A stretch of 64,000 nucleotides of DNA from Balanoglossus misakiensis. Lineage: Eukaryota; Animalia; Hemichordata. The notes below the pieces were generated by a model that saw only the letters and a program-made list of their open reading frames with translations, was not told the origin of the DNA and did not search any database. The stretch is from the NCBI GenBank assembly GCA_040954595.2, contig CM082581.2:8603413-8667412 (forward strand). The letters are read 5' to 3'. Position 1 is the first letter of the stretch; the number at the start of each line of letters is the position of its first letter. Positions 1 to 64,000 of this stretch are shown piece after piece. The position numbers were made by a program, and so were the translations under genes.

Positions 1-2393
1 CTGGTATGTCGGAAGATACCCATGGTGCACTGCGTCGTGGACGTCGTTATTTCCTCATTGGGGCGGGGACCAGACATTGGCGCTGCGCTGATCGTCTTCT
101 GCGGACAAGTCACGCGGCGGACGTAGTCATGGCGACGGCTAGGATTTCATTCAAGGTGTATACCCAGTGATATGTGCACGCGCTGTGTTTTTGTCAGTTA
201 TCAAAACAGCATCGTGTGTGCTGGCACGACACGTCGATCGAAATAAGCGTAGGATCGAAAAAACGCCGATCGTGTTTCAAGCTTATTTTCACGAAGTAAT
301 TTCAAGTGACGTCACAGAAACAGAAATGATTGTTCGGCTCGAGCCGTTACGAAACAAAATGCCTGTGTACATTTCGTCAAAACATAAGACTCCGCATGAA
401 ATATCGGCGTCAATGCATTGTGGGTACGCGTCATGTGTTTTTCGGCCTGGTCAGAAATTATTACTCAATTCTTGTACGATACAATAGTCCCGCAAAAAGG
501 CGATGCGTTCAACTTGACTCCATGTGAACACTAGACTACATTTGTAGTTTAGTATAACAATGGTACATGTATATGTTTTATTTTCGCCTTTAGTGTTGTA
601 GTTCTGCTTGGTGTATCAGCAAATTGTATCGACAGAGTTGTCACTAATACATGTACATGACACAGTTGCTATAGTATTGACGCCAGAACATGTCCGACTC
701 CCATCCCCTGGTTCGCTGTCGCCGGTCTGATTCTTTATGCAATGATGCTCCATAGCAAATAAGAGTGGATCAACGTAGCATTTACTTATATTGCCCCCAG
801 CCTGAGCTTAGCCAGACTTTAGAGTAGCCCTCAACGGGCGTGTCCGTATAAGTGGGCTTGCGAGATGGTCTATGTGTTCACCTACCGACCTTTGGAACTT
901 TGCCAGACAAAATCACAGGCCCGCGGTCTAGTTGTGTACTGTCAACGAAGCAAATCCCCAAATGATCCCCGTCGTCTGACGACAAAAACTGTCCCCAACC
1001 GCACGTAATATATACATGTATTTTACTGATCTCAATATCATCATTTCTAAGGGCAGGAAATGTCGGCATTTAGCGATATTGATATTGGGAATTCATATTA
1101 TGGATAAAACAGTTCCCCTTTCATAGGTAAATCTAGTACGTTATTATCAAAAAGAAATGTTATTATTTATTAAACAAAAAAATGATAACATCATGGGTAA
1201 ACTGTGTTATCTTATATTTCCACATGTTTCTAAAATTAATTCATTGATGGCCTCTAGTGTTTGTTACTACAAGTCAAAGTGGATATATTATTCAGAGGGA
1301 ACTCAAACACTATAAGCTGTGGCTATTATGTGAGAAGGAACAGAATTGAAAAAAATCAATTTAATTGAATTCTCTAACCATTAATATCATGACTCGTATT
1401 GTCGAATTATGTAAAGGATACGCCTAGCATTTTACCCCCGCCTCCCCCTCCAGATCCCTGGTATTTCACCCCAACTGTCCCCTTCTAACTACCCGCTCGT
1501 ACTTTGTCCTTCTCCCCCCCCCCCCCTCCTCCACTCTCACGTTTGCTCACAGATCTCTCTTATTCACTGGTCATATATTACGCGGCTTATAAAGTAGTCA
1601 ACGGGTCAAAACGAGAAGTAGCGAGCTTTCTGTTACAAACAGAATACTTTTCAAAATGGTACCTTTGAAAAAAAATATTTTGATGCCAATTATAACGTAC
1701 ATATAAGGCCTGTGATTTCAACATGCGGTGACTTTTGATGTTTCTCAAGCCATTGCGCGGCGCTTGCGCAAATATTGGCACCGGCACCCCCGCTCAAGCA
1801 GTGCTACCTTCTGTTGTTTCACTTTTGTCGACAACTACAAGGCAAGGTCGCCGCTTGTGGCGCACATTTCGTGGGCGACGCTATGGAATGAGTATGACAC
1901 GGTGCGACCGTGCGTACTGCCGAGCGTGGAAAGGGACCAACCACCAAGTTTTGCGTTCCCCGACTTGCGAATTCAAATGGCAGGCGCTGGGGCGCGGCGC
2001 ACGGCGCACGGACCTTTCGTATTCGAAATACGGAAGATAAAACCATGCATGGTCATGACCGAAAGGTACGACGAGTGAGGGGGCGGTGTACTATTGGCAT
2101 GCAAATTGTCGCCTGCTCTGACCACACTCAACGGCTTCCTTCTTGATCTTGCTCGCCCGCTGAGTGAGGGTCTTCCCTGCAAGTGCGGGGGAGGTGACGC
2201 AATGCAAATCCTCTGTACGATGTCTTATTCTGGGAAATGTTGTCATCCCGGTAAATCCAGCCAGCCATGGATCCAATTTTATACCACCGACGGACGTTAT
2301 TTAACACGATGGCAAAAGAATTTTTTTCATTTATTAGCCAAGACACTGCTGGAGAAAGAACACACGCTAAAACGCCAGCACAAAGTTCAAAGC

Positions 2394-5300
2394 ATGGGTA
2401 GGTATAAAAGCGAGACCGCATGTATTCATCTAAAGCCAATCAAAGCTCACTTTTAATTATTCTCACGTGGATGTTTGTGTCCAGATGTTAATTTTTTTCA
2501 CTTGGTGCACACAATGTTCGTTCAACCACCTGTTCGAGACACCTCGAATAAATTGCTGGCAAACGCATTCTCAGGAATCAACCGCAATTGCAGATATGGT
2601 ATTCCTTTATCTCTTTGCCGAGTTTTTTTTTTAATTCATTTTTTGAACTTTCCCCTCGAAATACCAGATTTCTACAGTTTGACCAAGTACAGTTGTCTAT
2701 GTGTGGTGCTGGCGCTGATGGGTGCCGAAATCGCGTCCGCTCGACCGGCGCGGCCCCAGAGAAAAGACCACCAATCGCCATCGACTGAAGACGCATTAGA
2801 AAGCAAAGTGGCCGAACTCAATCTAGCACGAAGCAAGATTTTGGTCCTACAAGATACAACGAAGGAGGAATACGACAGGCTTGTTGAGGTAGGTTGTCAT
2901 TTTCGTTCCGTTGTCCGCCATTGCCATCATGATGTCGTTTAATTTTTTTTGTCGCGGACGGGAGTTTCGCATTACCTGCTTCAGAAGGAAATACTAGTGG
3001 AATACATTCATTTATTTTGGTTTGCGGATAAATCCTTAATCACCATTGAAAATAGAAACGTGAATGAATGACTCGCGTCGGTAACGGAACCCTTTCGCGT
3101 TCCTCTTTGTCGCGCGGTGGTTATTTTGGTGTTTTCGTGTACGAAAGTTCCCTACAAGTCTCGGAACCGACTTTCACAAAAAAGAACAATCAGCGCCAGA
3201 AGAGCGTGTGGGTCAGCCTGAGAGCACAAACCTTTGTGGCGGCGTTTTGGTTCAAAGGTCATTGTCTGTATACCTGAGCAGGCTGTGCGGCCATTACAGG
3301 ACGGCAGACGGGCAGTCGTTCAACAGGAGAGACGACTAAAGTCTAAAAGATCTACGCACCAAGTATGCCTACACGTCTCGTGAAGTGAAATTGAAAGTGT
3401 GGGTAGCATCTCAATAATCGGTAATCTGTTCGGGGCGGGAAACAGTTCTTCGAATTTAGCAGAAACAGTCTTCTGAGTACACCCCGCTTACGTTCAATGC
3501 ACTTTGTACTCTTCGCTGCGACGACCTTTTATCCCGGCCTTTTAAGACCTTGCTGAATAACCACATATTTACCAGGTTGTATACTTTATTTTGTTTCTTT
3601 TATTGACCAGGACTACGGCGGCGAAGATGAGTTCAGGACTGAAATGAGCGATCTTGGTGATATGGGTCTTCCTCGTTCCAGCAGAAGACGATCCGAAGCA
3701 ATAAAGGGCAGGAAGGTACGTCACACTGTTCAGCGGTGTTTTGGTGATGTCACACCTTGCGGTCATCAAAAATACCGCGACTTGGAGACAGACAGGGCAC
3801 TCTCCCAGCGCGCAATGCGACTGTTCTGGCAGTTCGAACTCCTAATACTACGGTATATTTAACAATAAAGCAAGAATTCGGTCAATTTTTTTTCAAGTTT
3901 CTGATTTGCGGCACATAATTCATATAGTTTCATTTTCAAAATGTAAATGTTGAAATTCAGTGAACAAGATCGAGTTAGGTCAACGACAACACAAAGATCA
4001 GGCGCATACTGGAGATAGAATATTTCTGCGTGCAGCTTTTAACAGGTAGTTTGAGAAAAACTGGCGACAAATTTAAGGAATGTTGGCGTCTCTGAATGGG
4101 GAACTTCATGTGTGCATGTGTATGCGTATGTTAAAGCCACTTAGTCACCATTTGTTTATGGAACAAGCATTTTTATTATGCAACCTAAAATAGCGACGGG
4201 CGTGTTAATAGTATTACTCTGACATCACGTCCATTGGAGGTTAAAATTAGATGATAAAATCTCTGTGACGTTGACCAAGGAAGCGCGTTACGACATCAAT
4301 GTTTGTGTGACGTTTTCGGCAAGGGTGAAACTCACGACACGTCAGTGAGTCACCCCGTCTCATTTCAAAGGCACGCGCACATGCACAAAGGTGTGATTAA
4401 GCAATCGATTAAAAACGTTTAGAACACCGACCAACCGGATATTTGCTCGCTGGGACGACTGTCGTTATCGCCCGTTATCTGATATATATTTGAACATATT
4501 CCAATTGATTTTAAAAATCGATTGACAAACACCCCAACTTGAACCCTCTACCTCAATTTTCTGTCGCTAAATGTTCAACTTTTGCCCAAGTGTAAGATTC
4601 TCCGCTTTTTTTTACTTCACAGGGGAGCAAGCTTCTACGTGTGCTTCAAAGCCTTCTCGATGACCTTGAGATCTACAGCTCGTTTGGAGGAATCCTGACA
4701 GAAGATGGCGACAGCGAGGAAATTCTGCCAATATACAGAGAAGTGAAAAGTGTTGTGACCAGTTTGAAATCAGTGGTAAGCAGAAAAACGATGCAAGTGA
4801 CTTCTTAGCGCACAAATTGTGGATTTGCTCGAATTTGGGTTCTGTGGCCTTACGAATTGTCCTTGAATAGCTTTAACGAATCCGTAGAGCTCTATCTATT
4901 TTAGGCTAAGTGTTTTATACGTAGGTACAGCCGCGAAGGTCAATCTGTCATGAGAAGTGTTTATACACTTCAGCGTGTTCGACTCACCCCCAAACCCCGG
5001 CTGAACCTGACCTATTCCAATATCGTAACCGCGATAGACACCCACATAACATAATTGTCAGTGGATCCTAAAATTGGTCATATGACTCATACAGAATTGT
5101 GACGTCATCATGCCTGCCCAATGACACTGACACCAGTGCAGCTCAGTTGACTGATTTCTGCTGTTTTACATGTGCTGAGTGCGTCACGATGACGTTTCGC
5201 AAATCTCGTCAACTTCATGCAAATAAAAGCTATTTTTGGCTCTGTTAAATTTCAAACGGATTGATTTTATAATATTTGAATGTGTCATGTTTTATGATTG

Positions 5301-5654
5301 TCCTGTCAAACTGACCACAACTCTTCTTCCTTCTCGGTATGACAGTTGGGGGCAGAAGTCGAGGAGGATTCTCCAGAGACCGACCTTTCATCGTCGGCGG
5401 AAGACCTCTCAGCGGAGAGGTTCGTGTACGACCTGCATCTGTACAACTCGATGGCCAAACAGAACATCGAGAAAGTGTTGGAGGCGTTAGGCCAGGAAAC
5501 CGGGAAAGGAGAGAGAAAGCAAAATAAGGAGAGGAAGAGGGGAAAGAATAAGAAGGGGAGAAAGAACAAGAAAGACAGAAAAGACCGTGGCAAATCAAGG
5601 AAAGAGAAGAAGAACAGAGACGAGAGACGGAAGAAAGACAGAAATTTGGATTAA
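2394..5654 (+). CDS. ck1: secreted putative long-chain four-helix cytokine-like protein (~263 aa) with K/R-rich C-terminal tail
   Basis: Exons 2394-2397 (ATGG|gtaggt), 2668-2888, 3611-3715, 4623-4775, 5346-5654; all GT-AG, phases 1,0,0,0, open frame. MDFYSLTKYSCLCVVLALMGAEIASA|RP signal peptide; helices ...LNLARSKILVLQDTTKEEYDRLVE, VLQSLLDDLEIYSSF, ILPIYREVKSVVTSLKSVL, RFVYDLHLYNSMAKQNIEKVLEAL. Paralogous to ck2. Gene model is solid; cytokine identity is inferred. Confidence 0.8.
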
Positions 5655-8600
5655 GCGCGCGCCCAAACTGACCGTGTTTATTTTATGTGTGGAAATATCA
5701 CAAGGATAAACAGGGATTACAGACGAACTTGTGCACGGATATTCCGTTGCTCGGACCGTTGACCCGATCATACACATACCTGGTGACAGGTGTCATTTTT
5801 TTCCTTATACCCTAGGCATCCGAACATACAATTGTATGTTGTTCGCCTTCCCATTTAAGTCGGCTGTCCGACAGCCTTTCAAGTATTTGTTATGCAAATA
5901 ATTATAGTATGACCGATAAAAGTCGGTTTGCGATATTCAACGCAGTTAAAAGATTGAAGAATTTCCCACTAAGATCTGTACAGGATCGATCAAAATGTGT
6001 GCAATGATGGTCACATAAATTCCATAGGCCGGGTTCGGTTGAACGCCTGGCTATAGATTACTTTAATGATAACTTATTCTCGTTTATGATCACTTACTCA
6101 GTTCAACAGAACGAATGTATTTTTTTCTTATTTATTGCCAATTTATGTATACTTTAACGTCGCAAATGATAACAAACAGAGTACTTATTTTTATGTAGGC
6201 AGGTGATTTTGAACATGAAATGAAGTTAAACTTGAAGAATACTTAATATTTATTTACTTAAACTCTCGATAAAATCGATCAGGAATTTATGCTTGAAAAC
6301 TCCCAAAGTTATATTTGACAAATAATAAGCTTACTTTAGTATTTTAGCGTCATGACGTATTTATTATATATGAGATTTTTAAAAAATGTCCATGTTTTTT
6401 GTGTGTTTTTAAGAGTACAATGCTGTTATTCCAAGCGATTTTCTTGTTATTGTGTTATTATTTTAAAGACCTCGCGGTGGTCGGTGAGGGGGTGTTAAGA
6501 CTCTTGCACCAGAGGCTGGCAGCTTTAAGAAGTGAGAACCGGATGCGCGTACGCGTCGTCTGCCCATATAAGGGCAGACGTCTTTGAGTAAATTGTATAG
6601 CCGTTGGCCGCGTCATATCACGTACAATAGTCAAGCAGTATGGCCGCAGTCACGTGGCGGTCATTTTCTGAATCTGAGGGGAATCCCCAATTGGCCGACA
6701 CGTCAAGGCTAAAGGCGCTGCTGTCAATGCTATACCGCCGAGGTGTTTAGTTATTACAAGGTCTTTCGTAGCTTTTAGTGCAATTTATCCAGGTTCCGCG
6801 TTATATTTTGAGTACAATAAAGAATTTGTTTTGACGTCAACCAAAAATCGTTGCACTGACACCCCCTATTTATCATCGATTTAATCTCAGCAATCGTCTT
6901 CTGACTCATATCAAAGTCAACCCTAAACCGAAACTCCGTTGCTCGTCTGCTGAGACTTTAATTCCTCAGAGATTAAAATCATGGTGACGCCTGTATGCCT
7001 TCTAAGCTCTACCTATCAATTTTGTCCCAGTGACGTAGAACTTTGCGGGGTGAATGACCGCCGTTCCTTAGCGCTTGGGCACAGTTATGTAAGACAGTGC
7101 GCCGCGAACGTTGGTTTTGAAAAAAAAAACATAGGCCTATTGCGCCAAGGCCAAGCTATACGGAATAACACTAAACAAGACCAGCAGTGTTTCAAAATTC
7201 ACTTTACCACCACTTCAAGTCAGTTTGGTTAACTTTTGTAAAACTGACGGGAAAATACTCCCTATACATCCAACCATTTTGCTGAATCCACAACATTTGG
7301 CCGCTTTCTTGGAGTTTCCTTCACTACCATCTGTTTTATTCCGGCGCGGGTCAAAAGTGAAAGATGACCGCATCAAAATACCCATTTTAATGTAACTTGT
7401 AAAGTTAACATTCGCAACTACAGCAATGTATTTGCTTTACAGCACACACGATAAAAACTGATCCACTCACTGGACTCCCCGTGCTGGAATGGTTATTCCA
7501 GCAGGGGTAATACCCACCAGCCATTTTTAGTGGTCGCTCACTTTGACCCCATTCCAAGGGAGATCCCGCCCTGACCTAAATACCGCAGCACCTGTGTCAG
7601 GTGCGCGGCGACAAACACAACTGCAACGTGTTGGTATTTATTGCAGCACGGTCACTCGCTGTCGGCACACCGTACATGTAGGCTAACAAACAACAGAGCG
7701 GAGCGCACATTTTCGTGTTTTAAACAGTCTGAAGCACTGAGCACCGACCTTTGGACACCGTATAATAAGTAGCACGCATTCGGAGAATCAATACTCCTTT
7801 CAAAATGTCGTATTTCTGCGCATGGCTGTTGTAGCGATCTCACTTCTGTAGAAAGCCGCAACCAAACTTGAAAGCGGTTGGTCTACAGTTCTGCGACACT
7901 CAAAACAATTATGGCATAATAAACAACGATTGACCATTCTGTTACAATTTATAGCATTTATTATAAAATAACCAAGAAAATATTTCATTAAACCAAAATA
8001 ATCCAATAACTCTTTTTCTGTACTATTATTAAAAATACAAAATCAATAAATAAAAGATCCAATGCAAATAAAGTAAAAACTGACAGTAAAATATAAATAA
8101 GTACACGGTAAAATATGAAAGATATATAATAAAAACCTGATAAAATATGATAAACTTGCAAAGTAATTCATGCAAATGTTCGGAATAAATTTAAAGTACA
8201 AGCCTTCACATTTCTACACATACAAATAAAGCTCCATGTCATATCATGTCATGTTGCTACACTATGCTTAAGTCCAGTATTTAATGCGAACAGCTGTTTG
8301 AACTGAAGGCCTTGGCGAAAATGTCTGCACATTTAAGTAGTGTATAAAAACCATATAGTGTATTCACAAAATTTAAATTTATCGGGCTTACACTTGACTA
8401 AGGCACCTGAGTTTGTAAAAATTGATTTTTTATAAATGATATAAAAATACATTAAAATAGTGAAACAAATTTTAAACACTCTCTTGAACGATATTAATAT
8501 CAGTGTAATAAATATACACGAAATAGACAGTTGCCTTAAATAAATAAATACATAAATACTGATTGAAGACATGTTTCTCATCAAATGAGATGATCTGTCA

Positions 8601-9616
8601 TGTTAACAAGGCTTGTCTCCTACAACAAATATCAATATGAGACACACCGTCACACTCAGGGCAGACAAATCTGTAAACAGATAGCAGGATGCTTGAATAC
8701 TCTTATGTGACAGCTGGAACTCTAGAAACAAATGCTAAATGGCACAATTTTAGAGAAATCTGTCCTTTTGGAACACCGACTATATATTCTGAACATGGCG
8801 TCTCCCTGTGTGCGATTTGCACATTTGCATTGAAGATTCTGTGTATACAAGGGCTGATAAACATTACAATTCAGGGGTACAGGGACCTCCGACAAATATC
8901 ACGAAAATCTTGACCAGTTTTCCTTGAACATTGCACTATCTCTAATAGATATAAACTTGTAAACACAAAGAGGAATGCCTGTGCTTGAAAGTATCAACGC
9001 CTAATGCTAAACTTAAAATCTCAAGTTGTCACTCACTATAATCTAAATTTCAAATAGGTTTATTGCGCCATTTCAGGTCTGATTTTTACTAGGCAGACTT
9101 TAAACCTGTTTCATAAACATCAGACGAGAAATGATTAAGCTTAAGACCGACTTGTATCAGTAATTATTTTTTTGTTAAAATATTTGTACAACAAATACTC
9201 AGCGGCTACATAGAGCCAACTTAAGGTGGGGCCAGAGAGCACGAAAATCTTGCTTTTTGGCTTTTGGTCAAAGTAAAAAAATAGAGGTACAGAAAGAGTA
9301 TTCATTACTACCAAAATAATGAAGGGGACTGACTTGATTTAACCGGAAATAGAATATTGACTGACGCCCTCAAACTGATGGGCGTGTAACTACATCCGGT
9401 GAGAGAAACCGACTGGGCGAACTGCTCACGCCAACTTTTGATGTAATCAAACGATGGCGTGTGCAATGTTTGCCATTCGGGCGCTCTGCTTCGGGTTCAG
9501 TGCCCCTCACAATTTCGATAGGATGCTCCTCGGGTACCTTGACGACACTCCACGGGAGTGAACGCGCGTGCACGCGGGCTTCAATATGGAACCCTCGTGC
9601 ACAACAAATTTGAGGT

Positions 9617-11760
9617 CTATTCGCCTCTGTTCTTGCGACGTTTGCCGCTTTTATCTTTCTTTCCTTTGCCGCTTCTGTCTTTCCTTCCATTTCGCTCTTT
9701 CTTTCCCTTCTTCCCTTTCTTGCCTGTTCTGTCTGTCTTCTTTCGCCCCTCCTTCTTCGCCCTTTTCTCTTTCCTTTTGTTTTTCTGTTCTTGTTTATCT
9801 TCCTCCTCATCCTCCTTCGCTTCGTCATCATCATCATCGTCATCATCATCATCGTCATCCCGCTCGTCAGTTTCATCAAGTTCTTCGGCAACTTCATCTA
9901 CACCCATCGCGTTTTCGCTTACGGCGTCCTCTAACATCTCGACTTCCTTCTTTGCGGTTGAGACGTACAGGTCAAGCTCGAAGACCCATTTGGCTTCCCG
10001 TTCAAGGGGATCAAAGTCCTCCAGTGTGTCTATGGTCTCTTCAACAAAATCTTCTGAAACATGCAGCTCTCCACGAATTCCAGTGAAGGAGCTCAACTGT
10101 GAAATAAACCGATTAAAAATTAACAGACTGATAATAGTATAAAAGTCATGTATGTCTGTATGTCTGTATGTCTGTATGTATGTATGTATGTATGTATGTA
10201 TGTATGTATGTATGTATGTATGTATGTATGTATGTATGTATGTATGTATGTATGTATGTATGTATGTATGTCTGCATGCCTGTCTATCCTTATCAGTTTA
10301 ACTTACCAAAGATTTTGTCTTGACAATTGTGCGCTGCAGCTGGTGTCCTATTTCTTGAAGGTCATTGTTTTCATTCTCAGACATTCCTTCCATGATCTTA
10401 TGAACGTGTGTCAGGTCCTTTATAAGTGTTTCAAACAGCTGGACGCGTTCCTGTCAATTGATGAAAAAAGAATTGTCGTACCTGTAGCTCTGCATCTAGC
10501 AAAAAAACTACTGACACCTTCATAGGCCGTTATGTACAGTAACCCCGTGCTTCGTTTTGAGACGTAGGGGCAAAATTCCGTAGCAAATGCAAACAATGAA
10601 TTGAGATAACATGAACCGAGGTCCCTTACCTGGCGACTTCTATACGAATCTTCTCGGGGGCCTGTCGGTCGCTGGTAGTCAACAATCTTCATACCCATGG
10701 AAACCATTTCATCCGTGAACTCCCGGCGGCTTCCATAAATATCCTGTGGTAATGAAAATGACAGTCAGTTGTGATTTTTCCCCCGTGTCTTGATCATACT
10801 CATTATAACGCTTGGTACATGACAGCCTGAATGAATGTACTACCACTGACCGCAAACGATCCAAAGTGACCACTTCAGTAAATCATGTCCAACCGGACTT
10901 GGTCGCATTCTTGTGTAATGACAGTGTTCACAAGCAAACTTACAGGGGGACATTCCCGGAATGAGCCCTCGTGTAAAATTTGGTGCTATTTGACAGGCAC
11001 GTAGGGTTTTCTAATGCGCTTGGCCATGTCTGTCTATCACCTCTCCGCGACACACGCGGTGAGCGCGACAGTGCTGTAGCGTAGCGTAGCCGGGTTGAAG
11101 GTTCGGGTGCGTGAGTCAACCATTAGGAATTCACCTCATTTGGATAACAACAGCTCCCGTGTACATGTACTTTGCTCCGGCCATCAAAAGACAAACACAC
11201 AGCTTACTCATGATCTATTTTAACACGGCAAGGGGCTCCGCTTGTCCGCGCGGTACGGTGTGGTGCGGTGTGCGGTGCGCTGCTGTGTTGGGCGCCGGAG
11301 TGGCCATATCTCGATGCGTTCAAGTCACATTTGACAAGAAAGAAAACCTCCAAACCTATTAACTCACCTCGAATTCTAAACGCCTTGCATTCGTTAAACG
11401 CTGTAAGTTCTTCACGTTTAGCAGAAGCTGTGCCACGTCCGGTCCGATGTTTACAGGACGAGCCGACGTTTCTTGTAACGCGGTTAACGTTGTCAGGGCA
11501 AGGAAAATCAAACTGGGTAGTTTTATCGCTGGAACAAAACAATAAATAAAGTATTAGTTAAGATTTTGCCAAGTGTTGTTTGAAACACATTGGGCCCCAA
11601 ATTGATAAGTTCAGCGTGGATCTTACAAGTCACAGCCAGGTACTTTGAATTCAGAGGTGTGTTGGTAGAATAGACGCACGCTTGTCGGCGATGTATCCTG
11701 ACAGCCACACCGTATAGATTGCAGAAAGCAGACCGCAAGACACGTGCTCTTACCTGGCAT
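9617..11760 (-). CDS. ck2: secreted putative four-helix cytokine-like protein (~301 aa) with acidic then basic C-terminal tail
   Basis: Exons 11760-11754 (ATGCCAG|gtaaga), 11528-11368, 10743-10630, 10450-10307, 10096-9617; phases 1,0,0,0. MPAIKLPSLIFLALTTLTALQETSA|RP; DIYGSRREFTDEM vs ck1 DYGGEDEFRTEM; AKWVFELDLYVSTAKKEVE vs ck1 ERFVYDLHLYNSMAKQNIE. Confidence 0.8.
10148..10271. repeat. (TATG)n microsatellite in ck2 intron 4
   Basis: Directly visible tandem TATG/TGTC units; source of the spurious MYVC ORF. Confidence 0.95.
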
Positions 11761-11867
11761 TTCACAGATCAAGTAATTGTACAGTGTTTTCTCCTAGAGC
11801 TTGTCGTTCAGACACCTGTTGCAGACTGAGTTGCGGTTAGTTGTCTTTTTTTGACACGGTGCCGTAG

Positions 11868-11875
11868 TTTATATA
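11868..11875 (-). promoter_or_regulatory. TATA box of ck2 (TATATAAA)
   Basis: ~110 bp upstream of the ck2 ATG; GAS-like TTCCAAGAA (11961-11969) and kB-like GGGGAAACTC (12007-12016) lie further upstream. Confidence 0.6.
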
Positions 11876-14800
11876 ATAAAGAAACCTGATAAAAAGTCCA
11901 AGATTTTAATTTCAGAGAGGGGCATATGGTTTTACCGTGCAGACGTTGCCCCAGCTGCTGTTCCAAGAAACACTGAGACTGGCCCATCACTTATATACAT
12001 GTAACAGGGGAAACTCTCGTTTGAATATAGCACTATGAATATAGTGACCCCTCATGGCACGTGACGACATAGGGGGATACACCGATTGATAAGATCTAAC
12101 ACACACGTGTAATATCCTAGCTCCCGTTAGTAATAAGTATTAGTGGTATATGATTTTTGTTTCTACAGAAAGTTTATCACGCTCATCTTCAGAATGAACC
12201 ATATTCTGTAAAGCAAGAAATTCAATATATCCTTTGACCTTATACTCAGTGTACCAATTATTGAACTTTTGACTTTGGTGTCGTACATGGGGTATGTACG
12301 CTGACCGCGATTCGGGTCAAAGTTCAACAAAACGAAAACTTGAAAATTTGCAATGATATTCTGATGGAATACCGGTGCACAAATTTCTATTTTGATGCGA
12401 CCGGTATATTGGAAGCGCGTTTGATATTTGTATCACCCGTGTCATGTATTTGCCAAAATCTGCCCCCCCCCCGTAAAAAAGTTGCCAAGGTACATGAGAG
12501 TAAACCGTTTCCCAGCTTAGCAATCATTTTTAGACGAGTTTACTACGGATAGCCGAGTTTCTTTCTACCCCTAAGTGGTTGCAGACGGCTGATTTTAAAC
12601 AAACACACATACATACATACATGTACATGCATACATACATTTACATGAATACATGAATACGTATATATACATTATAAATGTTTTTAATATTTGCTAATTT
12701 TGATTCTTGAAAATCCTCACCACGTCTTACTGCCAGCGACTCCTGAAAGCGAGAAACGGAACAACAATCAAGAATGGTCCAAAGTTCGAATGAAATGAAA
12801 CTAAACATATTATTGTAATATATTATTTACCCTGTATGTGTGGGTTACATACGTTCTATGCTACTGTCAATGGCAAAGTAAAACAGAAGTTACCATATTC
12901 AGATGTAAATAGGTTGGAATTTTCAATGAAATATTCTGATCTCTGTTGGCAAATACGCCGTCAACTCTGGTATGTTACTCCAGAAATTATTCAAATCTGA
13001 CCACTGTATTACTCACAAGCTTTTCCTCGATTTTAAACATGAAACATCCCACGCGCTTGATCACATGTTTATCAGTCAAAAATATTGACTGTTTCGATAT
13101 CGATTGTCCATTTGGCTACTTGTCTTTGCTGGCCATGATTGTGTGCGTTGGCGCGGTGGTAGATACAGATCGCGGTATGTGGTATGCTGACGTCTATAAA
13201 GCTATACGCCATTTAGGTCTATTTGCCATTTATAAGACTTATACGTATAAACCGTACTAACACTATAAAGGCCTACATGCCATTTCAGGTTGGTTCATTA
13301 TCAAACTAACTTTGATGTTAATGTCCAGTATATTAAACATGGTAGATCATATCATCAATTTTAAGTGTAAACGTAATAATATCTTTTTAGGTATTCAGTT
13401 AGGCTTGCGTATGTTTTCGTAAATGCAAAACCACCTGTTGGATTTCTGAACCTGGTGCTCCCCCCCCCGATAAGTAAACTTACATTGCCGTAGAAATACC
13501 TGCAAAATTAAATCAAAATCATTTTTATTCACAAGTTACTCGACGGAGGTAACTCGAATGACGGAAATTCTCGGGTGATACTTTGTAAAAAATTTGTATC
13601 ATGGACCGGGATCATCGCAAATCTTCCAATAGTTGACGGAAATTAAAATGATTATTTTTTTTGTCGGAATGACTCACTGTAAAAAAAGCCTTGAAATCAA
13701 TTAGAGTTTCATTTTCAAATTGGACAGAAAAGTCTACTGAATTTTCGCATTTCTGAATGACCACATGCTCCAGAATGGCTCCCAGAATTCAATGAGTCAT
13801 ACCTCTGCGGCACTCCAAAACTTGGACTTTGTCATTTGTAACAACTTGTATCCAAGAGATGCCAGCACAACAGGCGGAAAAAATTAAGTAGAATTTTTTA
13901 TTGTCGACTCGACATTAAAGAACTAAGAAAGCCGAAATCACTTCACTTGCAATGGGTATTCTTATTTGGATGAACATCATTTGGGAAGCACACGGCAAGA
14001 CTGGAAAGCCCAAACTATCTCAAAAATGAAAGCTGCACCAAGCGTATATATGATCCAGCGTGAACCGCCCAGTACTGCATACTATTGTACTGTGGACATT
14101 TGCCGGGCTCCGAAAACCCCCGCCATTGTTCTGCTTTACAATCGAGCGACGTCATTTGAATTATGACCCCCAGAGTTGTTTACAAATACATGTCACTGTG
14201 ATCTACGGCACAGACGCAGTTCGTTACACGTCTTCAGCCATACACGGGAGAAATGAAAGTTGTTTGGGAAAATCACAGCAAAGTGAGCCACAACAAAACG
14301 AAAGAAAGTGCATAGTGTGCTCTCTAAAATGGAATTCCAAAATCTCGTGGAAACTACTATTTTGAATCTTACCCAAATAAAACACAGAATACATGTGCGC
14401 GAGGCAAGATACCACTCCCAATGATGAACGACGTCGCGTTTACAAGTCAACTTGGTTATTTTTTATGTCTATCCCAATAATTACATTCGAAAGATCATTT
14501 GATCAGAAATTCTCAGTGCGTGGCTCGGTATTTCAGTTTTTCCCTCATATTTTGACAGTTGATTGAACTGTAGTTGACTGATCAGAAACTCAATCGCAAT
14601 GAGGTCTTCTTTCTGATATTAGTCTTCGATTGTACCGAGGAAATGTACAACTCGCTTACTATCTATATTGGCAGTGTTCGTCAAGATTTTCTATCTACAA
14701 ATATTGAGGTTCAGATAACATCGTGATAATCCACTAAAATGTATATTTTTATTCAAAAATACTATGGTCCACTAAAACTACAATTCACAAAATATATAAT

Positions 14801-15589
14801 ATATATAGTATTATTGTACTTATTGAAAACGACGCAACAAATTACTTTGCTCCATAATACTGCAATACAAATATGACCAATATGGTCTCTTTAAACATCT
14901 TGTCTGATAAAATGAAAGACACCGCACAAAAGGCGGTACTCGGTATCAAAATAAGTTTTAAAAAAATACACACAATAACACATATTCAATATAATGATAA
15001 ATAGTACTTAACTTATAAAGTAAAAATAATACTTTACAATATAACATGGTTCGAAAAATGCTAAGGCTCTCAATTTCCAGCTACTTCTCGAAGAAGACAT
15101 GTTCTTCAAATATCGCATATCTTGTGTCCAAATATCAGATACGTCTTGGTGACATACAAAGTTTTCTTTATCAAAGAAATACATGTACCATGTACATAAA
15201 ATTTCATTTCACACGTGAAATATTAACTATGAAAGGATACATTATAACAGTATACATATTGCCAAGTATGTACTCCTTGAATTATTCGTTTAAGTCAGAA
15301 ATACCCAATGAATAAATTATTTATATTAAAATATAGCTGTTTTGTTTTTAAGAATGAGATACGCTGACCACATCGACGAGTCAAGAATACAAAATATACG
15401 ATGTTTGAAATTTAACAAAATAAATAACAAACCATGTTGTCATGGCATTCCGTTCAAATCTCATAGAGACGATAGATGAAAAAAGTGTTCTTGTCACGTG
15501 TACTTTCATACAAAAAGGGCGTTTGACTTGAAAACAATAAAAATAGATTTATGAAATAATGGAAATCGTGTTTTCCCTATACATTAGCT

Positions 15590-15842
15590 TCACATCAACC
15601 GGACTAATTTGGAGGTCAGTCGCCTGACGTTATACTGGTATGAACGAAAGATTTCCAGCACAACCAGCAGACTGTTCCTGGATTTGGCAATTTTGGGAAT
15701 TTTCCATTTGAGCTTCCTGGCCCGCTTCCCACTCTCTTCGTACAGCTGCGGGGATATAAAGGTATGAAACAGCTGATTAAAACGATTGTAAGACAACAGG
15801 CACTAGCTGGCATGTCGAATTATTTCTGTTCAAATCCCCCCT

Positions 15843-15882
<40 letters not shown>

Positions 15883-18183
15883 TCTCGTTGTACTTGAGAA
15901 CACCAAGCCAGGATAAGCAAGGTGCAATGTAATGCGGGAGTCTCAAACATGAGACCCAAAGCCACGTGATTCAACTTACGAAAGATTCGAAGCCATCCAG
16001 AACTGCTTGTAACGCGTAAAGCGTCGTTCTCAGCTGTAACTTAACGCGCCCTCTTTGTTTCTTAACATGTTTCTTGAGGAGTTTTTGGAAAGCCTGCAGA
16101 TCAGCAACGATGTCCACCACAAGTTCAACCATACTCGTATCAAGCATCTAGACGATGAATGGAGAACAAGACACGAGTAATTATCACACGCATATTTAAT
16201 GGTCAAGTCTGATAAACTATGTATGGATTAATTTATGAATGGACGACACGAGGGCCTGACCCCGAGAGGAGTTCAACGTCTGAACGATTGCACCCCATTG
16301 TCTCGTAAAACATACATGTATCCGGCTTACAACACATATACATGTAGCATTCAGCCAACACCTGTGATCTTTCTATGCTAAACAACTTCTAGATCACATC
16401 AACCAATCACAAGCTTCACGAAATGCACCTGATGAGTGACACATTTCGATTGGATAGTTGTCGGCCAGCTCATTTGTCATGAGGTGCCACGTTTTCACCA
16501 TTTGAAACTCAACGTTTGAAGTACAAACATCGTGGCTGAAAGTAGGGACAACAGCGACCTATATATCCATTACCCTGAGCAATTTCCGACAACCAAGTGA
16601 AAGTGAAGGTCGTGATTGTGACGATATGGACTGGACTTTGGAAATTTTTGTAGCCTCATTTACGTCAATGTACATGAATCAGCGGCCACGGAAAGTGACT
16701 TGACGCTACCATGCATTGCGCACAACGTTCACTGTAAGTACATGTATCAGTTTTCAGTCGTTTCTTTTTCTAAACATGTAAAATGAAAGTTATTCTTATA
16801 GCTATAGTACGTCAGCACTTCAAACAAAGTTCTGTTTCGTCGAAAAAAATGAAACTTTCAGGCGAAACGGTGTGCGAGGTAAAAATGAAACATGAAACCC
16901 CAACCAAAGGTCGAGCCCAGCGCAGAGATTACAGACAAAGATGGCCGAAGCAAGTCTGTGAATCTTGAAGCAGTTCTTTCAGGAGGAGGCAAAATATCTT
17001 TCAAAATGAACAGGATACTAGCCTAAGGTTCACTGGTGCAGTGCAATTTCTGAATATTGCACTGCACTATAAACACCGGTGTAATATTTCAGCTGACAAA
17101 ATGCAGTTGCACGTGCGTATAATGTTCAAAAAGGACAACGAATATGGCCGGGTGTATTGTCGTAAACAAAAATAGTCTCCTCCCGCACCCGTTAGACCGA
17201 AGATGTCTTACCTCATTTTCATAATTTGTGAGCACATTATCGATTACGACATGCGATAGTTCATATATCCCTATAGCTTTCCTTATCGCCTGAAAGCAAA
17301 TAAAAGAAAAAAATGTCAAATTATTTTTATGTTAAATAAAAATCTGCCAATTATTACTCTTAAATCAAAACATTGAAATAACATGACCGTTCTCTTAGTT
17401 TATCGTTAGGTTACAGTAACTCGCGACCTATCGCATGTGATCCGTGTCCTTGTAGTACGATTTTAACCAGTTATTCTGATTTTAAAAAATATGTAAAAGC
17501 TGTGAGCACGTGATGTTTTCAAGGAGACTGTTTCTCAGTAAGATTAGTGGGCAATTACCTGTTCTTTCTTCTGTTTATGTAGCAGTTGTTTATTTGAGGT
17601 TGTCAGTCTCACTGCTTCTGCCGTTTCTTCCGCCAAACGATTTACCTTTGATAATAGTGGGTGCGCGTGTACACAGGTCGCCGCGACCACCATCCACACG
17701 AAGGCAAAAACACGCGACTTTTCACAGCCTAGTCAGGAAAAGAGAGTTGGTTGGTTGATTGATTTGTTGGTTGATTGATTGATTGATTGATTGATTGATT
17801 TATTTATTGATTGATCATTGGATTGATGTATGGAAGGATGGATGGTTGGATGGATGGATGGATGGATGGATGGATGGATCATTCGTTCGTTCGTTCGTTC
17901 GTTCGTTCGTTCGTTCGTTCGTTCATTCGTTCGTTCATTCATTCATTCATTCATTCATTCATTCATTCATTCATTCATTCATTCATTCATTCATTCATTC
18001 ATTCATTCATTCATTCATTCATTCATTCATTCATTCATTCAATGGATAATGACACGGTTAGCACACCAAACCACACCACACCACACACACATGTTTTCCA
18101 TCACCGAAAAAAATGCTCAATACAAATCAAACCCATGGTTTACAAATTATCTATTCAGGTAAGATTCGAAAAGACCTACCCAT
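15590..18183 (-). CDS. ck3: secreted putative four-helix cytokine-like protein (~191 aa)
   Basis: Exons 18183-18180 (ATGG|gtaggt), 17728-17559, 17289-17212, 16147-15980, 15745-15590; phases 1,0,0,0. [23 protein letters not shown]|[14 protein letters not shown]...[18 protein letters not shown]...[27 protein letters not shown]. Clear paralog of ck5. Confidence 0.82.
15851..15879. repeat. (CT)n microsatellite in ck3 intron 4
   Basis: Visible CT dinucleotide run. Confidence 0.9.
17746..18041. repeat. Compound microsatellite (GATT)n-(GGAT)n-(TTCG)n-(TTCA)n in ck3 intron 1
   Basis: Directly visible; explains the FIHS/FVRS ORFs. Confidence 0.95.
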
Positions 18184-18314
18184 AAAACGGCTTGTCATTA
18201 CTTCTCAATTTCTACAAATGGCTCCGCCGGGATAAACAAGTATACGCGCGGTGGTAGCTGATGTTGCAAGACAGTAGGCAAAATAAAATACCAGATCCAC
18301 ATACAGAGCCATGC

Positions 18315-18379
18315 TATTTAAACCTGTATAGTTCCGTGAAATTCCCCGACCCGACCAACCCGACCCAAAGGGATTTCAC
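18315..18379 (-). promoter_or_regulatory. ck3 proximal promoter with GAS-like and kB-like sites
   Basis: TTCCGTGAA 18332-18340 overlapping GGGGAATTTCAC (minus, 18336-18347); GGGATTTCAC 18370-18379; TATA-like TTTAAATA 18315-18322. Confidence 0.45.
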
Positions 18380-21300
18380 CTCGACGGGTCATCGGGAAGT
18401 TGGCGGTTAAAACTGTTTGCGAGTTTTTTTCGTGAGACGTTTCAAATCAACAATAGACAAACCGATACTTTTTAAAACGAAAGTCGACATTACCACCAGT
18501 ATTGAAAAGGACATTGTATAAGAAATATAAACAACTTCGGTTTTATGAAGTTGTTGTTATCATTAATGTAATCTTTTAACATAAGCGAAGAAGAATTTTC
18601 AATAACTGTTCATTGAATTGATTTCATGAACCCATTGTTTATCATGGTCGAAACTACACACTATTATTTTTGAAATATTATAATTTTCAATAACGGCAAA
18701 GTTGCAAAGTGTTCTTTCTTTGTTTATGCTCATTAGATTTTTTACTTTCGAGTCACTTTACTTGTTCTTTTCCAGATCAGTCAAAAGCTACGGATTTGCT
18801 TCAAGAGTCAAAAACCGGATTTTCAGGAGGAAAAAAATTCCAAGAGAAGTTTCGCTTTTTGTTTCTACCTGTTATTGGGACCACAGATGAGCCACCCCTA
18901 ACACCTGTATGGAGCTTGCGTCACCCATGAACACCCGGAAGTCGTTGAGATCTACGGATTTCTCGGATTACTCATAAACATTTCTGTGGGGCACGTCACA
19001 TTCAACACAGGTAAGAAAATAAAACAGGTCATGATTGTAGTATGAGCTATCACATCAAATTCCACCATGTATTCTTTTATGGATATGTGTTGTTTACATC
19101 TTAGTACTAGTCCAAATTATGAAAAAAAAATCTCGCCAGCGCTTGTATGGTATAACTCAAACATTTAATACCGACCGTTGGCATCAATAACGAAAGGACA
19201 AAGGTCAACGGATTGTGCCCCCACCCTCCATGATATAAAATATACCTGTCTTGCCTATATATGACGGCGAAACTCAGTGAGCATGAAACATCTCGGATGC
19301 ACAAATTACAAAAAATGAAAGTAGTGTGAACTCCTTGAAAATGTCGGATTTTATCGTCTTTCAATATAACTCAAGAAAGTGTCAAGTCAGTGGTTTGTCT
19401 TTGGAGACTCTCCTTCGGAAAAACTAGAAGGAAACAAAAAGCTCGAGAAAGTTCATCTCACGGTCAATCGGAGACCAATATTTTAATATTGACGCATGCA
19501 GTAAAAATATTCTTCTGTCAACTGCAGTTCAAATCAATTTTGAATTCATGATGTTATTAGAGCGGTTACTCCCCGACATACAAAATGTGTTTATATGCCA
19601 CTTCATGTCGGACATTGACCCCTGAAGCTATCGCGTCAGTCAAGGTATTCCACTGGCTATTTTTAGATTATTGTTTTGTGGTAAAGGCCCCGGATGCGCT
19701 TCAGGTAACCTACATTCTGTGGATCAACAACATGAACAAATTGCATTTTCGCCTGGTTCGAATTCTGTAGTGCCCATCCACCCCACACTTCCCCCTACCC
19801 TCAAGTCAATGCTTCATAGCTATGTCGCTACCATGTTTCCTCAGGCTCTTTCATAACAAACAACACTGGTCCAAAACAAAAGAGTTATATCAAAACTGTG
19901 TTGTTGAAATTCTGCAAAGTCAGCTCAGACTCCGGCCCGGTCCACACTCATGCGGAAACCCCGCCAATGTTTTCGGTTGCCCCGACGGACAATTGAGGTC
20001 AAAACTACCTTTGACCCGGACATAGTCAAAACTGGTGTTAAAGTGAAAGTAAACATTTTGGAAACCGTTGGATCACGCGAGTTACTAAAACGAATTTATA
20101 TCTGTACATCTTTTGTTTACAAAATTAACCTTCGAGATATAACTATGACAGTAATAACCAATGGAGTTCTATGATCGTAAAAAGTCCACATTGCACATAT
20201 TGGTATCAATGTGGGAAAAACGAGGTGGCATGGTGTGCGTTTTATCTAAACCACCATTTTTTCTACATTTACTTGGACTATGATTTTGCTTAAAACTTAG
20301 CTTTAAATGTTGAAGGATGGTTGTCGCTGGCAGCTTGCCAGTTGAAGACGGCGATGGTACAGGCGATATTAACGTCCAACTGCAGACTTTTAATAGCGCC
20401 CTCAACAATTAGGGTGAAAACTCTTTCAAACAACAACGAATTCTGCGAATAAAAGATTCCTTGAAGCATAGACATTAATTAATAGAGGGCGTGATATTGT
20501 TTACGAATTTGCCAGTCAAAAACGGAATCGGCCAGATAGACTTGGTCTCAGTTCAAGTCGGTGGTTTGGTCCTGTATACTATTCTTTTTTAGAATTGATC
20601 CGATTGGTGGCGCATGTTTCTCCATTCCGCCGACGGTGTTTCTATGCAGTTCGACAAATGGTTCACATTTATTAGCTTTTTATTAGGTTAAATCTGATGG
20701 ATTCATGCCAAATATAAACATGCTTAGCAGGACGTGATGTCATGTGGGGTTCATTGGAAATGGTCTAGATGTTCCAGGTCCGTGACTACTGTAACCCCGG
20801 ATGTCCCGCGCGAACAGAAGACCGCCCTCGTATCGATTGCCGTTCAGGACACGAAGGAACTATAAAACACGACCCGGCGCAAATGCTGACTTACAGGGCG
20901 GAGCCACTTCAACAGAAGTGCGTGATCGTGTATACGTCCATGTACGTACATGTATGATATGCTCGTGAGAAGGGAGAATCGGTCTGTTTGCAAACTTTCA
21001 CCCCGCAGTGGCTTCCTGGGTACGGGTGACCCGCCCTAGTTGACCGCCCCTTCCCATTGCCCGGATCACTTCTTCGTAAATGTCGTGTAGGGCGTCGACA
21101 CCGTTGAACCAAAATCCTGCACACGTGACGTCATTGACATCGATCGAAGCAAACAGGCATGGTGACCCGGTCCCAGTCGTGCAGTATTGAGAAGTTTGTA
21201 CCAAGATATGCATAGTCACCAGAGATTGTCTGTAATTTGATAGATTGCGTGAAATGGAAGTTTTGTTCTGAAAAAAAACTCTCTGGATGGGTAATTCAAG

Positions 21301-21758
21301 GGGTACGCGAAAGCTACAACAAGTGTCAACAAGCTACTGTGTATGAGAGGGATACTTGAAAATATACTGCCGTGATCTGTAGTGTGCTTAGACAGAACAA
21401 TTGAAAAGTGACCCGGGAAGGAAATAACTAATCGTCTAATTAAAGCAGAAATGTGGCGAGTTTGTAGGAATAAGTTGTGGTTTCGCGAAGATTCATTAAC
21501 ACCTTGCCGCTCATCATCACGCTAAATGACGTCGACTGCCACCCTCATAGAATTTATTTGACAATAGCGATAATCAGCGGTCCGAACGGATGTACGTGGA
21601 CATGACCAAAGAGGCATAATTACCCCTTTGCTATATTTAGAGTTCCGAGCATAATTCAGACTAACTTTGGAGTTTGTGCACGTGGGAGTAGCAAATTATC
21701 AGGAATGGTCTTTATTTAGAACAGCCCCCGGTTCGAAAATCTTTATGGTGGGCACGCA

Positions 21759-21765
21759 TATAAAA
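21759..21765 (+). promoter_or_regulatory. TATA box of ck4 (TATAAAA)
   Basis: ~85 bp upstream of ATG 21847. Confidence 0.6.
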
Positions 21766-21846
21766 AGCTGTACACTTGCACCAGTTTTGTCGTAATTCGC
21801 ATAGATCATAACCCGGACAACTTTCTCACTTTGTTTGCCGTACGGA

Positions 21847-24800
21847 ATGAAAAAGGGGGAGTGTAAGTTATTTTAAGTTGTTGATTTTATCGTCCCGATT
21901 TCACTACAGACCAAATGGCATTATTCCTAGTAGTACTGTGTGCTTGCAGTCCACTGTAATCCCTTGCAGTGGTTGGCCATTTACGGCGGTCGTTGCCCTT
22001 TCTATATATCGCCATTCACTTGCTAGGGTAGAAGGTGTGCTGTTGTTGGCCTTACTGCGATACGTCATCAAATAATAATGCGTTTATCGCCAATCAGGCT
22101 ATTTACTCAACAGATACTGTCTTTGTCGAATGTGTATATTCTTAGGACTTTCCCTATGTGCTATATCGTCGAGTACACTTTTGACTGTACAAATGCTAAT
22201 TAAAGTTGTGTTGTGGTCATGATGAGAACTACGTACCAGGAACGCCATCATGGAGCACTGGGGATCGAGACAAGACACTTACTCTAGGGACCTTAGCGGA
22301 GAAACTGTAGTCGATACGCCCAACGGAAACGTTTCAGAATTAACTAAAGCAACAACCTAATGTCCCGGAGGTTTTCAATCCCGATTTAACGCGTAGGTGT
22401 AACCCGTACGGTTAACCCGCAGTAGTGCCAGATACTGCCTTCACGGGTCATTTCGATTTTAATTTCCGATGACACTTACGAGCTCTCCGGCTAATGCGTG
22501 CCGTATAGAGGGGATTGGCACATTCATTAACCGAGCATTAAAAGTGAAAATTGCCTATGCAAATGAGCCCCGAGGAATGTAGAATAATTCTATTCTGTAA
22601 TCATAATCCTCCAGAGACAATTCGGCATTACCATATATTTTCGTTGTCGCTTGTCGCCGTTTCTTCTGAAGCAACTTTCCTCGCTGGTGGTTGCTGCTTG
22701 CGCCGTTTTTTGTTCAATATTCCGGACATCGTGGACGGAGCGTTCTCTTTCTTGGAGTTTTCTGACTTGCAGCGATGCATTGTGGGTGACATTCATTGCA
22801 TAGTGGTATTTTTCCGCCGGCCGTTGACCATGCGCCCATCTGCAAAAGGCCCTTGACTTTCACAGACCTCGTATAGCGCTGTACAATCTCACTTTACTTC
22901 ATACTTCAACAACAATATTTTGCTCTTTTCCCCCTTCAGGTACTAGTAATTTGCAATTTTATTGCGCGCTGGTTGCCTTGTTCCATGGCGGACTGGGAGT
23001 TCTGTCGGTGCCGATATCCATCTCGAGAGCCGCCGGGCCAGAAACCGCCAAGCTGCCGGACCTCTTCATCCTGAACAAGAAACTCAACGTGTTGCACCGG
23101 ACGACGACCAGTGTGATGTTCGCAGTGGAGGAGCAGATGATAAACGGGATTGGAATGAAGCAAATCCAGGTCGGTAGATCTCCTTCATCTCGCCACGTGA
23201 ACTTGACACATTTGATATCGGGCAAGTGCGGAGAGCGGAATGGTGAATGAAGATAGATTTTGAAATGTGCCTTGTTCTTAGCACTGCAGATAGTTATCCA
23301 TAGACCATTTAATGTAAGAATGATTGTTTTCCTGACCAAGATATACTTTCTCTCATTTCCCTCCTCTTAGCCGTGTTGGATTAACGATGAAATGATTGCC
23401 AAGGAGATTTCACATTTGGAGATAATGCTGGTCATGAACTCTATCGATATTCAGGTATGTCACGGTGCAGATAAAATTTAAAGCGATAAAACTGTGGGTA
23501 TTTAACATCGCTCATCATTTCTGTTCATTCATTAATTGAATTGTCATACTTCAAGTGGCCTATAGTACACAGGTGGCTGACAGACAACCTTGTAAGATCT
23601 AGAGTGGGTCCCAACTGACACAGATCATATAAAATTATTACCAGACAGTGCAACTATATCAGACGGTATAGACTGGGCGCCTGTACAGGTACATATGTCA
23701 AGTGGACGGTCGGGGGGTCGGAGCACTTGTTGAGCGGCTAAGATGAAAATGCACAGAGTGGCGAGACACCACTATTTTTTTTAATTATTCCATGGACTGA
23801 ATCGGAAGATGTAATTAATACTAAATTATTCAGCATATGTTGATTTTAGTTCAAGCATCGAATAGGCTACCAATACATCAATTACATGTACATTGACCAT
23901 GACCGCGCCTATAAATGGGTATTTCTTGCACAAAGATAGCCTGGACGGTATATCGATCGTCAGCCAATCCTCTCTGTCCACATTTTAAGTTTCATCTCCC
24001 CGAAAATCCGGCCATACATTTCCATTTGCGGCTTAGATATCACCAGTGTGCGTTGAGAATGTACACTCAGTTTTGCTAACCTTATAACAGGGTAAATCGT
24101 TTGCAACGCTGGGTGAAATATCCCCCAACCCTTTATGGCCGTGCTGACAGGTTCCTGATAACAAACAGACACGAGATTCCTCTCCTGATTATGATGCCCT
24201 ATATATTCGCCACGGTAATGATTTGACACATTCTTGTCTGGGAAAATGACAAGTTCATTAACATACTAAATAACGTGACAGTTATTGTGCCGCCGTCCGT
24301 GGTGCTAAAATATTACATTCTTCATTTCATCTGAAAATAATTATCAGTTGCTCGTAGCAGCGACAAAGCAATTTCACTGCTCGCCCGGATGCTCTACTTA
24401 GGCACTGCGAAAATTCTAATTTACCGGCGGAATATACATTTTATTTCACCTTATTGGGTAAATTCATTTGTTAAGCGATCAGACAGCTGTCCTGACGGGA
24501 ACTGTCAAGGATGTCCTGTCTCAAGAGTTTCCAACATGTTTTTTGAAAGACTGAAAAACAGCAGAGGGAATATATTGACACACAAAGGTTGACGGCGACA
24601 AGACGCGATATTAGAATTAATTGCTTTCATCAAAGGCTCTTTGCACTGCAATATTTCAAGTGTCGCATCATCATAGGACATTCACGCCATATAAATCTAG
24701 CCTCACTTTTAATTGGCTTCTATGTTCCGTGATGTTTCAGGTGATCGCATGCGACACGTTGGTATAGACTAGGAACTTTGCGTGCGTTTAGAAAGCAATA

Positions 24801-25394
24801 TTATCGTTCTCATGACCAATATCTGGAACGCGCAAGCAGAACTTCTGATTATAATACAACTTTATTTTTTTATATTAGGAATTTTGGGATTTACTTTTAC
24901 GGATTGAAGATGACCTTTTGACCTTCAGAGTTATATTTGTGGATTTAAGGAACATCTTACGGGCATCCGGTACCTACTACGATTTGAGCCTGGAACTTGA
25001 CCTTCTCAATTTTTCGTTGAACCTCGTAATAACCGAAATACAATTCACGGTACGTATTATTGGTAGTATTCAAATTATGCATTGCTCTTCCAATTGAACA
25101 ACGGACACAGAGAAATACTTTGATATATTATCATTCAGTCAGTTTCATCACGACAGCTCTTTTAGGACATTCATTAAAAACTTATCTTTGAAGCAAAAGT
25201 AATTATCCCTTCTTTTCTGAAATTAGCTGCACATGCATGGCGTCTGGGAAGACAAGCCAGGGGTTTACCCCGAGAAACAGTTTCTGGTGCAGGAAGACGA
25301 CTGCCATCTTTATCCGTCTCAGCTTTACGACGTGCTGACCCGGTTTCGATCCTACCAACACAACGTGAGAAACCTTTCGAAGAATCTTTCGTAG
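21847..25394 (+). CDS. ck4: secreted putative four-helix cytokine-like protein (~222 aa)
   Basis: Exons 21847-21862 (MKKGE T|gtaagt), 22940-23169, 23371-23454, 24879-25049, 25227-25394; phases 1,0,0,0. Signal-like CALVALFHGGLGVLS; helix B LLLRIEDDLLTFRVIF; helix D LYDVLTRFRSYQHNVRNLSKNLS* matches ck3 [15 protein letters not shown]. Mostly missed by the ORF track. Confidence 0.8.
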
Positions 25395-27690
25395 GAGAGT
25401 GGAGGCGCTGGCGTTTGGCGTCACGTGACACGATAAAGTTTAAAGGTGCGCTGTTATTGGCCAACCATTTCAATATCATTTGTTGATTTATGCGCATTAT
25501 TTTGATTTGCGCAATTTATATACAGCAGAAATGGTTGTTCGCGTTTTGTTTTTACTTGTATGGAAACAGTGAAAACAATTCTCAGACACGTGCTCACCAT
25601 CTTTCTAAAACGATTCTTTTATACATGTAATAGCAATGTGGGTTTGATTTCTAACCGCGCAGCGCCCCCACACGGTCAGGGAGCATCGGTCATTCGTTCC
25701 AGCATGCCATGTATTTTGATTTTATCGGGTTTTACCACGTGCCAGTCTCTTCTCTTCGTAAAGAGACGAGCCGGATGATACATTTTCGTCAAATGGGCTC
25801 AACGAATATTTACAATGACAACTATTATGTGGCCTCGCATCTCGCTGCAGATGTATAGGGCCTACCCTACCATTGCTTGAAAACGGCGGACTGTATCCAT
25901 ATTCATTCAATTCGCTTTTCACAAATAGAATTGCTGCTGAAAGGCAGGAGGAGGGCCAATTGTTTATACTTTGTGAATATTTAGAAGTTTCATTTCGAAG
26001 TCGTAATCATATTGTTTCACCGTAAGTCTATTATTAGACTATCATTCAAGTACCAGTAACCGATATTCGGTCGAAAGATGTGATTAATTTATTCCATACA
26101 TATCAACTTTAAGTTGAAATTATAGATTTGAGTTAACTGATTAAATAGTACCGGAAAGAATGTTCAGATATTTATTTGGTTTCATTTTACAATGCCTTTC
26201 GTACTTGTAGCTTTACTACAGACGCACATATAGCTAGCAGCAGATTTTTGAGCATTTCAAAACAATGCAGTAGTCCCATAAACGTTTAGATGACTTCGTC
26301 TCTCCTATAGTCTGGTATAGTTGTCGTTAGAATAATGGAGATTAGTAGCGCCAATCACGAATGCACCAATGTGGGTTTAATTACCGTGCTGGATAACAGA
26401 TGTTGTCCTGAAGCAGTATTTTATTAGATTTTGTTCGAAATCATCAAAGATGAGCAAAGTATGACAGTTGCAATGATTATGAATGAACTGCGTCATTTTT
26501 GCGGCTCAATTGGTACATGTCGTTATTACACTGCTGATTAAGTTATTAATTTGATTTTATCTGTGTCAAACCAACAGTATTACGTATTAAAATTTAACAT
26601 GTTAATTGTCTGGTCCCTTCTGTTTTCGCTTGACAACGGCAGAACGCTCGAATTTCTGCCCGTGTCTCTGCCGGTGTCTGACTGTCTGTCTGGCGGACTG
26701 GCTCTCCATCTTAATTGAAATTAAGTTTAACAGCATAGACATTACTGTACCGTTTTGTGGGTGTGCCATTTATCGATAGGCTTGTAAACGATACTGATGG
26801 ATAACTTGTGCATTAATCAACATTTCATCTCGATCCACCGATAATGTCACGGTAGATTTCACGATCTCGTCACAAGAATGAAATGACGTAATTAATAAAT
26901 GAATACTGTTCCTTATAATCGACAATTGCCGTTACGAAGCCCCTCATCGTTGGAGCGCCCCTGAATATGAATTACAACAGCACCTACGTTATTGTCCTAC
27001 ATCCTGCTTGTGTGTATACATACTCAATGGCCCAATGCCATTTGCATCGAAAGTCGCTTAGGGAAACTCTTTGGAATTTATGTTGATTATAATCTAAGTA
27101 TAGCTATTATGATTGAAATACGTGAAATGCATTTTCCCGTTCACTATACCCCTAAATAGCATCTCCCTCGTTAATAATTAAAAGCTTATTAACACCACAA
27201 ACCATGTGTATTAATCATGCTAAAAACTGAACAGATGACTTTTCAACCTTACTACTCTTACAGACATATGTCCAAATGTTGGATACATTAGGTTATCTCA
27301 CAGATAATTGTCATTTAATTTTTTGTTGTTGCAAATATGAGAGAAGGAACATTTTACTGTCATGATTGACAACGTTTACTATAGAAATGGGGCTTCTAAA
27401 GTCAGCGTATGTCGAGTTTTACCAGCATTTACTGCATTGCCCAAAATTGTGGATAATGTCGGTGATCAAAATGTGGTTTATAACTGAATAAGTGATGATT
27501 AATAACCTCAAAATCAATACAAGACACGTGCTAAGAAACGTAAAACTAAGTAAAGTGACAATTTATAAAGAGTTGTGTACACCAGCAAAACGATGCTGAC
27601 TATTTCTGCTTGTTCGAGACCAATGCACTGCCCAGCTGTATTGCTTGACTGCGCGTGTTGCTTGAGTGTGGGCGAAACGACGTTTGACCG

Positions 27691-29196
27691 TCAAATCGCG
27701 TCCTCGCAGACGGCCGACCAGCTTGACTTGTTCCGATCGTCTTCGTCCCGTGTCGTCTTCCTCTGGCGCCGTGATAAGCTGCCCCGCTTGCAAAAGTTGG
27801 ACAGGTTGCGAGTGAAACGTCTGACGTTGGGTTGGTACTCTGTGAATATCTCCAGGATAATTAGAAGGCTTTCCCTCTGTCTTGCCTTCTTGGGCACTTT
27901 CCATTTGGAAGTCTTCTGTTTCTGGTGATCCAGCTTGAACAACTTCAAAATAGAGATGCACGTAGCCTATTTATTGTATGATTGTGTACGTGTACATTTT
28001 CAAACATCAAGCTCATTGTAAACCACCTGTTGTTTTTACGGGCATTATTTTTTGGATAGAAGAGTCTTTAGGTCTTTTAATTTAGTACACACTGATGTGA
28101 CTAAATTTCTGTTACTGTGTGTTTTCTAAGACTTACCAGAGACTTGAATCCTGTCAGTACTTGATCCAAAGCTGATGTCACGTTCTTAAGACTCGACGAT
28201 ATGATGGTGATTTCCCAAGCCTTTTGCTCGTGCTTTTTCAATATCTTTCTCAAAACAGTTAAATTGCCAATGATGTCTTTTACAACTGTTGCGGTTGCAT
28301 CTTTGCCCGAGTCTACCTGCAATTATGTCAGAATCATTTACAACATTTGTTTATTGAGACACAAAGTGACATAATCTACAGATTCAGAAATTCACCAACT
28401 CGTAAAAAATCGTTAACCTTACCTGCGCAGTTTTGAATAACTTGTCGATTGTTTTGTGTTGGATGGCCCTCACTCCAATGGAGTTTCGAATCTCCTGAGA
28501 AAAGTTACCGGTCACAGATTCCTAAACAATCAAAGCACTGATTTCGTTTGTAATTTGTGAGATCTGAGCATTTAAATACGTTTCGTACAAATTCCAACGC
28601 TGAAGTAAATTTAGGGACAGAATGATCATTCATTTCAATTTCACAACAGTATTTAATACATTTAGTTCGATTGAACTGATAATTTAAAGCAAAAATCTAG
28701 TACCTTACCATTCCTTGTTTCCCATTATTTGAAACATCTAATGATGACTCTTTCACCTTTTTCAGAACAGTCCTGGTTTTCTTGGCCAGATTTGTCACTT
28801 TACTCAAGAGCGGGTCTGCGTCTGCGCAGAGCAAAGCTACTACCAGTACACAACAAACGACAGGCAGGGCTTCATGATGTGATTGATGCAAAAAAAATCA
28901 AAGTGTAGATAGTGTTAAGGGTTTGATCGCCCGAATAAAATATCGCGTGGTTGTCGCCGCTGAGGCACACTGAGAAGTGGCCATTTTGTCAATGTTCCGT
29001 GACTTGGGTTGTCGCAGGCTTTGCGCGGTGGAAGGCAATGTGGTAAAAACGTCACCATTCTTTCGTTTTCAACGCAGGCCAGCGCATGGCCGGTACGTAC
29101 TTGTAGACAAATGGATGCAGGTTCACGCAAGCTCCAGGTGAAAATTGGAAACAAAAGCCGTGCCCGAATGTACTTACTTCTTTCACGGAAAATCAT
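27691..29196 (-). CDS. ck5: secreted putative four-helix cytokine-like protein (~236 aa)
   Basis: Exons 29196-29178 (MIFRER A|gtaagt), 28869-28709, 28521-28423, 28316-28137, 27942-27691; phases 1,0,0,0. TLPVVCCVLVVALLCADA|DPLLSKVTNLAKKT; KWKVPKKARQRESLLIILEIFTEYQPNVRRFTRNL aligns ungapped to ck3. Two acceptors are weak GAAG sites chosen by paralog alignment. Confidence 0.8.
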
Positions 29197-29276
29197 TGTT
29201 GTGTTCGGTGCTGCGTCGTCTCCTCACATCACTTACCTTACATGTAAATAACAGACCCATCCACAATAGACCCCCC

Positions 29277-29283
29277 TTTTATA
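29277..29283 (-). promoter_or_regulatory. TATA box of ck5 (TATAAAA)
   Basis: ~80 bp upstream of ATG 29196. Confidence 0.55.
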
Positions 29284-31022
29284 AGTGTTCTAATTTCGGA
29301 GTTACACGCATTGAGGATGTAACAGCGCATCAATGCCACCACCAGAATTACGCGCCGTAAGCAAAAATACCCCAACATCTCACGAACGGAAATTATGACA
29401 CAAAACTGGATTTGACGTTCTGCTGAATTTGACGGCAGATTGCTACGGTAACCCTAATCGTCTCGAATATGAGGAAACGCGCGTGTGTTTTTATTTAGGA
29501 ATCCGATGCAAGTAATAAATATAGAAGGGGAACAGTGTTTCCCCGCGCGAAGGAATAATTGAATATAGGAAGTTTATCTAAGAAAATTCGGCTTACGCGT
29601 AAGCTTAAAGGATTATGATTATAATTACTGGCATTGGTCAATTTAGATTTCGTTTATTCCTGAAACGAAATAATTACACGTGTACTCCATCGCTATACAA
29701 ATATCGCGTAATTATGAGGTACATGTAATTCAGAATTTTTTTCAACTACATGTAACTCAATTTATGGATATTTTTCCGGTGCATTTCAGGGGATATAAAC
29801 AAAAGAATACAACTAGGCCTATATTGCTTTCACGTTATCGCGTCACAAGTAAAACTTGCGTGACTGAGAAACGTTTTACTTACTTTACGCGAACGCTTCC
29901 AGTTTGGTCATGCCTATCTAGGGCCATGATAAAGGTTGCCTTTTGGAGGAATACAAGTGAATAGGTGAACTAACAGGCAACGATCTCGGTGTAGGCGGGT
30001 GCAGGTGTCCCTTCGAGCGATCGTTTCGGAAGACATTCGTGACCGCTAGTTGTCGTCATCAACAACAACGAGAAAGACTGAAAGAGAGCTCTGTTGCATC
30101 ATGAAGAGCGGCCCGACCTGCGCGTCACGATGAACAAACGGATAATAATTAATATGTACGACCCTTAAGAGGAAACGAGAGAAGCTCTGAACAAGCACTG
30201 GACGAATTATCCGAGAACAGTGTTTGCAAACACCGAGAACAGTATCGGTTTCGGTGGAGCATACCCGCAAATAGCCGCGGTGTGTTAATATTTCAAAACA
30301 TGTCAGATCATCGTGACCTTGGAACGTCGACAGGTTAAGAATCGTGTTCTGGGGAAGGCAAAACCATGCATCACGCAAAACCAACTTTAGCGGTACCATT
30401 ATTCTGAATTCGTCACAATTAGTCGGAATCAGTCGGTAAAATACTGATACAAAGCACGGTCAAGTGACCGTGTACAAAGGTACCGCCTATAAGCATTACG
30501 TACAGTACACATTTCCTGAATGGGAGGGTGACATTCGTTGGCTAGACCACGGTCTCCTAAAGACCTTGGCGGGGAATATATTTGAAGTGCCGAATGAGAG
30601 GGAACGCGAGTCAACGTCAATTGTCATGATATAAATGGTCAAAGTATGAAAAAGTAATTTATGCCAAATCCATATTTGATTTACAAAGATAATGCCACAT
30701 ATTTATTACAAGCTAATCCTCTCGGATGCAAGGTACATATTATAAAAGTTAACCCCACAGAACTAAAAGTGGAATATCTAAAGAATACAAATCACAAATT
30801 TTCACAAGAATTATCATACATAAAAAGACTAATTTTATGACAAGGAAGAAGAAAAGGGTGGTGACTCGCGTCTTCCTCGGTACCAGTTGGCACACAACGC
30901 CCTCCATACACCTATACCATTATCTTTTGTTTTCATCCACTGAGCACCAGTGAGATAGGTTTTCGCATATTTTGATAATATATATCTTGACCTGGATTAC
31001 ATTTGCATATTTCAACGACAGA

Positions 31023-34000
31023 TTAGTCGCATTCAATGTCCTCTAAGTCTGAAATTTCTGATTCTCTTCGGGTTGAAGTGTCCGCTCGCGCGCTCTGCTG
31101 CCTGGGAACGCCAAACTCGTCTTCGTGCTGTTGAGAGAAACCAGAACACACAAAGTACGTTACATAAGACAGTGTGAGGCAAGATTTACATATTGGAGAC
31201 TGGACATGGATTGAGCAGTATCGGGTCGAGTTTCACATGAAAACTGAGCTGGCGATCAAGTATAATATCGCAACTATAGTTTTGAGCCTGTCGATTTTAC
31301 TTATGGCAACAACGAGATTACAAAAAAGTAACGTATAAATGAAATCCTCCTATTACATAAAGTTACGTGAAAATTTAGGTGTGAGGATCACCCAATTACT
31401 CAAATACACGAGAGAATGTTAAAAACGTAGAGTCTAGCAAAGCAAAATTTAACATTCGCGTAAGAATAATTAAAATGTTTTCTCCACCTGTCGTTTGCTT
31501 AGTTGAGTCTTCAGTTGAGTAATCTCACGCTGCCTACTGTCACGTTCAATTTCAGTGTCATGCAGTCGCTGCCGGAGATACTTCACTTCGTGTTCCTGAT
31601 GAAAAAACATGCAAGTCATTATAACTTCAGAGAAGGCGATGTTGTGCCGACTGTTAACGTGCAAAGCTATGACGGTTTTGTGCATATATATATAGCAATT
31701 GTGTAGACGTCACGATATTTGACCTATAACCTGCAAATCACACGACATAGCATAAAACCTACACGCAAAGAAAAAAAACTTACCAAAACATAATCCAGAG
31801 ACGTCTTCAGGGCCCTCGCGTTCTGCTCATATACGTTTTGCAACCTGTCAGTCAAGTCTGACGTCACTTCCTCTGCCATGGGTGACATCATTCTGCTTTC
31901 GCTGGACGAGAGCAGGCTATGGCCCGGTGATGAGATGAATCCACTGTCTCGACTTTGGTGACTTCCCGTGTGGCTAGGGGACAAAAGGTTCGTTGTCATG
32001 GGTACGGAATACTAGATACATGATATATGTTTACGTTTGTGAATTTTGAAAGTATCGAGGAAGGACATCGTTGGCTTGTAATAGGGGCCACAAATAATTT
32101 AAACGCTTATGACAAAAGCTAATTTGAATTTCGTTTGACCCTGGACACAAACCATAAGAGACAACAGAGTATATGCAACGACAAAGAATGATAATAGCCA
32201 ACAGGTGGTAGGAGGGTCATGACTGGCCACGTTGCGTACAGATGTTTCCGTCCCCCCACACACACACCTCGTCTCGGCCTACTTCTACACAATCTCCATA
32301 CCTGATTTTTCTCTTCCTTGCCAAGGCGACTTTCGAATTCCGGCAGCCAAACAGAGGGTCTCTGTAGGCTATCGAGCTACCCCGTCGAGGAAATCCCGCC
32401 TCGCCGTCAACGAAAGAACCGGCCCTGTTTAACTGTTCTTGGAGTCGCCTGCGACTTTGCTGGGAGATTGTTTCCTGAAATTGATATATGTTGATGTTGT
32501 TGATGTGCAGGCCTACTTCTTAAGACATGATATCGCAGAAGACATGGGACAGTAATAGGAGTATTTTGAAAACATCGCAAAAGTTGATTGTAACTGAAGC
32601 AGTTGCTAGTTTCCTCGGGAGAAAAATCCAATGTATTTTGAAACTGCCGAAAGCCACAAAAAGGACAAGATTTGCACACAATAATAACTTACACGGGCTT
32701 TCGGATAGTCTTGCAATGTTTCAATGACGTCGGTGTTGGTAAGAATAAATATTTCAGAGTAACCGACGGATATGACGTCAACTGTTCGACGTGTCCCGCG
32801 ATTAAGGTTCAGAACGCTGATTTCACCGAATATTGCACCCTCCCCAATGGTTCGCGCTTCGTCTTCTTCATCAGATGAACTGAAAGAAGGAAAGCGGGAG
32901 AAATTGAGGATTAGTGGCCAAAGTTGGCACAAAAAGACGGAGCGGCGGACAAGCCGACTGTCATACAGCCAAACGGACAGACAGGCAGGCAGGCAGGCAG
33001 ACAGACAGACAGACAGACATCCCTTTTTGTTTGAAATTTGCAAAATATCCGACGAACGTAAGCCTATACCTGATGACTTCGAGTTTCCCGACACTAACGA
33101 TGAACATCTCACGGCCGATGTCTCCATTCCTGCAAACATAATCACCCGGGGAGTACATTCTGTGTTGCAGTTTCAACACCAAGTCGCGAAGCAGCCCAGA
33201 CTCGCAATCTTGGAAAAGGGATACCTGATGGAGAGTCACAAGTACACACGTCACATAGTAACAAACCAAACGGAACTCGACAAAAACAAATATAACAAAA
33301 CAAAACAAAACAAACTGTATACGTGTACACAGAACCACACTGTACATAGAACCACACTATTAACAACTGAAGTGCCAAGATTTTTTTTTCACTTACCTTT
33401 TCAAGCGCAGCCATGTTGGCATTTAGGGCCAGCTCTGCCTTCATATGTATCGGCAGTGTCTTGAGAACGCTCGCGTCATCGAGAATGTGAAACTGTCCAC
33501 TAAAACACGGAAAACAAGTTGTTATGTCAGAATTGAATTTGTTTAATGCTCCCGTATAACGTAAATGCTATGTCCCCATATGACACGCCTGTATCAGTCA
33601 GGAAAAGCAATGTCTTTAACTGTATCGCTACACAATCTCAAAGAAGCTTGCAAACGATTTTCTCTTTCAAAGCCATTACTGAAAAACAATCAATACCTAG
33701 AGTAGACCAACATTTATGATTCAAAATATCAGCCGAAAGTTATAATTCTGGGGGAAAACATACCTGGACCAGACGTAATCATAAAATCGTTGCACTTTGG
33801 TTTGTGTTTCTTTTGGTACTTTCCTGTGCTGCATAAAACATTTGGTTCGATGCAAAGATCTCTCGTACTTCCTTTGCCAATAGTTCATGTTTATTACAAT
33901 AGCTATTACTTGGGCTGTTGAAATGAAACATGTAAAAACGCAGATGGTTAAGATCAAGTATTTATATTATCGATGCAAATTCAGATGCGAAGTGATAAGT

Positions 34001-37000
34001 ATTGAGAATGTACTTGGAAGTAACGAAAATCGGTATTAAAAACTAAAAAGTAAGAGAACAAAGAACACTTACCAAATATGAAGGCGATAATAAATAATCC
34101 CAAAATAAAATTAAATATGGTATACATAAATCTGCAATAAAAGAAAACAAAATCAGTTATTATAATAATGAAGACGGATATTACATGGTTGACGACCAGC
34201 GAGTGTAAAAGTGTTAGGTGCTGTTTGTCCGCTAGGTAGTCTTGATAAACACGCTTGTCTTTGCTGTTGTGAGCCGAGTGGCCTACCTTTTCACTGCGAC
34301 TCATTGCAAATGCAAGTCACTTGTTTTCCCTCCCGATTAAAGTGAGCGGATTCTCCACCATGTTAAACATAGTCCTTAGCACAACCCCGATGGGAAGTTT
34401 TAAGTCATGTCTCCGTGGGATTACGTATTAAGATGTCATCCGGAAAAGCGGCTATGCACTTACATGTATAGCCGCTCAAAGAACATATAGACAAAGGATT
34501 TCCACTGTGGCGAGAAGTATTACATCCAAATATTTCGGAAATTGGTGAAAGTGGCATGATATTGAAAACTGGTGAGTTAGCTGCCGCAGTATGGATAAAC
34601 ATTTCGAGAAAAAAATGAACCAGGCTCGTGTTTCATTCACCCGACCGTGAAATATGCCCCTATTCACTCGGCACCAACATATTTAAACAATGCTGGAATT
34701 GCGTGTCATATTGGCCCGTGTTCGCTATGAAAATCATTCCCGGCGGTTCGACATGACTGCAATAATATACTGCATCTGAAGCGGTCACTCACTCCCGTCT
34801 CTGCAATCGGACAGGATCTTTATTTGTGTCTGCCGTCCAGGTAGTAAGCAAACAAAATTAAGTCGCATTTCACAGCGGTTACGTCAATTCCCCCCACAAC
34901 GCTCTATTCTTCGGTCTCAAATCTGCGTGTAATATGAACGCGACACCTTTACACGGGTTTCCTGTCTTCAAGGCTGCGTGGAGCCTGTCTCAGAAATGCA
35001 AAAAAAAATCGACTGACGAGGGTGGGTATCGTCAAACCAGGGATATAAAATAAAGTACATGTCAAACTTGTTGAGTCTATCCTACGCTCCAAATAAATGC
35101 GTCCTCGTTTTTTACGATTGTTTTGTTTTGCTTCTTTTTTGTCTTATTCAATTCTTGTCAATTCTTGGTGTTTTGTGTGGACATTATTGGAACTGTGATT
35201 TTTAGAGAGTAACTCTACGCGAGCTCGAGTCTGGGATGGACGTACGTGCGGAGTCCATGGGACCATACACCTGTTACTTGACGCCGTGAAATTCCAGTCT
35301 TTGGCTGGATGTCTCTACTTAAACTGACGCTACTTCATTGTGAAGGTCGAATTGATAGAACTGAGAACTGTAGACCTGGTTCGGCTTCCAAGGTCAACTT
35401 GATACAAATGTAACTTCTTTTGGAACAATAACTCGCCAAAAAGACTCTCAACTTGATTCAGGGATTAAATTGCAAGCCGAATACGATTCTTTTTGATTGC
35501 AAGCATAAAAAGAGGGATAGAGTTCCTTCCCCCGGACTCCGGGAAACGGGAACAGGTGGACCCCGGGCTCTCCGGAGACGAGTCCACTACCTGTATCGAC
35601 TGTCTCGGGTGTCCCGGGGGTAGAGCTAAGAAAATCACACGAGAAGGGCCACTTGAATAGATACGCACCAACGAAGACAAGAATATCCTCAACAAATAGA
35701 ACAAGAAAGCTAAATCATGTTCGGATCTGCTGGATCAAAGGGCGGGGTCACTGATTGGACATGTTCACCAATGCAGGGCAAAAGTTTTCCAATAAAAAAG
35801 TAAACGGGGCAGAAATCGTAAGATGGCTCAATTGCACATTACCGCTGTAGGGGGTATAAAGGCGATCCCCACACTTTTGTATTGGCTAAATAGTTTCGCA
35901 CGTTGGGTCAAAGGTCAAGTTTTTGTTTGGATAACCTCGGGGGAGACAGCGGCGTGCCGTGTTACTCTTCTCTATTCAGGGAGGGGGGCTCTAAACAGTT
36001 GGGAAAGCGCTAAATCGCACGTAACCAGAATAAAGTTCAGGGGCTTGGGGATTTGGGGAATAATCATGCAACAGTATATCCTCCTTCCTAGCTAGAAACT
36101 AATGTCGACGGCAACCGGTAATCTTTTGACTGAGGAGCAATGTGAAAGTCAAATTAATAAAAAGACGTTTTCAACTGACTAATTTATCGATTGATTGATT
36201 GATAATTATTACATTCTGATGGAGATTTATTGCATTTTGCGCATATTCACTAGGGGAAGTCATAGTATATGTTGTTCATCCTGACTTTGGTGACCTCAAA
36301 ACCCATATAATCGTATCTAAAATAATGTTGTATATAGCCAACTCCATTCCTTGAAAACTATTGGGTACGAATCATGATGGACGCATGTGTTGCGTTCATG
36401 GCCATTCTTCAGAAGTCCATGATGTGCTGAGTGAACTACAAAATGACGATTACTTTATTCTACACCGGTTTGTGGAGTGACCATGACTGAAACCACGTCA
36501 GCTATCGATCGACACGTTGCATTAAGGGAAAGAGGATACTTAAAAACCTCGCGTGTGTACCCAAAACTTTCTCCGACAACCAAAATACATTTGGTCGGTA
36601 ATCGAGGCTGTCACTGCCGATGATTCTTCTCGGGGCTTGTTTACATATTTTGTTGCGTTTTCATTGATCCTGTTGCGAGTTTAATAAACTGAAAACAAAC
36701 CCGGCTATTGTGGGATCGGTGTGGTATTCCGGGGCGCGGGGAGGGCGGTTGTTGGGGCCCCCGTCAAAGCAGCCCCAGTCGCCGGGGGTAAACAATGGAA
36801 CGGCTCCAGCGAAGGCAGGCGAGCAGAAAGAGCCCATTGAAGACCAGGCACCATGACCATTCCCAATGTAAACGCTAGCGTGTGTTATGAATTTCAACTA
36901 ATAAGGGACCGCTTGCCGATCACGTGTGGTCGAGACCGACTTCAAACGGTCCGTGCATGTGCGAACGAGCATCCAGTTTATGACAGATAATCGTCTGAGG

Positions 37001-39168
37001 TTTTTGGAAAGGTATAACAGGTGCCAGGAGTGGGTTACCAGACCAATAACGTAAATTCTCTCATCCATCTCACTAGCAGATATAACGGACTTATTTGTAA
37101 AAGAGTATCACTCACTCTCTCACTCTCTCTCTCACTCACTCACTCACTCACTCACTCACTCACTCACTCACTCACAAATCTACGTGCATTGTCACAAAGT
37201 TACAATCTACCATTTGCGATGTATCTAAAATTACGAAATAACGCATTTAAATTACTTCAATTAAACATAATTGTGCTGTAAAAACCCCTTGCAAACTTTC
37301 TGAGCTATTTGGCGAAGGTTTTAAATGCCCCATGTAACATGAGTGACATGATTCCAAGAGCTATATTTTGTTAATTAAATGCTTGCTACATAAGATTTCA
37401 GAAGCGACGGCGCCATGACACCGACCCACTACTCCAATCGTAATCCTGCTAATCTTCTAATCGTCGTACTTTGAGATGCGCATATCAAAAAAGTGAAGTC
37501 TTAATACATAAGGCTTTCTCAAAAAGTCAGTAATTCGCCTACAGTATCGTTTAAAATGGTATGGTTATCGTGGCCAGGCGTCGAGAATATGTCGAATTCT
37601 CTACATTTTTGTCGTTTGGTCGAACAATCGAGACCACCACTCTGAGCAAATTGGGGCTGTCACAATTTTACATAGAAGTGATATGACGCGTAAATTCATA
37701 AAATATGCCGAACAATAGGACGGAAATTTGCTTTAATCGGGTTCTTTCTTGGCTGCATACCAACATTCTATTGAAGTCAAGCGTGCAGTCCCTGAAGTCT
37801 GCGATTTCGGACTAAAATTGTGTTACATATATGTTCTACATATCTTCCTCAGTTGCCACCGGAATTTTTCCACAAAAATTGGAGAGTTAATTCCGGCAGA
37901 CGACAAAATCTGAAGAAAAATGCACCATTTGTTTGTTAATATTTCTCTTCCTAGTGACGTATGGCGACCGTCATTTGTTTGTTAATGTTTATTTCTATAT
38001 ATTGTGAGTGGTGTATACTGTACTATACTTACTGCTGGTCAGTTTCCGGCGCCGGCAGACTAGATACAGTGGTTAAACTAAGAGTTGACCAATGGACAGA
38101 GTACAGGTATTTTCTCGATAAATCTGCATAGTCAGTAAACAGTGAGGGGTCTGGATAGGCCCAACTGTCCAACTCTTGACCGAATCCCTCGTGTTTGGAG
38201 ATCAAGAAATAAAAACAGGCATTGTAATGTATGGCGACCAAAACGGCGTGAACGAGGTTCGCCATCCGCCACACGTTCGGCAAAGGTGTTCTCATCTCCA
38301 CCATGTGATGGAACATGACAACGCGATATAACTTACAGAGACGGTTGATTCTCAACAGGGGGTTTACTCCGACCCAAAAATAGAAGAAGTCCAGGGGCAA
38401 CAGCGCGAGAACGTCGAGGATGAAGCGCCAGTTATGGACGTAGCGCCGGGCAATTTGTCGGATGTCTTTCACCAGCACGCCACGCTCGATGTAAGTTGTA
38501 CGGAACGCTATGAAAACATCGACCACACAAACGGCGTCGAACAGGTAATCTAGGAAGAGCCATAACGGAGGGCTTTTCTCGTGAAGTTCGGTGAACGTTC
38601 CCCGGACAACGATAGTCCAGAGATTGTACACAGTCGCTATGGTTACGACGGTGTACCAGAAGAAGAGGAAGCTGCTGTCTTCTGGGTTGAAAGTCAAACC
38701 GTTTCCAGTCTGTCCTCCGCACAGGCAAGAACAGACGTCCGCTCCGGGGAAGGCTTTCGATTTCAGCTCCGAAGTCAGAATGTCAGATTCGAGGTGTATG
38801 TCAGCGTCGTCCGTGCCGTCGCCGCCATCTTCTTCGTGCAAGATGCTGACTTCGCTCGTGAACTCGCTGAACGCTTGGCTGCGCGGTCTCGGAATGGCAG
38901 TGCTGGCTCGGCTATCGCTGACCGCAGAACCACTGGTGGCCGGGCGATCGCTGTCATCGACTACGCGGCCACTGGTTTCCGTCAACGTTATCTCTTCATT
39001 GGCGGGCCGGACGGCGTTATTCGACTTGATAACCGACTTCAGCTGTTTGGCCATTTTCTGAATCCCCGACGCCACGCGGCTGTTACATTTTTCGGGATAT
39101 TCAACTTCTTCTTCTTGCCACAGGTGTGAGTCCCCGTCACCGAAATCCTCGTCATTTTCCGCCGCCAT
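31023..39168 (-). CDS. Cyclic nucleotide-gated cation channel subunit (CNG family, divergent; ~788 aa)
   Basis: Exons 39168-38033, 34131-34073, 33914-33764, 33499-33397, 33224-33070, 32879-32693, 32474-32302, 31973-31784, 31595-31488, 31127-31023, frame continuous. S1-S5 ([37 protein letters not shown]), pore [22 protein letters not shown]-linker, CNBD ([20 protein letters not shown]...FGEISVL...RRTVDV), C-terminal coiled coil. The last exons are less certain. Confidence 0.9.
32977..33018. repeat. (CAGA/CAGG)n microsatellite in a CNG intron
   Basis: Visible tetranucleotide run. Confidence 0.85.
37109..37174. repeat. (CTCA)n/(CT)n microsatellite in the first CNG coding intron
   Basis: Visible repeat. 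Confidence 0.9.
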
Positions 39169-40041
39169 CTTGGTTTCTCATACCTATAAGCAAGCAACTG
39201 AAAAACAGCAACGGTTGATATTGCAGTGGCTGTGTACCGCGCGTCTGTACCTGAATGGTGGACGGCGTCTTGTTCCAAACTTGCGACCTATCGTATGCCG
39301 AAACGGAACACTCGCCAGGTGATGTGACAGTTGCTACCGGCAACGAGGGAAGAGGTGGAGCCCCGGTGTAATGACTATTGGTCAGTTTCCGTGGAGCACG
39401 CGAAAGATGATCGGGGAGCCGGTTAGCGATATTTGAGCCCAATCTGGAGAGCAAAATAAGCTGTTAAAAGCACTGCTTGTAAAAACACACAAGCACATTG
39501 CGTTCCATTGAAAGGGAGATATAAACTTTACTTTCCCAACTACACGTCTAGCCATTACAACAAAAAACAACATACACGCATGCTCCTCTACACGCGTATA
39601 CGGTTACCGCGCTGCAGGGGAGCCGTGAAGACAGGAACTTTCACCTGCACTCGAGTGCCGGATGATGTTACCCGGTGGAAGTTGTCTGAGCGTGGTGGAA
39701 AATCCATGCATGGTGGGGTTTGCTACCATTTGTCAGAGGCAAAAGACAGAATCACACTATAAAACGCATCTATTACGCTAATCAGACCCAAATGCGATGT
39801 CTTCCCTATCGTCAGCGAAAATTGTGGCACAGATGAACTTTTTCGGCTGTCTTGTGCATTTATGTCCAATTGCTCTAACACGACTTATGTCTATCCCGCA
39901 TCTCTCTAATTTGTACGCATTCAGTCGATTTTTCACTTTAAACACGGATTTCTGCACTAGTGTTTTTCTAGACAATCACACGTCACACAAATTCCTCCTC
40001 AACAACGTTTACACTTGTACCAGCTCTCCACGCAGACGTAC

Positions 40042-40400
40042 CTCAATGCACCTGACCACTCAGTTTTCGCACGCACGACTTCGCGCTTTCATTCACCGTC
40101 TGCTTCCAATCCGCGCTTACAGGATTTCCCTTACTTCATCAATCACAGACTGACTTCTACCAGAAAACCCATCATTAACATATTCTCGGTTTCATCCACA
40201 CGCCCAACCTCGCCCCTCTCATCCTTCTCTCCAAAAAGATGCCACGCCCATCTCTCCACCAAACCCCCTTTTGCTCATAGAGGATTCGATATCGCACTCT
40301 CAATACATGCAATAGCCCGCCGCGCGATTGGCCAACGGCGACACGCGTCAGAAAAACGCGGAGTTCCAGGCCAATAGGCGCGATTGAAAATTTGACTGAT
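40042..40400 (-). promoter_or_regulatory. Probable CNG promoter and non-coding first exon
   Basis: CpG-rich stretch with CCAAT boxes (~40326, ~40371); minus-strand donor GAG|gtacgt at 40041 and acceptor ttatag| at 39184, just upstream of the CNG ATG. Confidence 0.35.
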
Positions 40401-41461
40401 GGATTGAAGGGTGATACAGAGTACAGACAAGTACAACTGACTCGAGTGAGATATGCTGAGCGACCCAGTTCCTCGTGTGCCCTGCATGCGGCAATTGCGA
40501 ATGGGAGACAACATTTTCATCTATGAAAACAACAGGAATGTATCGACTCCGACGTGAGTGGCGCTATTTCCAAATCACCTCTCGAACTCGATCATTCTCT
40601 GTGTAGTCACGGCTTTTCATTCGATTTGACTGACAAAATACCCAGTCCCTCCCTGTATAAACGTTAAAGCATAGTCCCTCCAGTTTTAGGTCACATTCTT
40701 TCCAATTCACCCCTCACACTTGTTACATCCCCGGGTTCCATCAAACAACCCGCTATCAACTTTATAGTTTCACCCCAGCCCACACTGCAGCCTGAAGGGC
40801 CCTTTGCACTGACCCTATTATTAAAGCTATCTATTCAACAGTTGAGAAAGTGCATTTTGATGAATTAAATGTTGCAGTCCCCTTTCCCCCGATATCGCAG
40901 ATTTTTTTTCGACCGCTTGGTTCTGTTTCCAGAGGAATGCACCCATACAAATGGAATGAGATGGTCTGAAGTCAAAATAGTAGAGTGATGAATAGAGATT
41001 ACACCCAATCGTGTACAAAATAACGACTTCCGTAACCTTCGAGCCAACTTTTGACAACGCAGTTGGGTATTCTCATCTCTGATTTTTTTATGATAGTGTC
41101 CTGGATGATCAGACCAGGAAATAGGGACACACAGTGGACACCATGATATGAACCATCAAAACACCGACAGCCAGTCTCCTATAGAATGCTACAGGCGATA
41201 TAATGAGTACATATTATATCCCTGCTGCGTATAATTTGGTTTTTACTTCCGCGTGACGAGTATTTCGCCTTTTCCGGGGCAAAACCATACACGTTTCGTT
41301 GTCTGACAGACTCCAGTTTTGACAAATTATCAGAAGTCATGACCTCTTCACCATCGCCGATTGGGTAGTAATGGTCACGTGTTTTCTATCTTCTTCAACA
41401 TGGCTGCCTGGATTACAACGAGAGCAAGTTCGTGAAAGAAATTTGCGAATTTGGACCAAAA

Positions 41462-44400
41462 ATGACTCGCTGGGCTCCGACCACAGACGCCAAGTTCGGC
41501 GTAGGTAAGAGACGGTTCTATCCTATCTCTGTTTGTTCGCCACTAGCATGATTTTGTCTGGAATCGGATTTTAAAAATAAGGGTGGTGCACTCTGTATTT
41601 GTCAGCCGCTCCGCGCTCTCGGATTCCGAGGCTGTGCCACTTCCTTATTCTACACCGATCACTTCCTGTTTCTACTTTCGTTCGTTAAAATGGAATATTT
41701 GCGAACGAAACATCAATTTCGTACGTAAATGATAGTTATGCAAGACGACTGTGTGATTTTACCACGGGTGACAGTGTTTTCGATGTCAGGCCCATCGCCG
41801 ATCAGCCGTGTCCAGGGCCGCTCGACTAAACGCATTCAGGTTGACCCCTGACTGAGAAATAACATAACATTAGCAACACCGCGAATCACCATGGGTCCTG
41901 CACAGTCTCCACCCAGGCCCCGGTTCTATGCGATCGCAGAGATCAAATTCGTACAACTTCAGTATTCTCACTTCAAATGTAAAACGCATTTCTTCAGTGC
42001 AGACCGGCAAAGGCCGCGACGCGACGGGGGTGTGACCGTCAAAGGGGGCGCATGCATCATCTGCTTCTCCCACGTAGGTGCCCTTGTACATTTCAAAGTG
42101 AAATTGGACCACGCAATTAGAGATGCGGTGATAATTACTAACTGGTAGCCGCCCCCTACACACCCTTGGTTTGCACCTACAACTTTTGTTTATCAAAATG
42201 CCATTGAATTTTTTTGGGATGCCCAGGGGTCAACAAGGTTATGTGATCTAGATATTCAGTCAGTCATATTGTAATCTAGGTTTGGACACAGTGGAGGGAC
42301 TGTGTTTTGGATGACAATCATAAGTGAATTAGACAATTGTTTCCATGACAACTCCAGTTGATGTTTGTGAGTTACATTTTCTGTCAATTGAATTTGTTCA
42401 TTTATGAATACATTCATGTCTGCGCTTTTTGGCAAATAATGAATGACCCTTACATTTAATAATCTAGAGTCAATGCTCCACTGAAACTACTGGTATATCA
42501 ATATTTTGTAAAGCCCCATGAAGATGCAATCAAGAAATTGAATGCTCATGTACTGAAGTACATTGTGTCGTGATTGTACATGTATCTGAATATGTCAACA
42601 AAGTGATAACCCCCCTGGGCAACTCTTGTCTTGTGACAGCTTGTGGTTTGTACACTACTCAAAACTTTACAACCCTCACTCTAGCATCAATCGTGAGTTG
42701 AGAAAATCAAAATAAGGTTACCGGTGTGCCAAGTGCTCATATTGAGAGGGGGCTATATATTTTTGTCTCTTTGTGACAAGTCGTGACATTCCAGCTGTTA
42801 TGGCTGCTCGAGCTATAACCCTTATGTCAAAGGTCAGCCACTGGTGTTGGGGTATTAGACTTTCTTGTTTTCATGCCGCTGGTCCGGGAAATAACTTTCA
42901 TAGAAGGTGTGGTCCCCTTTCCATGACCTACATTTTGTACATTATACATGCATGTCGAAATGGGGTGGGGGATGGGCTGTGTGAACAGAATGTGATTCAG
43001 AAGAACCATTGGTAACGCAAGAAAAATGTCAAAGTACTAGTGCAGTAACTGACACATCCATGTCTTTGTAACTCAGTTTTACAACAGAATGTTTTGATTA
43101 GCTGGGAAATAGTATCTGGGTTGCTATCTCAGACAGAGGCTAGGAGAGGCAATACCTATACCAACTCTGTGTTCATCATCATGAATGCCAAAATCTCCCA
43201 ACAGTTTCCCTGAGTGATATCGCCATGTGCTGTAATCTGCTAAGTCTGTTATTGATCTGTTTGACAGGAACCTTCCAGTCATATGGTGAAAATATCAATA
43301 TGCATGTACACATCAGGATATTATAATATTCATTGCATTTCAAAGTCCAGGGAGTGCCCGTATACGGTATGCAATTTCATGTGTTGCCTTGTTTCATATT
43401 ATGAAGTGTGACTGACCAAATTTGCAAGTAGTCCAGAAGTGATTTTTTCAAATCCTGATGAAAATGTAGGAAATAGTCATGCATTGGTCAAGGGGCAGGT
43501 CAGGCTTTGAATGAACAAGGAAGTTGCGTGTTTGAAATTGACAAAAAAATTGTCAAAACTGTGTCAAGCCAGAGAGGTGGGCAAGCTTTGAAATGACAAG
43601 GCTGTGATGATAACATTTTATTTATGAGGAATCTCAAGGGTGGAGTTGATGAGCTGTTCTGATTTGAATTTTGTTCACACGACGTCTCCAGCTGGAAGTT
43701 TTACACAAGGGATCCTGAAGTGTCAGCTTGATTTGAAGGGTTTGTCAGCTTGGAATTGGCAGCTTTGACAGTAGGCAGTCCTGTTCTTTGACAAGGAAGG
43801 CTAAACGCCTTAAGTTTTGATTGACCAGGAAATGCCAGTTTTGGGCTTGAGTTGACTACATACATGGCTGTAGTGTTATGATCTGAACAGTTTCATTGGT
43901 GACAAAAAAATACAACAACTCTTATATTGTATCCTACACAGCTTAACCCTTCACCCCTATCTCCCTCTATAGACTTCCAACTTCACTATAGAAAACAACA
44001 GATTTGGGCCAAACAATGGAGGTTTAAATAATGTACTGCCAGTTTGATGTACATGTGATGTATCTATGCAACTCAGGCAGGCTTGTCTGTTATACACAGT
44101 ACAGTGTACATGTATTTGTGCACCCTAGTCTACATTGTATATTTTTTCCCTGAAGATTAAACTCCCACACTTAGACTGAGTGACTCATATTGCTGCTGGC
44201 AACTGCCATAATATAACACATGCCAGAAACGTAATTATGGCCTAATAATTTATCCGATAATTATTTTTATTGGGCCAAATTCTATCACCCTGTGACTTGC
44301 TGATTTGGTTTTGAATGAACAATTTGATAATTTTCTCCGACACCCAGCTTCCCCCTGTGCAGATCTAATATTTTGTACTCCATGGTCGGTCACCGTGCAG

Positions 44401-47400
44401 TAGAGTGCACGTCAGGTGAATTGAATTACGGCCTGACAAATTCAATGTACGTTTATTCAATTGTAATGAAGCAGCATAACGTTGATATTCTGGCTTTCAG
44501 TGAGAATGAATTGCTGCAAGACGAAAGGTCCAGTAGTATTTTTTCTTGTGATAAAAGGCAGTCTTTTAACACATTAATCGTACATCTTATCACATGTATG
44601 CAGAGTGCCGTCATTTCCCTCTAGTGTAGACTGAGAGGTCGTGAAAAACAATTACTTCCAGTAGACTATTGGAATGTATTTCAAATGTGTATCTAGTGTT
44701 AATTTGCAATTCTTGGTATGCATGTATATTTTATGCATGTATCAAAGGCCTTACAAACCAGTTGCAATATTGAAATGTACCAGAAAAAATCTAGAGGTAC
44801 AGAAATGCACCCATGAAGCATACTACAAGCACTGAATGGTGAATTGTAACACCCAGAGAAACTCGCACTCAATTGTACATACATGGATAATGCCCAGCAA
44901 TTTTTGAATGACAGGGCTCCCTGTAATGTAGTGCTGGAATATTGTCCAAATTATTATACCATTTTGTGATATGATATCTAATAGATTCTGAAGATAAGGC
45001 GGTTGTGAGTGTATGTGCATGTAATTAAGTGGGTATTGCTACAATTATAGCCACGGATGTTTTTGCCTTTAGCAATATACCTGCCAATAATTTGCAAAAT
45101 TATATAATTAGTGTTATGTATGAAAGAATGGGCATATTGTCAATATGCAAATAATAAATAATTAACACTAATATTAATTAACACAGGACTATTCACTACT
45201 GTTATGTAAATTCAATTTAGCAAGTGACACGGAAACAAAGGCAAAAACCATATTAGGAAAATTGTTTATTCAAAAAACAGAAATTAGTAACAGGAGTACA
45301 CTTAATAAAAATGTCAGAGAATGGTGTTAAGACAAGACAGAGTTGTACACTAAAATTGTGTGTGTTCTGTAAACATTGCAATTCAGCAACACATTTCATC
45401 TTTCAATATGTCTCATATTTATTTATTCTGAGTCAGACATTGGCAACTGGATGCTATTCAGCTCTGTTTGATTTCATTTCTAGGAGTGTCTTCCCCATTT
45501 CAGTCTCTTTCGGAATCCTGTGATATACATGTACGTGTGCTTGTATATTTGCAGAGCAGTATTTACATAAATTGTCTGGTTGCGAAGGTTACACTTACAG
45601 CACATGGCTGTCTCCCCTCTGGGAGAGTGAGTCATCCCAAAACGGTTGGTTTCCCTATGGCCAAAAAACTGAGGGAAACAGACTGTTTGGGGGTGAGTCA
45701 CGTCCCACAGACTAAAGGGAAAACAGGCATTATATTGTTGCCTAAATATGGCCAGTCATATTTGGCATTTTGTGACACACCTCATGAAATGTGGTCCAAC
45801 CTATTTTTGGCTTCGCCATAAATACATCTATATTTTCTGAACACGAATTTACCAGTTGTGCGATTTGCACATTTTCATTGACGGCATGAATTCTGATGCA
45901 AAAGTGACCTTGATGACCTGGGTGACCTTGAAAGCATGAAAGGATAATTGGTGGTAAAGCACTGAAGACATGGCAAGAACAATTGTGGAGTTTTTCATAC
46001 GGGTTTATGAGAGAGGTCGCATCAGTGCATCTAGTTTCAGTTTGGGATTGCCTTACATTTGTAATTGAAGCAATTGGCAAACGTTATGTTTGAGTGACAC
46101 TTCTGAACCCCTGGTATCACGGGTTCAGAAGATTTGATTTCCATTCAATGTCTTTGTGTATCATCTATTTCCTTGGTATAAAAATGTACATGTGAAAGTC
46201 AGGATTGGATGCAAATATACCAATGATATACATGTACCCTGACTTTGTTCTTCTGCCAACAGCGTGCAAGTTGCATGTAGTTGGTGGCTGTTTCAGGACA
46301 AAAGCTAGACCACACTAGAATTTTGCAAAGGGCCTCATTCGCTTTCCAAATATCCACTGCCTGGGTTTATTACTGTCTTTGATCTTTGAACCCAATTGGA
46401 ATATCCAGGGCTGTAAAGTTTGAGCTGCTAATCGTGGTGGTTATGTTATTTTCAAGTATTTCTTCCTGGTTGAATCGGTCAAAATTTACATGTCTTTGTC
46501 CACTGTATTGCATTGTAATGATGACACATTCGAGTCCGTGGTGCTGTATAAATAATACACGGAACAGTCGCAAGATTATAACTACATGCATGGCTGGAAA
46601 TAGATATTCGCCTTGAAACTAAGATCTGACAGTTGGTTAAATGCAAATTACTAGTATTGCAATGTCTATAAATGAACACACACACACACAAAAATGGAAG
46701 GATAAATACAAAAAGAACCTCTTCCGTGAAAACAGACATGATGGTTGATCAAATTCCACTATCATGTTCTTAGTTCCTGCGCTTACATTTGCTGAAGAAA
46801 CTGATACCTTTCCTCTCCTGTTCCTGATATTGCTAGTTGACGTGCACAGACTTTGAGACTGCATGTGTTTGTGAACACTTTTCCATCGACCGCATCCGTC
46901 TCACTGACACAGGAAAAGAAGTATCCCATTTGTCGGTTCCTGTAGACAAAACACTGTCTCCTCTTACAGTTGAAAAGCAATATGTGGAATGGGCATGTAA
47001 ATCATTTTCTATATTTTCTTGCAGTGATCTATAACTTCTGGGGAGAGGGAGCCCAACATCTTCGTCTGTCTGTCGGCGATACTGTGCATATTCTAGAACA
47101 AAATGAAGGTAAGGATGAGAATGTATCACTATTGAAATCATCATATGACTAGAAGATCCAACAAGGTGAAATCTTCATTATTATGTGTAAAACAGCAACA
47201 GATCACTACACAGTGACTTCACCCTAACAGGAAGACACTCAGATCATAATTATGTTTTATGATTTCTCATAAAACGCTGTTGCTCATACAACGCCTGCAT
47301 TGTGTTCAGTAAGTTTGAAATGAATGTATGACACAATGAAAGATTTTCACAGGAATTAAACTGGATATTATCGTTCTGCTTTCTTTGCAGGGTGGTTTCT

Positions 47401-50400
47401 GGGATATAATACAAAATATAAAAACAGCAAGGTAAGTTATGATGAAACGATGAAACTCATCAAGATGCATTTCCTTGTGAGTGACTCTTTGGTTCAAGGT
47501 CACTCCACACAACCACACGTGGTTGGTAATGCAAAACATTCAGTGATGTGTCAGTCTCTACAGGCCTCCTCTTCAACTAAATCCATTGATTTTGTGTCAA
47601 CATCAAGGCATGTAATCATAAAGCAATGAGAGAGTAATATGCAGCTGCTGTTATAAATCATACCGTACCACCAGGAAATACAAGAAGGAAATGTTGGTCA
47701 TTTGAAAAGCAAAGCTATAAAAATAGCGAAGGAAATGGCGGTCTCTAATATGTTTAGTAACAGTTGGGCTGCTGTTGGGGGACTTACCAACATTTTATTT
47801 TTCTTTCTTCCCACAGGGAATATTTCCCCAAAACTATATTTTTGTAAAGGAGTCAAAAGTTGAGAATCGTGGGTAAGTTGTGATTCGCACATGCACTCAC
47901 TTTCACCTTTCTGGCCAGACTGACTGTTTCCTGGAGTTAAGAATCTGAGGATGTCATGATACGTATTTTGAAGACTGCACACACATGAAAAAAAGAATGT
48001 TAACCACCTCCTTTATCTGTACGTGTGCTGTGATCATTATTAAGCCTTTTTTTGTTCTCACCTGACAGGGAGAGAAATGAGTGTGTCACTCCCATAGAGC
48101 TTCCCATTGTAACAGAATTGACCACTGTACTCCGAGAATGGGGGCTGATCTGGAAGCAGTGTTATGTGGTAGGTTATCTAATCATTGTCAAAATTTGCTC
48201 CTCTCAAACTTTATACTGTGTAGCCTGCATCCCCCCTTCCTCAAGGTTATTTGCTTTCTTGACTGACAACCCCCCATTCCTCTCATCCCAGAACGGATAC
48301 ACGGACAACTTCGAAATGCTGAAAGGCATGATGTTGGACTTGCTGACTCTGAGACTGCAGATCATGTCTGGAACCCTTCCCGAAGAAGAACTGAAGGAAA
48401 TCATCCAGAGAGTGACGTCGAAGATCGACTATGGAAACAGGTACATGTGTATGTTGTAGATTGCATCGATAGAGACCTGGAAGGTTTTGCCATGTTGAGG
48501 AAGTGCCAGGGGCAGCCAGTGATCTGATCTTCTGTTTCTCCATTGATTCGATAGAATACTGGATCTTGACCTGGTTGTGCGTGATGAAGACGGTGGCATC
48601 ATTGATCCGTCGATGCACAGTGTGATAGCCGTGTTCAAGAAACATGAAGTGGCTACACAGAATATCCAAAGAGTGGAGGTAAATAGTTGTGTTCTTCTCA
48701 ATCAAATATGAATTCTAAGCCCCTAAAAGCCTAAAAAGCATTTCCTATTCTTGTGTGTTTTCAGTTCTTTTGCTCATATTGAAATGTAAGACCAGTGTTT
48801 ACATGCATTATCAATTAAATGCATTGAACTGTACGAGATAGATGGCAATTTTTTTCCACCGAAGTGTGTGATATGGCCTCTGCTGGTAGGGAAATGTTGT
48901 TAAAATACAGAACTGTTTCTTGCCTTACAGAGTGATCCCTTCAAACCAAAGAAGCAAGTTGTAGTCCACAGTTACAGCTTCTTGGTCAAGCTGAAAAACT
49001 TTGTCTGTTTTGTCGGGTCTGACGCCGAGATCTTGATGAGCTTGTATGATCCGAAAGAGGGCAGATTTATCAGGTGGGTCAAACACACTCTTGGTCAATA
49101 AAGTCAAGCAATTATTTCCATCCATGGTTGATTACATACTTGTTGAGCTTTATGGCAGCAAAATTCCAGCAAGTATTGTTCACAGAAAGTTATGTGTATG
49201 CATGGGGGAATAGAGTAGCTGGACACACCTCCGTAACTGTGGAAATATTCTCATGAATAATTAATGCCTATGAATCTCTTGTGCAGTGAGAATTACATTG
49301 TCAGATGGCCAGCAAGAGGACTTCCCAACAATTTTGAAATGTTTGAACACTGTAAAGTTGTTTTCACAGTAAGTCATATACTTTGTAATATTTCAGTTTG
49401 AATGTTTGAATTTATAGATGTCCTATTTATAGAAACACCAGTTACAACTTCAGCTGTGTTACGTACATTCATAATGACAATAATGTATTTAGACTTTTGG
49501 TAAATTGTGTAAATTTCATGTACTGCAATATTTAACTATGCCCCTGGATGTGTCTGATGACACTGCATGTCACTGCTGTTGCTGTACTGAATCACACTTT
49601 TCATTTGCTCATCACAGGATCTTGGAAGCAAGGATTTGAAACGGGAGAAGATTTTTCTGGTTTGTCAGATCATACGACTTGGTAAGATGTCCATTTTGTT
49701 TTAATAATATGCACAAATTTAGCATACATGTAGTGTTGCAATGAACCTTTGAACCCCCAAACTGTCATGTGTACAACAGAGTCTGTAACAGGCATTTCGC
49801 CAACCCTGTAAATTACTTTGGCAGTGATCTGCTCGGCAAAGGTAGCATATGGTTGTATGTACAATGTAGTGTCACAGATCTGTGGCTCCTCTGTCATCTT
49901 ATCTGTGCTGTGTTATTTCACATGATGTTTAATTGGGACATATGTTACAAGTGAGTCCTGTGATCTTTGTGTTGAAGGTTTTGAGACTAACTTCACTATT
50001 TCATTATAGGCCAACAAGGATGAAGGTTTGAGTCACCCCCCCCTCCCCCCAGACGCACACACATGCACACCCCAGCCACCACCCCTCGTATTAGAAGCCA
50101 TGCGCCAGCAGGCAGTAAAAAGATCTGCTCAATAAATTTTAAATAATTTACTGAAAACTTGTCAATTCTCCTGTGGTTCCTACTGAAGGACAACTGCTCT
50201 GCCTCAGTAAAATTTGTTTCTAAGTTTTGATCAATATTGGTAGACAGTGGAAAGTTTAAAAGTATATGTACTATGTGTGCTGTGCTGTGCAGTTTAGTGG
50301 CATTGGCAAAATTCAGCTAAGCTGTTCACAGTTGTGTTGCATTCTGCAGATTTCATAAATCCAACCATATTCGCTACACATCTTCTTATGAGACCTTTGC

Positions 50401-53400
50401 ATTCCAAATTTTCCAGGGTTTTGCTTCAAATGACATGCCGGTATAATTTGGAATGAGATGAACTTCCCACATTGCCAGATTTCATTGTCTCAAACCTTTG
50501 ATATATTTCTTATATTCCCATTTAACCCTTTCACCCTGTGGAGGTTCAAATTCACCATAGAAACCATAGAGTTGGCCCAAACCATGGTGGTGAAATGATT
50601 AATAGACCGGTCCCCAAGCTATGTACTGTAAAAATGGAGGTCACCCATGAGGGAATATGGGAGACAGGGTTTTAAAAAGTTGCCAATGTAGTAGTGCAAC
50701 TGATTTGGATACAAGTATGTCTTCATTTATCTTTCATGTCAGTTTTATTCTCAGATTATCCTCCATATTTATTTCGTAGAGAGTGTTTTATTATCACAGT
50801 GTCACAGCTTTGAAACATGTCCATCTTTCATAGCAATCCTAGCTTTTTTGAGAAATCGTTGGGATTGCCAAACTCTTCACAATGACCTTCGGACTGGCCT
50901 TCCTCGGGATGAACTTTGACCTCTGACCTGTGCCATGCTGTAATACATAACCAGTGTGTAACCAAGTCTCCTAACTCCGTTCTATTTGCATGGAAAGGCT
51001 CTGCAGTTAACATGAGACAACCTGTCAAACCAGCCATTGAAAGGCAACAATCCAAAACAAAAATCTTTGGTTATAGCAAAGGTAAGCACCCCTTTGGCTC
51101 TAAAAAAGTGGTGGAAAGCTAAGGGATACTAAGACGGAAAAAAGAGAGAGAAAAAACAAACGTGTTTTGTAAATTATATTTTAATTTGAATGTTTATGCT
51201 ATAGCATGGATTGAAATCATGAAACTCATACATTCAGATGAAAATGGCTCTATTTTGATATTGTCACATCTACTAACCAGGTGTCAGCTGTGGGTTGAGG
51301 AAATGTGAAACACAGTTGATTATAAGCCCACCAGCCCTGGTCAAGTGCCTTGGATAATTAAAACATCACATGTCATACAAACAACAAACAAAACTGAATG
51401 CAGCTGACTTTAAAATTTGAAGTGCGAAAATTTACCCCCCAAAATGTAAACCCGTCGTTTTAATTATCCATGGCTGATAGTGAACTCTTCATTGTAATAG
51501 AATAGCAGTAGTGGCATTACCATTTCCTTGTTTTTATGTACCTTATATGTTTGATTTCTGTTGGACGTTTGATGATAAAATTCGGAGGTTGCTTTGCACA
51601 GCATGTTCAAAATAATAACCCTTACCCAATCATATAATCGAAAGTTGTAGCAATGGGTAGTTAGTTATTTGTAGGTTTTTACAAAAATGCTGAAATCTGG
51701 TTAATTTCTATATGACGTTACCCAGCCAAATTGCTTGATGGCAGAAAAAATTTCATGAAAGCTATAAATCTAACCGTGCGTCATGATTTATGTGACGGAA
51801 ATATTTTATCTCTCGTGTCTTTGTTGCTATATATGTAAAGCATGTCAACGACATGGACTGCCTGTCGGAACATGGTGTACCGTGTTTACCGTTGCTCATA
51901 CAACCACTCGATGTGACAAAACAGTTATCTCATATTGTAAATGCACATAAATTTACTCAATGATACTACTGTAGTGGAAAGGTTAATCCATGGCTTTTCC
52001 GCGTATGGTTGAAAATCAGTTTTGAAAGACATACCCATTGCTACAACTTAATTATGGTTCCCAGCTAGAACTTAGTTCTTCCCTGCATGAACTTCCCCCA
52101 AACTTGCCTTGGTTAAACTGTAGGGTGCTTGCCTTTCTGAATTAACATTGGTAGATATAGCTGTAGTGTTTTGTTGTTGTTATTGTTTTTAATGCAATGA
52201 GTGGAAAACAACCCAGGTTGTCATATTTTCAGTTGCGAGGTTTGTAGCAGAATTGTTATGAGTTCTGATTGCATGTACGTTCATTCATCATCATGTAAGA
52301 CTGCACTACTTTATAAGTTAACTTTCTAAGTACCACCGCTTTACACTCAGCATTGCAAGAACAAAGTGGACTGTTTCTCATAAAAGTAAAACAAATCCCT
52401 TTTTTTCCATGTAAGTTATTCCTCTAAGTTTTGTCCCTTTGCATCAATCCCATCATGCAGTTCTCCCACTTCCACCCAATAGATAAACTAGATTAGCATA
52501 ACTGGATCCCATTTTCCCCGCTCATCTGCTCCTTTTTCATTTTTCTTGTGCAAAAATAAAAAATGTTTTAGATGATAGGTGTAAAGGGGTGCTTACCATA
52601 CAACTTTATTGTCATTTTATATTATTAACCACTCCAGGTTTTTAATAATTAATTTTCTTTATTTTTGAAAAATTATCTTTTGGGTCAGACACATTTCCTT
52701 CTGTTAACTTAAAGGTGTTGGTGGAGAAAAGGAAGTCTAAAAAATACTAAAAACTATGTAATACATTTTTGCAGTTTTCTCATTTATTTTCATCTCACAG
52801 ATATTTATTAAGTGAGTACCATGTGTAAATTGAAGGCTTGGCTTCAAATGATTTTATAACTCATCTTCTATTGGGGTTTTGAATTGAGCAAAAATTGCAT
52901 TGTGAACATCACGTTACAAAGTTGACATATTTTGTTAATTGTTTCAAATTATATCTCTTTATAAATAAAAAACCCTTCAACCTGTGTTCAGTAAGTTGGG
53001 GGGGATTAAAAAAATTGAAATGATCATTTGATTGAACATTTCAGTGTCACATGCTAAGTGATGTTCTGATGTGTATCTCTTGTACGATCAGTGAGAGTGA
53101 AAAGTATTGCTTGTCTGTGAACAATCACAGACAGTACTACATTGTAAAGAAAAAGATACTGAGAGAGAAACAGAAAAATTCTGGCTAATTACTAATACCA
53201 AAAAAAGGATTTGGTCAGGCAATGAGAAATAAAGGGACAGAAGTTGCTGTTGGTGGACACCTGCATATATAATCAACTGATTCTGGATCTTTTCAATGGT
53301 GTTCCCCTTAAACATGGACATTTTTTTAGCGGTGAACCCATCCCATAAAGTACCTCGAGCAGTGGGTTATGTTTCTTTTTGGAGAGGTTGTAACATCATT

Positions 53401-56400
53401 ATGTGTACTGTTGAGTGTAACCTTTTATTAAAAGGAGGCAGTCCCTAATTATTCCTGGTGCCCTAAACTCATTGCTTTGCTGGCTTTCTGCTGCAGCAGA
53501 CCGTGGTAAGCTGGAATGGTGGTGCTGAGGGGGCTTGGGGCTAATACCATGCAAGATTTACCTTCCCTTTATTAATAACCATAAATATTTCATATTTACA
53601 GCGGCTAAGCTATTGCATATTACCTCCTGGTTCAACCAGAACGTCCTGCATCTTGCAACGACTACTAGTGTCCCTGTTGTCTGCTGATAAAAAGTGCAAA
53701 GTTAAAATGTAAACATTTCCTCATTTGCAGTCTCGTAATTTTTAAAAAGTTACATTGACTTCGTTCTCAATCTCACAGCCTTATTTGCATATGCAAATTG
53801 TGCATACTCACTGCTGTGACAGCTACAGCCAATAGTAGTCATGGTTGAATCTAATGGTAATCTGCAGTGGTTTAGAATTATGACAAGACTGTTGTGATTG
53901 GTAGGAGTGATTTAGAGACAGGATTCTGGTACCAGCCACTGTGATCAGCTGGATTACCCAACTAATAGCATTTTCCTTGTGCATTATGGTATAGAAACCT
54001 GTCTGCCCCCCCCCCCCACCAGTTCACTTGACTTCACCCTTTTACAACTACCACTTGGTCTGACCCCATTGCTCGCGGTGGTTGAATTGGACTGGTCCAC
54101 TAGGTACTTGGGGTGAAATAATGAAGGGGGTTCTCTTCCAACAGGAAAAATGGAGTACAAAGAAGGCACCAGCAGTGTTGCCGGGGGCAACGAGAAAAAA
54201 TACACGCAGGATCTGAGACGACCGTTTGGGGTGGCCGCCATGGAGGTCACTGACATCATACGAGAGAAAGTGGAGAGCGATTACGAGAAGCAGCACTTTC
54301 TGCCATTTCAGCAGTAAGTAACCGAAGTCTGTCTGGCTGCCTGTTTAAAGAAACTTTCATTGTACAGGCAGTAATCGCCAGTTTGAAAAACATATGTCGT
54401 GAATTGTACCCAAATCTTGTGAATACCAGTCTGTGGCAGAGCATATTGCTTATTCAAAATCACACCTGACCTTAAGAGAAATTTTAACATCACAATATTT
54501 TGACATTTTTCAGAGTGGCAGGCGACAGCGAAGTTTTGGATACAGTCATCAAGAAAGTCATCAATGCAAGAGAAATCAATGCCAGGGGTCAAGGGTTATG
54601 GGTCACCATGAGGCTTTTACATGGGGACATCAGTCAGGTAAGTTTGACCTTTAACCCACGAAGTTGATAGTTCACTAGTACAAGAGACAGTAGACTCTAC
54701 AGTGTCAATGCTATGATTCACTGTCAACTTGGTTTAAGACCAGCTAGGCCCAGATTTCCACTTGGACCTGAACCATATTGACTGGATATTGACTTGAATT
54801 GGGAATTCTCATTTTAAATGGCTTTATCATTTTTGACAGATCATCAAAGACTTTGCATTCCTTGTTGACCAGAGGACAGCGGTTGCCAGGAAAATGGGCT
54901 TTCCTGAGGTCATCCTACCAGGTAAGTGAAGTTGTCTTTCTGTGTCCCATGAGGTGTCACTGCCAACAGTTGTTGTGAGGATTTCTCTTTGTTGCACTGC
55001 TAACACATTTCTACCTCGTCTCATTTCAGGTGATGTTCGCAATGATGTGTATGTAACAATGATTAGTGGGGACTTCGACTACAGAGGGAAGACGACGCCC
55101 AAAAATACAGAGGTCACGGTCAAGGTCTGTGACAAGAGTGGCGCTGTCTTGCAAGTAAGTACGATGCTCTGATCACCACAAAGAGACAATACTTGCACTG
55201 AAGTTTGCACTGTGAGGGTGCTTTGCCATATTGAAAAGCGCCCTCATGTGGCAAGTCTGGTAGTCAATGCGATACAAGTTGCTATATTGGTCATGTTTTA
55301 AAAAGAAATGTTGATGTTTTTGTTTCTTTTTTTTAGAACATTGCAACGAATGGACAAGGCCAGCCACTTACTAATGAGTTGAGGTCGTCTGTCTACTATC
55401 AGGTCAAATCCCCCAAATGGAATGAAACATTCAAGGTATTATATTACTGAAGGAATGATTATTTCTCACTTGGTTCAAATGTCAGATACAATATCATGAA
55501 AATTGTTATGGTTTGTTATAAGTGCCCATGTAAACGGAATTGCAGATCTGAGTTTTGGAGCTCATTATTAAGGAATGATGCGCTACTCTGGTTTATGTTC
55601 GGAGAGTGATATACCACCATTTTTTTTGCACCCCAGATTGCATTACCAATTGATGTACCCATCGAAGAGCTACATGGAACGCATCTAAGATTTACATTCA
55701 GACACAGATCATCAAAAGAGTGTGAGTACATGTACCTGTGAATGTGATTATTGAATGTAGAGAGAGATTAGCTCTATAGCCACCAAGTGTGTTAGTATTC
55801 AGCTTTCCACTCACACCAAGCCCAGTAGACTGGCATGATATATAATTTTGAAAACTATGCGAACCAAATTCTCAGAAGCAGGATGTTCTTTGCTGGCCAT
55901 TCCAAGCTCACTGAGTTGTCTTTCAGTGTGAGTTTGCTTCGCTGGTCAATGTTTAATCTCTCTGTATTTTTTTTGAAACCACACAGCCAAAGACAAAGAT
56001 GAGAAGGTGTTTGCGATTTCTTTCCTCAAATTACTGCACGAGAATGGCACCTCGGTGGTGAATGGAGTTCACGACCTTTTGGTTTACAAGGTAATTATAC
56101 ACAGTCTTGATAATGCCAGTGTCCAACTTTACAAGAAATGTGTACTTTTTACAAGTCTGGGTTTTTGATTCATCGCCACATCCTCCGTGTAATTCTGTCA
56201 CTTTCTGCCTGATTCTACCAGTCTGATGGTAAAGTGCCAGTGAATGCCAAGACGTATCTGGAGCTGCCGTCCACCAGGATGGAATTGGAGCAGTTGGGTA
56301 TGCTGCAGTTGCAGCAGAACAAAGGTGGGCTCCACCGCGGGGGATTGAGTCTCAGCGCAAAAGAGAAAGACAGAGACAACTTCCAAGTCTACACTATGGT

Positions 56401-59400
56401 CTGTTCTACAAAGTTTCCACAGAATGGTAAGTTTCTTTTTATGACAGTGCTAAATCTTCTGATATATATGTCTTAATGTTTTAATCTAATGATTAGTACT
56501 GGTAGAATATTTTATCATGGGAGCCTCCCATAGCATTTGTTTTCAGTACGGAGCTGGTACTATGGCTGCAACATGCAAGTGTGAGACGTTATACAAAGAG
56601 CTGACATTTCTTTCTGTTTCATCTTGGCAGTTGATCTACTAGGCTTGTTGAAATGGAGGGCTGATAGTGACTTCAACATAGAGAAAACGCTGACAACCTT
56701 CATGAAGAATGTGGATGGAGAAGAGATTGTCAAGGTGAATATCTTGAAATTGTACTGATATAGCTTGTGTGAGCTGTCCAACTTGATCACGTAGTCGTTG
56801 TGTACTGCCGCTACACAATTTGCCATGTGTTGGTCATAAAAATGCTTGCATAAACCTGTTGAGAGTCTAAGATTTTGATATGAATTTCATCTTTTGATAT
56901 CAAATGTTCCCATTTCCACAGTTTCTGAGAGACACTCTGGAATCTCTGTTCAATATATGGATGGAACACATTGAATCTGACCAGTATGATGAGCTCATCT
57001 TTGATGCACTGGTAAGTTTGGAATTTACATGTGACTCGAACTTCAGTTCATGCATTTGAGTTGCTATTCATTCATTCATTCATTCATTCATTCATTCATT
57101 CATTCATTCATTCATTCATTCATTCATTCATTCATTCATTCATTCATTCATTCATTCATGAGGTTACAATAACTCTGTTTGTTTGATCTCTGTGTGGTGT
57201 AGGTGTTTGTGATAACTCTGATAGCAGACAAGAAGTACCAGCACTTTGGACCTGTGTTGGATGCTTACATCAAGAAACATTTCAGTGCTACTCTGGCTTA
57301 CAAGTGAGTTTTTGGCAATTAGACTTTGCAGCATCTGCAGAATTATTCACGACTGCTTCTGATCTCCCATGAAAGTTTATGTCATGAGTTTTAATGCTGA
57401 GGCTTGATATAACCTGATGTCATTAAATCATAGTTTTTCTCGTTTTTTTTCACCCACACAGGAAACTGATGAGCGTTCTCAACATGTACTTGAACAGAGC
57501 TGATGAGAGGGAGAAACAAGAGCCCCTGTTCAAGTCACTGAAAGCGTTGGAGTACATTTTTAAGTTCATCGTTCGTTCAAGAGTTTTGTATGCACAGTGA
57601 GTTTGTGTTGCTTTTACATCTATACATTGCATAGTATTACTTTCAGATATCGTCAGGTCTGTTTTGCATCTGCTGTAGGTTTTCATGTGCATATTTTGAT
57701 CTGAAAAAAAAATCTGTGCTTAATTTCCAGAGTTTTGGATAACAGTATCCAAGGTAAACAGCAATTTGCGGCTGAAATGAGAGGCCTCTTCCAGTCCATC
57801 AACACCATGATGAAATTTACAAGCACCGTGGATGCCATTTTGCTGTGCCAGGTACAAACACAACAATGTTATATCATTGCCAAGAAAGGTCAAAGCTGAG
57901 CAAATGAACTAAATTATTATGCAAATCAACTAAGAGCAGCTGATGGGAATTCTTGACACAAAAATTGCATAGCAATATTTCCCATTGATGTTCTGTGCGT
58001 ATAATTGAAAAAGACAATTTCTGTCCTATTTCTGTGCTGATTTCAAGTGAGAAAGGTTTATAATAACAAGCTTGTTTCACAAAATGCTGGCTTTACGTCC
58101 TTGCACAATTTATGCTTATGTATGTATTATGAAAATGTTACATTTCCAGGGTGCTGCAATGAAATCTCTGCCAATCATAGTTCCTGTTGTGTTGGAAGTA
58201 TTCGATCACAAGGAACTCAGTATTCTGCTGAAAGAATTCATAGAGAACATTCCCCCGGACAGACTGGTCCGACAGAAGATGATCTGCATCGATGATCTTG
58301 TGCACAGCAGGTTATTTGAAATACCAGGTGAGGGTCAAAAATACTTTGCTAACCAGTGATACCAATGTGTATGTAAGGAACCATGAGAAGCAATCATTGT
58401 GATAGATATAAAGACCACAAGAATTGTGTTGTTTGGTGATTAAGGGAAATTACTGATAATGTGTGATGCATTAGATGAATAGACAGTTGCATTTGACTAT
58501 TACCAGAAGGTGAATTATGATGATATATAAATTGGTGTTTTGCAGAGAGTCGTGGTATTCTGTTGCTGGTGATCACCAAACAGCTGAAACCGCTTCTTGA
58601 GAGGAAAGAGGAGAATCACATCTGTGCCCAGGTGCTCAGTGATATCTTGGAGTTACTCCACAGGAAGGACGTGGTAAGAGATCATCTCATACAAGTGTTT
58701 GTCATGTCAGAGCATGCAGAGCTACATGTACATGTAGTTAGCTAGAAAACTCCTGAGGTACATGTGATAACTTGTTTCTCTTCTTGACCCAGGGACCAAC
58801 ACATACTGATATCAGTATCCTGATGAAAGAGTTACTGAGAACTGTGATACAGACGGTCATCTTCATGGACAGGGACTCGCTACTCATTGTAAGTAAAGTC
58901 ATAAATATATTGTTGTCAATCTGAAATGTGGCAGTCTTTCCTTAGAATAGGAAAATGTCCCCGGGACATTTCTGGATATATCGCCAGGACGATTTCTGAT
59001 CTGTTGCCTTTCGTCCAATCCAGGGCAACTTTGTGGCTTGCATGATTGGCCTGTTGAGGCAAATGAACGAGTATCACTACCAGGAATACATCAAGAACTT
59101 CCGCAGCCGCACCGACTTGATGGATTTCCTGATGGAAATCTTCATGGTTTTCCGCGACTTGGTGTCCAAGAACGTCTTCCCCAGAGATTGGTCTGTCATG
59201 ATCATGTTGCAGAATAGGTAAGGTGCTTTGCCATGTATAATGTATAAGCTGCTAGCCCCTCCCCTCCAACTCCCCACCATGTCCCTTTGACAGTATCTGA
59301 AAAAAAGATATATGTATATATATCTCACCCCTTCTCACCCGATAGCTTCATTTTGGGACATAAGAAAATATTGTTGAACATGTTGTCTAAAAAATGTGTC

Positions 59401-62400
59401 CTATATTTTTTTTTCACTGCCCAGTGTCACACTGAGTGCCATGAAGCATTTCTCGCAGACGCTGAACAGACTCTTCATCGCCGACCACGACTTTGAGTAT
59501 CAGCTGTGGAACAACTTCTTCCATCTCGCCGTTGCATTCCTCACTCAGAGCCCTCTCCAGCTGGAACACTTCTCCACCGGAAAGAGGAGAAAAATTATTG
59601 AGAAGTAAGTGAGCGGTCCCCCACTTGTAAACTTTGAAGAGGCGATCCTGACTTTCTGAGTGTTTTGAAATTTCTAGCTTCAATGCTGTTTACTACATGT
59701 ATATAAACCATTGATAAGTAGTCTTCACAGCATGTATGCCGATTCATTTCCCAGGTACAAAGACATGAGGCGGGAAGTGGGAATAGAGATCATCAGGACC
59801 ATGTGGAACAATCTCGGCAGGCATAAAATCAGATTCATCCCGGAAATGGTGGGCCCATTCCTGGAGGTCACGCTGATCCCGGAAGCAGAGCTTCGAAAGG
59901 CGACCATTCCCATATTTTTCGACATGATGCAGTGCGAGTTCAACACCAGGCGCAATTTCAAAGAGGTACAGAGGTGGCAGTCTAGTGCTCTCTTGCTGGG
60001 AAGTTGAAATCAGCCAATCAAAAAGCTTCTTTCAAGTAGCTTGTGCTTTGTGGGTCAAGGGTCGCAGAATGGTCCAGTGCTGGGAAGTGGTGTATGAGTA
60101 ATTCATGTTTGTGTTTTGGCAGGTGGAGTCTGAGATGATCACTCAGCTAGATGTTCTAGTAGAAGGCGGAAGAGGAGATGAACAGTATAAGGATTTGTTC
60201 AACACAATGTAAGTCTCATACATGCATGTACAGTCTACATGTATGCTTGCACATGTAAAAGTCAGCCTTGCTGAACTTCCCTTTTATAGGTGACACTTTG
60301 CACTGTACAGAAAAAATCGCAGGGCTTAGCTTTGAAAATGGTGAAGGAAATCACTCATCAAGATGCAGATTCATAGAGAATGACTTTGTGCATGGTTTTC
60401 TTCTTGTTTATTTCAGCATGTCAGATCTGTGTAGTAAGCATCAGTTTCTGTGCCACACCGGAGCCGAGTTTGTCCGGCTGGTGATCCGACTCTTGGAGAG
60501 GCTGCTGGACTACAGGGCCATCCTGACCGATGAGAACAAAGAAAACAAAATGAGCTGCAGCGTCAACCTACTGGTAAGCAAATCCTCGCCTACGTCACAT
60601 GTGCACAACACAGAGAAATTCTTACACACATGTGCATTGTAGCTGTGCTGTACTCTGAACTTACTGCTGTTAATGTCACCTTTCAGAATTTCTACAAGGA
60701 GATCGACAGACAAGAAATGTACCTCCGATATCTCTACAAGTTGTGCGATTTACACCTGGAGTGCGACAACCACACAGAGGCTGCATTTACACTACAGTTA
60801 CATGCAGACAGACTGAAAGTAAGTTCCACTGTGTGTTATGCAAACTGCCCAACTTGTGCAGTTTATTCCTTTCAAGAAGGGGATGAAGTTTGTGATGTGT
60901 ACACACTCCAAGCTGTTATTTAAGGTTTTGTTTCATACCTGCACACGAAGTAAATAAAAAAGATTCCTTTTGCGTTATGTCATGTTTTTTTTTAAATGAC
61001 ATGGTGGGAGAATCAACACTCCATGGAATCTTGTACTTTTCCTCCACAGTGGTCCGACGACAGACTCTCGTTCCCGCTGGAGAAGTACCCGAATGTCCAG
61101 ACGCAGAGACAGCTCAAGGAAGCACTGTATTATGACATACTCAACTATTTTGACAAAGGGAAGGTGAGACCAACAGTACTGGATGCAATAGAAATGTTTG
61201 TCTGATGTTTCGTGTTTAGCTTGTCCTGCAAATTGTTCAAATGGTAACTTTCAACATTTTTCTGTGTTTTCTCTGTAGATGTGGGAGAATGGAATTACTC
61301 TGTGCAAAGAACTGGCCAAGCAGTATGAGAATGAGCTGTTTGACTATGTTCAACTCAGTCAAGTGTTGGTAAGATGGTCGTCTTTCTTAGATAAATCCTT
61401 CAAGACTTCAGATGTGTGTGTATGAGAAGCTACATGTGTATGGAAACAGGCGTCTTCATAGGAATAAAAAAATGTGTATTTTCAGAACAGACACAGGTGC
61501 TAGTATTGTAAATTCTATGTTAGGCCTGTGATAATAAAACATTAGCATGACATATCACATCTATCAGTAAATTGATATTTCACCTTCTCTCCCCCTCCTG
61601 CAGAAAAGACAAGCCAGTTTCTATGACCACATCATGCGGTCACCGAGGCCGGAACCAGATTACTTCAGAGTGGGATTCTATGGCCAGGGATTTCCGTTGT
61701 TTCTTAGGGTAAGATGTGTATTTTTGTACCTTGATACGTGTAGTGTGTGTCTTGTGATTATTTGGCATTGACACCTGACGGGTATCTTCACAATCAATGT
61801 ATGTGACAGTGTCCACTTTAATACTGAAATACATGTTACATCTTTATTTCAACCCCCTTTTGTTTGTTTTCAGAACAAATTATTCATCTACCGGGGTAAG
61901 GAATTCGAAAGGTTGGGCGATTTCAATTCCCGATTCACGAACATGTATCCGGCGGCGAAAATGCTGGATAAGACCACGGAGCCGGAGAGGGAAATATGTG
62001 AATCCAAGGGCCAGTGTATCCTTTCAAGTGTGACAGATTTGTCAGAGAAGTTGTGCATGTGTTTTATTGCTTCAGACCAAACTGTGTTGCTTTGCTGACT
62101 TCAAATCTATTAATCATGACTATACTATGGGACTGACAAAGGGCTTATTAGACACATGGTCGCTATACATGTACGGACAGTGCAAGATCTACGATCTTTT
62201 CATTCCACCTTGCTAACAGTGGAAGCGAAAATCCATTGGTTTTCCTTAGCACCAATCAGATCTGCAAATCTGCAAAGTTCAGGCCGTGGAAGAACAGCGA
62301 AGGAAGTTCAAAGGCAAGACAGTCAGTGACCAAATCCTCAGGTGAGTGTGATCAAAGCCATCTCCGTGATAACAGTTGGTGTATTCTTTATAAACCCAGC

Positions 62401-63966
62401 GACATTAAGATATTCACCACAACTTTGCTTTGTATATCTGTCTATCTCTCTAGCTACTACAAAGTGAATGAAGTGCAGAAGTTTGTATATTCAAGGCCAT
62501 TCTTTAAATCAGACAAGAAGGAAGGTGGTGAATTTGCAGTAAGTTTTTCCAAGGGACTGATGTACATGTACTATGTTAAAGAGAGAACTGAATAAAAGAT
62601 CTGAATATTGCGTTTTAAAGCACATGAATAAACTTAAGAAGTACTTCTGTATTGAAAAGATTCAAGCTTTTATGATCTAGATGTACATCCATCAACCTGT
62701 TGTTACCCCATTTTCACCATTGAATAGATCCAACCCTCACCTCTGATAACAATAGAGTAGGGGTAACATCTGATGATTACAAGGTTAGTTAATTGTAAGG
62801 CACTATGAAAACTTACATTCAGGTAATTGCATTGTTTTTCTCCCCCAGAATATGTGGATCGAAAGAACTTACCATGTCACAGCATACAGGTTACCTGGCA
62901 TACTAACTTGGTTTGAAGTGGTTTCCAAACACCCTGTAAGTACATGATGTATGGCGTATCTGATACTCTTATCCCTGTAGCGAAGAAACTTTTGATAACA
63001 GTTTAATTCCTAGGAATTTCTTGGAAATGATAGTCAGTCCTTTTATGTCATCATGATGAAAAAAAATTGATTATCATTACTGATGTGATGTTGAGAACAA
63101 ACCTTAGGCTTCCTCACTCCACTTTGGACAGTATTTTTTGGGTCACTCCCAATGTATACAACCCTGTGCAGTGTACAAGCAGGTCTATGAACTCCATTTT
63201 CCAATGATCAATCTTTTTATTCAAGGAGGAAATAAGTCCGCTGCAGCACGCAGTGGAAATCATGGAAGAGGCGAACCAGGATCTGCGAGCGTTGGTGAAA
63301 CAGTACCAAGTGGACGCCAATCTGCCGTTGAATCCACTGAGTATGAAACTGAACGGAGTGGTGGATGCGGCTGTGATGGGTGGCACTGATGTCTACGAGA
63401 AGGCGTTCTGTACTGAGGAATATTTGAAGGAACACCCAGATGATGAATTGTTGGTAGAAAGACTTAAAGACCAGATTGCTGAACAGGTCAGTACATACAA
63501 CAAATGTAGCTAGAAAGACACAAGTAGATTTCAGCCCATAGCTGTACACAGACTCTGATCAGTTCTTACGATGGAAATGTCAATTAAATATTTTAAAACC
63601 TCCATCTTTCCAGTGCTGTCAATAAAGGACAAGAGTACTTGTAGGTTTATGCCTGACAAAATATTGTGTTATGCCATGCAAACTCCTATTTTGACTGATA
63701 TATCAACTTTTAAAGAAAGCAGTGTCCCACGTACTTTCAGGGTTACATTCTTTTGAATGACATAATACCCAAATTCAGTACGCATAGCAATTTGATAAAC
63801 CAACCAATGGCTTCACTTTTTTGTTGGGGTTTAGATTCCTGTCATAGTGGTCGGTTTGAAACTTCATGCGGCGAGAGCACCGCCCAATCTGAAACCCCTG
63901 CAGGAGAAAATGGAGTCTGTCTTCCAGAAGAGGAAGTCTGTAGTGGAGCTCAGATACGGCAAACGG
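41462..63966 (+). CDS. DOCK1: Dedicator of cytokinesis, DOCK-A subfamily (DOCK1/DOCK180-like Rac GEF); 3'-truncated by the window end
   Basis: Exon 1 41462-41504 [14 protein letters not shown] resembles the DOCK1/5 N-terminus. SH3 exons 47025-47108, 47391-47431, 47817-47872; then 48069-48168, 48292-48440, 48555-48678, 48931-49073, 49287-49368, 49618-49681, 54145-54313, 54514-54637, 54840-54921, 55030-55154 (DHR-1 [11 protein letters not shown]), 55337-55435, and many more. DHR-2 motifs [26 protein letters not shown] and [18 protein letters not shown]. Last visible exon 63835-63966. Probably the pro-ortholog of DOCK1/2/5. Confidence 0.93.
50522..50602. mobile_element. Degenerate TTAA-flanked MITE-like relic (piggyBac-like ends)
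   Basis: TTAACCCTTTCACC...GGTGAAATGATTAA imperfect terminal inverted repeats; a related copy at ~43943-44030. Confidence 0.4.
50998..51081 (+). other. Candidate 84-nt (or 75-nt) frame-preserving cassette exon of DOCK
   Basis: CTAAC branch at 50971, acceptor gaaag| (or ctgcag| at 51006), donor AAG|gtaagc. Phase 1-1 matches the flanking exons; encodes [28 protein letters not shown] with no stop. Confidence 0.5.
53497..53505 (+). other. Candidate 9-nt microexon of DOCK
   Basis: attgctttgctggctttctgctgcag|CAGACCGTG|gtaagc; phase 1-1, adds A-D-R. Confidence 0.45.
57067..57158. repeat. (TTCA)n microsatellite in a DOCK intron
   Basis: Visible perfect repeat. Confidence 0.95.
62016..62259 (+). other. 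U12-type (minor spliceosome) GT-AG intron in DOCK
   Basis: Donor |GTATCCTTT, branch-like TTTCCTTAGC ending ~9 nt before the exon, no polypyrimidine tract; splicing restores ESKGQ-Y-LQICKV. Confidence 0.85.
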
Positions 63967-64000
63967 GTGAGTGAAAGTTTTGTTTGTGTGCAGGTTTATA

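Follow-up and report, generated by a model that had tools for sequence, protein, structure and literature searches.

Five tandem genes of an acorn worm as candidate class I helical cytokines

Receptors for class I cytokines, together with JAK and STAT, are reported from across the invertebrates; nearly all the ligands described so far come from vertebrates, flies or amphioxus. The genes IL6, CSF3, GH and PRL share the intron phases 1-0-0-0. Vertebrate genes of the IL-6 type are characterised by five coding exons and by the placement of their introns (PMC13081863), and the first coding exon of IL-11 measures 7 nt (PMC3271213). A 2026 survey recovered IL-6 from vertebrates alone, and it reports a gp130/IL6R-like receptor for the hemichordate Saccoglossus (PMC13203501). 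According to a 2022 review, acorn worms have yielded no such ligand (PMC9010856), and it took a structure-based approach in 2026 to identify the IL-6 of lamprey (PMC13081863). We found no class I helical cytokine ligand of acorn worms in the literature.

The window analysed here is a stretch of 64,000 nt from the acorn worm Balanoglossus misakiensis (contig CM082581.2), in which five adjacent genes lie within 27 kb. It is likely, with a probability of about 0.72, that the products of these tandem genes are secreted cytokines of the class I long-chain four-helix kind that would act through a gp130/Domeless-type receptor and JAK/STAT signalling.

Gene models and paralogy

Each model consists of five coding exons joined by GT-AG introns (20/20), without internal stops, and begins with a tiny first coding exon (4, 7, 19, 16 and 19 nt in g1–g5). 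The first-pass annotation had described just such a plan, with phases 1-0-0-0, and it holds: the phases are found in 5/5 models and are unambiguous in 4/5, g1 intron 1 being either phase 1 or phase 2. The exon-4 peptides it had listed were all five located, each on the expected strand, and the leucine that it placed at the start of exon 5 is present in all five genes.

Splice sites were scored with a matrix derived from the DOCK gene of the same window. On this scale 32/40 sites belong to the best-scoring 10% among all GT/AG sites of positions 1–30000 (median, top 1.8%), and the model junction ranks best among in-frame alternatives at 18 of the 20 introns. At g1 intron 1 the phase-2 alternative scores best and the model junction ranks 5/6; g5 intron 1 has a weak acceptor, and a higher-scoring acceptor downstream, also phase 1, would cut the N-terminal hydrophobic stretch. 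Three phase-0 introns alone are common: phase 0 is found in 6/8 reconstructed DOCK introns.

The genes fall into two subgroups, g1/g2 and g3/g4/g5. Clear paralogue pairs are formed by g3 and g5 (∼34% identity, z 36) and by g1 and g2 (∼28%, z 9.7), both without stop or frameshift, and the last helix links g4 more distantly to g3/g5 (z 4.5–4.8). Because 0/300 shuffles reach the score of either pair, chance is excluded. All five genes read as intact. Between the subgroups no sequence homology was detected (local z 0.1–0.9), nor any profile–profile signal (hhalign probability 0.2%, a value that shuffled sequences also reach). A six-frame scan of the window gave no sixth paralogue or pseudogene.

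Table 1. Coordinates within the window of the five neighbouring genes (strand order +,-,-,+,-; products 196–301 aa; models built from the window sequence) and of associated elements
Feature	Position	Strand	Product	Details
g1	2394..5654	+	263 aa	coding exons 2394-2397, 2668-2888, 3611-3715, 4623-4775, 5346-5654
g1 tail				C-terminal, 51 residues, basic
g2	9617..11760	-	301 aa	coding exons 11760-11754, 11528-11368, 10743-10630, 10450-10307, 10096-9617
g2 tail				86 residues, acidic then basic
g3	15590..18198	-	196 aa	coding exons 18198-18180, 17728-17559, 17289-17212, 16147-15980, 15745-15590
g4	21847..25394	+	222 aa	coding exons 21847-21862, 22940-23169, 23371-23454, 24879-25049, 25227-25394
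g5	27691..29196	-	236 aa	coding exons 29196-29178, 28869-28709, 28521-28423, 28316-28137, 27942-27691
Candidate STAT-type (GAS) site	2228..2236	+		166 nt upstream of g1 start codon; consensus match only
Candidate GAS site	11961..11969	-		209 nt upstream of g2; consensus match only
TATA-like box	11875-11869	-		upstream of g2
Overlapping NF-kB-like and GAS candidate sites	18332..18347	-		142-149 nt upstream of g3; consensus match only
TATA box	21759..21765	+		88 nt upstream of g4 start codon
TATA box	29277..29283	-		87 nt upstream of g5 start codon
AU-rich region	5655..7354	+		3' of g1 coding end; heptamers 4 sense, 0 antisense
AU-rich region	7917..9616	-		3' of g2 coding end; heptamers 6 sense, 0 antisense

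Predicted proteins and database searches

All five proteins carry an N-terminal hydrophobic stretch within their first 35 residues (11-residue window KD 2.05–3.56, from hydropathy only), and downstream of it no window exceeds 1.23 in any of them; a signal peptide and no transmembrane segment are predicted in 5/5. The length range of class I long-chain cytokines, about 150–280 aa (PMC13081863), holds four of the five whole proteins (263, 196, 222 and 236 aa) and all five cores: g2 has 301 aa, and the cores of g1 and g2 without their tails come to about 212–215 aa.

AlphaFold models exon 4 of g5, taken alone, as a helix (3–36), a turn and a second helix (41–59; pLDDT 83). Exon 5 of g2 alone gives a loop (1–13), a helix at 14–23 and a further helix from 29 (pLDDT 73), a layout like that of IL-6, whose C-D loop carries a short helix (PMC7378365); exon 5 of g3/g5 reads as a proline-containing loop and one helix. 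These single-exon models are compatible with a long-chain cytokine that has its B-C hairpin in exon 4 and a loop with the last helix in exon 5, the parts of the originally proposed helix layout that they cover. Exon 2 would supply helix A and exon 3 the A-B crossover, giving an up-up-down-down four-helix bundle with long A-B and C-D loops, as is typical of class I long-chain cytokines. A helix-B pattern, chosen after the data were seen, starts 12–18 residues into exon 4 in four of the five genes (g2 and g3–g5) and has 10 matches in 16,792 control residues. In the gp130 family, helix D opens with an aromatic hot spot of site III (Trp157 in IL-6; PMC7378365). In a register that only a full model would fix, g2 has a Trp and g1 a Phe near the beginning of the predicted last helix, and g3 and g5 share a Trp in the loop before it; these may be counterparts of Trp157.

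At exon level, Pfam returned no cytokine family (0/20 and 0/10 queries), PDB sequence searches only chance matches or designed helical repeats, Atlas no usable match, and fold searches with single-exon models generic helical matches, with no cytokine among the matches listed, a result still compatible with the family. An exon-4 profile scores the five proteins themselves at E 1e-13 to 1e-18, yet of 6,381 candidates in a word-index search against longer proteins it picks out 0 at E 10. The collection thus seems not to contain these proteins. Three HMMER matches to the g3/g5/g4 exon-5 profile among 1.84 billion representatives were all tandem-repeat artefacts; the large-collection searches left out exons 2, 3 and 5 of g1 and g2. 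No relatives were found in a protein collection that includes Ptychodera and Glandiceps proteins, an absence as expected for fast-evolving cytokines. The first-pass annotation saw a resemblance to helix B of IL-11 and helix D of IL-6, which was reproduced by no search. Its cytokine reading is supported in part: the gene plan and protein size, a start resembling a signal peptide, the way helices are distributed over the exons and the rapid divergence all fit class I long-chain cytokines; against it, no search tied the exons to a cytokine family, and the two subgroups have no detectable mutual homology.

Context, proposed signalling and alternatives

The AU-rich heptamers downstream of g1 and g2 lie in sense only (4:0 and 6:0; about 0.45 expected), a bias that is absent from the g5 3' region. 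GAS sites occur ≤250 nt upstream in 3/5 genes against a background of 0.096 (P 0.008 uncorrected, about 0.09 after 12 motif-window tests). These 3' elements and candidate promoter sites weakly support the cytokine reading. The right-hand neighbours of the cluster are a CNG channel and DOCK1, the left neighbour lying beyond the window edge; Rfam gave 0 matches in 1–41000. A search with a DOCK1 exon points to a hemichordate host close to Ptychodera; one with a CNG exon gave no placement.

Small, predicted to be secreted and helical, and encoded with an exon layout like that of vertebrate IL-6 and IL-11 genes, the proteins are likely to function as immune or growth signalling hormones. They would share ancestry with the IL-6/IL-11/G-CSF/growth hormone group of vertebrates, and would bind a gp130/Domeless-type receptor and signal via JAK/STAT. 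It is proposed that infection or injury induces the genes and that their expression is short-lived, because of the AU-rich 3' elements and the STAT and NF-kB-like promoter sites, through which STAT would feed forward on g1–g3. Through their basic tails, g1 and g2 would be anchored to matrix or cell-surface polyanions and so act at short range; g3 and g4 would diffuse.

It is unlikely that the cluster is a lineage-specific secreted helical family (e.g. mucus, antimicrobial or matrix), unrelated to cytokines, with its gene plan arrived at by chance. The tiny first exon, the introns between predicted helices, the size, the exon-5 layout and the AU-rich/STAT features would all have to coincide with the cytokine plan, in two subgroups that no longer resemble each other in sequence. 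A lamprey screen by intron phase gave 14 candidates that were short and secreted; a single one was helical, namely the cytokine (bioRxiv 2026.05.30.728932).

Distinctly improbable is that the genes encode class II helical cytokines (interferon/IL-10 type), with the last two exons fused, a tiny first exon gained, class II receptors and a role in antiviral defence. Interferon genes likewise include an exon for a helical hairpin and finish with two helices, and basic C-terminal tails recall interferon-gamma, both of which count for this reading, as do the two helices predicted in g2 exon 5. Lampreys have four-exon 0-0-0 interferon genes through exon 4/5 fusion and lancelets have interferon homologues, but the same study, with a custom set without hemichordates, has no interferon fold outside chordates (bioRxiv 2026.05.30.728932). 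Canonical interferon genes are 0-0-0-0 and lack a tiny phase-1 exon, whereas here an all-phase-0 plan is absent: the first intron comes 4–19 nt after the start and is phase 0 in no well-scoring model. The single helix after the loop in g3/g5 exon 5 also speaks against class II. Filing as interferon was rejected on signatures, the interferon-gamma helix F signature reaching at best 3–4/7 positions and the type I CAWE motif 2–3/4 (patterns from PMC3271213 and PMC4929537).

Very improbable is a mixed cluster, in which one subgroup, g1/g2 or g3/g4/g5, comprises class I cytokines and the other is unrelated. The missing sequence or profile link between them would fit, but the shared five-exon plan, similar exon sizes, exon-5 Leu in 5/5, a helix-B pattern common to g2 and g3–g5, and adjacency argue against it. 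That the models are chance non-coding assemblies or pseudogenes has a negligible probability, for all the lack of a database relative, with frames open across 20 strong junctions and two intact paralogue pairs.

Comparison with described ligands

Among class I cytokines, IL-6 carries a cysteine signature, given in PMC3271213 as Cx9Cx6GLx2Yx3F, with two to four conserved cysteines. The signature is found in 0/5 proteins (best 2–3/6 positions), and g1–g3 have no mature cysteine; filing as IL-6 was rejected because the signature is lacking. The growth hormone/prolactin family has four conserved cysteines in two disulfides (PMC9546618), and filing there was likewise rejected, mature cysteines numbering only 0, 0, 0, 2 and 2 in g1–g5. 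This count also sets the proteins apart from the amphioxus GH-like protein; to neither is there a sequence match, and the phylum is another.

The Unpaired genes are three clustered paralogues, whose products bind matrix and are longer than these five. Drosophila Unpaired 1–3, the Domeless ligands, are invertebrate JAK/STAT ligands (PMC13203501), as the five proteins may be, but no sequence match joins them. The interferon homologues of lancelets and lampreys were found by intron phase and fold, not by BLAST (bioRxiv 2026.05.30.728932). They resemble the acorn worm proteins in being about 200 aa long, secreted and helical (both predicted here) and clustered; they differ in their phases (0-0-0-0 or 0-0-0), in lacking a tiny first exon that ends in phase 1, and in signature motifs that g1–g5 do not show.

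If the class I reading is true, the IL-6/IL-11/GH gene plan would date to the deuterostome ancestor, and ligands would have expanded independently of the vertebrate genome duplications. The five proteins would be candidate ligands for acorn worm immunity and regeneration, and the position of the cluster by DOCK1 and the CNG channel might offer a synteny handle to missing class I cytokines in other hemichordates and echinoderms.

The comparison with IL-6, IL-11 and G-CSF has differences: the sequences show no similarity that could be detected, g1 and g2 carry long charged tails and, relative to IL-6, no neighbour of the type named in PMC13081863 (TOMM7) was recognised within the window. The likenesses lie in architecture: (i) five coding exons, with the first intron falling inside the part for the signal peptide and three more in the domain, (ii) a 7 nt first coding exon in g2, as in IL-11, (iii) a size of 150–280 aa in 4/5, (iv) a predicted helical hairpin in exon 4, and a loop with a short helix followed by the last helix in exon 5, and (v) AU-rich 3' elements.

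Gene models and neighbouring genes

The cluster comprises five tandem genes, g1 to g5, for which a five-exon plan with intron phases 1-0-0-0 had been proposed. Models built from the sequence uphold this plan, with GT-AG boundaries at 20 of 20 introns, those phases throughout and no internal stops; exon 5 begins with Leu in every gene, as claimed, and the five peptides quoted as helix B in the first-pass annotation lie in open frames on the strands listed below. A matrix for scoring splice sites was built on the window's DOCK gene; its 24 donors and 23 acceptors were picked by a consensus rule, which introduces some bias towards strong sites. By this matrix, 32 of the 40 splice sites rank in the top 10% of background and 36 in the top 25%. 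The model junction is the best-scoring in-frame choice at 18 of the 20 predicted introns. At intron 1 of g1 the best score goes to a phase-2 alternative, and at intron 1 of g5 a downstream phase-1 acceptor, whose use would delete most of the hydrophobic stretch, outscores the model. Microsatellite arrays occupy parts of the g2 and g3 introns.

Positions of the gene models and other features (for g1 to g5, position of the quoted helix-B peptide)
Feature	Position	Strand	Details
CpG-rich promoter-like stretch	1-500	-	25-codon open frame 77-3, off left end
g1	4641	+	263 aa; coding exons 4/221/105/153/309 nt
g2	10438	-	301 aa; coding exons 7/161/114/144/480 nt
g3	16123	-	196 aa; coding exons 19/170/78/168/156 nt
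g4	24891	+	222 aa; coding exons 16/230/84/171/168 nt
g5	28286	-	236 aa; coding exons 19/161/99/180/252 nt
Asp run of g2	9822-9859	-	trinucleotide repeat
Microsatellite arrays	10148-10271, 15851-15879, 17747-18041		g2 and g3 introns
g3/g4 spacer	18199-21846		3.6 kb
Exon-like segment	18776-19010	+	strong donor; stops in all three frames
Cyclic-nucleotide-gated channel	31100-39177	-	first open frame 378 codons
DOCK1/2/5-type exchange factor	41447-64000	+	extends past right end of window

The best matches of the channel reach only 37-39% identity within the length range searched, and it possibly represents a divergent subfamily. In one DOCK exon, identity to DOCK1 is 93% for both Ptychodera flava and Glandiceps talaboti and 86% for Saccoglossus; among the matches listed, echinoderms and vertebrates fall below the Saccoglossus value, and horseshoe crab reaches 86% in one match over a shorter stretch. 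Across the whole gene, identities to 12 proteins are depressed by introns lying inside the alignments: Ptychodera 71.8%, Glandiceps 66.5%, Saccoglossus 60.4% and the rest 46-49%. Judged by this one gene, the source is likely an acorn worm that is a relative of P. flava but not that species. The CpG-rich stretch at the left end, which has no Pfam match, may hold the beginning of a gene running divergently to g1.

Two subgroups within the cluster

The genes form two subgroups, g1/g2 and g3/g4/g5, joined only by gene plan, adjacency and the helix-B pattern, since comparisons between them stay at shuffle level: the six cross-subgroup pairs do not beat shuffles in local alignment mode (z 0.1-0.9), and the profile-profile score lies within the shuffle range. 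All 300 shuffles are beaten by g3-g5 (z 36), g1-g2 (z 9.7), g3-g4 (z 4.8) and g4-g5 (z 4.5), and a g3/g5 profile recovers g4 (0/300 shuffles reach its score), with no convincing match to g1 or g2. Intron 4 falls in the identical alignment column in g3, g4 and g5, and the positions of introns 2 and 3 in g1/g2 agree to one residue; the remaining offsets inside subgroups, up to 14 residues, lie in badly aligned parts. The helix-B pattern, first described as shared by all five, begins 12-18 residues into exon 4 in four of them; picked after the sequences were seen, it occurs 10 times in 16,792 control residues.

The cluster expanded via inverted duplications, as g3 and g4 are divergent and the pairs g1/g2 and g4/g5 convergent; no sixth copy was found in the 64-kb window. 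The exon-like segment in the g3/g4 spacer could be non-coding or an alternative upstream exon.

Protein anatomy and identity

Each protein has a single hydrophobic stretch near its start and no transmembrane-like window thereafter. Mature cysteines are absent from g1-g3 and number two each in g4 and g5. The C-terminal tail of g1 has 51 residues, 28 of them Lys/Arg, and that of g2 has 86, an acidic part followed by a basic part; the Asp run stands immediately ahead of the basic stretch. Hydrophobic-moment peaks number one in exon 2, two in exon 4 and one in exon 5. The helix layout first proposed, with helices B and C in exon 4 and D in exon 5, fits the single-exon AlphaFold models in two cases: exon 4 of g5 is predicted as a two-helix hairpin (pLDDT 83), and exon 5 of g2 as a loop followed by one helix of ten residues and then a long one (pLDDT 73). 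No full-length relative usable as a folding stand-in was found.

Reaching beyond gene models and fragment predictions, g1-g5 are probably (roughly 0.72) class I long-chain cytokines, inducibly secreted and signalling through a gp130/Domeless-type receptor to JAK/STAT. Exon 2 would supply helix A, exon 3 the crossover, exon 4 the B-C hairpin, and exon 5 a crossover and helix D. The genes IL6, CSF3, GH and PRL have intron phases 1-0-0-0. Phases alone carry little weight, because 6 of the 8 DOCK introns reconstructed in the window are phase 0; the support comes from the tiny first exon taken together with the sizes of the exons and the places where the helices fall.

An unrelated family of secreted helical proteins is an unlikely alternative. 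The exon models are compatible with the cytokine fold without identifying it, since numerous helical chains with no relation to each other turned up in fold searches, and the matches listed include no cytokine. Exons gave no real match in Pfam scans, PDB sequence searches or Atlas searches, nor did an exon-4 profile in a word-index protein search or a g3/g5/g4 exon-5 profile in a full HMMER scan; search power was limited because the queries were single exons of 50-80 residues. The exon-4 profile is sensitive enough to recover the g1-g5 proteins themselves, and the searched collection includes hemichordate proteins, so orthologues are either very divergent or unannotated. That g1-g5 are class II cytokines is improbable; interferon genes have every intron in phase 0 in the available text of bioRxiv 2026.05.30.728932 and PMC4929537. 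A mixed cluster, to which the separation of the subgroups and their common gene plan are both relevant, is slightly more doubtful still. Splice-site ranks, open frames and paralogue scores leave an artefact next to no probability: these are real genes.

Regulation and comparison with known cytokines

In the 1.7 kb past each stop codon, where about 0.45 is expected, the AU-rich heptamer occurs sense:antisense 4:0 in g1, 6:0 in g2, 2:1 in g3, 1:0 in g4 and 0:1 in g5; cytokine mRNAs typically carry ATTTA motifs (PMC3271213, in part). Three genes, g1, g2 and g3, have GAS, the STAT-type consensus site, no more than 250 nt from their start; against a background of 0.096 this gives an uncorrected P of 0.008, or about 0.09 once 12 tests are allowed for, and in g3 the site overlaps one of NF-kB-like type. 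Consensus scans found TATA boxes in three of the five genes and AP-1 or C/EBP sites in none of the promoters. Injury or infection would trigger secretion from short-lived mRNAs, the ligands would activate JAK/STAT by binding a gp130/Domeless-type receptor, STAT may feed forward on g1-g3, and the basic tails may retain g1/g2 close to their source.

By signature, g1-g5 do not qualify as IL-6, GH or interferon; the signatures of IL-6 and interferon-gamma are given in PMC3271213, which also places the first IL-11 intron seven bp past the start. In the available text of PMC9546618, GH/PRL genes carry five or six exons, together with four cysteines, the latter missing from amphioxus GH-like. IL-6 is described as restricted to vertebrates in PMC13203501, where Saccoglossus has the receptor and a JAK model with the kinase domain only. 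The accessible sections of PMC8226699 and PMC12284397 locate no IL-6 family ligand in invertebrates, the former citing an older IL-6-like report from sea star, and those of PMC13736523, PMC7161275, PMC4690019 and PMC5376476 contain nothing on hemichordate helical cytokines. Searches of a mostly non-subscription literature yielded no paper on helical ligands of class I from either hemichordates or echinoderms, the interferon preprint's list of invertebrate genomes and other supplements being outside their scope.

The predicted ten-residue helix in exon 5 of g2 resembles the short helix in the IL-6 C-D loop (PMC7378365, in part). As far as the available text of PMC9010856 goes, amphioxus has a GH-like gene and several further type I helical cytokine genes, and acorn worms and sea squirts yielded none; g1-g5 are likely class I cytokine-type genes, judged from models, in a phylum reported to be without them.
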